From Blastocystis sp. Blastoise (taxonomy: Eukaryota; Protista; Bigyra: Opalinata): DNA of 64,000 bases. A program made the position numbers and the translations under genes. The stretch lies in assembly GCA_039096225.1 (NCBI GenBank), contig JBBPEB010000026.1:558001-622000 (forward strand), given 5' to 3'. The notes under the pieces were generated by a model. That model made no database searches. It worked only from the letters and a program-made list of their open reading frames with translations, and had not been told where the DNA came from. Positions 1 through 64,000 of the stretch are shown piece after piece; position 1 is the stretch's first letter, and the number at the start of each line of letters is the position of its first letter.

Positions 1-111
1 ATTATGTTTTATTATTATTATGTTTATTATTATTATGTTTTATTATTATTATGTTTTATTATTATTATTATTTACGATAATTTTTTATATATGTTATTAC
101 TATATCAATAG

Positions 112-3122
<3,011 letters not shown>

Positions 3123-3820
3123 TAAGATTATATATTGTTTCTATATATCTATTTAATAATGTTTTTCTACTCCTTGTTTTTTTAATTATAATAAACATAA
3201 GATCTTTTTCTTCTTAATATATTAAATAAAAAGATATTTTTTAATATAATAAACAAAACAATAGAATAATAAAATATTACTTTGTAATAAATAATTCAAA
3301 AGAAGCATATATATATACTTAAAAAAAGATAAGTGTTTATGAGTATAATGACTTTGAAGTGTTTGAATATACATATAAAAAAAAATAAGAAACAATGTTT
3401 CAAATAATGGGAATAATGTATTTATAAATAAATAAATATAAAATAAAATAGAGAAGAGAGCCTAAGAAGCTAGTATACTTTTTGTTTAAATAATAAATAG
3501 ATATATATATAGAAATAAAAGAAAAAAAATATATATATATAACAATAAAATAGATATAGTAAGAAGAATTGAAGAAAAAAAACACAACTAGAAACTAAAA
3601 AAATAAAATATATAAATAAAAGCAAATATTGAAATGAGTATATATATTAATAGATATATATAGAGGTATATACACATAAAAGGAAATACAAATAATAGAA
3701 AAGATCACATAAGAGATCATGAATATAAAGAATATATATATACATAATGAAAGAAACTATATATATATAATATTAATCAAATAATGAATATTATATATAT
3801 AAGAATAATGAGAGAATCGA

Positions 3821-6155
3821 TTAGTTTTCTTGTTGTTTCTCTTCATTTGATTGTTTATATTTATCAGGAACATCTTTATATAAAACAGATTCATAACGAT
3901 TTACAAACTATATATAGTATAGTATATATATAGATATATATAGTTTATATCTTAATATATATAATATACAACAAAAGAAGAAGAAGAAGAAGAAGAAGAA
4001 ATTTGTTAACAATAATAATAAATATATAAATGTTAAATAAAAAAAATGAAATAGAATATAATAATATTGATAATATAAATATATATACTCTTTTAATAAT
4101 TTCAGGGCTGGCTGAACAAGACTGATTATGACTGATTAATTGATTTTGTTCAAAATATTCACCACAACCTTTACAATAAACATAATAATCATTTTCTTTA
4201 GAACATTCTTCTTTCTTTTCACTTTCGGTGTTATTCCCGTGGGGATCATTCATAAATTCATCAGAAGGATCTATAGGAGTATCCGCATCTTCTTTATTCA
4301 TTTGTTTTTTAGAGTCCTCATTCAATTTCATTTTTATTTCTTCCTGCTCTTTTTTACGGTTATTTCGAGCTTTTACTTTTTCAGGATCAGGTCTATGTAT
4401 ATATATATATATATATTATATTTAATATTATTATTATTATTATTGATAAAATAGAATTATATATATATATATATATTATATTTAATATTATTATTATTAT
4501 TATTGATAAAATAGAATTATATATATATATATATACTTAGGAGCGCCTTCAAATAAGACGAGTACCACGGTCATGTTATCCGTAGAATTCCAATCGAGAC
4601 ACAATTCCAAAAGATCGGAGAGTGCGTCACAGGGGTTTTCACAACTAGCCTATATAAAATATTATTATATTTATTAGTATTTATAATAATACAATTATTA
4701 TATTAATAAATAAAATTCTAATCCATATAAAATAAAAATAATATAATAATACATATATATATACTAATAATTCATCAAGAATTGTAATACATTTTTGTAT
4801 ATCGGGAATAGCGTCCCAAATGCCGTCACATGCAAAGAGGAGATAACGTTGAGAAGCGTTACGTTCGATAATCTTAACGTCAGGTTCAGCAATCACCCAC
4901 TGCTCAGTAGCGGGAACACCCTGCACCTGCTTATAAGAGAAATCACCAAAGGCACGACTAACCTATATATATATATTATTATTATTATATTATAATAATT
5001 ATTATTATATTATTATACTATTATTATTATATTATTATATATATTATTATTATATATTATATATTATATATTATATATTATATATTATATATTATATATT
5101 ATATATTATATATTATATATTATATATTATTATATTATATTATAATAATTATTATTATACTATTATATAATTATATATTAAAGTTAGTTTGATTAATAGT
5201 TAATATAAATAAATAGATACAGCAAGATCTCCTCTGACACGTCCTGTAATAACAGTACCACCTGCCTTACTAATACGATTATACTCTGTATCCTATATAT
5301 ATATATACATTGTATATATAATATATTATATTTATACTTATTATATATGTACTATTTATAATATAATTATTATATATATATATACATTAGAAGGTTTATG
5401 ATCAAAAGAGAGAGGAACAGCAGTTCCATCATTATTTAATACACATCGACTATCTCCTATATATATAATAATAATAATAATATATAAACTATACTATATA
5501 CTAGATAACATAGAATTAAAAAAAATTCTATATATATAATATTAATATATACCAAGATTAGCACATATAATATGAGTAGGAGTAACAAAAGCAGTAATAG
5601 CAGTAGTACCACAATGATCTACACGGTGAGATATTTGATCTTGATAAACAAGTTCATCAAATTGAATATATCCCTTTTTATATACTAATACATAATCTTC
5701 AGGAGTTGTCTAAAAAAATATATATATAAATATATTATTATTATTTTTAATAAAAAAAAAATAGCACTCTATATAGCATATAATTATTTTTTTATAATAA
5801 AAATCAAGTTATATACTTCTTCGCCTTTATAATCTGTTTGAGAAGTCAAACAATCAAGTAAATGATCCATACTATAATTAATAGAAAATGTATTAAAAAA
5901 GACAAAAATAAAACTGGAACAGAATCAAAAAGATAAAAATGCATACCAGTAAGACGAGGCATGAACTCCACCATGTCCATCAAAGACACCAAAGAATCCT
6001 ACTTTCTCATTGCCAGCAAGAGAACACTCAACAAGACAAGCATCCTCCATAGAACTTCTCCACCCTTGCATAGATGATACGTAAGCTCTAAATCCATTAC
6101 CACTAGCTTGAGCTGTATCCTTTTTTGTAATTGGTTTATCTAAATATGCTCCCAT
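3821..6155 (-). CDS. PP2C/PPM protein phosphatase with C-terminal CxxC-x11-H-x3-C finger, multi-exon
   Basis: MGAYLDKP, SMQGWRSSMED, FFGVFDGHGG, ANLGDSRC, SRAFGD, ACDGIWD, DNMTVVLV. Splicing 4536/4394 and 4088/3908 keeps the frame to stop TAA at 3821. Confidence 0.93.
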
Positions 6156-6986
6156 AGTATTTTCTTTTCTTTCAAATGATTCAGAATATCTTCAAAAGAA
6201 TAATTATATAACAATTCTGTATTTAATAATGATATTATCCTGAGGATAAACCTATTTACTTTATTTTTTGTGTAAATAGGTAAACACAGAGGCCAAAAAG
6301 TCGACAAAAACCATTCTTTAGAATGTCGGATTGACGGATGCTCATTTTTTGACTTAACGGAAATAAAAAGATTTTGTATTGTAATTTGATTTCTCCCGTG
6401 ATTCTTAAAAAAACGAGATTCTGCAATCAATAAAGAGATATTTAAAACTGAATCATTATTGGTTCTTTTTGAATCAACATGACATATAAGGTTGACTATT
6501 AAAACTCAACTATCTTCGAACAAATGTTATTGATACTTTATTGAGACATTCTTCTTTTTCTCTATTTTTTAATACTATTACATTTTGTTGTCATGAATGT
6601 GTTTTTTTATTTCAATTCTTCAATCACTTTTTTCATTGGCTTCTATTCATAATGTAGACTACTTCAAATATAAATATGACTAAAATTAAGCACAAAATTG
6701 AAATTGAAAAATTTCGATTGAGTCTTTTAATAGTGAAATTTATTTTTAGTTGTTAATAACAACAAAAATAATATTATTATTGAATAAGATTTGATATATA
6801 TGACAAGGAAATAGGAAAACAATTTGAATTCTTTTGTGGACATAATTTTGGGAAAAAAAGAATAAATTGCTCAAATAAAAAATATAATCACGAGAAAAGC
6901 ATTTTTTATATATTCACTTATTATTTTAAATAGAGAAAGATTTATCCATCATTTTCACACTTGATCTATAGCAACGTTTTGTTAAA

Positions 6987-7769
6987 ATGATGCCAAAAAA
7001 TAGAAATGCAAAAAGAAGAGTAATCCGGGATAGTGAAGTATTTGAATCAAATCCACCTCCTGGAATCTCTGTGATTCTTGATGAAAATAATATTATGAAA
7101 TGGAAGGCATGTATCATAGGGTATATAATAATCTATTTTTTTTGTTTGTTTCTATTTTATTTTGGTTATTTATTTTTATTTATTGATATAATATCATTTT
7201 GAATATAGTCCAGATGATACACCTTTTGAAGGAGGTACATTCTTTTTAGACATTGAGTTCACAGACGATTATCCAAATACACCTCCACACATTAAATTTC
7301 AGTCGAAAATGTATCATCCAAATATATATCCTGATGGCAAGATTTGTTTGGATATATTACAGAATCGTTGGTCACCTGTATATGATACGGCAGCTGTTCT
7401 TACTTCTATACAAGTAAAGTTTTGATTCTATTTTAAATATTTGTTACTTCAATAATATATTATCTTTTCTAATGTCTTTTAGTAATATATTGTTTTTAAA
7501 TGATTATAACGTTTATAATGTTTATAGTCTTTACTTAATGACCCAAATCCTGATTCTCCCGCCAATGTAACGGCCTCAGAAATATACGTAAATAACAAAG
7601 AAGAGTAAGTTATTCATATACTTTCTCTATATTCGTTATATATATATATATTTGTTATTTAAATGCTTATCAATAAATTTTAAAATAACTAATTATATAT
7701 ATATATATTAGATATGTAAAACATGTAAAAGAAACTGTAGAACAAAGTTGGGTATTTAAAGAAAATTAA
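6987..7769 (+). CDS. Ubiquitin-conjugating enzyme E2, Rad6/UBE2A-like, multi-exon
   Basis: [60 protein letters not shown]. Stop at 7767-7769. Confidence 0.9.
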
Positions 7770-8057
7770 AGTATAAAATATAAAGATTTTAAAAAATATC
7801 TTGATACTGTTGTTGTTGTTCATTGCTTTTCAGTATAATTAAATATCTATAATATAATAAATGTATATTAAAAAATACATAAAAAACACAAATATTTATT
7901 ATGTTTTATTATATTATATTATTCAGTATTTTTGTTTATAAATATTTGTTTAATATTAATTATAAGTGGAAAATTCTTTATTTAAATATGTATATAATTG
8001 GTTTCAACAAAACATATATTCATAATAGACTATTCTTAAAGGATCATAATATAGAAT

Positions 8058-12551
<4,494 letters not shown>

Positions 12552-12854
12552 AATAATATCAAATTATTTGTATATAAAGCAAATAAAAAAGAAGATTGCT
12601 ATAGCGCCAAAACCAAATTTATTTTGTTTTTCTTTATTGTCATCATTATCTTGATTGTTTTTATATCAAGTTGTATTCTATTAATAATCAAATAATATCC
12701 AACAAAACAACGAGTCAATTACAAAAAAAAATAAACATTAGGTACATCAATTAACTTATAATTTTCAAGTAACAAGAAAAATAAAATATATTTTAATAAA
12801 TGTTATATGTGAATATTCAAGTCATAAAGTCAAAGAATTAAATAAATAGAATAA

Positions 12855-13625
12855 TTACATAGAACTGGCAATACCAATAACACCTCCAGCAATAGCAGGA
12901 CCTACATTACCATTAATTAAACTATTTTCATTACCTCCCTATATATATATATAATTAAAACAAAAATAATATAAAGATATTAATATTCATTTTAAAAAAT
13001 AAATATATTTTAATAAAATAATATAATTTAATAAAATAAATATATTTTAATAAAAAATTTAAAATATATCAAGTATAAAAATATATAAATCTATAGAATA
13101 TACCTTGCCTAAATCATCAGGTTGAGTATAAATAATAATAGAACGACCAATAACAGATTGAGGTCCAATTAATTTTACATATTTATCTTCAAAATTAAAA
13201 GTACAAGAATCATTAGTAGCAGTAATGTTACCTATAAAGAATAAAATATATATATATATATGTTATTAAAGAGATTATCGAAATATCAAATTATACCTAA
13301 ACTACCAACATGTCTTTCATCATCGTTTCTATCACCGTGTTGTTTACCAAAAGGATTGAAATGACCACCTTTACATCATAATGAAATTATTCTTTTTTAA
13401 ATAATAAATAGTTAGACAGATAAATGAATAAAAATTGTGTTACTTACCACATTTATTGAAGTTGTTAGTGAGATCACCAAAAACATTAATACTCATACCA
13501 TGATCACCAGATAATAATCCATTGATCTTTCCACTGAAGAGAGTAGGAGCATCTTCAGAAGCTTGAGAAAGATAAATGTTACCAGTGATACCGTTACCGG
13601 AAATATAGCAGACAGCTTTAGCCAT
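12855..13625 (-). CDS. Cu/Zn superoxide dismutase-fold protein lacking most copper ligands (4 exons)
   Basis: Spliced product MAKAVC...HGMSINVFGDLT...GGHFNPFGKQHG...RHVGSLGNI...IGRSIIIYTQPDDLGKGG...GNVGPAIAGGVIG is collinear with SOD1. Confidence 0.9.
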
Positions 13626-14062
13626 TATTATTGATTAATATACAATTAAAGTATAGGCACAAAATGTATGTAAAACTTATAAAAAAAACCAACCAAGAAA
13701 AATGAATTGTTTATGAAAAATAATCACGGTTTTATTTTTCATCTAACTATAAAAAGCAAAATAATAATTCATTTTTATTATCTTATAAAAATGACTCAAT
13801 AGTTTGTTCTGATTACTTTTTTGTATATAAAACGATTATTTGGAAGTTTGTTTCATATAGGAGACAATTTATTAGTCCATTTGTCAATTTAAGAATCAAT
13901 CAAAAGAAATCATTTAAAAATTATATCAGTTCACTATGTGTAGTTGAATTGTCATATAAAAAAATAATTTTTTTTTTAATATAAATATTAGAAACAAAAC
14001 AAAAATATGTAAATCAATTGAAAAATTCAAAAAATATATATATTGAACAATGTATTCAGAGT

Positions 14063-15844
14063 TTAACCGATGATAGGATAATCTTGGAAGGTCATCTTAT
14101 CAGCAATCTTTTCAGTTTCAAGAATGATAAGTTCATTTTGAGGTCTGACAATAGGAGAAGGAGTATAAAGGGTAAATTGAGGACCATTTTGCCAATATCT
14201 ACCAAGATTAAATCCATTAACCCAAGCAACACCTTTACCCCATCCCTTATAATATAAGAAAGTATCAGCAATCTTATGAGCAGCAAATTCAGTCTTATAG
14301 AAAACAGGAAGTTGAGTAGGAAGTTCATCCTTAAATTCAACCTTACTAATATCAGAAAGATCAATTACATAGTTTAAGAAACCATTAATTTGTTTACCAT
14401 TAAGAAGAACACCTTTAGGAAGACCATGTCTTTCTTGCATTTGAGGATCATAATTAATACGACCAAGAACTTCAACAAGAATCTCAAGTTCACCAGTTTC
14501 ATTAATAGTATATTCCTTATTACTATCAGAACGATGATGGACACCAACATACTTCTTATTAATATATACATAAGCTTGATCTCTAATGGTAGGAATCTTA
14601 ACAGTACCAGTTTCATTGACTTGAGTAGTATAAAGAACATAACCATAATCATGATCTAATAATTCAGTAGCAATAGGTTGTTCACTTTCAACAGGTTTAC
14701 GAGCAATCTTTTCAAAAGCATCCCAGAAAGAAACACCTTGAGTAAACTTAACATCACCAAAAGCAGCTTTAGTATAGTTCTTAACTTCAAATTCACGAAC
14801 AGGAATATACTTCTTAATAACTTCACGAATAGCATATAATTTAGAAGTAGCATCAGTACATTCAGAAAGAGGAGCATCATAATCATAGTTAGTAGGATCA
14901 GATTGATAAGAATCACCACCACCATTAGCACCAGCAAACCAAGCAAAGTTAGTACCACCAATATACATATAGAAGTTTACAGAGGCACCTACAGCAAGCA
15001 TTTCATCAAGAGTCTTGACAATAGATTCAGTAGAAACACGATGATGACCTTCACCCCAATGATCTAACCAACCAGGATAGAATTCAGAATTAGTTAATGG
15101 GAATTCCTTATCATATTTACGAAGAGTATTGAAAGCAGCATTAACATCACGTCCAGTACCAAAATCGCAAGACATATAAGTACCTTCAACATTACCACAA
15201 GTAAGAGAGCCATCACTAGGAGGATCCATAGTAAAGAATAAAGTTTCATCACCTAAGAGTTTATGATTTAAAGCAACAAGATGTTTAAGATAATCCTTAT
15301 CACATTTACCATATAAACCATATTCATTTTCAATTTGAACAGAGATGATATTACCACCATTTCTATATAAGAAAGGAACAAACTTAGGAAGAAGAACATT
15401 AAACCAATCATCAACGTGTTTAAGGTAAGCAGCATTATTAACACGAATAGTTAAGTCATCTTCTTTAACTAACCAATAAGGAAGACCACCAAAATCCCAT
15501 TCAGCACAAATATAAGGACCAGGTCTCATGATAACATAAAGACCATACTTTTGAGCAAGAGCTAACCATCTTTCAATATCAGCAATACCCTCAAAGTTAA
15601 AAACACCCTTTTGAGGTTCATGAAGATTCCAAGCAACATAAGTTTGAACAGCATTAAGACCACCAGCAACCATCTTTTGGAAAACATCTTCCCAACGATC
15701 AGGATGAACTCTGAAATAATGGAAAGAACCAGAAACATATTGGAACTTTTGTCCATCCATGTAAAAAGTCTGATTCTTTACTTCAAAAGAACGTTCGGCA
15801 CAAACAAAGGCCAGAAGTAACGCAAAACAAAATAAACGATTCAT
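14063..15844 (-). CDS. GH35 beta-galactosidase, secreted/lysosomal, intronless
   Basis: Signal peptide, SGSFHYFR, RPGPYICAEW, QIENEYG (acid/base), SEFYPGW (nucleophile), NFYMYIGGTNF, YDYDAPL, NGFNLGRYW. Confidence 0.96.
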   Translation of the reverse strand: MNRLFCFALLLAFVCAERSFEVKNQTFYMDGQKFQYVSGSFHYFRVHPDRWEDVFQKMVAGGLNAVQTYVAWNLHEPQKGVFNFEGIADIERWLALAQKYGLYVIMRPGPYICAEWDFGGLPYWLVKEDDLTIRVNNAAYLKHVDDWFNVLLPKFVPFLYRNGGNIISVQIENEYGLYGKCDKDYLKHLVALNHKLLGDETLFFTMDPPSDGSLTCGNVEGTYMSCDFGTGRDVNAAFNTLRKYDKEFPLTNSEFYPGWLDHWGEGHHRVSTESIVKTLDEMLAVGASVNFYMYIGGTNFAWFAGANGGGDSYQSDPTNYDYDAPLSECTDATSKLYAIREVIKKYIPVREFEVKNYTKAAFGDVKFTQGVSFWDAFEKIARKPVESEQPIATELLDHDYGYVLYTTQVNETGTVKIPTIRDQAYVYINKKYVGVHHRSDSNKEYTINETGELEILVEVLGRINYDPQMQERHGLPKGVLLNGKQINGFLNYVIDLSDISKVEFKDELPTQLPVFYKTEFAAHKIADTFLYYKGWGKGVAWVNGFNLGRYWQNGPQFTLYTPSPIVRPQNELIILETEKIADKMTFQDYPIIG

Positions 15845-16830
15845 TTTTATTTTTACTTTTATTATAATCTAACAATCTAGAAAGATAAAAGAAAATATGC
15901 AAAAACATCTTTTGGAAACATTATATTCTTGTACTTGGACCACAAATAATAGGCTCCTAATACCTATTGTGGTTTTCTAATAAAGATCGATGTTTCAGGG
16001 CTCATTCATTATTTATACCCTCTATCTTGATTGTTTAGAAATTAACCAATAAAAACAGAATATCAATTTTGACGAATGCTTCCTAATCAACTCATTTGCT
16101 TTGTTATGATCTTCGAAAAAAATGAATGGTTCTCGTCACTCAAGTCTTTTTTGAAATACAGTTTTTCTTGGCATTGGTGTTTTCTTGATCAGCGACATAT
16201 TCTATTATTATGCATTTAGATTGCTTTTAATTTCTCTACTATTCGTAAATTCCATAATGTGGTTGATACTGATGAGTAAATTAAAACACGTCTCTAACAA
16301 ATAAATAAACTAATGAAACAATTGTATCATTTAGAATAAAAAGAAATGCTTTCATTGAAAAAAAAAGTATTCTTTTATGAAAATAGATGCTTAATCAGCT
16401 TGAATTAATTCTGTGATAATTCATATGACAATTTGAAAGGAAAAAAACTCATTTGGCAATGTGAAGCAAAACAATCAAATTTATTGTTAAAACACATCTA
16501 GAGGATTATCATATTGACGTAAAAATACAAACTTGTAACGAATTGTGACGAAACAAATATCGAAAAATAATGCGTGTTTATATTACAACCTCATGAAGCC
16601 GTATTCTATTGCTTATATATTGTTAAATTCATGACTCCTTTAAGAAAAATATTCATGAATACGTCATCTCATCAAAATGTATATGGATTACGTATATATC
16701 AATATTAATAACAGATAACTTAAAATTATTACAAGCAATCAATGATATATTAAAACAATAATAGTCAATAGTATTCAAGAAGAAAAGAAAAACTAAAGTT
16801 TTCTAGAAAAATTACTGCTGGAATACAACT

Positions 16831-16972
16831 TCAGCGTTCGCCATAGGCTACCCAGGGTAGGGACTCTACCCCAGACAATTTTTGTCCTACGCCTTGAGCC
16901 GCCAGAAGTACTCTTAAAACTGGCTCTTTTGGGAATTCTGTACCCCAGCAGAGTCTTCGTGGCGAACCCTGA
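16831..16972. ncRNA. Candidate structured non-coding RNA of unknown class
   Basis: Isolated GC-rich island. Its ends pair (TCAGCGTTCGCCA 16831-16843 with TGGCGAACCCTGA 16960-16972, 12/13). Internal hairpins GGGTAG/CTACCC, GACAA/TTGTC and GCCAG/CTGGC. Confidence 0.45.
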
Positions 16973-16989
16973 TTTCAATCTTATTTTTA

Positions 16990-17144
16990 AAGTACCTGTA
17001 CCAGAGTGACCTCCTGTACCAAAGTGACCCGTTTTTGTTTTGTTTCCATATTTACGGGAAAAAATATTTTTTCACTGTATTTTATAAAGATAAACATGTA
17101 AATAACATTTTTTCAATAAAAATAGTTTTTTTTTCTGTTTAAAA
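16990..17144 (+). repeat. Left TIR of outer transposon
   Basis: Reverse complement of 45846-46000. Contains tandem CCTGTACCA(G/A)AGTGACC repeats, probable transposase-binding sites. Confidence 0.93.
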
Positions 17145-17209
17145 AAGGTTTTTAAGAACAGAAATAGTATAATTTTTAAAATTTTCACAAGGAAAAAACG
17201 GAAAATATA

Positions 17210-17232
17210 TTCTAGAACTTTCTAGAATATTC
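17210..17232. promoter_or_regulatory. Heat-shock-element-like array (outer transposase promoter)
   Basis: TTCtaGAActTTCtaGAAtaTTC. Lies about 110 bp upstream of ATG 18881 once the inner transposon is removed. Confidence 0.6.
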
Positions 17233-17249
17233 TTTTTGTATTCAGTTAA

Positions 17250-18786
17250 CACCCATGGGAAAAACCCGAAAAAAAGGTAAAAACCCGAAAAACTTCTGTT
17301 TTTTGAGGTCAGTTTTGTGTTTTTTTTCTAGTTTTTATAAAGATTATACAACTAAAATAATGATTTGCAGATATTCTGCAGCTTTTAAAGACGTTCCTGA
17401 TAAAGTTGAACGTGCTGCACTTGTTTATACAAATGCTAAAACTGATTATGGAAAACATGGATTTACATACATGGAAGTTGCTAACTATTTTGATGTTACG
17501 TTGTCGTCACTCTACCGTGCTGTAAAGGCTTTAAAGGATAAAAGGCCAATAAGTCATCCTGGAAGACCAAGATATTTAACAAATGATGTAGAAGTCTCTT
17601 TGTGCGATGATTGGAGAATACAAGCGTTAAAAAATGATCCTGTTTCTGTTTTCGATGCTATTAATGATGTCACAAGTGTTATTAACTATAAACATGAAAA
17701 CAAAACTAGAAAACAAAGTCCAGTTTCTCGAAAATATATTTCAAATATTCTTAAGAGAAATGACTTCAAATTGAAGAATGTCAAGGTTGTCACAAGAACA
17801 ACCGATTATCCTCCTCGTGAAGATGTAAAAGTGTTTCTAGATGAACTTCATGAACTTTATAAATCTAATTATTATCGTGACTGTCTTATTTTTAATATGG
17901 ATGAATCCTGGCTTCATTATAATAAAGATAAAAGTTCGATTAAAGTTATTACACCTCCTAATAGTAAAATACTTCGTTTATCGTCAGAGAAAGAAGAACA
18001 TATGACAGTAATTTGTTGTGTTTCAAAAGCAGGTTTTTTTGTACCTTTGGAAATGTTAGTTCCTTTTAAATCTATATCAATATCAGATGTATTATCAAAG
18101 GATTTAGGATCTTTAATTATAAAAGAATCTGCTAAAGGTTGGATGAATAAAAATGAATTTAAGAATTGGATTGACAATGTGTTCTTACCTTATGTAAATT
18201 ATAATAGAAGATTTTCTAAAACAGAAAGAGCTTTATTAATAGTGGATGGACATACAAGTAGATTTGACTCTACTTCATTAATGGAACTTAGAAAAAATAA
18301 TATAGACTGTATATTATTGCCTCCAAATTCAACTTCTATCCTTCAACCACTTGATCATGTAGTGTTTTCTTCTTTTAAAACTGAACTCTGTAAGAAATTG
18401 AAAAGTGGAAATAAGTGTGACTTCATTAAAGCAGGTTATGAGTCACTAATGAATGCTTTGTCGTATAACAATATTAAGCAAGGTTGGGCTCAAACAAATT
18501 TATTTGGTAAGCCAGAAGACGTCTTAGAGTTATTTGAATCCAAAAAAATACAAAATAAGAAAAGAAAAAAAGTCAACATAATTAGCAATGTATTAACCTG
18601 TGAAGAAAATATTAGACGATTATCTGGTATTTCATTAGATGTAACTGTTGTAGAAACAAATAATGATTTTTAATAAATTGTTTTGTTTATATAAATTAGA
18701 AATAATAAATACAACTTCAAAAAATATATGTTCTAATTTCAAATTTTTCGGGTTTTTACCTTTTTTTCGGGTTTTTCCCATGGGTG
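17250..18786 (+). mobile_element. Inner intact pogo/Fot1-like (DD35D) transposon
   Basis: Perfect 43-bp TIRs 17250-17292 and 18744-18786 (CACCCATGGGAAAAACCCG...), flanked by TAA direct repeats at 17247-17249 and 18787-18789. Confidence 0.92.
17255..18673 (+). CDS. pogo-family DDE transposase (HTH + CENP-B HTH + DD35D); true start may be ATG 17360
   Basis: GRPRYL, IFNMDES, KGWMN, LLIVDGHTSR, LPPNSTSILQPLD with 35 residues between the 2nd and 3rd Asp. The first ATG lies inside the TIR. Confidence 0.92.
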   Translation: MGKTRKKGKNPKNFCFLRSVLCFFSSFYKDYTTKIMICRYSAAFKDVPDKVERAALVYTNAKTDYGKHGFTYMEVANYFDVTLSSLYRAVKALKDKRPISHPGRPRYLTNDVEVSLCDDWRIQALKNDPVSVFDAINDVTSVINYKHENKTRKQSPVSRKYISNILKRNDFKLKNVKVVTRTTDYPPREDVKVFLDELHELYKSNYYRDCLIFNMDESWLHYNKDKSSIKVITPPNSKILRLSSEKEEHMTVICCVSKAGFFVPLEMLVPFKSISISDVLSKDLGSLIIKESAKGWMNKNEFKNWIDNVFLPYVNYNRRFSKTERALLIVDGHTSRFDSTSLMELRKNNIDCILLPPNSTSILQPLDHVVFSSFKTELCKKLKSGNKCDFIKAGYESLMNALSYNNIKQGWAQTNLFGKPEDVLELFESKKIQNKKRKKVNIISNVLTCEENIRRLSGISLDVTVVETNNDF

Positions 18787-18880
18787 TAAAACGAATACTA
18801 ACTGGCTTTATCTAATTGTTTTCATATTTTATTCATAATTATTTTATTATTGTTTTTTTTTTAAATAAATTAATTATACG

Positions 18881-19327
18881 ATGAATATAGAAAATATATC
18901 CGAAAATGATAATACTACTAGTATTCCCCTTCCTGATCTTGATATTCTTGATTCTAATTTAACCCTAAATCAAGTTCTGAATCATCCTGAAGTTGAGAAA
19001 GAAAGAAGTCCTAGAAAGAAGTCCTGTGCTATAAGAAAAGTGTTTAATGGAAAGAATGGTATGAAGAAATTATCCTTATCTAGTATTAGTGCTATCACTA
19101 AAGTGTCTCCGTCTACAATAAAACGTTCTGAAAAGAAACTGAATGAAGATGTATCACTTAATAATCGTGGTAATCAACATGTTCTTAATGAAAATGAAGA
19201 AGTAGAAATAATAGAATGGATTAAGTCACAAATTAATGTGAATAACTGTCCTTCGAAGAATGAAATAGCTGAAGAAATACGTAAGAGATCAATTGAAAGA
19301 TGTCGAAACGGTATTGGCTGTATTATT
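18881..19327 (+). pseudogene. N-terminal (HTH) half of outer transposase, interrupted by the viral insertion
   Basis: GNQHVLNENEEVEIIEW... aligns without gaps to the inner transposase. Joins in frame to 44753. Confidence 0.88.
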
Positions 19328-19328
19328 A

Positions 19329-20086
19329 ATTCTTCCGTTCTTCGAACTGCAGAAGGGGGTATGCAAACCCCGCATAGAGTCTGCGCGACGCGCGCAGCCA
19401 TAAGCGGGGAAGTCATCCCCCCTTTTTGTTCTCGACGGAAGAATTAATAACATTTCTGAAGTAAAATAACCATGGGAGTGTAGGGTAGTGTGTGTGTGTA
19501 TTTATTTTTCCCATGTTTATTTATTTTTAATTTATTTGTGTTCCGATTCCAACGTGAAACGTATAGTGATCAAGGAGAAACTCATAGTAATCATAAAAGA
19601 AATAAAATACACAGTCCAACCCTCCCCTTTACAGGGAATATTCATGGAAAATGACTCCATCGTTGGTAAAGTGAGTAAAATAATCACGGGAATACAGAAA
19701 GAAATACGAAAAGAAGCACAGAATGTGCTAAATAAACACACACCCCGACCCTCCCTTTAATAGAGAAAAGATGAAATGGATGGTTCTATCTAAAAAGAAA
19801 TAATAAAAATAATCACGGGAATATATAAAAATAAAAATGTATGTATAGTGATCAATAAATAATATAAAAAGTCATGATAATCATAAAAAAAATTTATATA
19901 AAAAGAGTAAAGTGATCAAGGTATGTATTTATAGTGGGTGAAAGAAAAGCTGGTGGTGGTGTGGTCTTGTAAAAAGATGTACCCACCACCACGATTATAA
20001 CGAGAGACTTTTGGAAACATGAGCGACCGATATGGAAAAATATAAATTTTCTAGAACATTCTAGAACATTCTCGAAACTTCTAGAA
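19329..20086 (+). repeat. Left viral TIR (758 bp)
   Basis: Reverse complement of 43991-44748. Mirror ORFs in the ORF track are identical and coordinate sums are constant (64077). Confidence 0.96.
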
Positions 20087-20096
20087 CATTCGAGAA
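20049..20096. promoter_or_regulatory. Heat-shock-element-like array upstream of recombinase 1
   Basis: Ten alternating TTC/GAA pentamers at 5-bp spacing. Confidence 0.7.
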
Positions 20097-20184
20097 CATG
20101 AGAATCTTAGATATTTTATTTTGATTTTCTTATGTATTATTCTTTTGAAAATAGAAGTTTTAAAGATTCTACTTAAGAAAAACA

Positions 20185-21120
20185 ATGAAAAATACAAATT
20201 ATGACAAGTATCTTTTGGTTATACAAAATTCAAATTATTCTGATATTTGGAAAAAACGTTTAACCAATTATTTCAATTTATATATTTTCCCATTACCATT
20301 TAAAAAGTTCTCAGAATTCTTAAAGAATCCTTATTCATTCATGGATTATATGGTAAATGAACGTAAAATCAAAATTAGTCCAATGAAATCGTTATGTGAA
20401 TTGATATTATTTATTATACGTAATGTTTCTTCATTAAATAAAGAAGGTATTTTAAATAAATGGTGTGAATTTTATGTGATTATTAATGCAATGTATGAAA
20501 AATATCTGGATAATAAGAAACGTACTTTAATTCAAGATCTTATTAAAGATGGTATTACGACTCCATATTTACATGAATATCACGATAAATTAGAAAATTA
20601 TAATCCATTACGATTAATATTAGATTTTTACTCCTATCTTCCTCCTGCTCGTGCTGATTATGCTCAATTATTCATTCTAACTCCAGAAGATACTATTGAT
20701 CCAGCTATTCATAAGAATTATATTGTTTATGATAAAGAGAAACATACTGGTTCTATTCTATTAAATGATTATAAAACTGCTGGTAAATACTCTACAATTC
20801 AATTAGATGCACCAAAAGAATTGATTGAAGATCTAGAATTACTCTTAAAAAGAAATCCAAATCGTAAATTTATATTTGAATCTTCTGTACGAACTGGATT
20901 TACTACTAAAGCATTTGATTGGTTTGTGAATAAGCATTTAAAACAAATCCATCCAAAATTGACCATTAATGCATTAAGAAAATTATATGCTACAACTACA
21001 ACCAATACATTCCAAGATATAGAAAATTCTGCTTCTGCTTTATGTCATAATGATTATACACATATTAATTCTTATGTATCTTTAGAAAATAATAATTTAT
21101 TTAAAAAATTAATTGAATAA
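20185..21120 (+). CDS. Tyrosine recombinase 1
   Basis: Catalytic order PPARADY (R), YKT (K), NALR (HxxR-like), LCH (H), NSY (Y). Confidence 0.82.
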   Translation: MKNTNYDKYLLVIQNSNYSDIWKKRLTNYFNLYIFPLPFKKFSEFLKNPYSFMDYMVNERKIKISPMKSLCELILFIIRNVSSLNKEGILNKWCEFYVIINAMYEKYLDNKKRTLIQDLIKDGITTPYLHEYHDKLENYNPLRLILDFYSYLPPARADYAQLFILTPEDTIDPAIHKNYIVYDKEKHTGSILLNDYKTAGKYSTIQLDAPKELIEDLELLLKRNPNRKFIFESSVRTGFTTKAFDWFVNKHLKQIHPKLTINALRKLYATTTTNTFQDIENSASALCHNDYTHINSYVSLENNNLFKKLIE

Positions 21121-21193
21121 TTTTATGTTTTCATGCTTGTTTTGTTTTAAATTTGAATATAACTAAACAACTAGTAATAAAAGGATATAAAAA

Positions 21194-21568
21194 TTAATTA
21201 AAAGGTAAGAAAGATAGAGTATTATTATTATTTTGATATTGATTTTGTTGTTGATTACTTTTCATAGTAGGCATAAACATATTATTGGGTTGAATAAGAT
21301 TCTTATCATCTTGATATTGATTCTCATTCTTCATATATTGTTTATCCAATAGCATTTCAAGACGTTGATGAATCACAGGATCATCTATATAAAGTAGCAT
21401 ATTTCTACAATAACTTAGTTGTAAATCACTAAGATTTTTGTTGTTATTGTTATTTAAAAATTGTTCTAATAGATTCGCTATTTCATTCTTTTTAGATTTA
21501 ATTCCTTCTTCTTTTAGATTCTTCATCACACGACAAAAATAAGAATAACTAAGATATTTCTTGTTCAT
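21194..21568 (-). CDS. Viral hypothetical protein, 124 aa
   Basis: ATG-started ORF with an HSE array at 21664-21686 upstream. No family recognised. Confidence 0.55.
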   Translation of the reverse strand: MNKKYLSYSYFCRVMKNLKEEGIKSKKNEIANLLEQFLNNNNNKNLSDLQLSYCRNMLLYIDDPVIHQRLEMLLDKQYMKNENQYQDDKNLIQPNNMFMPTMKSNQQQNQYQNNNNTLSFLPFN

Positions 21569-21912
21569 TATTTAAATTAACCAATGATTAAACAAAACAA
21601 ATTAATTATATAAAATACTAATATAATAAATTAAAGATTCTACAAATAGAGCCAGTTCAAAATGAATGTTCTAGAATGTTCTAGAACGTTTCTTGGACAT
21701 ATAAAAGTAAAGTAAAATATATATAATAATAAGAACAATTTCAATAACTGACAGTATTTCATTTACATTCTCTAAAGTTTCTGCACTACGATCTAAGTAG
21801 TAATTGCCAAATCGTTTCTTTGTCATAATAGTATTAAATATTAAACAAAACAAATTAATTATACAAAATATTAATATAATAAATTAGAGATTCTAGAATA
21901 TTCTAGAAGGTT

Positions 21913-22500
21913 TTAACAAGGCATAAGATTTCCATTAGAAAGTAAATAAAGTAAAGAATAATAAAAGCAACCATTTGCATTACTTGTAGTTTTTTGGTGT
22001 TGAATAGGATTATATTGAATATTATGATTTTGAATAAATGATTTTGAAAAAGTAGGTTTATTTCCTAATGATGAATAGTGTTCTATATTTTTATTACCAT
22101 TATAAATAACAGCTTCAAAATGACCATTATAAGGATCACTAGGACTTTCATGGAAGATCATATTAAATTTAGTTTGATCTTGATCTATATTTTGTTCAAA
22201 ATCATCATAACTATTATAATAATTATAAGATTGAGAATTCGTTTTATTTAATTGTTTCATAACATTTTCAGCACGATCACAAGCAACAGAAGAGGTAGGT
22301 TTATTTAAATAAGCATAATTATATAATTGAGATATTAAAGAATTGGGTATATTACAATATTGAGATAGAGTTTGTTTGAAATTATTAGGGGATCTAGGAG
22401 TAACATGACGAGTTTTATCAGATATAATAGGATTATCACAATTCATTGAATTTTGAATAAGTTTTTCATCTTTACTCTTTACCAGATCCCCTCCCCTGAG
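21913..22500 (-). CDS. Adenain/Ulp1-like maturation cysteine protease, probably expressed by -1 frameshift from the upstream ORF
   Basis: GHFEAV (His), IEHYSSLG, QHQ (oxyanion Gln), NGCFYYSLLYL (Cys). The listed start at 22533 is TTG. Slippery heptamer at 22506-22500. Confidence 0.78.
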   Translation of the reverse strand, partial: LRGGDLVKSKDEKLIQNSMNCDNPIISDKTRHVTPRSPNNFKQTLSQYCNIPNSLISQLYNYAYLNKPTSSVACDRAENVMKQLNKTNSQSYNYYNSYDDFEQNIDQDQTKFNMIFHESPSDPYNGHFEAVIYNGNKNIEHYSSLGNKPTFSKSFIQNHNIQYNPIQHQKTTSNANGCFYYSLLYLLSNGNLMPC

Positions 22501-24230
22501 TTTTTTGATAACATATACTTCTTTTCTTTCCAAAACATTTGCTCACCTCTATCTAATATTTCATTATTATCCATCTTCTGTTTTATAATTTGTAATTGTT
22601 TTAAATCATTCTTAGCTACTTTACGTTTCCTTTGAGCTACTTGTGCAGGTATTACAAAATCTGTATAAGCTGTTACTAATGGAGGTAAATCACCACCTTT
22701 TTTCTTTTTAGCTTCTTTTCCTCTTCTCATTCGTTCTAAGAATTCTTCTTTACTTAATTTAACTCGACCACCATAACCTCTACGCTTAGATCTTCTTGCA
22801 GCTATTCGTTTATCCCTTTCATCTTCTTTCCATTTTCTATCGACTTTCTCCTTATCATTTTGAGGGAAACCATAAATCTTATAATAATAACTTTGTTCAT
22901 CACGAGACATTGGCTTATAAGGTTGAGGAGGTTGAGGTTGAGGAGGTTGAGGCTGTTGAAGAGGTTGTCTTTGAGGAGGTGGTATATTGTTTTGAGGTAT
23001 ATCAAATGTATCTACATTCAATTCAGGTTCAATTTGTTGTTGTGGTTGAACTGGTGATGCTGGAGGAGGTGGTTGACGAACAGGAAGATTTTTTCTAAGT
23101 TGTTGTTTCATACTGTGCAAAATTCTATCTGGCATTACTTGATCTAATATTTCTTCATCTCTTTCAATATCATCATAACCATCATGTATTGTTCCCATAA
23201 CTATACCATTACCTATTTGTTTTTTCATTTCATTTAATGCTTGTTGACGTTTTAATTTTTCCATTTCAAATTCAATATCATTTAATTCACTTGACTGTTG
23301 TGCCAAATGTGTATCATAATATGTTTTTCTACCTTTAGCAAAAGAATCCATACCTTTATCAACTACACCTAAAAGAGATGGTGCTAAAGTTGAAAATGAG
23401 TCCCAGAATCCACCACCTCTTTTAACTCTTAATATACCATCACCACTTTGAGCTGAATCTAAATCTATATATTTTGGTATAATTGAAGGTCTTAACATTC
23501 TTCTTAATTTTGGATTATTAATCATTTTCTTATTTTTAATTGCATTCATAATTGCTGAAGCAACAGATATAGGAATCTTTCCACCACGTTTAATTTTATG
23601 TTCATAGAATCTTTTGAATTCATCATCAAGATCATGATGACCATCACCAACATATTGAGCTAAAATAGCTAATGCATCACGAGCTTTTCTATTAGCTTTT
23701 TTATCTACAATAGCATCTCTTATATCTAATACATTTCGTTGATACATATCTTTTACTTTATTTTTAATTGCATCACCAATACCAGAACCTTGATTATTCT
23801 CTAATTTATTGATTTCTGATTTATTTGGAATAATTCCTCTACCAGATTTACGTCTTGGTTTACATGGATTTAATACTTTATATTGACGATCTTCACCATC
23901 TATTTTATCTTCTTCTGGACCAGCTGCTTTCATTACACCTTTACCTGCTGCTCTAGCACGAATTAAAGCACCATTTCCTTGTGGAACAGCATCTTTACCA
24001 AATGTTTTAGAACGATCTACATAATCATCTTCTTTACCATCATGTATTTCTTTACTTTCTAAAGTAGACACAGGCATAGATGAATTTGGACCTATTTCAT
24101 GAAATATTGGATTATATTGATCCATTTTATGTAATGGCTGTGTATTATATCGCCTATATTCTTTTCCTGTTGAAATTAAATTCATACCAAAAGTACCAGG
24201 ACTTGGCATTCCTAAGATACAACTTTGCAT
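22479..24230 (-). CDS. Putative virion core polyprotein (many GG/GxG sites, basic and proline-rich segments)
   Basis: 583 aa with KRGG twice, GYGG, KKGG, seven or more GxG motifs and an Arg/Lys-rich C-terminal region. Function inferred. Confidence 0.6.
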   Translation of the reverse strand: MQSCILGMPSPGTFGMNLISTGKEYRRYNTQPLHKMDQYNPIFHEIGPNSSMPVSTLESKEIHDGKEDDYVDRSKTFGKDAVPQGNGALIRARAAGKGVMKAAGPEEDKIDGEDRQYKVLNPCKPRRKSGRGIIPNKSEINKLENNQGSGIGDAIKNKVKDMYQRNVLDIRDAIVDKKANRKARDALAILAQYVGDGHHDLDDEFKRFYEHKIKRGGKIPISVASAIMNAIKNKKMINNPKLRRMLRPSIIPKYIDLDSAQSGDGILRVKRGGGFWDSFSTLAPSLLGVVDKGMDSFAKGRKTYYDTHLAQQSSELNDIEFEMEKLKRQQALNEMKKQIGNGIVMGTIHDGYDDIERDEEILDQVMPDRILHSMKQQLRKNLPVRQPPPPASPVQPQQQIEPELNVDTFDIPQNNIPPPQRQPLQQPQPPQPQPPQPYKPMSRDEQSYYYKIYGFPQNDKEKVDRKWKEDERDKRIAARRSKRRGYGGRVKLSKEEFLERMRRGKEAKKKKGGDLPPLVTAYTDFVIPAQVAQRKRKVAKNDLKQLQIIKQKMDNNEILDRGEQMFWKEKKYMLSKNSGEGIW

Positions 24231-24305
24231 TTTTTTATTTCAATTATAAAATTATTTATAAACAAAACAAATATATTAATAAAAAATAAATTTAACATTA
24301 AAAAT

Positions 24306-24899
24306 TTATAATTTAGTTAAATCAATAATAGTATCATTGCTGTTAGTATTCTTCGTAGATTTATCGAATACTTTAATAGAACGTGCATATAAACCAATAT
24401 AATACTTGTTATTATAACGATGAATACCATGTATTGTAAATAATACTTTACATAACGTATTTGGTGGAATATACTTTTCACGTATTTCTTCGTAAGTTAA
24501 CTTAGGATCTTTACCGATATTAATCTTCTTATCTCTTTTATCAGTAATATCAATAGTAACATTCTTCGATGCATTAATAGGTACTTTAATTGTAATCTTA
24601 TATTTACCATTATCCATACGTACAAAATTAACAATATCACCATCATGACATAATTCACATAATTTACGATAAAGTTCTTTATAAGCAGTTAAGAATACTT
24701 GATTATCATCTTCAATTGTTAATAAAGTCCATTTATCACGTGTAACAATATAACCAAATAAACATGGTGTAGCATCAGTAGAAATACATACACGATGATT
24801 ATTATTTAAAAGAACAGCATTTTCTTTGGTGTCATCCCATTGTAAATTAAAGTTAGAAGTATCAAGAATAGTAGGTTTTTTAAATTCAGTTGTAGACAT
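24306..24899 (-). CDS. Probable ssDNA-binding (OB-fold) protein
   Basis: TDATPCLFG near the N-terminus and the C-terminal beta-rich CKVLFTIHGIHRYNNKYYIGLYARSIKV resemble viral gp2.5-like SSBs. Recognised by eye. Confidence 0.5.
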   Translation of the reverse strand: MSTTEFKKPTILDTSNFNLQWDDTKENAVLLNNNHRVCISTDATPCLFGYIVTRDKWTLLTIEDDNQVFLTAYKELYRKLCELCHDGDIVNFVRMDNGKYKITIKVPINASKNVTIDITDKRDKKINIGKDPKLTYEEIREKYIPPNTLCKVLFTIHGIHRYNNKYYIGLYARSIKVFDKSTKNTNSNDTIIDLTKL

Positions 24900-24976
24900 T
24901 TTTAGTTAAGTATTTAGTAAAAATATAAGTATTTTAATACTAATATTTTACGATATTCTTTTCAAATGAATCAATT

Positions 24977-25024
24977 TTCGAGAAGGTTCTAGAAGGTTCT
25001 AGAATGTTCGAGAAGGTTCTAGAA
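24977..25024. promoter_or_regulatory. Heat-shock-element-like array upstream of SSB-like gene
   Basis: Ten alternating TTC/GAA pentamers. Confidence 0.7.
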
Positions 25025-25220
25025 AAAAAGAACACTTGAATAATCTAATGGAAACATTTTAACGGAATCGAACCATGATACTGTAGTTACATATTTCTTT
25101 AATAGATCCATTAGACCATTCAAGAATTCTATTTGAAACTATTCTATTTTCCATTTAAACTTTGTGAAATTAAATTAAAAAAAAAATAAACAAAACAAAA
25201 TAATTAATTAAATAAATAAA

Positions 25221-25748
25221 TTAATGATCAAATATTTCAGACATAGAAGGAATAGAATATTCGGATAATAATGAAACAATTTCTTTAGAATCATCATGAA
25301 TCTGTTTTAAATCTTGTTTCTGACTTTCAATCTTTGTTTTTAAATGATCAACAGTACAATAAATACCATTTAATATATTATCAGCTGTTTCAATAGTTTG
25401 AAATAAAGATTCGAATTGACTGGATATATTTGTTAACTCCTCATTTGTAAATAATAATGCTTGCTTATCAGGATTTGTATTTACTTGATCTTGAAATTGT
25501 ATTGGTTGATTGTTAACCGAATGATATCTATCTGGATTTTTAGATACGTAAACATCATTGATTGGATGAATTTCTTGAGGTGGATCTTCAAACATGATTT
25601 CGTCACGTGAATTAAAACAGAAATCATTATCATTGGGTAAAGCCATAGGATTTTCAGAAACACTATTTTCAAATGGATTCAACAAGGGGGATATCATGGC
25701 TTGACCGAAAGGGGATAAACTGGCAGAAAGACTATCAGGAATTTCCAT
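25221..25748 (-). CDS. Viral hypothetical protein with C-terminal coiled coil
   Basis: 175-aa ATG ORF, acidic, heptad-like C-terminus, followed by the TGTTTTGTT motif. Confidence 0.6.
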   Translation of the reverse strand: MEIPDSLSASLSPFGQAMISPLLNPFENSVSENPMALPNDNDFCFNSRDEIMFEDPPQEIHPINDVYVSKNPDRYHSVNNQPIQFQDQVNTNPDKQALLFTNEELTNISSQFESLFQTIETADNILNGIYCTVDHLKTKIESQKQDLKQIHDDSKEIVSLLSEYSIPSMSEIFDH

Positions 25749-26146
25749 GATTATTTAAACCTTCAAAAGTATTTTTATACAATATATTAAATATACTATT
25801 TTTAGTGTACAGTTCTTCATTTCAGTTGCTAACAAAAGCCTATTGCTTCCAGCTGGAAAATAAGCCAATAAAATAACTTATTTCGTATGACACATCGTCG
25901 TCATCGTCTAATTGTGTTTTACTAATTTTTTTATCCAATCAAATTACAGATGCCGACTATACTCGTCATTGAAACACAAATAAAAAATGCTAAGTCGACA
26001 AAATTAGCCAATCAAATGAACCTTCTAGAACATTCCATAGAGATTCTACACTGTCTCCTAGAATATTTAATATTCCATTTAAATGTATTATTTATTTCAT
26101 TTTGATAAATACAAATTTTCTCTCTGTAACGATATTCGCGATTATA

Positions 26147-26770
26147 ATGCAATTTAATCTTTCTGCTGATTCCCGTAAATGTCTTCAAACTGTTCGTATG
26201 GAACTTCTAAAGAATTCTAAGAAGGCTGTTGAAGTTCATAAGAATGTTCTTCGTGATATTGATTTACATCAGTCTCAATTGAATAGAGAAAAGAATCTAT
26301 TGGGTATTGCAAAATCTAAAGAACGTCTTGCTTCTTTCGAAGTCGAAAACTATAGATCAGCTTTAAAACGTATAAACGCGGTTATTAAAGGTCTTGAAGA
26401 TTATGAAGAATTCGCTGCTGATATTTATACTCAACAACTTAATGAAGAACAAGATATTCAAGATATTATCAATACTGAAGATCTTTTAGAAAGTGATAGA
26501 ACTACTATTTTATGTTCTGAAGATTCTAAAGAACATTCGAATTCTCAAGATGATGATTTTGATATTATGAAATTCCATATGGAAGATGGATTTCTTTATG
26601 ATGAAAAAGGTAAAGTTTATTCTTATGAAGTTGTTCATGCTAAGAGTATTAACAAGATTAAAAGAGATCCTTCAAAACAAATGTATTTCTGGGATGGTAT
26701 TTTATATGATAAAAATGGATGGCCTCATTCATGTACATATATTAATAGTCAAGAACCAATTGAAATTTAA
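26147..26770 (+). CDS. Viral hypothetical protein (coiled coil plus duplicated DGxLYDxxG motif)
   Basis: First ATG at 26147. EDGFLYDEKG and WDGILYDKNG repeats. Short HSE at 26018-26035. Confidence 0.6.
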   Translation: MQFNLSADSRKCLQTVRMELLKNSKKAVEVHKNVLRDIDLHQSQLNREKNLLGIAKSKERLASFEVENYRSALKRINAVIKGLEDYEEFAADIYTQQLNEEQDIQDIINTEDLLESDRTTILCSEDSKEHSNSQDDDFDIMKFHMEDGFLYDEKGKVYSYEVVHAKSINKIKRDPSKQMYFWDGILYDKNGWPHSCTYINSQEPIEI

Positions 26771-26880
26771 TTATTTTTCTTGTTTATTTTTCTAGTTTTA
26801 CTTATAAACTTGTAAAAAATCATTGAAAATTGTTTTGTTTATTGTATATACATTTAAAACACTAAAGTATAAAAAGGATG

Positions 26881-27018
26881 TTCTAGAAGGTTCTAGAAGG
26901 TTCTAGAATGTTCTCGAAGGTTCTAGAACATTTAAAAATATAAAGTAATATTTACTATTATAGAATGTTCTTGAATGTTCTAGAATGTTCTAGAAGCTTC
27001 TAAAACTGACTTCTAGAA
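26881..27018. promoter_or_regulatory. Double heat-shock-element-like array upstream of primase-helicase
   Basis: 26881-26928 has ten pentamers, 26963-27000 has eight, and there is a TTCTAGAA at 27011. Confidence 0.72.
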
Positions 27019-27086
27019 TCTTTAATATATTATTTGTTTTGAATTTTATGCCATATTTATTTTCATTATTTATAAGTCAAATAATC

Positions 27087-30000
27087 ATGGAAAATTCACA
27101 AATTCATTTTGTTTATACTTTTGGTTCCTTTAATCATGATAACTCAAAAGATAATCATAGTGAAATTATTATACCAAATCCATTACCATTTTATAAAAGT
27201 CTGTTTACTAATTATCAAAATCCAAAAGAATTATTACATTATATTGATTGTACTCCTTGTAATACATCAACTAATTATAGAAGATTATGGTTTGATTTAG
27301 ATTATCACCAAATATCAAATGATTTTTCTTTTCTAACAGATTCTTTTATTCATGAATTTATAGAAGAAATGTGTAATCATTGTATTCATTATTATAATCA
27401 AGAATTTATTTCGCTTCTGTATACAAAGAAAGAAGTGAATAAGAAGACAGTTCATAATGAAATACATTATTCATGGGGAATTCATATATATACAAATTGG
27501 TTTGTAAATGGTGATTATTTATTTTTCTTATATAATAGTATGATTCTGAATACCAAATTGGTTGATTTATGTAAAATGAATAATTTAGATATAAAAGAAT
27601 TCATTGATTATAATGTTATTGGTAAACCCAGAAAGAATAATGGTTGTATGTTTCTTGGTTGTAGTAAAGATAATTCTCCATCTACTTATAAATTATATGA
27701 AGAATATACCAATAAAACATGGAAGAAAATAGATGATGAAATCGATGAACATTATTATTTCAAAACATTATTGAATTATAAGAATGAAGATGATATTATA
27801 AGTGATATTATTAATCCTATTATTTTTTATAAATTAAAACAATATTCACGTTATAAACGTTATTATGCAAGATTAAATAATTGTTCACGTACTATATTAT
27901 GTTCTATACAAGATATTAAAGATATTCCTATGTTGATTTCTACAGATACTATATTGGATACTACAGCATCTAAAGAAGCTTTATTAGAACGATATTTATT
28001 ATTGATTGGTTCTATTGAAGATATGAATTATTTTGAATCCCATAATACTTGGTATAAATTATGTTGTGCAGCAAAACAGATTTGTAATACAACAAGAGGA
28101 TTAGAATTATTTAAAAATTATTCATTACGTTATGGTCATGATCGAAGTGATGATGTAATTGAATCTACATGGAATCATATACAAGTTGATCCTACTCATT
28201 TATCGAATAATTATATTTTGAAGATATTAATGGATAATAAATTATTTAATAAAGATGATGATAATGATTTCATATTTATGTCTATTTTAGAATGTATTCA
28301 ATCCTTTAATCTTGTAGATTCACAAACATTAGTTATGTTATTTCAATTATTAGAATTTAATGAAATTGTTTCTATTATATTAGATAAAGATAATTTTATC
28401 TTATATACATTTGATGAATATAATATCTTAAGACGTTGTAAGAATAATTATGATATTAATTTCTTTGAAACCAAAATAACTACATTTATGAAATCGATTG
28501 TAGAGAAATTCAAATTATCAAGATTATATTCCAAAGAGAATGAACAACATCAAAAAATAGTTGATAAAATAATGTCTGCTTCTGTTACTAATGAATATCA
28601 TTATAAAGAATGGTTGAATCGTTATTTGAAGACTTATGGTAAATCTTATAAAGAATATTTAGATACGTATATGGTTCATAAAGAACGTGTTATCTATACA
28701 CAACTTGGTTATTTATATCCAAAAGAATCAACAGAAGAAGATCCTAGACAATATTATATCCAACCATATCATAAAGAAGATATGGTGTTTGAAGATTTAT
28801 TAATTGATACTGAATTTAATGTAAGTTGGAATATTAATAATGAACAGAAAGATATTATCCAATTATTTGAACAACATATTGCAAGATATTGTGAATTCGA
28901 TAAGAAATATGAAAGTATTATGTTACGTATCTTAACCACTGCTTTCTATGTCAATACTCAGAAAACTGTTTCTTATATATTATATGGTAGTACAGGTAGT
29001 AATGGTAAAACAATAACAACTGATTTAATTTCTCGTATTGTAGGTAGTAATCAATGTATTATAGTAAATCCAGATAATTTAGAAGAAACATCTATAGCTC
29101 CTAAGATTGTAGATATGTCTAATAAGACTATGTATTATATGAATGAATTAATAGAAGAAGATGTTACTGGTAGAAAGAAAACATTTAATCCATTCTCTTC
29201 TAAAGTCTTTAAAGAAATAGCAGAAAAGAAAGAAGGTGCTAGTGCTCGTAAATTATTCAGTAATATATTTACAAAAGTTCATTTCACGGGTACTTTATTT
29301 ATGACAAGTAATATCCAACCTACTGCTGTGAATGCTGGTCCTATTGAAAGAAGAGTTTGTTTCTTACCATCATGTTGTCGTTATTTCCCTCCTGGTAATG
29401 CTAATTTATATGAAGATTATGTAGATCATAATTTACCGAAACGTAAACAGACAGTAGAAAAGAGATTGAAACCCAATCATTATGAAATGGATTATACTTT
29501 ATCCGATAAATTCTATCAGAATCGTTCAATTATCTTTAGTTATCTAGTAAGTAATTATTTCTATTCTAGTATGCAATTAGATATGCATGAATTAGATAAT
29601 GAATATCATATAAGTGAATGTAAGAAACGATTCTTTGATCGTAGTACAGAAGGATATGATTTGAAATCTTTTGTTGATAACCATATTACTATAGATCCTT
29701 ATTATTTGAATGTAGTTACTATTGAAGATATTTTTAATAGTTATAAGAAAGTGAATAATAATAATCAATTTACGATTAAGAAAGATTTAGATAAATTTAC
29801 AAATGCTTTATTTGGTTGTTTAAGTAGTAAAGATACATTTAATTCTATAGATATTGTGAATATTCATAGAAAACATACTTCAAATTTTTATAAGGGAGGG
29901 AATGCTATTGGTATTTGTGGTTTAATGATTGATAATACTTATAATGAATGTGTAGATACAGATTTATTCTGTTTATCCAATTGTTTATCTAAAAAAGAAG

Positions 30001-30089
30001 AAATTGTTTATAGTGAAGATCAATATCATAATACGTCATCAACAAAACGAATTTTAATAGATAATACTTTATATGCTATACCAAATTAA
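27087..30089 (+). CDS. AEP primase - PriCT-2 - superfamily 3 helicase (D5-like); alternative ATG at 27048
   Basis: RLWFDLD (AEP motif I), SWGIHIY (II), FIDYNV (III), TWYKLCCA...FKNYS (PriCT-2-like), GSTGSNGKT (Walker A), YYMNE (Walker B), MTSN (motif C), IERR. Confidence 0.88.
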   Translation: MENSQIHFVYTFGSFNHDNSKDNHSEIIIPNPLPFYKSLFTNYQNPKELLHYIDCTPCNTSTNYRRLWFDLDYHQISNDFSFLTDSFIHEFIEEMCNHCIHYYNQEFISLLYTKKEVNKKTVHNEIHYSWGIHIYTNWFVNGDYLFFLYNSMILNTKLVDLCKMNNLDIKEFIDYNVIGKPRKNNGCMFLGCSKDNSPSTYKLYEEYTNKTWKKIDDEIDEHYYFKTLLNYKNEDDIISDIINPIIFYKLKQYSRYKRYYARLNNCSRTILCSIQDIKDIPMLISTDTILDTTASKEALLERYLLLIGSIEDMNYFESHNTWYKLCCAAKQICNTTRGLELFKNYSLRYGHDRSDDVIESTWNHIQVDPTHLSNNYILKILMDNKLFNKDDDNDFIFMSILECIQSFNLVDSQTLVMLFQLLEFNEIVSIILDKDNFILYTFDEYNILRRCKNNYDINFFETKITTFMKSIVEKFKLSRLYSKENEQHQKIVDKIMSASVTNEYHYKEWLNRYLKTYGKSYKEYLDTYMVHKERVIYTQLGYLYPKESTEEDPRQYYIQPYHKEDMVFEDLLIDTEFNVSWNINNEQKDIIQLFEQHIARYCEFDKKYESIMLRILTTAFYVNTQKTVSYILYGSTGSNGKTITTDLISRIVGSNQCIIVNPDNLEETSIAPKIVDMSNKTMYYMNELIEEDVTGRKKTFNPFSSKVFKEIAEKKEGASARKLFSNIFTKVHFTGTLFMTSNIQPTAVNAGPIERRVCFLPSCCRYFPPGNANLYEDYVDHNLPKRKQTVEKRLKPNHYEMDYTLSDKFYQNRSIIFSYLVSNYFYSSMQLDMHELDNEYHISECKKRFFDRSTEGYDLKSFVDNHITIDPYYLNVVTIEDIFNSYKKVNNNNQFTIKKDLDKFTNALFGCLSSKDTFNSIDIVNIHRKHTSNFYKGGNAIGICGLMIDNTYNECVDTDLFCLSNCLSKKEEIVYSEDQYHNTSSTKRILIDNTLYAIPN

Positions 30090-30133
30090 ATATATATTTA
30101 TTTTTTACTATAAAAAGTTGTTTTGTTTTAAAA

Positions 30134-31930
30134 TTAATAAAATTTAAATTGTATTCCATGAAAATGTTTTTTAGGGACTTTGACTTTAAAGAATGCATTA
30201 CTTTTATGTTTTTTCAATAAACCATGACCACGATGAATAGGTTCTAAAGGAGGCATAGTAGAAAGACTACGTAATGCATAAGTATCTGAATTATTCATAA
30301 CTATAGGTGTAGAGTTTTCATCTTGAGTATTTTGTTGCATAAGAGATGCTTGAGTATTCGTTAATTCTGAATCTGTTGTATTATTATGTAAATGATCAGG
30401 TAATAATTGTTTATTACGTATAAAACGATTATAACGATCTCTAGAATTCTCTGGAACTTCTTCAGATTCTAATGAACATCCTACAGGTAATTCATTTTCT
30501 AAATCTGTTTTATCTGGATAATGATGCTTTAATAGATCTTTATAATATCTTAATGTAATCATTATGGTATCATTATCTGATGAATATTGTTCTAGACTAC
30601 TTAATATCGATTCTGATTTCATATTGAAATTCTCTTTACCAAATACATCTTCATAGTCTTCATCATATTGTTCTATACGATCATTAAATCGTTTACATAA
30701 AAATAATAATTTATTTAATTGATTAATTTCTCTTGTATAAGTAATATTATTCATATCAATATGAAATGTTCTTGTTTTATTATCTAAATCTTGCAATTTA
30801 GTTGAATGAGAAGATAAATAAGGAGATATATAATTTTCCATATGTGTTGATTGACTATGTAACATCTTCATAATCGAATTTTCAAAGAGTTCTACACCTT
30901 TAGATTCGTGTTCTGAATCATTATGTTGGAATTGTGCTTCTCTTGATAATCTATAATAATATTGAGCAAATAAATGTCTTATAATATCACAACCATTAAT
31001 TAAAGAATTATTCTGTTGTGTTTTATAAATCCAGCCTAAATGGGGTTTTATATATTCATCACCAAATTTCAAATCACGTACTTTACCACCATTTTCAGTA
31101 ACAAATAAATAATGTCTTGGAAATAAACGTAATGATCTAGCTAAGACATTCAAATATTCTTCTGATAAATATTGATAAGTAGGATATTCATTCTTACCAA
31201 TTTCAAATCGATTCTTTGTATCATTCACATGAATAGTCAAAGTATTTAAATCAATATAATTGGTTGTTCTTCTTAAGGATAAAGGAATTTGTTGACCACG
31301 AGTATAGATTACACAATCATTATAATCATTACGAGCACATAATGTATCATAAGTTAAAACTAATAAATAACTATTCACATAATATAAATCATTAGGATTC
31401 TCTAAATAATTCTTTTTGGTGATATTAATGATTTCTCCCCAATCAGCTTCACAATTAATAATTTTCTGAGTGATTTCATAATGTCTTGAATAAGTAGCAT
31501 CAATTTGTAAAGAACCCCATAAATGTTCCCATTTCTTTATATTTTGTGGAGTAAATGCTTTATAATTAATGATATCTTCATCATCTGTACAAATAGATAT
31601 ATTCTTCATTATATATGTAATCATTTGCATATAATTAGCTACAGTAGTATTGGATAATCCACCTTGTTGTCCAGGAGCTTCTGTTTGTGTATGTTGCATA
31701 ACATTTTGAAATTGAAATGGATCTGTTAACACTTCTACACAAAAGAATGGTTCTTCCATATCATCGATTTGAATTCGTTCTTCATTACGAAATTTCTTAC
31801 ATATTGTCTTGATCCATTTCTTCCAATTTATACTTGTTGATAATTGTATTTTCTTCCAATGTAATAATTGATCTATACAATTTGTAAAGAATTCCTCACA
31901 ATCTTTATCTGAATAACCTGTTGATTGCAT
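30134..31930 (-). CDS. Tyrosine recombinase 2 with long C-terminal extension
   Basis: LCARNDY (R), DTKN (K), DIIRH (R), MLHSQSTHMENY (H, Y). Same motif order as recombinase 1. Confidence 0.75.
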   Translation of the reverse strand: MQSTGYSDKDCEEFFTNCIDQLLHWKKIQLSTSINWKKWIKTICKKFRNEERIQIDDMEEPFFCVEVLTDPFQFQNVMQHTQTEAPGQQGGLSNTTVANYMQMITYIMKNISICTDDEDIINYKAFTPQNIKKWEHLWGSLQIDATYSRHYEITQKIINCEADWGEIINITKKNYLENPNDLYYVNSYLLVLTYDTLCARNDYNDCVIYTRGQQIPLSLRRTTNYIDLNTLTIHVNDTKNRFEIGKNEYPTYQYLSEEYLNVLARSLRLFPRHYLFVTENGGKVRDLKFGDEYIKPHLGWIYKTQQNNSLINGCDIIRHLFAQYYYRLSREAQFQHNDSEHESKGVELFENSIMKMLHSQSTHMENYISPYLSSHSTKLQDLDNKTRTFHIDMNNITYTREINQLNKLLFLCKRFNDRIEQYDEDYEDVFGKENFNMKSESILSSLEQYSSDNDTIMITLRYYKDLLKHHYPDKTDLENELPVGCSLESEEVPENSRDRYNRFIRNKQLLPDHLHNNTTDSELTNTQASLMQQNTQDENSTPIVMNNSDTYALRSLSTMPPLEPIHRGHGLLKKHKSNAFFKVKVPKKHFHGIQFKFY

Positions 31931-31997
31931 TATTAAAAATTAAATTATTTATAAACAAAACAAATTTATTATTAATATTTTATAACATTTCATAGAA

Positions 31998-32420
31998 TTA
32001 TAAATGAAGAGATTGAACAATAGAATCAACACTTATATTTAATTTCATTAATTGAACAGCTAATTCTTGTATTGATTCATTTTGATTAGAATCAATTTCT
32101 TCTAATTCATTCAAGACTTCTGATATATGTTTGACTTCTTCTTCTATAATCGTTTGTTGTATTTTCATTGTCTTATAATAGACTTTCTTTGTTTGTGGAT
32201 TACAACAATTACAATGAATATCTATATTTTTAACAATTAATTGAAAGAATTCAGTTGATTTCTCAAATAAACATTTTATAGCTTTTATAATAAATTCTAA
32301 TAAAGTATTTTTCTTTTCTATTTCTTCTTCGGATAATGTGGTTGTTGTTGAACTATCTGAACTTGTTGAACTTGTACTTGATAAAGAATGTAAGGATTCA
32401 GATACAGATTTAGGCTCCAT
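31998..32420 (-). CDS. Viral hypothetical protein, 140 aa
   Basis: Ser/Thr-rich N-terminus, HCNCC motif, coiled-coil-like C-terminus. Confidence 0.55.
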   Translation of the reverse strand: MEPKSVSESLHSLSSTSSTSSDSSTTTTLSEEEIEKKNTLLEFIIKAIKCLFEKSTEFFQLIVKNIDIHCNCCNPQTKKVYYKTMKIQQTIIEEEVKHISEVLNELEEIDSNQNESIQELAVQLMKLNISVDSIVQSLHL

Positions 32421-32489
32421 TTTTTAATAATTTTTAAATGAATAATATAACAAAACATTTTTTAATTTAAATGAAATGAATTAAAATAT

Positions 32490-34925
32490 TTATATATAAG
32501 AGATAGTTAATAAAACAACACAAGGATAATCACATGTTATAAAGAACATATTATCATGAGGTAATAACTTTAATAATTTACGATTACAATAATAAACATT
32601 CTTATTGATCTTATTCGATATACCTTCATATTTAATACCATTCGAATAGTAATAAGGTAGATTTGTAGTATCAATAACATGAATATTATTCTCATATTCA
32701 TTAGTAAAACATCTTAATGAAATAGGATATAAGTAATCAGTGGATTGACCATACACTGATATAATTTGTATATTCGTTAAGTATTGATATCCATAGACAT
32801 TGGGTTTCTTCAATTCATAAATTAAATTCTTACTTGTACTAAAATCACAATATACTTCATCATAAGCTTTGAAACGTATATCACTACCATTCGGTTCACA
32901 TATATTACAAATGATATTTCCTTTGAATAATTCATCAAATCTTAAATCGATATGATGATCAATTGTGATTGGAGAATTTATATTACTATAAGTAACATAT
33001 TTATCCGATAAAGGAAAACTAAATGTAGGATAATATGATCCATTTATATATCCAGTACATAATTTAGATGCATTTGCTTGGATTGTATCTGTATCATTTT
33101 GAATAATAATATCTTTTAAGATCTTATTTTGGATATTCAATGTAGGATATTCAGCATAGAATTGTGTGTCTGCTGTTTGACAATTCAAACATAATTTCTT
33201 AATAGTTTCACTTGGTTGAATCGTATCGACTGTATCTGAGAATTCTAAGAATCCTCTTAAAATACAATTATTATTAAAATTCACATATTGTTTATTTTTA
33301 TCAGTATATCGTATAATAATATCTTGTATTGTATTCAAATAAGGAGACACATTAATATTCATAATATCATGAAATTCATTATTGCCTTTATAATTATTCA
33401 CATTAAATGAATATAAAGAATTCTGACTATTATCTACTATATTCGATTGAGCTATTAACATTCCCTTTGGACGACTACTATCAATATTATGAATACCATA
33501 ATTAATAATTTCATCATGACCTAATTTATTATAACCTAGGATTTCACCTAATTCTTGAGCTTGAGAAAAATCTATATGATAACTATCAGTATAACACTTA
33601 TAATTACCATCTAAATCTAATGTATTCAAATCAACAGGTGTATCTGGTAATAATTGTTTACCATAAGATACATGCCAAGCAAAACATCCTTGTTCATCAT
33701 AAACTAAATCAGGACGTATATTATGTAGAGCACCACGATACTTAAATAAGGAGTGCTCTATATCTGTAGCTGTAAATGTGAATGACGTAGAATCAGTACC
33801 TTTACAAGATAAATATATTATATATCCATCCTTATTGTCCATAGTCTGAGTATCTTTGGATATACTTAAATAATCCGTATAAATTGTATTATTGATTGAA
33901 CTTTCTAATAATTCATAGAATTTGTTTTCTGTGTAATTTCCAGGAGGAACAGTGAATGTAGTTTCATGAACACCATCATAACCACTCAATTGTCGAACAA
34001 TCATTGTATTATATCCATCTTCCACAAAGACTGTTCTTTTAATTCTATTTAATGTAATTTCCTCTTGAAGTGAAGTATATGTCAATGTTTCTGAATCTTC
34101 AAATAAGCCAGTGAATAATTGTTTTTCTAAACTGAGTATATTATTACTTGACCATTGGAAATAAAATTTATGTTCATCAGCTAATACACATTTCATAATT
34201 CCATTAGAACCTTGTGTTGGAACAATATAACTTGAATGATCACTCACACCATCAGTAAAGAATTCATTCAATTCATAGATTCCTGTTGATGTAACAGGAA
34301 CATTATAAGAAGTTAATTGAGGTCGATATATGGTTATAGTATCATCATCATATCTCATCATTAAACGATTAAATTTATCACCCCATTTAGCTGATACACA
34401 ACATACAGCTATCCACCAAAACTCTATATCCGTATAAGTACCTTTTGGAAAGTAAAAACCACGTCTTTTATTATAAATTGTAATTTCACAATACCAATCA
34501 TCTCTATCAATGGTTATTGTAGGGGATTCATTAATTTTGACAGTAGGATCAATATCAGGAGAATCTTTTATTACTGGTCTATCACATACATCAAAATGAC
34601 ATAGTTCTAATAATTGTGGAATGGAATAATTTTTCTGATCTAAAGTGATTGTATATACGGAACTATTACCATTGACACGAGTATTTATATATTTGAATAT
34701 TTGTGTTTTTGTGAATGTATCAAATAGAGGCACACTTTCACTACCAATTAAATTAAGATCAATATAAGAAATGATATTTTTAGTGATATCAATAGAATTC
34801 GATAAATGTATATTGAATTGATTATCAATACAACGAACATCAATAGGGACTACATGTGTTTTAATACGAGTATCCTTCTCTTCTAATGAAGTCTGTTCTT
34901 CATAATTATCATCATCAAGTTCCAT
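32490..34925 (-). CDS. Large minor capsid (penton-like) protein with insertions
   Basis: Repeated penton-type motifs LDQKNYS, FPKGTYT and VPPGNYT, then LGEILGY, SNIV and IRYTDKNKQYVNFN. Confidence 0.6.
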   Translation of the reverse strand: MELDDDNYEEQTSLEEKDTRIKTHVVPIDVRCIDNQFNIHLSNSIDITKNIISYIDLNLIGSESVPLFDTFTKTQIFKYINTRVNGNSSVYTITLDQKNYSIPQLLELCHFDVCDRPVIKDSPDIDPTVKINESPTITIDRDDWYCEITIYNKRRGFYFPKGTYTDIEFWWIAVCCVSAKWGDKFNRLMMRYDDDTITIYRPQLTSYNVPVTSTGIYELNEFFTDGVSDHSSYIVPTQGSNGIMKCVLADEHKFYFQWSSNNILSLEKQLFTGLFEDSETLTYTSLQEEITLNRIKRTVFVEDGYNTMIVRQLSGYDGVHETTFTVPPGNYTENKFYELLESSINNTIYTDYLSISKDTQTMDNKDGYIIYLSCKGTDSTSFTFTATDIEHSLFKYRGALHNIRPDLVYDEQGCFAWHVSYGKQLLPDTPVDLNTLDLDGNYKCYTDSYHIDFSQAQELGEILGYNKLGHDEIINYGIHNIDSSRPKGMLIAQSNIVDNSQNSLYSFNVNNYKGNNEFHDIMNINVSPYLNTIQDIIIRYTDKNKQYVNFNNNCILRGFLEFSDTVDTIQPSETIKKLCLNCQTADTQFYAEYPTLNIQNKILKDIIIQNDTDTIQANASKLCTGYINGSYYPTFSFPLSDKYVTYSNINSPITIDHHIDLRFDELFKGNIICNICEPNGSDIRFKAYDEVYCDFSTSKNLIYELKKPNVYGYQYLTNIQIISVYGQSTDYLYPISLRCFTNEYENNIHVIDTTNLPYYYSNGIKYEGISNKINKNVYYCNRKLLKLLPHDNMFFITCDYPCVVLLTISYI

Positions 34926-34998
34926 ATTTTCTAATTTATTAAATTATAATTTATATTAATTTTATTTTATTTATTAATATTTTTTTTATTAAAAAAAA

Positions 34999-36471
34999 AT
35001 GAGAATCTTAAGAATTAAAGATAATATTCCTATTCAAAGCAATACTGATATTCTATCTAGTCCTTATATCTTTCAATATCATTGGACTAATGTGGATAAT
35101 ACTTATATCAATTTCAATCAATCCTATTTGGATCTTACTGTCAAAGCAACTGTAACAGATAAAGCTGGACCAGTTTCTGTTTATTTAGATGAAACAGGTA
35201 CTTCTGCTAGTTTCACCTATGATCAATTATGTCAATATTTCTTGGATCAATTAGTTCAAAAAGCTAATATTTATTCTATTATTGATACTACTGATATTGA
35301 AATGGTTTATACATTACCTGATGGATCTGATCGTGCTTTAAAATATGAAGAAAATTGTACACATGCTTCACGTGGTCGTAAAATGATATTATTAAAAGAT
35401 ATTAGTAAAAATGATTTAGAAAAATCTATGTATGGTGAAGATTTATCTGCAGATACTTATGAATTGAATTCTATTCGTTATATACGTGCACATCCAAATG
35501 AATCTATTCATATTGCTATTCCTTTATATCTTATTAGTGGTTTAGGTGTTGATGGAGATTCTTTAATATTAACTAAACATTTCAATATGTTATTTAGAAC
35601 TAGTACTATTGAATCATTAATTGATAATAAAATGAGTATTTATTTCAAGAATGGTACTGCTACCAAAACTACCGAATGGTTACATTTAGATGATGAAAAA
35701 TGGTTTAGTACATTCAAGATTGAATCAGCTACTATGAATTTAATGACTTATAAAGATATTCAGTTCCAATCGAATGAATTATATAAAACTATACCTACAT
35801 GTATTCAAGTCGATTATCAAAATACAAGAATAACTAGTGATCATTTCAATATCAATAGAGCTTTACCATTTATACCTGAATATATATTATACTGGTTTAC
35901 AAATGGGTATAGTTCAACAACTATTAGTAATGTAGCTAGTCCATCTGTATGGCCTAAATATCAAAGTTGTTTGATTGGTGATGTTCAAATGTTCCCTCAA
36001 ACTGAATTCCCTACTCAAATGTATTATCATAATCTTACTACTAAAGGTCATGTCTTCAATAATGAAGAAACTGCTAGTTTATCTTGTCCTAATAAAAATC
36101 TATATTGTTTATGGGCTGATAATTCAAATCCTGAAACTATTCTTAAATATGATGAATGGATTAAACATCCTATTTATATTATTCCAACTAAAGCATTAAT
36201 GAATATCCAATCAGATAGTGGTATAGAAATGAATTTTGATTGTAATCTAGATGTCCATGATATTGAATATGGTCATGCTGATTCATCTACTGTTCCTGAT
36301 GGATATACATGTACATATAATGAAACTACTAAAATATGGACACCTGATACTGGTGCTTCTTATAGTGTAGCTTCTCATGCTGGTATTTATAAACATATTA
36401 ATACTGAACTAGATGAGAAGCATCCTTATACATTACATATGATTGCTGTACGTAGTGTACGTGATATTTAA
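34999..36471 (+). CDS. Major capsid protein paralogue 1 (double jelly-roll type)
   Basis: YINFNQSYLDLTVK, IPLYLISG and PEYILYWF match the Polinton/PLV MCP pattern. Collinear paralogue of 36648-37871. Confidence 0.7.
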   Translation: MRILRIKDNIPIQSNTDILSSPYIFQYHWTNVDNTYINFNQSYLDLTVKATVTDKAGPVSVYLDETGTSASFTYDQLCQYFLDQLVQKANIYSIIDTTDIEMVYTLPDGSDRALKYEENCTHASRGRKMILLKDISKNDLEKSMYGEDLSADTYELNSIRYIRAHPNESIHIAIPLYLISGLGVDGDSLILTKHFNMLFRTSTIESLIDNKMSIYFKNGTATKTTEWLHLDDEKWFSTFKIESATMNLMTYKDIQFQSNELYKTIPTCIQVDYQNTRITSDHFNINRALPFIPEYILYWFTNGYSSTTISNVASPSVWPKYQSCLIGDVQMFPQTEFPTQMYYHNLTTKGHVFNNEETASLSCPNKNLYCLWADNSNPETILKYDEWIKHPIYIIPTKALMNIQSDSGIEMNFDCNLDVHDIEYGHADSSTVPDGYTCTYNETTKIWTPDTGASYSVASHAGIYKHINTELDEKHPYTLHMIAVRSVRDI

Positions 36472-36647
36472 ATTTAATATTTCTTACTTACTATTCTTAA
36501 CGTTAACTTGTTTAATTAATTCTATTCTATTCTATAATAAAATCATTTGTTTTGTTATAAAAATTAAAATTAATTAATAATTATAAAATATTATTATTAT
36601 TTTATTTTTATTTTGTTAAAAAAAATACATAAACAATAATTACTAAC

Positions 36648-37871
36648 ATGGAAGGATTCCCAAGACAATTCTTACCTTCAAAGGCAAATCAAACTATTAA
36701 ACCTGTACAAATTCCTATTCTAGTTTCTACAAGTCAAGATTTATTAAATCAACCTTATCCATTTGAATTCTTATATAATTCAGTGGATAGCCCTTATATT
36801 GATTTCAGTAATTCATTCTTAGAACTGAATTTCAATATTACTGGTACTAGAGACAAAAATTCAACATCTTCAGTTGTACAACATTCTAATATCTATAGTA
36901 TTATTGATAAAATTACTACAGATCTTACGTTTGTATCTCCTACGGGTCAAGATATTCTTATTAATTATTCTGAATCTTCTATTGAATCCAGTAAAGCAAG
37001 AAAATTTGTTACTATTAAAGAATTAAGTAAAGATGAAATTGATAAATCTATGTATAGTATGACAGAATGCTTATATAATAACACGTTGAGTAGTATTGCT
37101 GGAATGGAAATGAAAGAAAAAGCTCAAGTTATTATTCCTTTATCTCTTATTACTGGTCTTGGTACATTTGATTGTGCTATTAAAGTAAAATCTTTGAAGA
37201 TGCAATTCGTTACAAATTATTTAAAGAATCTATTTACCGGTACCACTGTAATCACTGCATTGAAATTTGATCGTGTTTATATTCATCTTCAACAAATTTA
37301 TGATATTAATTTTGGTAATGATCCACGTGCTTTGATTAAATGTATTCCTAATAATTGTCAGATATCTGCATTCACTACACCTGTTTATTCACAAGCATCA
37401 GTATCAGGTACACCAACTCCACAACAATTCTTATCCAATAGAAGTGTTGTTTTCGTACCTGATTATTGTATGTTATACTTCACAAATCAAGAGAAGAGCA
37501 TGATTCCTATTAAAACTGAATTATTAAAATCATGTCAATTCCAAATTGGTGGTCAAAATATCTTACCAAAGACGGATTTCCCTACTACGTATAAAACAAC
37601 GAATCCATCACAAATTATTCCTAATGCTATGCTTTATAATACTTGGAGATGTAATAGTCATCCTCAATCTCCTTTAAACGGTGAAAAGTGGTATGAACAA
37701 CCTATTTATATATTCCCTATTTCAAGTGTTGTTGATGTCAATACGCGTAGTGGTTGTGAAGTTAATATCTCATTATTAACTGAATATACTGGTGGAACTG
37801 TTACTGGTCCTTATACTTTATATGCTCATTTTATATTTGTTAAATTTGTTAGAGATGGTGCTACCAATTAA
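36648..37871 (+). CDS. Major capsid protein paralogue 2 (double jelly-roll type)
   Basis: YIDFSNSFLELNFNI, NIYSIID, IPLSLITG, PDYCMLYF, PIYIFP. Beta-rich, 407 aa, next to penton and ATPase. Confidence 0.72.
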   Translation: MEGFPRQFLPSKANQTIKPVQIPILVSTSQDLLNQPYPFEFLYNSVDSPYIDFSNSFLELNFNITGTRDKNSTSSVVQHSNIYSIIDKITTDLTFVSPTGQDILINYSESSIESSKARKFVTIKELSKDEIDKSMYSMTECLYNNTLSSIAGMEMKEKAQVIIPLSLITGLGTFDCAIKVKSLKMQFVTNYLKNLFTGTTVITALKFDRVYIHLQQIYDINFGNDPRALIKCIPNNCQISAFTTPVYSQASVSGTPTPQQFLSNRSVVFVPDYCMLYFTNQEKSMIPIKTELLKSCQFQIGGQNILPKTDFPTTYKTTNPSQIIPNAMLYNTWRCNSHPQSPLNGEKWYEQPIYIFPISSVVDVNTRSGCEVNISLLTEYTGGTVTGPYTLYAHFIFVKFVRDGATN

Positions 37872-37969
37872 TTTATTTATTTGATATTTTTATTATTTGT
37901 ATCAACTTTATATTATTCTAAAAAAATATTGTTTTGTTTATAATTTCATAATTAATTCATTTAATAAAA

Positions 37970-38635
37970 ATGACATCAATATCTCATCTAAGTAAAATTA
38001 CAAGTCAAATCTGTCATGAACAATTCAATTATACTTTGGATTTAGTAGGTAAAAATATTACTCATATCAATACATTAGTGAATACAAGTGATATCATTAA
38101 TATCCCATCTTTCAGAATAACTGAAAATAATGCAACAGCACATACATTTCCAGCTGGTAACTATTCATTGGAAGAATTCTTTGAGAAATTAATTGAACTT
38201 GGTAAGAAGATGACAATATCTGTATCTGGACAAACGAGTGCATTCTATTATGATAAAGAAACAAAAACATTTGGTACGTATAGTGGATTCAGAAGAAGTC
38301 TTAGTAATAAAGAATTCTTTTATTATTTAGGATTAGATGATGAATACTTTAATACACCAATTACTTACAGTGATGAATATATATCTAATAATATTTCATG
38401 GTATAAGATCTATATGTTACGTGTGTATTGTGATATTATTAATAAAGATAATGATTTGATTTCTATTCCTTTATATGCTAAACAAGGATTTGATAATACA
38501 TTTGCTTTAAGTGATTTATCTATTCCATGTATTGATGGTAAATATACAGATATCCAATGGGAAATATATGATCAATTAAATAATCCAATTGATTTATCAA
38601 ATACAAATCTTTATATATACTTTACTGCATCTTAA
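37970..38635 (+). CDS. Minor capsid protein (penton, single jelly-roll type)
   Basis: FPAGNYS, YYLG, LRVYCDII, IQWEIYDQLNNPIDL. Confidence 0.75.
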   Translation: MTSISHLSKITSQICHEQFNYTLDLVGKNITHINTLVNTSDIINIPSFRITENNATAHTFPAGNYSLEEFFEKLIELGKKMTISVSGQTSAFYYDKETKTFGTYSGFRRSLSNKEFFYYLGLDDEYFNTPITYSDEYISNNISWYKIYMLRVYCDIINKDNDLISIPLYAKQGFDNTFALSDLSIPCIDGKYTDIQWEIYDQLNNPIDLSNTNLYIYFTAS

Positions 38636-38704
38636 TAAAATCATTTATTTATCTTTAACTTATCATTAATTATTTTTTGTTTTGTTGATTAAAATCATAT
38701 AAAA

Positions 38705-39742
38705 ATGGTGAATAAAATAAATCCATTAAAAGAAACACGTAAAGGATGTGGAGTCTTAGAATTTAAATATGGAAAATCACATCATAAAACATATGAATCA
38801 AAATTTATATTGATTATTGCAAGAACATTCTCAGGAAAATCTTTCTTAACTGTGAATCTCTTATGTTCTATGGATCTTAAAAATAAATATAAACAAGTCA
38901 CAGTAATTTGTCCTGATGCATCCAATAAGAATGAATGTTATACATCCTTTCAAGATATTTGTGAACATGCTGGAATTGATTATAAATGGTATGATTCTGT
39001 AGATGATAAATTTAAAAAGATTAAAACTGTTGATGAATTAGTCAATACATATAAATTACCAGAACATAATTTTATTGTATTGGATGATATCTATCCATTA
39101 TCTAGACAAACCAAACAATTGATTGTATCTATATTATCTAAAGGTCGTCATTATAAACAGAATGCTATTATATGTCTTCAAAGTCATACAGATGTCACGA
39201 ATCAATCTATATTAAGTCAAGTATCTCATTTCTTTATTAATAGTCAAATCTTAAAACGTGATCCTGGATTCTTACCAGATAAATTAAAGATTATGCCATC
39301 GAATCTAAATGAAATTCTTACAGATGAAGAATTAATGAATGATCCACATCAATTCTTTATGTTAAAACAAGGTAGTGATGATTTAACGATATGGACAAAT
39401 CCTGATTGTGGTAGTAAACAGAATGTATATAAGATGGTAAAGAAACGGAAATGGACAGAAGAAGATAGTGAAAAAGAGAAACGAGAAGAACAAGGTGAAG
39501 TATCAGGTAGTGGTATTAAACGTCCTAATGAACATATATCTACATATGAAAAGAAAATGAAGAAGTTTTTACCTGTTGAAGAAGAAGTCTCATTGAAAGG
39601 TATTGAACGAGATGAAAAAGATAAACCTAAAGAATCCATCTTACAAATCATACAAGATCAAATCATACAAGATAGTCAACGACGCATTTTCAATCCTTAT
39701 TTAAATAAAAAACATTATTCTGGTTATCCTTCTTTTCATTAA
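38705..39742 (+). CDS. A32/FtsK-HerA family DNA packaging ATPase
   Basis: IIARTFSGKS (Walker A variant), IVLDD (Walker B), KGRHY (Arg finger), ICLQ. Confidence 0.87.
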   Translation: MVNKINPLKETRKGCGVLEFKYGKSHHKTYESKFILIIARTFSGKSFLTVNLLCSMDLKNKYKQVTVICPDASNKNECYTSFQDICEHAGIDYKWYDSVDDKFKKIKTVDELVNTYKLPEHNFIVLDDIYPLSRQTKQLIVSILSKGRHYKQNAIICLQSHTDVTNQSILSQVSHFFINSQILKRDPGFLPDKLKIMPSNLNEILTDEELMNDPHQFFMLKQGSDDLTIWTNPDCGSKQNVYKMVKKRKWTEEDSEKEKREEQGEVSGSGIKRPNEHISTYEKKMKKFLPVEEEVSLKGIERDEKDKPKESILQIIQDQIIQDSQRRIFNPYLNKKHYSGYPSFH

Positions 39743-39795
39743 TTTTTTTATATTTTAATTTGTTAAATAAACCATAATTATTTTATTGTTTTGTT

Positions 39796-40833
39796 ATGAG
39801 TTCAATTACAAAAAGATATTTAAAACAAAATTGTGATCCACGATTATTTGGAGGATCACCACCAAAATCAAATAGACGTGATCTTTATCATAAACGTTAT
39901 GTAAGATATGGAGGAACTGGTTTTGAAGAAATTGTTAGACAACAAACTAGAGATGCTGATTGGGCTGACTTTAAAAATGGTGTCTATACTGCATTACCTA
40001 TTTTAGGTACATTAGGAGCATTTGCTGGATATAATTATTATCAGAAACGTAAAGAACAAAAACGTCAAGAAAAAGCAAAAGAAGAAAAGAAAAGACAATT
40101 TGAAGAACATATTGAAGATGCTAATAGAGATGATGAATTATATAACGATGATGCTACTTATCAACCAAAGAGAATAACAAGAAAAATGATGGCTGATGAT
40201 GATAAAGATTATAATAATGCAAATCTTGAAGATGAAAATTATGATGATATATTTGGTCAAGGTATACATAGAAGGCATCAGAAACATCGTAAAGAACATG
40301 GGAGTCACCGAGAAAAAGAAAAGAAAACAAGTAAATTCGTAACTCCTCAAATAAGAATTATTGCTAAGAAGGCTATTCGTTCTAATAATATAAAGTCTAA
40401 TAAGAAGAAATTACAAGATATTAAAGAACGATTACCTAAAAATGATGAGCATGTGTCTGTACGTGATATTGTTAATGTCGTTATCGATAAAGAATATCCT
40501 ATGGATCCAAAACAAAAGCATTCTATTATTGCGAATACTGCTATTAAAACTATTAAAACGATTGTTCCTATTGTAGTGAATGCATTAAAATACTATTATC
40601 CTTCTCTTGGTATCCCTATTGATTTCGCTTATAATATGATTACTACCGATGATGATAAGAAACGTAAAGAAACTGCTGATAACTATTTTAAAAATCCTAG
40701 TGGAAGTGGTGTTACAAAAGAGAATGCTGAACGTTGTGGTGGTGCTCTTGTCAACTCTACATCCTTTGATACTACTACTAATTTAATTATTAATCTTGTT
40801 CAATTCTTCTTAAAAAAATTCCATTTAAATTAA
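39796..40833 (+). CDS. Putative virion core/membrane-associated protein
   Basis: LFGG, RYGG, FGQGI, SGSGV and RCGG motifs, hydrophobic ALPILGTLGAFAGY and basic tracts. Confidence 0.5.
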   Translation: MSSITKRYLKQNCDPRLFGGSPPKSNRRDLYHKRYVRYGGTGFEEIVRQQTRDADWADFKNGVYTALPILGTLGAFAGYNYYQKRKEQKRQEKAKEEKKRQFEEHIEDANRDDELYNDDATYQPKRITRKMMADDDKDYNNANLEDENYDDIFGQGIHRRHQKHRKEHGSHREKEKKTSKFVTPQIRIIAKKAIRSNNIKSNKKKLQDIKERLPKNDEHVSVRDIVNVVIDKEYPMDPKQKHSIIANTAIKTIKTIVPIVVNALKYYYPSLGIPIDFAYNMITTDDDKKRKETADNYFKNPSGSGVTKENAERCGGALVNSTSFDTTTNLIINLVQFFLKKFHLN

Positions 40834-40909
40834 TTATTTTAACTTTTATTATTTCATAATTAATTATTTGTTTTGTTATATAATTATTTTTAAATTAATA
40901 CAATAAATA

Positions 40910-42088
40910 ATGCAAAGTAATTTAGGAGATAGTGTAACTCTCTATGATATTTTATCAAGAAATCAGAAAAAACAATCTTGGGATCCATGGTTACCCAATT
41001 CATATATTTGTCAAGATGAACAACCAGTACAACCATTAGCACATGATCCTAATGCACAAGGATCTATGTATAGTTCAATGGCAGTTCAAGCATTAAGAAA
41101 TCATGGTCAATCACCTGAAGATATGTTTATAGCTACTATGAATTCAGCTAAAGCTAATGGAGATACTGCAAGATATTCATCAATGTTATCTCAATGGCAA
41201 ACGAATTATGGTGTACCTACTACAAGTAAGATATGGTATGATGCTAGTAATCCTAATAATTATCAATATGAAACATTATTATCTTCAATAAAAGGCTTAA
41301 ATGGATTGAATTCAGAAGCATATAAACAGAATAAAGAGAATTATGAATTCTATTCAAATGCTCAAAAAGATATGTATGATCAATTAAATAATATTTCATA
41401 TCAAATTAAAACCAATAATGATGACATTCATGCTGAAGCAGCTTCAATGAAACAAAATATGACTAGTAATTATGAAAATCTACATAAAGATAACGAATAT
41501 TTGAACTCAAAGATGGATACATATGAAAATAATCGTCAATCAGATAATAATATTACAAACTCTAAAATGGATACATATGAAAATAATCGTAAAAAAGATG
41601 TTAACAATACAAATTCAAAGATGGATAAATATGAAAATAATTGTCATCAAGACTATAACAATACACAATCTAGAATGGATAAATATGAAAAGAATCGTCA
41701 AAATGATACTAATAAAACAAACGCTAAGATGGATAATTATGAGAGTAACCGTAAAAAAGATGCCAAAGCATTTGAAGATAAGATGGATGAACAAGGTATG
41801 CATTATGATATTGTTGAAAGTGGTATACCATTCACAATTTATGTTAATGGTAAGAACTCAAAAGTAATATGTAATAATCCAGAGTTTAAAGATCAGGTAT
41901 TCATTCTTAAAGATGAAAAAATTTATGTTAGATCAGCTGAAAAGTCAGGCTATATATATAAAACGTACGGAACAATGCCACTTGATGAATTCATTATCAA
42001 ATATAATGAAGGTTTATTTAATGAAAATAAGGCACTTCCTGATAAAGAACATAGTGGATTAAGAAATCAGCAAAACGATGAAACTTAA
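40910..42088 (+). CDS. Viral protein with 18-aa tandem repeats (coiled-coil/fibre-like)
   Basis: About five copies of NSKMDxYExNRxxDxNxT, a 54-bp unit at roughly 41504-41775. Confidence 0.6.
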   Translation: MQSNLGDSVTLYDILSRNQKKQSWDPWLPNSYICQDEQPVQPLAHDPNAQGSMYSSMAVQALRNHGQSPEDMFIATMNSAKANGDTARYSSMLSQWQTNYGVPTTSKIWYDASNPNNYQYETLLSSIKGLNGLNSEAYKQNKENYEFYSNAQKDMYDQLNNISYQIKTNNDDIHAEAASMKQNMTSNYENLHKDNEYLNSKMDTYENNRQSDNNITNSKMDTYENNRKKDVNNTNSKMDKYENNCHQDYNNTQSRMDKYEKNRQNDTNKTNAKMDNYESNRKKDAKAFEDKMDEQGMHYDIVESGIPFTIYVNGKNSKVICNNPEFKDQVFILKDEKIYVRSAEKSGYIYKTYGTMPLDEFIIKYNEGLFNENKALPDKEHSGLRNQQNDET

Positions 42089-42212
42089 TAGACTATATTA
42101 TATTTACTTATTTATGCAATATTATGTTTGCCATTTAAATTATAATTTTGTTAATATATATATATATATTTTTGTTTTGTTTTAAAAATCATAATTATTT
42201 TATTAAACTAAA

Positions 42213-43703
42213 ATGATACAAAGTGCTCGTTTAAATGTTTCGAATAAAGGATTAGTAGGCGTAAATCATCGTGCTACTGGTCATGAATATCGAAATTATA
42301 TTGTTCCAGGATCTATTCCTGATGGAGAAGAACGTCATCCAATTAATTATTCTATTGCTCCTAATTCTTTAGCTGCTGTTAAACGAATAGAAAGTAATAT
42401 GGTTAATAGAGCAACGTCAAATCCATTCTATTCATATTTGTCAGAAACCAGACAAGATGTTATACAAAGTTCATTAGAAGAATCAGAAGAAACTGAACCA
42501 ATAGATGAAGGATCTGGGCTATTACCTGATGGTAGAATTCCAAAGAACTTTACAAGAAAACTTATTTATGCTCATGATTATGTCTTACCTTATATGAAAC
42601 AAAATCATATGTCTGATTATTCTAAATATTCTAGATTATTAAATCCTCGTACAATTGATAGTGCTATTGATTTTACTAAAAGAGATCGTGATGGTTACTT
42701 ATATTCTAGAGGTGGTAATTTATTTTCTAATATTTATCACACTGTAAGTGATGTATACAATGTGTCTGATAAATTAACTGGAGGTATTAATAACATCACT
42801 CATGGAATAAGTAATGCTGTTGATTATGGTGCAAATAAATTCAAAGATCTCAAGAATTGGTGGAGAGATATTAATGTTGATCCAAAAGAAGGATTCAATG
42901 ATATTAAAGGAAAACTTGTAAGTGATAGAAATAATTTATATGATAATTGGAAATTAACTGATGATAATGAAGCTAAGAAAAAGAATAAAATATTAGCTGA
43001 TAATTATTTTAGATTTGCTCATATGTCAGGTAATGATACGAAACAACAAAGACTTAACAAAAGTAAATCTTTAGAAGATCAAGCAAAAACATTTCATAAT
43101 AATTATATTCCCTATGCAGAAAACCCAACATTCGTTAATAAAGTTGTTAATACTGCAACAAATGTAGGAACACCAATTGTTAATGGTGTTAAAAAAGTTG
43201 CAAACTCTGTTGTTAGTGGTGTAAATAATTTATACAATACTTTTTCTGGATTTTTATTTGGTAAGAATCCAGAGGAAGAAATACCACAAACAAAAAATCC
43301 AATAGAAGCAAATAATAATGTTATACCAACTTCTTCATCTACTCCTGATACTCTAACACAAGAAAATATTCATAATATTACTATTGAAGATTCAAATCCT
43401 CCAAATTTAATTCCTCTTATGAATGATCCTACTGTTCCTTTACCTGATACTGTTCCAATGTCTCAAGCAGTCACGAATAATTTCACTCCAAATATTACAC
43501 CTGTAGCCCCGATTCCCAATCCAGTAGAAAATGTCACTCTTGTAAATAATAATAAAAGAAATAAAAACGAAGACGATGAATTTCAATCATTTGATGAAGA
43601 TGATGGTGAGGTATTTTATGATCTCGAAGAAGGTAATGGATTACGTAGAAAAAGACGTATTTCAAAAAATAAAAAATTAAGAAATAAACGTAGAAAACAT
43701 TAG
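42213..43703 (+). CDS. Putative virion core protein, N-terminus homologous to 22479-24230
   Basis: TGHEYRNY motif, EGSGL, SRGGNLF, a Pro-rich region, and EGNGL followed by a very basic tail. Confidence 0.55.
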   Translation: MIQSARLNVSNKGLVGVNHRATGHEYRNYIVPGSIPDGEERHPINYSIAPNSLAAVKRIESNMVNRATSNPFYSYLSETRQDVIQSSLEESEETEPIDEGSGLLPDGRIPKNFTRKLIYAHDYVLPYMKQNHMSDYSKYSRLLNPRTIDSAIDFTKRDRDGYLYSRGGNLFSNIYHTVSDVYNVSDKLTGGINNITHGISNAVDYGANKFKDLKNWWRDINVDPKEGFNDIKGKLVSDRNNLYDNWKLTDDNEAKKKNKILADNYFRFAHMSGNDTKQQRLNKSKSLEDQAKTFHNNYIPYAENPTFVNKVVNTATNVGTPIVNGVKKVANSVVSGVNNLYNTFSGFLFGKNPEEEIPQTKNPIEANNNVIPTSSSTPDTLTQENIHNITIEDSNPPNLIPLMNDPTVPLPDTVPMSQAVTNNFTPNITPVAPIPNPVENVTLVNNNKRNKNEDDEFQSFDEDDGEVFYDLEEGNGLRRKRRISKNKKLRNKRRKH

Positions 43704-43777
43704 TTAATTTTAATTTGTTTTATTTATTATTATTTTTAAAAACTAAACAATTTGTTTTGTTATTAATAAGAATTAAT

Positions 43778-43945
43778 TTAAAAATCAATAAATTTTTTTA
43801 TATAATCTTCATAATCATCTTCACTTTCAGTTTTAATAGTATCCACTTCAGAATCACTATCACTTAATTCATCAACTTCAAAATTTCCATAAGGTTTCCA
43901 AGTACCTTCTTTATAATCTGGAGCAAATTGCTTTGGAGAATCCAT
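43778..43945 (-). CDS. Small acidic viral ORF (55 aa), below the ORF-track cutoff
   Basis: MDSPKQFAPDYKEGTWKPYGNFEVDELSDSDSEVDTIKTESEDDYEDYIKKFIDF*. Directly downstream of the HSE array in the right TIR. Confidence 0.55.
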   Translation of the reverse strand: MDSPKQFAPDYKEGTWKPYGNFEVDELSDSDSEVDTIKTESEDDYEDYIKKFIDF

Positions 43946-43990
43946 AATATATAGTATAAAAATAGAAAAAACGAATAATACAATTTATTA

Positions 43991-44748
43991 TTCTAGAAGT
44001 TTCGAGAATGTTCTAGAATGTTCTAGAAAATTTATATTTTTCCATATCGGTCGCTCATGTTTCCAAAAGTCTCTCGTTATAATCGTGGTGGTGGGTACAT
44101 CTTTTTACAAGACCACACCACCACCAGCTTTTCTTTCACCCACTATAAATACATACCTTGATCACTTTACTCTTTTTATATAAATTTTTTTTATGATTAT
44201 CATGACTTTTTATATTATTTATTGATCACTATACATACATTTTTATTTTTATATATTCCCGTGATTATTTTTATTATTTCTTTTTAGATAGAACCATCCA
44301 TTTCATCTTTTCTCTATTAAAGGGAGGGTCGGGGTGTGTGTTTATTTAGCACATTCTGTGCTTCTTTTCGTATTTCTTTCTGTATTCCCGTGATTATTTT
44401 ACTCACTTTACCAACGATGGAGTCATTTTCCATGAATATTCCCTGTAAAGGGGAGGGTTGGACTGTGTATTTTATTTCTTTTATGATTACTATGAGTTTC
44501 TCCTTGATCACTATACGTTTCACGTTGGAATCGGAACACAAATAAATTAAAAATAAATAAACATGGGAAAAATAAATACACACACACACTACCCTACACT
44601 CCCATGGTTATTTTACTTCAGAAATGTTATTAATTCTTCCGTCGAGAACAAAAAGGGGGGATGACTTCCCCGCTTATGGCTGCGCGCGTCGCGCAGACTC
44701 TATGCGGGGTTTGCATACCCCCTTCTGCAGTTCGAAGAACGGAAGAAT
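43991..44748 (-). repeat. Right viral TIR (758 bp)
   Basis: Reverse complement of 19329-20086. Confidence 0.96.
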
Positions 44749-44752
44749 GATT

Positions 44753-45733
44753 ACTGTATCAGAAGGGTATGTAAGGAAGCTGCTTAAAAAGAATAATATT
44801 CTATTGAAAAGACCACTAACAAATTATGAAGAAAAAGCTAGACCAACAAAGAAAGATGCGAAGATACTGTATAGGAATATTCATTATGTAATAAATAAAA
44901 GAAAAATCAAAACTTCTCTTATATTCAACATGGATGAGTCATGGGTTACTCCTGGTGATAAAAGATCAAGAGTTACTGTTGCAGTTGATAATGATCACTT
45001 ACCAATAACAAAACAAGGTACTAGTGTTACTCATACAACACTAATTGGTTGTATTTGTGCTGATGGTACTGCAGTTCCTTCCTCTTATGTTGTTGATCGA
45101 GATACTTATAATATTAAAGAAATAGATAAGCAAAATCTGTCCTATATAAAAGTATGGTCTGCTAAGTCTGGATGGATAAATGCACATGTGTTATACTCAT
45201 GGATTCAAGATGTTTTTCTTCCATATGTTAATAAAAAGAGAAAAGATATGAATCTTGATAGTACTAATGATTATTGTCTACTTATTCTTGATGCTCATAC
45301 AACACGTAATGATACTGATTTTCTTAGTTTATGTGAGAATAACCGTATTGATGTAATTGTACTTCCAAAAAATACTACTAGTGTCTTTCAACCGCTTGAT
45401 TTAGTTATATACAATGTATATAAATCAAAATTTAGAAGATATTATAAAATAACAAATAGATATTCGTTATTAGCAGCATCTGAGGATGCTTTTAGTGAAG
45501 CTTTTACAAGAAGAAATATTTTAAGTGCATGGCAAGCTTCGAGACTTCTTATTGATGATGAGAATGAGTTTATCAAGGATTTTGATGATCGTCCCCGTAG
45601 TAAAGTAACTAGAAAATCATCTAAAGTGTCAAATAAAATCTTAACTAATATCAATAGAGAAATGATGGAGGATGAATTTAGTGATAAACTTGATAATACT
45701 GTTTCAGAAGATGAAATAATAGTTAATGAATAA
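44753..45733 (+). pseudogene. C-terminal (DD35D catalytic) half of outer transposase
   Basis: IFNMDES, SGWIN, LLILDAHTTR, LPKNTTSVFQPLD. The listed ORF start at 44624 is inside the viral TIR. Confidence 0.9.
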
Positions 45734-45845
45734 AGATATTCCTTTCTATATATATATTTTTTATTTTTTTTTATATAATATATCATATATATACTTATTT
45801 TTTTATAATTGTTATTAATTTATGTCAAAAAAATTTCTTGTTTTG

Positions 45846-46000
45846 TTTTAAACAGAAAAAAAAACTATTTTTATTGAAAAAATGTTATTTACATGTTTAT
45901 CTTTATTAAATACAGTGAAAAAATATTTTTTCCCGTAAATATGGAAACAAAACAAAAACGGGTCACTTTGGTACAGGAGGTCACTCTGGTACAGGTACTT
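45846..46000 (-). repeat. Right TIR of outer transposon
   Basis: Reverse complement of 16990-17144, followed by TA. Confidence 0.93.
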
Positions 46001-46028
46001 TACTTTTTCTTTTTTTTTCATTCATCAA

Positions 46029-47026
46029 ATGTTAATAGATTCTCATTGTCACTTACATTTCACTCGAATCAGATCTCAATTCACGAAACTATATGAAAAT
46101 GCTATGTCAAATCATATTAATTATTTTGTTTGTAATGCAACAAATCTGAACGATCTAGAAGATGTTAAGCAGCTATCTATCAATTACAACAACATCATTC
46201 CATGCTTTGGTATTCATCCATATTATGCAGATACGGTAACATCAGAAAATGTCAAATCAATTCTTGAACCTTTTCTATTAGAATTTCCTCATTCTAATAT
46301 AGGTGAAATAGGTCTTGATAAGTCTTCTAAGGGAAAACGAATCTCTATGGATATACAGGAAAAACTATTTGAAACACAACTTTTGTTAGCCAAGGAATAT
46401 AATCGTATACCAGTTATACATTGTGTGAAATCTTATGGCAAAATTCTTGATATATTACGAAAGTTATCTCCTCTTCCTAGAGGATTCTTAATGCATGGTT
46501 ATAATGGTCCTTTCAATATGGTGAAAGACTTTTCTAAATTAGGCGGTTATTTTTCTATATCTGCTTCTTTATTCAATACAAATCATGATGAGTATATTCT
46601 TTTTAATTTTTACATACTAAACAAACATAATTTTTTAACATTTTTTTAAATTTAACACATTTTTTACAGGGATGTTATAAAAAAGGTCTTAATGGCCATT
46701 CCAGAAGATAGACTACTAATTGAAACTGACAGTCCAGACATGGTATTCTTATGTCATAACTTTATTTTATTTTAAATAGATTCTAAAAAGTTGTATTGAT
46801 AATTGTGAATGCGACGAAGAAGGAATGTATATAAATGATCCATCAAATCTCACGAAAGTATTTGTTTTCTATTATTTCTATTATATTCTATTATATATGC
46901 TAATGAATTTAGATTTGTGAGCTTGTTGCAAAATATCTAGGTAAATCTGAAAAAGAAATTGAATTACTAACGTCTCATAACGCTTCTACTTTTTTTGATA
47001 TTCATATATATGATACGGAGAATTAG
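46029..47026 (+). CDS. tatD: TatD family DNase, multi-exon
   Basis: MLIDSHCHL, GIHPYY, GEIGLD, IHC, MHGY, LLIETDSPD. Stop TAG at 47024-47026. Confidence 0.92.
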
Positions 47027-47431
47027 AATAAAAGCAAATATCACAAAAATTTTGCTCATTAAAAAATGCAACAACGAAATTATTATCAAGATTGTTTTGT
47101 TTTAATAAAAATGAATTAAGTAAGATATAAAGACAACAGAAAACATATAAATCTTAATAACTGAAAAGAATAATCGTATAAATTATTTAAAAAATTTAAA
47201 CCAAAAAAAACAATTTTTTTATTACAAAACTCTTTTCGATCATAAATATCAGTAAATAATTTATACATAATATTTTTTTGTGTATAGTTTGTTCTTATAA
47301 TTAATAAAATATTATAATATATATAAATATAGACATAAATAACACGGTGCACACTATACAGAATAAGAATGAAAGAATGATTGTGGAATGTTCTATTTTT
47401 AATAAGATAATAAATTCTTAAATGTATATAT

Positions 47432-47503
47432 GCAGCCATAGCTCAGTGGTAGAGCATACGATTGCAGATCGTGCGGTCGGTGGTTCAAACCCGCCTGGCT
47501 GCT
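47432..47503 (+). tRNA. tRNA-Cys (GCA)
   Basis: Acceptor stem GCAGCCA/TGGCTGC, D arm GCTCAGTGGTAGAGC, anticodon loop TTGCAGA, T loop GGTTCAAACC, U discriminator, downstream T run. Confidence 0.96.
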
Positions 47504-48743
47504 TCTTTTTCTTTATTATATTAGACTTTGTTTAGCATTTTTTTTTTATTCAGATAGAGAACTTTAATGTTTAAAAATATTTATTAGTGAGAACACAAGC
47601 AGTTTTTAATTATATTAAAACAGAAAAAGTAGTAAAATATTGCGTGGTGCTAGTATTACTCATTTTTTTCATTCTCAGTGTTTTCTTTTAGCTATATTCA
47701 ATAAATATATACTAATACAAAATTGCAAACATTAGCATATATTAAAAGAAATTATAATAATGTAAAAACAAATAAACTATGACTAATTTATATTAAATTC
47801 GAGAGAAAAATATGAATTTCACTAAATACTGTATTCTATTGATAAATGTATATATAAGAGAGTTCTTGACAGTATGATTCTAGATCATAAAAATGTTTCT
47901 TCAAACAATCCATTTTTCAAGTGAATTTTTTTTTAGTATATATTTTCACTTACATACACTCTCTATGATGTTCAACGTTTCAAAAGATATTCAAATTAAT
48001 ATCCAGTGTCTTTGTTGAGTGGTATGTGCAAGTCGGTGAGTATATCGTCTAAAAAACAATTGTTTCATATATGAACAATCTATTTCAAATCAAATTGGCA
48101 TTTCATGGGCACATTCCGCTCAATACTTAGATGATTGTCTAGAAAACACACAACAGATTTGTTTACATTAAATTCTAAAAAACATGGGAATACTTTTCAT
48201 ATCATTAACCAACCAAAATCATAATCAACAAAAAAGCAAGTGATGTGTTTATAGAAAACTGTATTCCTGAAAATGCGACACTAAACTATGATATTATTGG
48301 CCGATTGTATGTTTGACACAATGAATTGTCAGGTCAAAGAAAAACATTAGAAAACACATCTTACTGCTGCTTGGTATGGCCAGGTTTCGCTTTTATACCC
48401 TTTAGAAAATGTGTTTTATATGAACACTGTTATGACACATCTAAGACTCTTCTTCAATATCTTTGAAAACCATTAAATTCATGCTTGGTTCTTATTTGTT
48501 TACTGAATTTCTTAAATTGTAGATGAGTGGCTGCAAAAAAATGCCGAATATCTATATGTACAATCAGTGCCAAAACCTGACAACCTCGGTTTTTTTTTTA
48601 AACTGGCGAGTTTTTCTTTGTTTTTTTTTTATTAAGTCATTTGTCATCAAAGGTTGTATTGACTATTAAAACAGGGAAACAAAACAAATAAGCGTCATGG
48701 AAAAAAATTTAAAAAACCATTTTTTTGAATTGAAACACAAATA

Positions 48744-49757
48744 TTAATATCTTGTAAATCCACCATTATTGGCTATTACTGCCTCAATTCTTTTCGGCAT
48801 TGATAAAACAAGCCTTTCACATACATTTACAGGTATTGACCTCCATATCTTGTCAACTTCGACCTTTAGTTGACTCAAAGTATATCCGCAATGGGAATTT
48901 CTTTGTAATCTTCTTTTAATATAGACCCAAAGATGTTCAATGGGATTAAGGTCTGGGGACTGTGGAGGCCAATCAATCACTGTAAGTTGAGCAGTTTTAA
49001 AGAAACTATTCATCTTTTTTGACTTGTGAATAGGAGCATTATCCTGTTGGAATACCATAGTTTTGGGGTCAATTTGCAATTTTTCCACGGTTGACGGAAG
49101 AGTTCGACCAAGAGTTTCTCCATACTTTAATGATGTCACATGACCATCAAGGACCTCCATTTGACCAGCACCATGTTGCGTCATACATCCCCAAATCATA
49201 ATCGATTTTCCATCGTTTTTCATGGTTGGAATGATTTCTGACGGCTTATTTGGAGAACCAGGTTTCTTCCAATAGTATTCTTGAAAGGTTGATTGATGTG
49301 TTCTAATAGAACACTCGTCAGACCAGAGGACGTTTTCCCAGAAACTTATTGGCATATTTCGGTATTTTAAACACCAATCCAATCGGACTTTTCTATTTTT
49401 CTCCGATATGAGTGGTTTATGAAGCTTCTTTTTGGCGACGTAACCAACAGCATGGAGTCCTCTAATAAAGGACCTTTTTGAGACATGAGTACCGGTTTTC
49501 TTTTGGAAGATATCCAATAAAACGCTAGAGTTCTCAGAGCTTTTTGGGACAATATTATTGATTTCTCGTAAATTAGAAGGAGTTAAAACTTGTGGTCTTC
49601 CACCTTTCTTAGTTGACTTGGACATATTGTATTGGGACCTTCTACGGGCAACAGTTCTAAGCGAACAATGAAAATGAATGGCAATCTGTTCATCCGTGTA
49701 CCCGTCTCTTATCATCTTTCTAAACTCTCTTTCAGTTATAACGACGTATTTACCCAT
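48744..49757 (-). CDS. Tc1 transposase (first ATG 49757)
   Basis: GRPQ, WSDE, MIWGCM, QQDNAPIH, WPPQSPDLNPIE with D-x34-E spacing. Confidence 0.95.
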   Translation of the reverse strand: MGKYVVITEREFRKMIRDGYTDEQIAIHFHCSLRTVARRRSQYNMSKSTKKGGRPQVLTPSNLREINNIVPKSSENSSVLLDIFQKKTGTHVSKRSFIRGLHAVGYVAKKKLHKPLISEKNRKVRLDWCLKYRNMPISFWENVLWSDECSIRTHQSTFQEYYWKKPGSPNKPSEIIPTMKNDGKSIMIWGCMTQHGAGQMEVLDGHVTSLKYGETLGRTLPSTVEKLQIDPKTMVFQQDNAPIHKSKKMNSFFKTAQLTVIDWPPQSPDLNPIEHLWVYIKRRLQRNSHCGYTLSQLKVEVDKIWRSIPVNVCERLVLSMPKRIEAVIANNGGFTRY

Positions 49758-49866
49758 ACACAACTTATTTTTAAAGAATAAAACTATTTTTAAAGGGTTA
49801 AAAAAGGTCTCAGAGTAATTGTGTTCCAATTAAAATTTCTGTTTTTCCAAAACCACTAATTATATA

Positions 49867-49884
49867 TTCTAGAAATTTCTAGAA
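49867..49884. promoter_or_regulatory. Heat-shock-element-like site upstream of Tc1 transposase
   Basis: TTCtaGAAatTTCtaGAA, 110 bp upstream of the ATG. Confidence 0.55.
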
Positions 49885-50119
49885 TATATTCTACATGTTA
49901 TTACAATTCAAACAAAAAAAACCGCGTCAAAAAATTCCCCGTAACTATTGAAAACGATAAGGGTTGTCAGGTTTTGGCACTGATTGTATATGGGGCTAAA
50001 CACAATGACTTCTAGAAACAACAATTATTCGATTGTCTTTATGGCTGAACACACAAAGATATGGGATGATAAAGTAAATATTTTTTCAATTTATATTTTT
50101 ATTTAATAAATATCTGAAG

Positions 50120-53100
50120 ATGAGATCATTTATTATATATTTATTTATTGCTTTAGGTATGTTACATTTATTTTATAAGTTTTAATTTCTTTTTAATATA
50201 GCTGTTGCTCAAACATGTACGTCTAATCAGATGAGTGTTACATTAAGAAGAACCTACAAGGGTGATGCTACTCAAGAGGGTATTCAGATTTGGCAAGGGA
50301 ATTATCAGACAGGTAGAAAAATAGGTGAATGGGATGGTAATGGAAAAGATAATACAGTTCAAACTTATTCTCTTTGCTTGACTTCTACTTTACATACTGT
50401 TGTTGCTATTGATGGGTATATACATATATATTTGAAATATTATTATTCTATTTTTTATTAATAAAAAAAAAATGATTATAAATAAAAAAAATAATATATA
50501 TATAATAAAAATAATAATATATTTTTTTTATTATAGTGCTAAGAATGGTTGGACTGATGGTTCTATTTTTGAGATTGTTACTAGATCTGGTATTGTTATT
50601 CTTAAGGGTACTCTTGATAATTATCAAATGAAACAATTTACTTTTTATCGTATATATAAATATATTTTTTATATATTCATTATATTTTAAATAATTTTTT
50701 AAAACTATTCTTTATTTAAAAACCCTAATATTATATATTCTCTATTCTCCAATTAATCTAATAAAAAAATATTTGATTTTAGCTGCTTTTACTATAAAAT
50801 CAACTGATTCTTGGAAATATTCAACTACTTCTCAAAGTGATAATCAATGGACTGCTTCTGGTTATTCTGATTCTACTTGGACTTCTTATGCTCCTGGTTC
50901 TTTTCCTGCTGTAGCTTCTATTACTAGATATTTCCGTGCTACTGCTACTGTACCTACTGATAAAACTAGTTTTGCTGTTATTGATGCTGGTGTTTTCACT
51001 AAAGATGGTGTTGCTATATATATTAATGGTCAAGAAGTATATCGTCGTAATCTTGCTACTAGTGCTACTGGTAGTACTCCTGCTACTTCAATTGATGCTA
51101 ATGCTGGTTATAGACGTATAACTATTCCAGTTTCTTCTTCTTTTATCACTGGTTCTACTATTACTATGGCTGTTGAATTACATGCTCAATCTGCTGCTAC
51201 TGCTACTGAAGATTTTGTTGGTGTTTTAATTTTTGTTTATGGTCCTTCTGTTTCTCGTAATATCGATTTTACTGCTAATGCTGAAAGAGCTGCTGATTAT
51301 AGTCCTGAACCTGTTTCTCAAGCTTTTGATGGTGATATTCAAACTAAATGGTATGCTTCTTCTCTTCCTATTTGGGGTGAAATGCAATTTAATAATGGTA
51401 GAAAAGAATGGATTAATAGATATACTATTACTGTAGGTAATTATGATGTTAATCGTAGACCTACTTCTTGGAAAATATTTGGTTCTAATGATGGTTCTAC
51501 TTATACTCTTCTTGATTCTAGATCTAATCCTGTTTGGGATGGTTATAGAACTAGTAATACTTTTGAATTAAATACAAATAGTATTTCTTATAATATATAT
51601 AGAATTCAAATTCTTACTACTGCTGGTAATTCTGAAATGGAATTAGGTGATGTTGAATTCTTTGCTACTACTAGTGCTATTGAAACTCCTTCTCTTTCTT
51701 ATGGTACTACAAGTGTTGCTTTAATTGCTAATATGGATGAAAAGATCTTACAACCTACTCAAAATGGTTTCCAATCTTTTACTATTACTCCTTCTCCTGC
51801 TACTGATTCTGGTATTACTTTTGATACTACTTCTGGTTCTTTAAAAATTGTTCCTACTTCTATGATTACTCTTACTCAATATCAAATATCTGCTCAACAT
51901 ACTTCTAATTCTCAAACTTATACTACTACTATTAGTATTTCTGCTACTGAATGTACTTCTCCTTCTATTCGTTTTAATGTTATTCAATATGTTTCTAATT
52001 CTGGTACTTCTGGTGAACCTGAAACTGTTACTATTTATAATTCTGGTAATACTCAAATATTTACTTATTCTATTACTCCTTCTGATTCTGAAAGTATAAC
52101 TAAAACTCATAAATTCTGTCAAGCTGTTGGTACTTATACTATTACTTTATCTTCTACTTCTTCTGATGGTTTTTCTATTTCTTCTTATACTTCTGTTGTC
52201 TTATATAGAACTGATGGTACTTCTTTTACTGCTTCTAGAACTAATAATATTGCTAAGACTTCTACTTCTTTTAAGATTAGTCTTCAATATAATACTCCTT
52301 CTTCTATTAAAGTATTAGCTAATTCTGCTACTATTCCTACTGGATGGTATACTTCTTCATTCTCTGATTCTACATGGACTACTTATACTAGATCTTCTTC
52401 TCTTACTTCTTCTACTATATTTGCTTTATATAGAGCTTCATTTACTGTTTCTTCTACTACTGATATTCAAGGTTGGGAAATTAATTATAGAACTAATGCT
52501 GGTACTATTGTATATTTAGATGGTACAGAAATTGCTAGATTCTATATTCCTACTACTGGTGAAATTAGTTCTTCTACTACTGCTACTGGTGGTTCTGCTT
52601 CTTATTCTTGGAGAACTATTACTGGTTCTATGTCTCAATTAGCTGTTGGTACTCATATTTTTGCTATTGGTACTGTTGCTTCTTCATCTTCTTATGCTAC
52701 TGATGTTCTTGATTTTGATATAATGTTACGTTTCATGGCTGATTCTAATACTAATTCTAGAACATGGAATATGGGTAGTGATCAATCTTCTTATGTTTGG
52801 AGTGATTGTAAAGCTGATAAATTATTTGATTCTAATTATAATACTCGTTTTGCTACTTATTTTACTTCTTCTTATCCTGCTCCTCAATGGGGTGCTGGTA
52901 ATATTAATGGATGGTCTTTTGAAACATTTAATATGTATTGTATTGTAAGTGGTTGGGATGCTCCTCAACATGATCCTAAATCAATTACTCTTTCTGCTTC
53001 TACTATTGGTTGGGATGAAAGTACTTTTGAAGTTCTTGATACTCAAGAAGGTATTGTATTTGATGGAAGATCTCAACGTCTTTGTTTCTATATGCCTTCT

Positions 53101-55308
53101 GTTACTAAAGCTTATAATATATTTAAGATTTCTGCTCTTGAAACTAATGTTGCTCCTCCTGATAATGATAAATTTATTCTTGCTGAATTAGAATTCTATT
53201 TAGTAGATTTCAATAAGATTACTGTTCCTGCTTTTGCTTTATCTTCTACTTCTGTAACTGGTTATGTTAATTCTCAAATAACATCAGTTTATCCTACTTC
53301 ATCTTATTATCGTTCTTTTAGTATTACTCCTACTCTTCCTAATGGTTTAAGTTTTGCTGCTTCTACTGGTACTATATCTGGTAGTCCTACTGCTGTTTCT
53401 TCTGGTACTTATACTATAAGTGCTGTTTCTATTACAGGTACTGCTGTTTCTATGACTGTTACTATTAATATTCAAACTTGTTCTTTACCTAATGTTTTCT
53501 TTAAATTATATTTTAGTGGTATGGAAGGTTCTGATGCTAATCAAAATGGTTTTACTTTAGCTAATATGGCTGGTATTACTATTGATTCTCTTACTTCTTT
53601 CCCTAGTTATTTACTTACTGGTTTAACTCGTGGTTATTGTCAACCTTCTGGTGCTTATATTCTTACTCTTACTGATGCTTATAGAGATGGTTGGGGTGAT
53701 GCTATGGTAACTGCTTATAATGAAGATGAATCTGTTATTATTTCTACTACACTTCTTTCTGGTGAATCTCCTAAGACAGTATATATTAATGTTGGTTATT
53801 TATTAAGATATGGTCAAACTACTTGGAAATATACTACTTCTGCTCAAACTGGTAGTAGTTGGACTACTTCTACTTTTAGTGATTCTGCTTGGTCTTCTTC
53901 TGTATCTGGTTCATTCTCTGGATTATCTGGTACTACTGTTTATTATAGAGGTTCTTTCTCTGTTAGTAGTATTTCTACTTATGCTTTATATGAAATATCT
54001 CTTAAGATTAAAGCTGGTATTATAGCTTATCTTAATGGTGTAGAAATCTATAGATATAATCTTCCTACTGGTAATACTGTATCTTCTACTACTCTTGCTA
54101 ATTCTGAATTTTCTGATGTTACTACTGTTACTACTAGTGAATCTGCTCAATTTGGTAATATGATAGATGGTACAAATGTATTAGCTGTTGAAATCCATAG
54201 ATATAGTGATGTTCAAGAAACTACTTTTGATGCTCAAATTGTATTACAATTATCTGGTAATAATAGAGTAGGTGGTGGTGTTGTTACTACTAATGTTGCT
54301 GGACATGATACTACATCTTATCATGAAACTGAAGATAAAGCATTTGATGGTATTTTAACTACTAAATATTATGGTAAAGGATGTGGTCAGACTGTATGGT
54401 TAGAATATACTTATAATTATGGTCGTAAAGAATTTGTTTCTTCTGTTGCTATTTCTCGTGGTAATAATGCTAATCGTTTACCTTCTCAATTTATGCTTTC
54501 TGGTTCTAATGATGGTATAAATTATGTTAATTTAGCTGCTGATTTCAATTTACAATTTGGTACTTATCAAACTTCTGCTGGTACTGTTACTATTCCTTTC
54601 TTTAATAAAGTAGCATATAACAAATATAGAGTTTATTTAGATATGCAAACATGTAATGAAGGTGTTGAAGTAGGTGAAATTGAATTAACTGCTTCTAGAA
54701 TTGAAAATTATTGTGCTGCTGATGGTTTATATGGTGAAACATTATCTGGTCAAAGTGGTTGGAGAACATGTGGTCAATATTATTTTGGTGCTTATACTCG
54801 TCCTTGTACTTCTGGTGTATGGGGAACTGAAACATCTTTATGTATTCCTACTCCTCCTCGTTCATTCAATTATACTGCTAAATCTTATGTATTCAAGACA
54901 AAGAGAGATAATTCTACTCCTGCTCCTACTTATCAAGCTGCTGAAGTTAATTTCACTGTATCTCCTACTCTTCCTTCTGGTTTATCTATTAATGTGAATA
55001 ATGGTATTATTAGTGGTAAACCTCAATCTGATTTCTCTGAAACTGATTATACTATTACTATCAGTAATATCAGTGGTTCTAGAACTACTACTGTCACTTT
55101 AAGTTCTATTGCTGCTACTGACTTAGAAGGTTGGGCTATTGCTCTTATTGTCATTGCTTGTATTGTTATCGTAATCTTCATTGCCTTTATTGTATTTATT
55201 GTTCTTAACAGACGTAAAGGATCCAAGAAAGGTAATCATAAAGTCATGAAAGCTGGAGCTAAAGCTACTACTCCTACTAAAGCTACTGATAAAAAAGTCA
55301 GAATCTAA
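50120..55308 (+). CDS. Large type I membrane surface protein with repeated galactose-binding/F5-8C-like and Ig-like domains
   Basis: Signal exon MRSFIIYLFIAL. Three repeats of WKY...W....FSDS.W / Y.NG.E..R and AFDG...TK motifs. LP.GLS....G.ISG.P Ig-like motif, C-terminal TM helix and short basic tail. Confidence 0.8.
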
Positions 55309-56174
55309 ACATATTTAATTATTATAGTTTTATATATATATATATATTTTCTTGTTTTTCATATTTCTTATATATATATATGTGATTTAAAATAATACTT
55401 GTAAATAAGTCATAATAATAATCTTTTTGTTCAAAGATTTCATATTTATTTTTTTTTTGTTTACGTGTATTAATAGACTTTTATAAATATTTAGATTGTT
55501 TTGTTTTGAAGTTCAATATAAATTATGTTTTGAATAAAAATATATATTTTTGACTCTCGGGTTTTTTGTATATAAGTTATTCACATGATGTTTTTTTTCC
55601 ATTATTTTATTGCATAAAAAAAACATTGGAGTTTTCTTATGGGCTCATAAGTATTTGACTACTATATAGGTCAATAGTAATATATACGTATATATTTTTT
55701 AAGAATAAAAAAAGGTTAATTGTATTATTTTATAAGCTTTCAGACTTTTGCATAAAATGAGTGATCTATCTCATAAAACTCGTAACCTACTACATAAAAT
55801 ACGTATCTAAAACATAAAATGACAATTAAATAATTCAATTGACACTCGACGAATAATAAGAAATGATATATTTTTTTCATTCAAATGCATATTAAGAATA
55901 TAATGCGATGAATCCTCATAAAAAAAAACATACAAGAGCAATTGACCTTTTTAACATAGAGTATACATTACGATTCTATTCATTGGTTCTTCATAATGAA
56001 TTGTCTGTTTTTATTCATAAAAAGTTAATCCTGGGGATTTACAAAATTATGGAGGACATTTGTATTCTATCGATAGATTGCGGGTTTATAGTATTCTGTA
56101 AAAAAACAGAAGAGTGTTGAAGAAGGTCACTTTTTAAAAACTTTAATATTTCTAGATATATTGCAAATATAGAC

Positions 56175-56945
56175 ATGAAAGTATGTTTATTGAATTAGAT
56201 AACTCTATGCGATCTAGGCTATACTTATTTTCTTATCTATGCTTGCCGTAGCATTATCAGTTTCTTGTAGTGCTAGTACTTCCGGTGGCTATGATTGGCC
56301 TGAAACAATTATCCCTGATGGACAATCAACCATTACAGTTCAACTTCCATGTAACATTGGCGTTGGTACTGTTTCTAGAACATGTCTATTTAGTAGAAAT
56401 CGTGCTTCATGGGGCCCTATTTCGACACAATGCGGTATGTATATATAAGTTATTCTTTGATTGTATTATTATTATATAATAAATATATTTAGAATGCGCT
56501 CCTGATGATATTTGGACTTCTATATCACTTGGTTACCCTCTTACTCTTAGCTGTAGAGGTACAGTTACTGGCGAAAACTCTGATGCTAATCGTCTTTGTC
56601 AAACTGATGGTGTTTGGGGACAAATAATGAATTCTGCTAATTGTAGTATATATTTATTTGAGAATATATTTTAATGTTTCGAACAAACTGCTTTTATAAT
56701 TATAAATTGATTAAATATTATTTAATTTAACTTTTTGTTTCTAGAATGTGCTGGAATTGGCGATGTATTTGATGATACTATTTCAAATACTATTGTTTCC
56801 CAAGAATGTGATGCTGGTAGTCTTGATAATTACTGTAATGCTGTTGGTGTATGGGGAGAAACTACAAATAATGATTGCCGTAAGTTTTTTTTTAATAATT
56901 AAAATATATATTTTTTATTGATTATAATGCATAGCTTATATGTAT

Positions 56946-56987
<42 letters not shown>

Positions 56988-59900
56988 TTGTGTAGCTGTA
57001 GATGATTGGATGGATGCTGATTATGATACTGTTGCTATTCTTACTTGTGGTAGTGGTGCTATTACTCGTAGTTGCTCCTCTAAGGGACATTGGGATGAAG
57101 CAGATTCTACTACTTGTGGTATATATATTATTTATATATTGTATTATAATATTATAATATATTGTATTGAATTATATTTTTATATTTTTTAAATGATTTT
57201 TTTTTTCTATTTTTTTTCTAATAATTTAAAAGTATATTATTTGAATAAATAATATTATATATGTATATATATATAGGTTGTGCTGCTGAAAATGGTTATG
57301 ATTTCGTTGTTATTGAATCGACAGCTACTGCTCGATGTGATTTAGGATCACGAACTCGCTCCTGTGACGCACCTCGTGGTACTTGGGGAGAAGAAAATCT
57401 CTCTAATTGCTGTATATTTATTATTATCTTATATTATTATTAATTTTAGACATTATATATTATATATATATAAATTTCTTGTTTTTTATTAATATATATA
57501 TATAGTTTGTCGTGAGAATTCTATTAATGGTGAAAGCTGGCCTCAAACTGGTGCTGGTAGTTTAAGTGCTACAAAACAATGTCAACAAGGAACTCGTTCT
57601 AGAACATGTAATACTCAAGGTTATTGGGAAGATGTCAATTATGATGGTTGTGGTATGTATCATTATTATATATTATATTATTATATTATTGCTTTTATTA
57701 TTATATTTATAATAATAATAATAATATTATTATTATGTTTATTTTTGTTGTTGTTGATGATAATATTATCATATATATATATATATATAGCTTGTCCTGC
57801 TGATCCTGAAGGCGATTGGCCAGAAACTGAACCTGGTGTAACTGTCTCTATCACATGTGCTAACGGATTTAATCGTACACGTACTTGTAACGCTCAAGGA
57901 TTCTGGGATGAACCTAACACTAATCAATGCAGTATATATATATATAGAGTTAATATTTATACAAATTTTAAACTATATTAGTTGTATATTAGATATTTAT
58001 TATTATTATAATATTATCCAGTTATTATTAATAATATGTATATATATAGTGTGTCCTCAAGATTTCATTACTCCTGCTACTCCTTCTAATTCTATTGTTC
58101 AAGTTAACTGTCCTTCTGGCTATTATACACGTACTTGTAGTGCTAATGGTGAATGGGTTGGAGAAATCGACTTCTCTCAATGCTGTATGTATTCTATTCT
58201 ATTCATTATTATTCTCTATTATTTTCATTATTATTCTATTATTCTATTATTATTTAGTGTTTAATTATTATTAGTATTATCTTTGTTTTTTTATTTCATC
58301 TCTTATATATATATAGATTGTGTGGATGATACTAATGTATGGCCTAATACTCTTGTTGGATCTGAATCCTTTATTAATTGTGGAGTAGGAAAGAAGACTC
58401 GTCAATGTGGATTATATGGTCTTTGGGATGATACTATTAATTATGATGAATGCTGTATATATTATTAACATATATTCTATATATTATTAACATATATTCT
58501 ATTTATTATTAACATTATTCTATATATTATTAACATATATTCTATATATTATTAACATATATTCTATATATTATTAACATATATTCTATTTATTATTAAC
58601 ATATATTCTATTTATTATTAACATATATTCTATTTATTATTAACATTATTCTATATATTATTAACATATATTCTATATATTATTAACATATATTCTATAT
58701 ATTATTAACATTATTCTATTTATTATTAACATTATTCTATTTATATAAAATAATAATAATTATACATATTATAATTTTTATTATAATACCTATAACATTA
58801 TTCTATAGTTTGTCGTGCTGATGTACGTTATCCTCAGACTCCAGCCAATCAAATTGCTTCTGTTAGTTGTCCTTATGACGATGGTACTCATTTATCTACT
58901 CGAAAATGTGATGCTAAGGGAGAATGGGAAGTAGAAGATAATTCTCAATGCCGTATATATATATCATTATATGATAATAATCATAATTATTATTATTTTT
59001 TATAGTATTTTATTTAAATCAATGAATATTACTAAAATTTTTTTAATAATAAAAACTATATATATATAGCTGTTCGTAATTGTCCTGCTGAATCGAATTG
59101 GCCTGAAAGTACTGCTGGTGCTATAGCTACATTAGGTTGTGAGAATGATGGATATATGTCTAGAACCTGTAATTCTGATGGTACATGGAGTACTATTTCT
59201 TATCTTAATTGTGCTTGTTTAGCTCCTACTACTCATGAACCTATTACTATTGGGGATACTTATACTGTTCCTTGTGGTGAAGGTAATATACAATATACAT
59301 GTTCTCCTTTAAATGGTCATTTAAGTGAAGGTGATTTAAGTACATGTAAATGTATTGCTGAAGGATATTGGGAATCTATTAAAGCTGGTACTAGTACTAG
59401 TTTACAATGTGAAGGTAGTGGTATGGTTACTAGACAATGTGGATTTGATGGTTATTGGAATGATGCTGATACTTCTTCTTGTAAATGTCCTCAAGATTCT
59501 CTTTGGGGAGAAGTTGAAGCAAATCAAATTGCTACAATAGCATGTGATTCTGGATCAATGACTCGTACTTGTAATGAATATGGTAAATGGAATACTGCTG
59601 TTAATAATAATTGTATGTGTGCTAATGAAAATAATCAATATTTTGCTTTAAATTATAATGATATTCATTATTGTGATATTGGTAATAAAATACGTACTTG
59701 TACTAATGGTAAATTTACTAGTTGGGATGCTACTACTTGTCAATGTAAAAAAGATGATATTTGGGGTGTCACTTCTTCTGATAATACTGTTTCTATTCAA
59801 TGTAGTAATGGTGGTCATTTAATAAGAACATGTACTCAAGAAGGTCAATGGAGTGATGTTACTAGTAATAATTGTATGTGTACTGGTATATATGATGGTA

Positions 59901-62900
59901 TCTGTTATACATCTGCATATGGTGAATCTACTACATTTACTTGTGGTACTGGATATATGGGTGATCAAACTATTACTTGTACTCAAAATGGATATACTAC
60001 TCCTGATAGAAGTCAATGTATGCCTATGTGTTTAACTCCTGATAATACTTATATTGCTATTGGTGAACAATATATTATATCCTGTAATATTGGTGAATAT
60101 GGTCAAAAATATAGAACATGTATGTATGATGATAAAACAATGACAAGTACTTTAGGAGAAATAGTAAATGAATGTCAACGTATAATGTGTCCTGAAGATG
60201 GTCTTTGGCAACCTGTTACTTCAGGTAATACACAAACATTATCTTGTGAATTAGGTTATTCTGGTAGTTATACACGTTATTGTAATTATGATGGTACTTG
60301 GGGTAATATAGAAAGTACTTGTACTCAATTATATTGTGAAGCTACTAATGAATATCCTAGAACACCTGCTGGTTCTGATGCTTCTATTACTTGTATGGAA
60401 GGATATAGTGGTTATAGAACAAAACATTGTTCTTATAATGGTGAATGGGAAGATAGTAGTGAAGTTATTATGTGTACACGTAATAGATGTCCTGCTGAAG
60501 GTACAGAATGGCCTGAAACAGATTCACTTACTTCTGTTACTGGTTCTTGTCCTACTGATATTGGTTATACTGGTTCTTATGAACGTCATTGTTTAGCTGA
60601 TGGTACTTGGGAAGCTCTTTCTGATGGTATATATAGTACTTGTACTCCTTTACCTTTAAATTTAAATATATATCCTTCTTCTGGAGATCTTACTGTATCT
60701 AGACATCCTTCTATACGTATTTATCCTAATTATATGCCATTTAATATTAATTTATTACCTAATTGTGTACCAAAAATATATAATAATGATGAATCATATG
60801 ATTTAAAGATTAGTTCATTACAATATACTAATGCTATTGTATTAGATATGTCTTCTGATTCTTATTTGAATTATGCTGAATATACTGTTAGTATTCCTCC
60901 TTGTTGGAAATCAAGTAATGGTGCTAATTTACCTTATAATACTGTTGAATATACTATTCATACAAGTATGATTACTCCTTCTGCTGTTGAATCTATTACT
61001 ATTAATGAACATCCTAATGATGGTACATTTATAGTCTCTTTTACTCCTTCTATTAATATAAGTGGTTCTCCTATAGTAGAATATGTATTAGCATTTGATC
61101 CTCCTGTATATACTCCTATATCTATTGATGGTAGTAAGACTTCTTTTGATCCTATACTTATTCCTTCTATTTCTTCTGTTAATGTTATTATTGTTGCTAG
61201 AAATAGTATGGGTTATAGTCCTTCTACTATTACTACATATACTATATCTACTTCTTATTATGTACCTAAAGAAACTGTATCTATTAATGTTAATACATAT
61301 ATTTCAAAGAATACTAATGAAATGACTATTAATTTAGCTTTACATATAAATCAATATATACCTTCTATTTATTATACTTTATTTAATATTCAATGTACAA
61401 ATACTCAAAATATTAATATACCTACAATTTCATTAAATGATTTTACAAATACTAATTATATATATACAATGGATATACAAAATGTAGATACTCAAATAAG
61501 TTGTTCTATTATAAATACATTAAATAATAAACAAGGTCCTAGTACTACTTATGATATTCGTTCTATAGTATTCCCTGATAATGCTATTTATTCTAAAGTT
61601 ACTGATATTACTTATTCTCTTATAAATACAAATAGTATATTATTATCATGGAATATACCTTCTCAATTGTATACTACTCTTCCTATTACTTCTTATAAGA
61701 TAAGTATATCTATATTTGGTAGTAATGAAGAACCTATTATATATACTACTACTGGATTATCATTTATTTTATCTAATTTATCTACAAATACTTATACTAT
61801 TCAAATATGTGCTATGAATGATAATAATGAAGGTGAAAAAGAACTTATTTCTATACCTATTAATAATGATACTGAACTTAATTATGAAAAAGAAGGTTTT
61901 GTAGTATCACTTATTAAAGATACTTTTATTAAATATACTTTTAATACTGAAAAACCATTAGATGGATCTTGTAATCTTAAAGGATCTAATCTTATTTATT
62001 TAATTAATATAGATAAAACTCAATCTTTAATATATAATGAAAATAATAAGAATATGTATATATTATTTGATGGTTTAGTACCTAATACTAGATATACATT
62101 AACATGTGAATTTAATACAATTAGTAATAAATATAGTCAATCTATTGATACTCTTAGTATAAATGATGATATTCATATAACTATATCTATGGATACTCAA
62201 GTAACTAATGTTTATAGTACTTCTTTAAATATTGTTTCTACTCTACCTGGTGAAATATATTGTGAAAGTATTAAATCTATGAATACATTCTCTTTTGAAT
62301 CATTTATGTCTATAATAAAGAGTGGTTCTTATAATGATTATTATAAAACTATAAATGATCATGAAAATTATAAATATCCTGTATATGATTTAGAATCTGA
62401 TACTCAATATTATTTCTATTGTGTAATAAGACAAAGTAATATACTTACTAAAGATTATACTTATACATTTAGTAGTAAGAGTGATGATTATGTAACTACT
62501 CATTATCATGCTGATTATTTACAAGTTATTTCTATATCTCCATTACCTAATACTATTATTAGTAGACAACCTAAATTTACATTTACTTTTAATAGTTATA
62601 TAGATATAGATATACATAATATAAATAATAATTTATTATTATCTTGTGGTGGTAAAACTATTGAAATACCTGTTAATACTGCTAGTATATCTAAAGATAT
62701 GTTATCTATTACTATTTCTGTTAATGAATTATTACCTGAAAATACTCAGTGTCAAATATCATTTAATAATTATGGTGCTGTAAAAGGTATTAATAAGATT
62801 TATTTACCATCTGAAGTTTATAATGGTTTATTTAATAAAAATCAATTTAATATAAATAGTATTGAAAGTGAAACTATTTTATATACTGTTACTAGTGATG

Positions 62901-63685
62901 TTATAGTTGGTTCTATTACTATTAATCAATCTATTTTATCTCCTGTTGAAACTAAACAAAATTTCTTATCTTTTACGGAAGATGTAGTTATTTCTGAAGG
63001 TGAATATACTATACAATGTGGTCAATATTTATCAACTTTTACTACTCAAGATAATATGAATATAAAATATATAAATAATCAATATATATTAGAAATTGTT
63101 ACTGGTTTATTACCTTCTAGTGAAGCTTGTTTATTTATTATTAATAGTAATATATTTAAAGATTTATCTGGTAATATATTTAAATATAATATTAATGTAA
63201 TTTCTGAATATGAAATACCTTTTAGTACAAATGATGATACTATTACTATTAATTTATTATCTATGAATCCTATAAGTGGTTCTCTTTCTGTTACTCCTCG
63301 TAGTCAATTTACATTATATTTTGATAGAACACCAAGTGTAGTTAGTACAAAGACTGTTACTATTGAATGCTTATCTTGTGAAAATAATATGAAATATACT
63401 ATTGTACCTACTTGTTCTACTAAAACTAAATCATGTTCTTTCAAACCTACTACTCCTTTATTAACTAATAATAATTATAAAGTTATATTTGATAATACTA
63501 CATTTAAACATGCTTATGGTAATGAATTTGTTCAATATACTAATGATTTAGTATTTACTACTTCTAATACTGATTGTTCTCTTGATTATATTATGAATGA
63601 ATGGAATGATTTCTGTACTTGTACTAATACCGGTTCTCATTGTCAATGTACTTGTGGATCAGTTGCTGTACTTAGACAATTCTAA
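56175..63685 (+). CDS. Large secreted cysteine-rich repeat protein with FN3-like and Ig-like C-terminal domains, multi-exon
   Basis: Signal peptide MKAILIFLSMLAVALS. More than 15 copies of C..W..T......C.G..RTC...G.W. FN3-like LSWNIP...SYKI...YTIQICA and Ig-like P......FT..F motifs. Confidence 0.78.
58457..58742. repeat. Intronic minisatellite (about 20-22 bp unit TATATATTATTAACATATATTC)
   Basis: About 13 tandem, slightly variable copies. Confidence 0.85.
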
Positions 63686-64000
63686 ATATAAATATATTAT
63701 AATAATATATATATGTGTTTTTCATTTTCTTAAAAGAAGTTATATTTTTTCTTTGTATTGTAGTAATAATATATATATATTTATATATCATTTTATTTTC
63801 TTTGTAAACAGTTAATATAATTTATATTTATAATTACATTTATATATTTATATTTATAATATAGTCAATGTCTACCTCTTGTTCATTTTTATGAATATTT
63901 TCATTTTTAGTTTTAACAACTTTATTTTTCTTTTATCTTAAAAAATCATAGTCCAATATGTTGTTTTGTTTCCTTAAATCTCTTAAAAGAATCTATATAT

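Follow-up and report, generated by a model that had tools for sequence, protein, structure and literature searches.

The window analysed here, a stretch of 64,000 nucleotides, contains an integrated element bounded by terminal inverted repeats (TIRs), with 18 ORFs of 124–1016 codons, plus one possible 51-codon ORF (Table 1). The host is Blastocystis sp. 'Blastoise', a tortoise isolate, to whose WA158_ proteins those of the window are 97–100% identical, which gives a named host to what had originally been proposed as an endogenous Polinton-like virus (PLV) of a protist. About 17 uninterrupted ORFs had been noted at first; 18 were counted, and no stop, frameshift or insertion breaks any of them. 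The ORFs take up 88% of the inter-TIR sequence and, since the G+C content of this DNA is 22–34%, ORFs of such length cannot be due to chance. The G+C content of the element matches that of its flanks.

Table 1. Features of the element and of its insertion site (positions in the window; HSE, heat-shock element; MCP, major capsid protein; YR, tyrosine recombinase).
Feature	Position	Strand	Remarks
Whole integrated element	19329..44748	.	25,420 bp; bounded by perfect TIRs; inside a host transposon gene
Left TIR	19329..20086	+	758 bp; 100% complementary to 43991-44748; HSE-like array at inner end
Right TIR	43991..44748	-	758 bp
Terminal GC-rich imperfect palindrome	19329..19444	.	116 nt; mirror copy 44633-44748; DNA folding
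ATTA direct repeat, left flank	19325..19328	.	partner 44750-44753; read directly
Host pogo-like (DDE_1) transposase gene	18881..45733	+	broken once by the element insertion; DDE_1 E 5e-19
YR1, probable tyrosine recombinase	20185..21120	+	311 aa; HSE array upstream
orf124	21194..21568	-	no assigned function; HSE array upstream
Possible 51-codon ORF	21671..21826	-	weak; hydrophobic stretch; between two copies of an HSE-plus-core promoter-like module
Protease candidate	21913..22533	-	206 codons from TTG, 176 from first ATG
orf583	22479..24230	-	basic, Pro/Gln-rich; shares N-terminal domain with orf496
orf197	24306..24899	-	no assigned function; HSE array upstream
orf175	25221..25748	-	no assigned function
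orf222	26102..26770	+	first ATG 26147; no assigned function; HSE pair upstream
Largest HSE-like arrays	26881..27000	.	units of TTCnnGAA
Further HSE-like arrays	20049-20096, 21664-21686, 21891-21908, 24977-25024, 26018-26035, 43991-44028		
Predicted primase / D5-like SF3 helicase	27039..30089	+	annotated start 27087, 1000 aa; largest HSE arrays upstream
YR2, probable second tyrosine recombinase	30134..31930	-	598 aa; no HSE; tandem orf811-orf140-YR2
orf140	31998..32420	-	Ser/Thr-rich N-terminus; no assigned function
orf811	32490..34925	-	large protein divergent from MCP1; variable among copies
MCP1, modelled double jelly-roll MCP	34999..36471	+	490 aa; AF2, Foldseek
MCP2, MCP1 paralogue	36648..37871	+	407 aa; sequence alignment
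221-aa protein	37970..38635	+	minor capsid (penton) position; position only
Packaging ATPase candidate	38705..39742	+	345 aa; PHROGs, Pfam, Walker motifs
orf345	39796..40833	+	basic, one hydrophobic stretch
orf392	40910..42088	+	18-aa tandem repeats
orf496	42213..43703	+	N-terminal domain in common with orf583

The TIRs had been described as free of mismatches, and reading the junctions base by base bears this out exactly (0 mismatches over 758 bp), while the repeat search returned arms (19324-20086 / 43991-44753) with two mismatches within their outer five positions. Each tip carries a palindrome that, folded as DNA, reaches -31.8 kcal/mol (z = -5.7; none of 200 shuffles as good), and on the left side this palindrome is closed by a 16-nt perfect inverted repeat (19323-19338 / 19435-19450) that extends 6 nt into the flank. 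The flanking ATTA repeat has one mismatch if taken as 5 nt, and it may be due to chance because a single insertion site was readable. The interrupted transposase gene sits within a transposon having its own TIRs on either side; its left piece comprises 149 codons, and its right piece corresponds to a 472-aa paralogue from residue 157 onwards (29% identity, E 9e-42). Both pieces are still open, which is taken as a sign of recent insertion. Moreover, the host genome holds about 20 near-identical copies, most of them of full length (at least 20 MCP1 accessions), spread over at least 10 large contigs and, judging by locus tags, partly in adjacent pairs. The proteins of these copies differ by 0.6–2%, with those of the capsid side varying more than those of replication, and the tested proteins have the modal length of their counterparts, except for orf583 (583 vs 575 aa), the most variable of all. 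Perfect TIRs, unbroken genes and the closeness of the copies support the view that the element is structurally intact and young, as the original prediction of a recent integration held.

The structural module includes two capsid genes. Modelling of MCP1 gives the double jelly roll of a major capsid protein, the fold that had been named beforehand as the test (AF2 pLDDT 77.8, pTM 0.81); its Foldseek matches in the PDB comprise the capsid proteins of iridovirus, PBCV-1, Sputnik, mavirus and PRD1 (E 3e-9 to 2e-7), and its top match in BFVD is a 'MELD virus sp.' protein, A0A8S5L5M3 (E 9e-17, TM 0.57/0.66, 11% identity). MCP2 aligns to MCP1 with 29% identity over 419 columns (E 2e-42) and has its own orthologue, P0116 (47% identity); judging from these alignments, the duplication is old and predates the split of lineages 47% identical. 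Downstream, the packaging ATPase candidate matches phrog_2666 (head and packaging, E 1.2e-10) and FtsK_SpoIIIE over Walker A (E 0.05), and both Walker A and Walker B can be read in its translation, in agreement with the A32-type ATPase originally named. Thus, of the four-gene morphogenesis set first proposed, the MCP and the ATPase stand, whereas the penton and the adenain-type protease found no support in any library: neither the 221-aa protein, placed by its position, nor the protease candidate matches anything in Pfam, PHROGs, NCBIfam or the PDB. The protease assignment derives from position and from the order and spacing of His...Glu...Gln...Cys read from the translation, and the end of orf583, in a different frame, runs into this ORF.

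The 1016-codon ORF, left unnamed before, is, on its sequence matches, the replication gene, a predicted primase/D5-like helicase (TIGR01613 primase_Cterm, E 1.1e-8; phrog_1156 DNA primase, E 2.5e-9; PriCT_2, E 0.02; DUF5906 in five of seven relatives). The most conserved peptides of its family are two N-terminal motifs with Asp-x-Asp and a His, which by inference would be archaeo-eukaryotic primase (AEP) motifs. No Pfam match to polymerase B or to an rve integrase was found in any of the 18 ORFs, in agreement with the first reading, which recognised neither enzyme, and the ORFs are so densely packed that the element has no room for either gene. Both YR1 and YR2 are probably tyrosine recombinases on convergent signals that are each sub-threshold. 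YR1 matches Pfam Phage_integrase over its catalytic part (E 0.084) and, as its sole PDB sequence match, XerA (E 0.12); its AF2 model has pLDDT 72 and pTM 0.48, four of the five models being poor, and among the Foldseek matches listed 36 of 41 are Cre, Xer, lambda Int, Tn1549 Int, topoisomerase IB or TelA (E 0.06–1.1). The N-terminal piece of YR2 matches Phage_int_SAM_5 (E 0.061), and hhalign aligns YR2 with the YR1 family over 247 collinear columns (E 0.0035, probability 9%), among them those of the Arg, Arg and His-x8-Tyr motifs. The earlier claim of two recombinases therefore stands insofar as separate signals agree for each protein, no single test being significant.

Among the remaining ORFs, orf583 and orf496 have a common N-terminal domain of about 60 aa (33% identity, E 8e-6); orf496 also shows a weak tape-measure-like PHROG match (E 2e-7), and orf583 is possibly an internal virion protein. 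No match to orf811 was found in Pfam, PHROGs or NCBIfam; a 21-residue motif is common to it and the 221-aa protein (E 0.008-0.02), and it could be a vertex or spike protein.

An 18-nt HSE pattern has 21 matches in the window versus 0 expected, 19 of them inside the element, where all arrays lie upstream of non-structural genes, namely YR1, the primase-helicase and four small ones. Only short AT-rich spacers stand in front of the capsid module, YR2, orf811 and orf583. This distribution suggests two promoter classes, with an early set that responds to stress and a structural set controlled separately. Past the stop codon, the motif TGTTTTGTT occurs at 18–85 nt in 15 of the 18 genes. Its 10-nt form, TTGTTTTGTT, occurs 27 times versus 0.55 expected, also 3' of neighbouring cell genes, and the 9-nt core of this form follows the stop in 15 of the 18 genes. 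These promoter and 3'-end readings derive from motif position alone.

Taken as a whole, the element is best explained, with a probability of about 0.8, as the integrated genome of a Blastocystis PLV, a small double-stranded DNA virus known from sequence. Published examples include PLVs that combine a primase-helicase with a tyrosine recombinase, TIRs and flanking repeats of 5-7 bp, and the first three of these features are described as the typical PLV set (PMC10120064; PMC7805220). The missing polymerase B is therefore not unusual in itself, and the layout points to a new lineage in a new host and not to a new kind of virus. Replication would start with the primase-helicase that the element encodes, and host polymerases would complete it in the nucleus, where host machinery would also carry out transcription and 3'-end formation, as the motif TGTTTTGTT/TTGTTTTGTT common with cell genes suggests. 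Heat-shock-factor-type sites would drive the early set, with the structural set under separate control. For integration, a tyrosine recombinase may act on a form with abutting TIR tips, with crossover at the short ATTA core, which would leave a short flanking repeat without any DDE enzyme. The capsid would be assembled from MCP1 and MCP2 together, with the 221-aa and 811-aa proteins as vertex candidates.

Alternatively, the element could be a large tyrosine-recombinase DNA transposon with capsid-derived genes that no longer makes particles, its spread being confined to the genome, where it would excise to a circle and reinsert as Cryptons do. The insertion into another transposon, the short flanking repeat and the lack of any relative in IMG/VR fit this reading, as do the near-identical copies, since transposition alone could yield twenty of them. 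However, all 18 ORFs are open and their counterparts nearly all full length, and a pure transposon would not need the two capsid genes and the ATPase that are kept among them. The MCP1/MCP2 pair has been retained since before that ancient split, the capsid side varies more than the replication proteins, as in viruses, and relatives occur at about unit length in many ENA and Logan assemblies, so that this reading is considered unlikely.

Less likely still is a virophage-like satellite that remains in the genome until the cell is infected by a giant virus, whose transcription machinery it then uses, as mavirus does in Cafeteria. Endogenous virophages and PLVs of other stramenopiles are reported to show such behaviour (PMC10945749, PMC8547959), and Sputnik and mavirus capsid proteins are among the structural matches of MCP1, but these matches are no better than those to iridovirus, chlorovirus or PRD1. 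Moreover, the 3' motif is common with cell genes and the heat-shock-factor sites are of host type, in place of one repeated viral late-promoter motif, and no gene flux with Blastocystis was reported in a survey of giant viruses from the gut. A misassembly, or contaminating DNA fused to Blastocystis sequence, considered since viral contigs are sometimes mis-joined, is hardly credible: nothing was found in its favour, both junctions fall within a single host transposase gene, which matches a paralogue on either side of the insertion and is itself enclosed by the TIRs of its transposon, G+C content and the downstream motif are the same as in the flanks, and the copies are dispersed over many large contigs.

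Among the closest known systems to this probable PLV are PLVs with a primase-helicase and a tyrosine recombinase, such as those integrated in oomycete and further protist genomes (Bellas and Sommaruga 2021, PMC7805220; Bellas et al. 2023, PMC10120064), which share with it a size of 15-40 kb, TIRs, short flanking repeats, a double jelly-roll MCP, a packaging ATPase, a primase-helicase in place of polymerase B, a tyrosine recombinase in place of the rve integrase, and many copies per genome. Unlike these, the element has two MCP paralogues of a family without sequence link to theirs, two recombinase candidates, HSE arrays at early genes, GC-rich palindromic tips and an anaerobic gut stramenopile as host. 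Its MCP1 family showed no sequence link to any described group, with 12 matches among 1.84 billion representatives, and the literature search found no description of it, in line with the undescribed lineage first suggested. Relatives were found on contigs of ENA and Logan assemblies; the longest of these contigs repeatedly measure 23.7-24.0 kb and 26.9-27.5 kb, about unit length. None were found by scans of IMG/VR and JGI metagenomes. The element links a named host, Blastocystis, with a family of capsid genes whose other members come only from ENA and Logan assemblies. New here are also the HSE-like arrays before replication and integration genes only, the 3' motif common with cell genes and the 116-nt GC-rich palindromic tips.

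Trimcap PLVs (PMC7805220; bioRxiv 10.64898/2026.06.19.733378) likewise have multiple divergent MCP genes in each genome, for which a mixed capsomer has been proposed, and are linked to stramenopile hosts; however, they are aquatic and have three paralogues, to which the two of the element show no sequence similarity. The Blastocystis MELD virus (Starrett et al. 2021, PMC8502044) comes from the same host genus and its virion proteins are likewise unrecognisable by sequence, but an adintovirus-like polymerase B and integrase, neither of them present in the element, are part of its description; A0A8S5L5M3 is uncharacterised and belongs to a record separate from that virus. Mavericks/Polintons in the strict sense share integration, TIR bounds and a double jelly-roll capsid module with the element, which lacks their defining protein-primed polymerase B and rve integrase. 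The route proposed for the element would be that of Cryptons, tyrosine-recombinase DNA transposons for which Goodwin and colleagues reportedly described in 2003 a circle, inserted by a tyrosine recombinase through crossover at a short core, and short direct end repeats. Cryptons are a few kb long and have neither long TIRs nor a capsid or replication module, whereas the element, at 25.4 kb, carries all of these.

The genome of a Polinton-like virus (PLV) integrated in Blastocystis sp. Blastoise, hereafter the element, spans 25,420 bp and is bounded by perfect terminal inverted repeats (TIRs) of 758 bp with 0 mismatches, both junctions having been read base by base; the original prediction of mismatch-free repeats was recovered at the same coordinates. 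In the window, a repeat search returned a single long inverted pair, whose length of 763 nt was set aside for 758 nt after this direct reading, and otherwise the only pair of similar size was one of 157 nt further out. Between the TIRs lie 18 open reading frames (ORFs) of 124–1016 codons, named here by codon count (e.g., orf583), and one possible ORF of 51 codons. None of the 18, of which about 17 had been predicted, is interrupted. The G+C content of the element is 22–34% per kb, like that of its flanks, and, since stop codons are frequent at such a composition, ORFs of this length are genes. The low G+C of the window is consistent with the 21–23% of tortoise Blastocystis isolates in the genome paper of the strain (Lind et al. 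2025, PMC12129017), which makes no mention of viruses or such elements. Proteins of the window are 97–100% identical to hypothetical proteins of Blastocystis sp. Blastoise (locus tags WA158_), and those of the element match the modal length of the corresponding proteins in the rest of the genome, with the exception of orf583 (583 vs. 575 aa).

The neighbouring cell genes encode a GH35 beta-galactosidase, a TatD DNase, and two large surface proteins, while the gene interrupted by the element encodes a pogo-like DDE_1 transposase. The left piece of this transposase comprises 149 codons, and the alignment of the right piece to an intact paralogue of 472 aa, encoded just upstream, begins at residue 157 of the latter (29% identity, E 9e-42). 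A single host gene, therefore, contains both junctions, so that mis-assembly is ruled out for practical purposes and an artefact of this kind, or contaminating DNA, is left with a negligible probability. The interrupted gene belongs to an outer pogo-like transposon, so that the virus-like element sits within the transposase gene of another mobile element; the resulting nest also encloses a second pogo-like copy. A four-base repeat, ATTA, is present on either side of the element and, if taken as a five-base repeat, contains one mismatch. The only match of Rfam and ARAGORN in the window is a host tRNA-Cys (GCA) gene outside the element, about 2.7 kb to its right, which is not the integration target since it lies away from the junctions.

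Features of the element and its surroundings, with the median protein difference among copies in the same genome
Feature	Position	Strand	Size	Median difference	Remark
Element	19329-44748		25,420 bp		PLV genome
TIRs of the element	19329-20086 / 43991-44748		758 bp		
Inverted pair from repeat search	19324-20086 / 43991-44753		763 nt		
ATTA repeat	19325-19328 and 44750-44753		4 nt		flanks the element
YR1	20185-21120	+	311 aa	0.64%	tyrosine recombinase candidate
Tandem modules	21600-21690 and 21844-21908		~65 nt each		
Protease candidate	21913-22533	-			
orf583	22479-24230	-	583 aa	5.2%	
Primase-helicase	27039-30089	+	1016 codons	0.6%	
YR2	30134-31930	-	598 aa	0.84%	tyrosine recombinase candidate
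MCP1	34999-36471	+	490 aa	1.2%	major capsid protein candidate
MCP2	36648-37871	+	407 aa	2.2%	neighbour of MCP1
Penton candidate	37970-38635	+	221 aa		
ATPase	38705-39742	+	345 aa	0.58%	packaging candidate
orf811				2.0%	
Repeat in orf392	41504-41761		54-nt unit		tandem
orf496	42213-43703				
Transposon nest	16988-46002				
TIRs of outer pogo-like transposon	16988-17144 / 45846-46002		157 nt		
Second pogo-like copy	~17235-18801				ORF 17255-18673
Tc1/mariner-like transposase gene	48744-49829	-			
HSE-like arrays outside the element	17210-17232 and 49867-49884				before pogo-like and Tc1/mariner-like transposase genes
TTGTTTTGTT sites outside the element	13993, 18678, 45838, 48678, 55496, 63961 and others				downstream of cell or transposon genes
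tRNA-Cys (GCA)	47432-47503				
Degenerate coding repeats	9087-10921				within 664-codon ORF 8712-10706 (-)
Tandem array	58391-58776		~22-nt period		

PLVs are genomes of 15–40 kb, often with TIRs and integrated in protists, a description that the size, TIRs, and host of the element match. Their capsid is built from a double jelly-roll protein, a fold that structural modelling predicts for MCP1, the candidate major capsid protein. Among 5.8 billion clusters, MCP1 has only 14 relatives, of which five come from the same genome and the others are ENA or Logan proteins, and its profile gave 12 matches among 1.84 billion representatives. Moreover, neither the single sequence nor the profile matched PDB sequences, and the MCP alignment, back-translated into patterns and scanned against IMG/VR and JGI metagenomes, yielded no relative. 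Its AlphaFold2 model, obtained from a 16-sequence alignment (pLDDT 77.8, pTM 0.81), was assigned by Foldseek with probability 1.00 (E 3e-9 to 5e-7) to the double jelly-roll capsid proteins of iridovirus, chlorovirus, Sputnik, mavirus, and PRD1, as well as to vaccinia D13, with TM-scores against solved structures of only 0.36–0.42. The double jelly roll on which the original prediction depended is, thus, recovered in the model. Virophage capsid proteins match MCP1 no better than other double jelly-roll proteins do, and in BFVD an uncharacterised ‘MELD virus sp.’ protein ranks first by far (E 9e-17, TM 0.57/0.66). The adjacent MCP2 is a paralogue of MCP1 (29% identity, E 2e-42) and has its own orthologue, P0116, at 47% identity; hence, the duplication predates the split of the known lineages. 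No similarity to MCP1 or MCP2 was found in orf811.

The other morphogenesis genes had been predicted to encode a penton, an A32 ATPase, and an adenain-type protease, all of which are candidates here. The 221-aa protein occupies the usual position of the gene for the penton, a single jelly-roll minor capsid protein, but has 0 matches in Pfam, PHROGs, and NCBIfam, libraries that are nearly blank for most ORFs of the element. Homology between this protein and orf811 is not claimed, as only a 21-residue motif (21 hhalign columns) is common to both. The 345-aa protein contains Walker A and Walker B motifs and matches the packaging family phrog_2666 (E 1.2e-10) and, weakly, FtsK_SpoIIIE (E 0.05), features that support a packaging-type P-loop ATPase at the sequence level. 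However, no Pox_A32 model matched it, a search of PDB sequences gave chance-level matches only, and tblastn returned none among phage records. Finally, the protease candidate presents His, Glu, Gln, and Cys in the order expected for the adenain/Ulp1-type cysteine maturation protease of Maverick/Polinton elements, virophages, and some PLVs, but has 0 matches in Pfam, PHROGs, NCBIfam, and PDB, and its ATG-start version is absent from the protein collection searched. Gly-Gly sites as possible targets of this protease were not retained as an idea, since their excess over expectation in orf583, orf345, and orf496 is slight.

Replication of PLVs relies on a polymerase B or a primase-helicase, and the element encodes the latter. 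The 1016-codon ORF matches the P4/D5-type primase C-terminal (SF3 helicase) model of NCBIfam (E 1.1e-8), a DNA primase PHROG (E 2.5e-9) and, weakly, PriCT_2 (E 0.02), and DUF5906 is found in five of seven relatives. The two most conserved peptides of this family, which contain Asp-x-Asp and His, are located in the N-terminal part and look like archaeo-eukaryotic primase motifs. No match to PDB sequences was obtained with the single sequence or the profile, and a back-translated pattern scan of IMG/VR with the alignment gave no relative. Both polymerase B and the retroviral-type integrase (rve), neither of which the original prediction had recognized, match 0 of the 18 ORFs, which occupy 88% of the interior and, thus, leave no room for a hidden gene of either type. 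The element is not a Maverick/Polinton in the strict sense. Since a primase-helicase, a tyrosine recombinase, and TIRs, together with multi-copy integration, form the described PLV pattern (PMC10120064, PMC7805220), the missing polymerase B is ordinary for PLVs.

The integration gene of PLVs encodes a tyrosine recombinase or an rve integrase. Tyrosine recombinases are recognized by catalytic Arg, Lys, His-x-x-Arg, His/Trp, and Tyr, in this order, within a Cre-like fold. YR1 matches Pfam Phage_integrase over its catalytic part (E 0.084) and, among PDB sequences, solely XerA (E 0.12). The homologue search returned a single divergent cluster and, therefore, the alignment behind the YR1 model is shallow; one of the five models is good, with mediocre scores (pLDDT 72, pTM 0.48), and is poor over the last 30 residues, which include the Tyr. 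Among the 41 Foldseek matches listed, 36 are Cre, Xer, lambda or Tn1549 integrases, topoisomerase IB or TelA, with a best E of 0.06. YR2 matches a SAM-like integrase N-domain (E 0.061) and is collinear with YR1 over 247 hhalign columns (E 0.0035, probability 9%), with the Arg, Arg, and His-x8-Tyr motifs aligned. Although every score is sub-threshold, the signals are concordant, and both proteins, listed as two recombinases in the original prediction, are probably tyrosine recombinases.

The first 116 nt of each TIR form a GC-rich imperfect palindrome that folds at -31.8 kcal/mol, compared with -15.5 for shuffles (z = -5.7). The 16-nt inverted repeat closing this palindrome extends 6 nt into the left flank, with a composition-based chance of ~0.003, judged post hoc, and agrees at three of six positions in the right flank. 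In the one copy read, two free forms fit these ends. In a circular form, the tips would abut and a tyrosine recombinase would cross over at ATTA, generating the flanking repeat; PLVs with tyrosine recombinases and repeats of 5–7 bp are on record (PMC7805220). The other form, an unlikely one at roughly one chance in eight, would be a linear duplex whose hairpin ends are covalently closed and partly mismatched; one recombinase-like protein would then act as a telomere resolvase and the other as an integrase, with early genes under the control of the host heat-shock factor. Telomere resolvases occur in phage N15, Agrobacterium, and Borrelia, and an unfolded hairpin copied into duplex is an imperfect palindrome, such as that found at each tip. 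Hairpin ends are further suggested by the lack of a protein-primed polymerase to copy the ends, by two members of the recombinase/resolvase superfamily vs. the one integration gene of published PLV descriptions, and by the presence of TelA among the fold matches of YR1, though below Cre and Xer. A literature search found no publication tying Polintons to telomere resolvases or heat-shock elements.

Units of TTCnnGAA are the classic binding pattern of heat-shock factors. Arrays of these units resembling heat-shock elements (HSEs) share an 18-nt pattern found 21 times in the window vs. 0 expected, 19 of them within the element. They are located about 60–125 nt upstream of YR1, orf124, the small ORF, orf197, orf222, and the primase-helicase gene, and each TIR carries one array at its inner end. 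No array is found before the capsid genes, the ATPase gene, orf811, orf140, YR2, orf583, or the genes after the ATPase; the genes lacking arrays are packed head-to-tail with AT-rich spacers of 50–180 nt. Such motifs would define two promoter classes in the element. Since arrays also precede the pogo-like and Tc1-like genes, the motif is common to three unrelated kinds of mobile elements in this genome. A module consisting of an HSE pair, an AT-rich core, and then TTGTTTTGTT appears twice in tandem, once upstream of orf124 and once upstream of the small ORF, and the arrays preceding the primase-helicase gene and YR1 are followed by a similar core.

The motif TTGTTTTGTT occurs 27 times in the window vs. 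0.55 expected, and its 9-nt core is found on the coding strand 18–85 nt after the stop codon in 15 of the 18 genes of the element. The remaining three comprise two genes that belong to convergent pairs, and orf583, whose end leads directly into the protease candidate. The motif also follows the GH35, Tc1-like, pogo-like, and surface-protein genes of the flanks, and the regulatory motifs of the element are host-like in look. A role as promoter of the next gene was rejected, as the motif is also found after the final gene preceding the right TIR and after one gene of a convergent pair and, in one case, abuts the next ATG. TTGTTTTGTT is similar to the ‘downstream gene element’ known from human Blastocystis subtypes, to which a role in directing 3'-end cleavage is attributed, and the element would, on these motifs, be transcribed in the nucleus with 3'-end processing by the host. 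However, the downstream gene element is reportedly not enriched in tortoise isolates (Lind et al. 2025), a contrast that a variant of the motif or its distance from the stop codon may explain.

The copy search suggested with the original prediction located MCP1 in the Blastoise genome under at least 20 accessions with a minimum identity of 90%, distributed on 10 or more large contigs. These ~20 copies are young. Annotated products below the modal length number 1 of 11 for the ATPase, 3 of 15 for YR2, 1 of 12 for orf811, and 3 of 15 listed for the primase-helicase. Judged from locus tags (WA158_003341-003368, 003480-003515, 003900-003923, and 007610-007633), several copies lie in adjacent pairs on the same contig. 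The same genome also harbours at least three further lineages with MCPs 41–47% identical, and ENA/Logan clusters at 44–49% identity contain up to 343 sequences. Among ENA/Logan relatives of MCP1, the primase-helicase, and YR1 (P0125-P0208), the longest contigs recur at 23.7–24.0 and 26.9–27.5 kb in many assemblies, which suggests unit-length genomes, although contigs also end where assemblers break at repeats.

No eukaryote is more common in the human gut than Blastocystis. Almost nothing is known of its viruses, for which the record comprises old micrographs of unidentified particles (reviewed in PMC12835684) and one metagenomic ‘MELD virus’ with a polymerase B (PMC8502044). The present locus ties a second, different family of DNA viruses to a sequenced Blastocystis chromosome, anchored by two intact junctions and ~20 young copies, and provides a host for capsid and primase-helicase genes otherwise found only in ENA/Logan assemblies. 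A literature search found no description of such an element in Blastocystis, which, together with the scarcity of MCP1 matches, supports the proposal of an undescribed lineage. Trimcap PLVs also contain more than one MCP gene, but theirs are three distinct genes, whereas the element has two paralogues; virophages are characterized by giant-virus dependence and a virophage-type MCP. The novelty lies in the host, an orphan capsid family, a pair of recombinase candidates, the palindromic tips, and stress-type promoter arrays that the element has in common with host transposons. The PLV field gains an anaerobic, animal-associated host and a capsid family that would escape searches by sequence alone, while the two capsid paralogues, two recombinases, stress-type arrays, and palindromic tips are features to seek in existing data.

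Several minor observations concern individual proteins and repeats. The ORF of the protease candidate overlaps the end of orf583 in a different frame, and their boundary is devoid of spacer, upstream array or downstream motif; both may belong to one common transcript or be linked in another way. At opposite ends of the element, orf583 and orf496 have an N-terminal domain of ~60 aa in common (33% identity, E 8e-6), outside of which both are low-complexity and basic. The repeat in orf392 comprises 4.8 tandem copies of an 18-aa unit. In the flanks, degenerate coding repeats occur within a long ORF, and a tandem array lies between the two large surface-protein genes.

Follow-up and report, generated by a model that had tools for sequence, protein, structure and literature searches.

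A predicted -1 ribosomal frameshift that would fuse a putative core polyprotein to a protease in an endogenous Polinton-like virus of Blastocystis

Introduction

How does a Polinton-like virus (PLV) set the amount of its maturation protease, and how does the enzyme reach the particle? We know of no account of how PLVs dose and package this protease, because almost no PLV has been grown. A locus in Blastocystis sp. Blastoise raises the question in concrete form: an open reading frame (ORF) for a 583-aa protein ends close behind a slippery heptamer, and the overlapping -1 frame encodes a predicted protease. The original prediction read this arrangement as a -1 ribosomal frameshift of the retroviral gag-pro kind.

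Here, we follow this reading through the 64,000-nt stretch of contig JBBPEB010000026.1 that carries the locus, referred to below as the window. Our best explanation, to which we give a probability of roughly 85%, is that a -1 frameshift produces a minority core-protease fusion, which would be packaged via its core part and cut after the residues LRGG. The slip, the ratio of products, packaging and cleavage are proposed by analogy with gag-pro and with the specificity of CE-clan proteases.

A putative core protein and a predicted protease in a Polinton-like virus

Both genes lie in an endogenous element of 25.4 kb (19329-44748) with terminal inverted repeats of ~760 nt, whose size and repeats fit the PLV criterion of 15-40 kb with terminal inverted repeats. 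The element encodes a primase-helicase, a packaging ATPase (38705-39742; PHROG 2666, E 1.2e-10, with weak FtsK and DEAD matches) and a likely tyrosine recombinase, the Pfam match of which is weak (E 0.08). Two paralogous capsid candidates are present (paralogue match E 2e-42). An Atlas model of one of them reaches TM 0.65-0.70 to Sputnik-type and NCLDV-type double-jelly-roll clusters, which is under the bar for naming, and a single-sequence model (pLDDT 33) gave no usable fold. Pfam searches of the 18 element ORFs returned no match for PolB or an rve integrase. The element is a Polinton-like virus (Preplasmiviricota); it does not fit a strict Polinton/Maverick or an adintovirus, as neither protein-primed PolB nor rve integrase was detected.

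The 583-aa protein is encoded in frame 0 of the minus strand (22479-24230), as are all junction features described below. It is basic and of low complexity, with 18% K+R and five GG sites, and KRGG/RRGG is retained in 8/8 aligned core rows. Because of this basic composition and the repeated GG motifs, it is likely the precursor of a virion core polyprotein. Its closest named relatives come from Blastocystis sp. Blastoise, where they are annotated as hypothetical, which points to a Blastocystis as the likely host; sequence searches against Pfam, PHROGs and PDB gave no match for either the core or the protease ORF.

The identity of the downstream ORF was approached through structure. Its predicted catalytic residues are His 22122-22120, Gln 21996-21994 and Cys 21969-21967; the corresponding H141, Q183 and C192 are invariant in all eight aligned protease rows, in the order His...Gln...Cys. 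A CE-clan triad is expected to have Asp or Glu at its acidic position; judged by alignment, this third position appears to be Ser in seven of the eight rows and Asp only in P0070. The protease model (pLDDT 78.5) matches the MELD virus protease at E 1.1e-4, and among CE-clan structures VIA is best (Z 8.9, rmsd 3.1, 121 aligned), followed by pS273R (Z 7.2) and the adenovirus protease (Z 6.5). Foldseek found nothing in PDB at E <=0.001, its top rows being CE-clan proteins nonetheless, and an Atlas feature search gave 0.91-0.93 to clusters bearing Peptidase C5, a weak match of low recognition value. Together, the models support a CE-clan (adenain/Ulp1-like) cysteine protease, so that the viral protease of the original prediction is supported at the level of the fold.

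The junction and a proposed mechanism

The core ORF ends with TCA AAA AAC TCA GGG GAG GGG ATC TGG TAA. From its codons TCA AAA AAC arises the in-frame heptamer A AAA AAC (22500-22506), six codons ahead of the stop and within the overlap of the two frames (22542-22479). A 7-nt spacer, TCAGGGG (22493-22499), separates it from the 5' arm of a predicted stimulatory stem, AGGGGATCTGG (22482-22492), which is directly followed by the frame-0 stop codon TAA (22479-22481). The 3' arm, CTAGATCCCCT, lies at 22387-22397; folding gives 11 pairs, one of them G-U, and two additional helices are predicted to extend the stem. The loop of 84 nt is long. No convincing pseudoknot partner for the stem was found (the best reached -6.7 kcal/mol), and an Rfam search returned five matches, every one far under the gathering scores. 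This is the layout of a canonical -1 frameshift site: a heptamer within an ORF overlap and a predicted structure 5-9 nt downstream.

An open -1 frame spans 22542 to 21913 and contains no ATG ahead of 22446. Directly past the heptamer it encodes LRGGDLVKSKDE, which begins with LRGG (22489-22500), written in very rare codons. From the slip onwards the protease frame comprises 195 aa (21913-22500), so a -1 slip product would have 577 + 195 = 772 aa. Re-reading the sequence thus returned the in-frame heptamer, 7-nt spacer and 11-bp stem at the very coordinates first proposed, as well as a -1 path that enters the protease frame with an immediate LRGG|DL.

The following mechanism would account for this arrangement. 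A single mRNA likely serves the core polyprotein and the predicted protease, and most ribosomes would end at the TAA at 22481. A minority would likely slip by -1 on A AAA AAC ahead of the predicted stem and continue into the 772-aa fusion, with the transframe sequence ...MLSK[N/K]LRGGDLVK. The fusion is predicted to enter the particle together with the core, at a low ratio of protease to core, and cleavage after LRGG is then expected to let the protease, of 191 aa, free itself.

Is the signal more than chance?

Slippery heptamers and stems also arise by chance, and the junction was compared with the rest of the element (18 ORFs, 7050 codons). These ORFs contain 24 in-frame canonical heptamers. 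The junction site is the sole A AAA AAC, the only 1 of the 24 to open a -1 frame of at least 50 aa (195 aa), and the one with the best 120-nt fold; its stem of -18.5 is double the next best (-9.4). Folding of the 120 nt past the heptamer yields -31.1 kcal/mol (z -3.39), which 0/200 shuffles equalled, and the 11 stem pairs have pair probabilities of 0.55-1.0 in contexts of 120-600 nt. An equally strong stem 5-9 nt downstream occurs at 4/6978 codon positions, the junction included.

Codon usage points in the same direction. No seven-codon window of the element ORFs (6924 in all) is as rare as the seven -1 codons after the slip, CTC AGG GGA GGG GAT CTG GTA, and in rarity the frame-0 tail ranks in the top three of 6942 six-codon windows. 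When codons were redrawn synonymously, the strength of the stem was reached in 0/2000 draws, or in 17/2000 with the 5' arm held fixed. The rarity of the codons and the outcome of the redraws therefore show that the junction region is under constraint beyond its protein sequence. Part of the stem may still be a by-product of that sequence, since PRSP, the peptide encoded by the 3' arm, is also found in P0066, a relative in which core and protease are fused in frame.

A probable joint transcript and the fused relatives

Could the protease be made by itself? It might start at or near ATG 22446, from a 3'-coterminal transcript that begins within the core gene, by reinitiation or at a non-AUG codon (CTG 22485), with heptamer and stem being incidental. 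Such a start would yield a plausible enzyme: the 177-aa ORF from this ATG contains the entire predicted catalytic domain, and in the model its first 11 residues are of low confidence. The Met is moreover kept by each of the three split protease clusters (P0001, P0002 and the window), and the lineages ending in x-G-F that are described below have codons that would allow a stop-start overlap.

The surroundings of the ATG and the transcript signals speak for another arrangement. At position -3 of the protease ATG stands a T, where 16/18 ORFs have a purine, and the GC content upstream of it is the highest at 33%, compared with 0-22% for the other 17; its context is atypical for the element and unlike other viral starts. 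Allowing one mismatch, the motif TGTTTTGTT occurs at most 130 nt past the stop of 17/18 element ORFs, 15 times exactly, and the exact motif is never found inside the coding strand of an element ORF. It is absent only after the core ORF and found after the protease instead, as TTGTTTTGTTT at 21843-21853, which is likely the 3'-end signal of a joint transcript. A promoter role of TTGTTTTGTTT was considered and rejected: the motif tracks gene ends, not starts. A 3'-end role is suggested by its resemblance to TGTTGTT, a Blastocystis downstream element linked to 3'-end formation, for which tortoise isolates are without enrichment according to the accessible portion of the source (PMC10690189). Since the core ORF alone goes without TGTTTTGTT, the pattern suggests that core and protease share one transcript, an architecture that adds support to the frameshift reading.

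Further evidence comes from relatives, in which four protein clusters carry core and protease as a single in-frame ORF. One of these, P0026 (617 aa, ENA), matches both frames of the window in one tblastn chain, the core frame at E 9e-35 and 1e-10 and the protease frame at E 4e-65. The latter match begins at 22476, which is 30 nt ahead of the first ATG at 22446, so coding conservation of the -1 frame, and with it the similarity to relatives, sets in ahead of the proposed start. The P0026 cluster has 30 members; among the 15 listed, 11 have the fused junction, and the other 4 calls are shorter and cover the protease alone. Searching 1.84 billion representatives returned nine matches: three in-frame fusions (P0065, P0066 and P0067), four core-only and two protease-only proteins. 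The Met itself speaks against a separate start, as it is also present in the fused P0026 and P0065, and its position is occupied by Leu in the fused P0066 and by Gly in the fused P0067, both of which are single representatives, P0066 also running into the next gene. A separate start would further leave the heptamer, the stem and the rare codons unaccounted for, and we regard it as improbable. The -1 fusion of the 583-aa protein to the protease, on the other hand, gains comparative support from in-frame fusions of the same parts. The slip site itself was not pinned by scoring switch points against P0026, with scores flat to rising across the overlap.

The fused relatives also bear on cleavage. 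The original prediction had taken LRGG for an adenain site of the (M/L/I)xGG type, in line with the consensus (M/I/L)XGG-X that is given in the available part of PMC7998265. LRGG at the junction does fit; none of the five GG sites of the core does, nor do the fused junctions PSGG and QWGG. The feature that relatives have kept is Gly or Gly-Gly, placed 3-4 residues ahead of S(K/R)(D/N)E. Because the adenain consensus fits the LRGG junction only, a plain xGG or xG is, judging from these motifs, the more likely cleavage rule of the family.

A break common to the lineage

An obvious concern is an assembly error, in which a run of seven A was under-called as six, so that the gene would in truth be continuous, as it is in P0026. 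Many relatives do have in-frame fusions, and the junction lies on a homopolymer; false frameshifts are, moreover, a hazard of multi-copy viral regions, as a passage in PMC10120064 states. A read check, for which one run (X1, share 0.07) and no RNA run was listed, gave a single low-depth contig across 22271-22423, with no alternative letter listed within the 3' arm; the contigs of this run leave 22441-22833, and hence the junction, uncovered. Counts of homopolymers point both ways: the window has 42 runs of A7 or longer, and 0/23 other A6+/T6+ runs open a -1 frame of more than 21 aa, but the open ORFs have 22 A6 runs against 1 A7, so this control is not clean.

The break is shared, however. Among the core proteins listed for this lineage, 21/21 end in the same 14 residues, KKYMLSKNSGEGIW, and one of them is identical to that of the window. 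As all of those listed end alike, the break would not be private to the window copy. The lineage contains two allele groups that differ at ~11/31 residues just upstream of the shared end, and recombination could also be a source of such identical ends despite diverged alleles. Split forms are found in Logan and ENA assemblies, too. An under-called base would account neither for the rare codons nor for a stem as strong as this one 5-9 nt behind the codon, which is so uncommon in the element, and an assembly error is in our estimate slightly less probable than a separate start.

Still less probable is a short intron that joins the frames. The host is intron-rich, and there are 23 frame-joining GT..AG pairs of 25-200 nt, one of which has a YAG acceptor and keeps GG|DL: GT 22536 to CAG 22496, a 41-nt intron that would give ...EQMGGDLVK. 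Its donor, GTTTTG, is poor, the other 22 pairs are without YAG, the 18 viral ORFs read unbroken, 0/20 named relatives are annotated with such a splice, and the stem would be left unaccounted for. On the same low level we place transcriptional slippage that adds one A to some mRNAs, or an inactivating founder mutation that multiplied along with the family. A6 is indeed present at the junction. However, 22 other A runs of at least 6 lie within open ORFs, six A is a short run for polymerase slippage, the protease frame is undamaged and its His, Gln and Cys are invariant in 8/8 rows, and both diverged allele groups have the same break.

The preferred reading, a programmed -1 slip, is also consistent with the ends of other split core lineages. 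P0058 ends in KGF* (7/7 members), P0068 in AGF* and P0069 in GGF*. Such x-G-F-stop ends could be encoded by another classic slippery sequence, G GGU UUU, as deduced from the protein; of 2909 tripeptides in these proteins, only 46 could be encoded by any of the four heptamers most prone to shift, taken from the list in the accessible text of PMC5009743. The three lineages are kin by descent (P0058-P0069 60%, P0068 34-38%). The x-G-F ends also resemble internal GGF sites.

The proteases of these relatives can be fitted to the core ends. The stand-alone proteases P0001, P0002 and P0008 have their called start three residues ahead of S-R-D-E. Only two kinds of out-of-frame overlap fit both a core end and a protease start: TTT TGA / TTG, which is -1, or a stop-start overlap one codon later. 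The first gives G-F-L-K-E-SRDE, with the spacing of G-D-L-V-K-SKDE in the window and G-A-T-H-Y-SKDE in P0026; P0065 and P0066 have three residues at this spacing. One core member and one protease member have the same value for their largest contig, 23715, which suggests that the two may be adjacent. Pattern scans for the DNA of relatives in viral contigs, metagenome contigs and prokaryote genomes confirmed none.

How are the fused and split forms related? In a core tree with midpoint root, in which three rows fill <40% of columns, the fused P0026 groups with the split P0068, P0058 and P0069 (96/95); neither the window lineage nor the fused P0066 and P0067 belong to this group. As far as this alignment goes, fused and split states are interleaved in the core tree; in the protease tree, 0/6 inner branches are starred. 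Both the break common to the lineage and the x-G-F-stop ends in three other lineages support the frameshift reading. We further think it rather probable that this family of protist PLVs makes its maturation protease as the C-terminal part of the core polyprotein and has changed over between three ways of encoding this fusion: fully in frame, by -1 on A AAA AAC, and by -1 on G GGU UUU.

Comparison with known systems

The closest analogy is the retroviral gag-pro(-pol) of the MMTV and HTLV type, which likewise combines a structural precursor, an X XXY YYZ heptamer, a spacer of 5-9 nt and an RNA structure with a protease in the -1 frame. The gag-pro site of MMTV is A AAA AAC itself. This heptamer is described as one of the most shift-prone in the available text of PMC5009743, which also reports its use by a haloarchaeal tailed virus and states that retroviral pol placed in frame with gag is lethal. 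Here, in contrast, a full in-frame fusion is tolerated by PLV relatives. The virus is also a DNA virus with a double-jelly-roll capsid, a CE-clan cysteine protease stands in place of retropepsin, and a bulged stem with a long loop is predicted where no pseudoknot was found.

Tailed phages offer a second comparison with gpG/gpGT: in these dsDNA viruses, too, a low-level -1 slip sets the ratio of two morphogenesis products. Their hosts are prokaryotic, the products are tail chaperones, and no protease is involved.

With adenovirus adenain, ASFV pS273R, poxvirus I7L and the virophage/PLV proteases the window protease shares its CE-clan fold. These maturation proteases are known as products of separate genes, whereas the protease in the window would be the tail of a core precursor and, like most of its aligned relatives, appears to have Ser at the acidic place. 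Adenain-type proteases cleave after Gly-Gly-type motifs, and adenain is present in 7-50 copies per virion, as quoted from part of PMC7998265.

Among viruses of protists, the Gossevirus-type PLVs and the Blastocystis MELD virus are alike in being endogenous. Gosseviruses combine a cysteine protease with a Sputnik-like capsid, according to a portion of PMC10120064, and the Atlas capsid model suggests a Sputnik-like capsid here as well. For the Blastocystis MELD virus, PolB and an rve integrase are described (PMC8502044, in part), neither of which was detected in the window element. A frameshift is reported for neither in the accessible parts of PMC10120064 and PMC8502044.

A core-protease frameshift or an in-frame core-protease fusion in a PLV is likewise absent from the open literature that we searched; subscription journals, genome maps and further supplements may alter this picture. 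The only precedent found is a hypothesis on adintoviruses: in two sentences of the accessible text of PMC11071296, slippery Penton ends and Hexon-Adenain ('Hexain') fusions are proposed from KnotInFrame. The broad virus group, the protease clan and a proposed -1 slip towards the 3' end of a gene for a virion protein are alike. The partner there is the major capsid protein; here it is a core-like precursor, of which fused and split relatives are known.

Implications

If true, the frameshift would answer the questions of protease dosing and packaging together, and the logic of gag-pro would then apply to a DNA virus of eukaryotes with a double-jelly-roll capsid, too. It also calls for caution in annotation: 'frameshifts' in PLVs are usually dismissed as decay or error, and where a protease gene is called missing or truncated, it may continue the upstream gene as a -1 extension. 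The fused and split relatives form a natural series that offers a rare look at the gain or loss of a frameshift signal. Should the reading of three codings hold true, the control of ratios in the manner of retroviral gag-pro would operate in a eukaryotic double-jelly-roll DNA virus, and the slippery site would have been gained or replaced more than once.

Protease, core protein family and downstream gene

In the endogenous Polinton-like virus, the protease is followed at its 3' side by a 124-residue ORF on the minus strand (21194-21568), which matches the C-terminal extension of P0066, a relative with core and protease fused in frame (E 2e-08). The single ORF of P0066 comprises core, protease and a counterpart of this downstream gene. 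Residue 157 of the protease (22074-22072, minus strand) is Ser in seven of the eight aligned rows and Asp in the distant relative P0070; from this Ser, the predicted protease possibly lacks the usual acidic triad residue.

Besides the core gene, two basic ORFs rich in GG motifs are found (42213-43703 and 39796-40833). The former is likely a paralogue of the core protein, because its N-terminus matches that protein family (tblastn E 1e-4).

Two other strong stems are predicted, one at about 23439-23380 on the minus strand (-19.6 kcal/mol), overlapping the core gene's KRGGGFW motif, and one at about 43226 on the plus strand (-20.6 kcal/mol). Neither is preceded by a canonical heptamer. On the coding strands of the 18 viral ORFs, A runs of at least seven are nearly absent (51 A5, 22 A6 and one A7).

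Capsid and recombinase candidates

Two double-jelly-roll capsid candidates (34999-36471 and 36648-37871) are tandem paralogues that share 29% identity. Judged by eye, two further ORFs resemble the tyrosine recombinase family (20185-21120 and 30134-31930); only the first has a Pfam match to it, a weak one, and the second has none, even weak.

Insertion site

The virus interrupts a DDE_1 (pogo-like) transposase gene, with the N-terminal part in the left flank (18881-19328) and the DDE domain in the right (44749-45733). No target-site duplication of at least 3 nt is evident at the insertion. Outer repeats lie at 16988-17144 and 45846-46002. A second DDE_1 element (17235-18801) is nested within the transposon that carries the virus.

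Gene-end motif and intergenic repeats

The motif TGTTTTGTT follows the gene end in 17 of the 18 viral ORFs, allowing one mismatch and with the core ORF as the exception, and is also seen behind host ORFs (14002, 18678, 45838 and 55496). By sequence, it looks like a longer version of the Blastocystis downstream element. A passage of PMC10690189 describes no enrichment of that element in tortoise isolates.

A 10-nt near-palindromic repeat with the core TTCTAGAA occurs in clusters (20035-20096, 24953-25024, 26857-27005 and 43957-44028), located within the inverted repeats at their inner ends and also between genes; these may be protein-binding sites.
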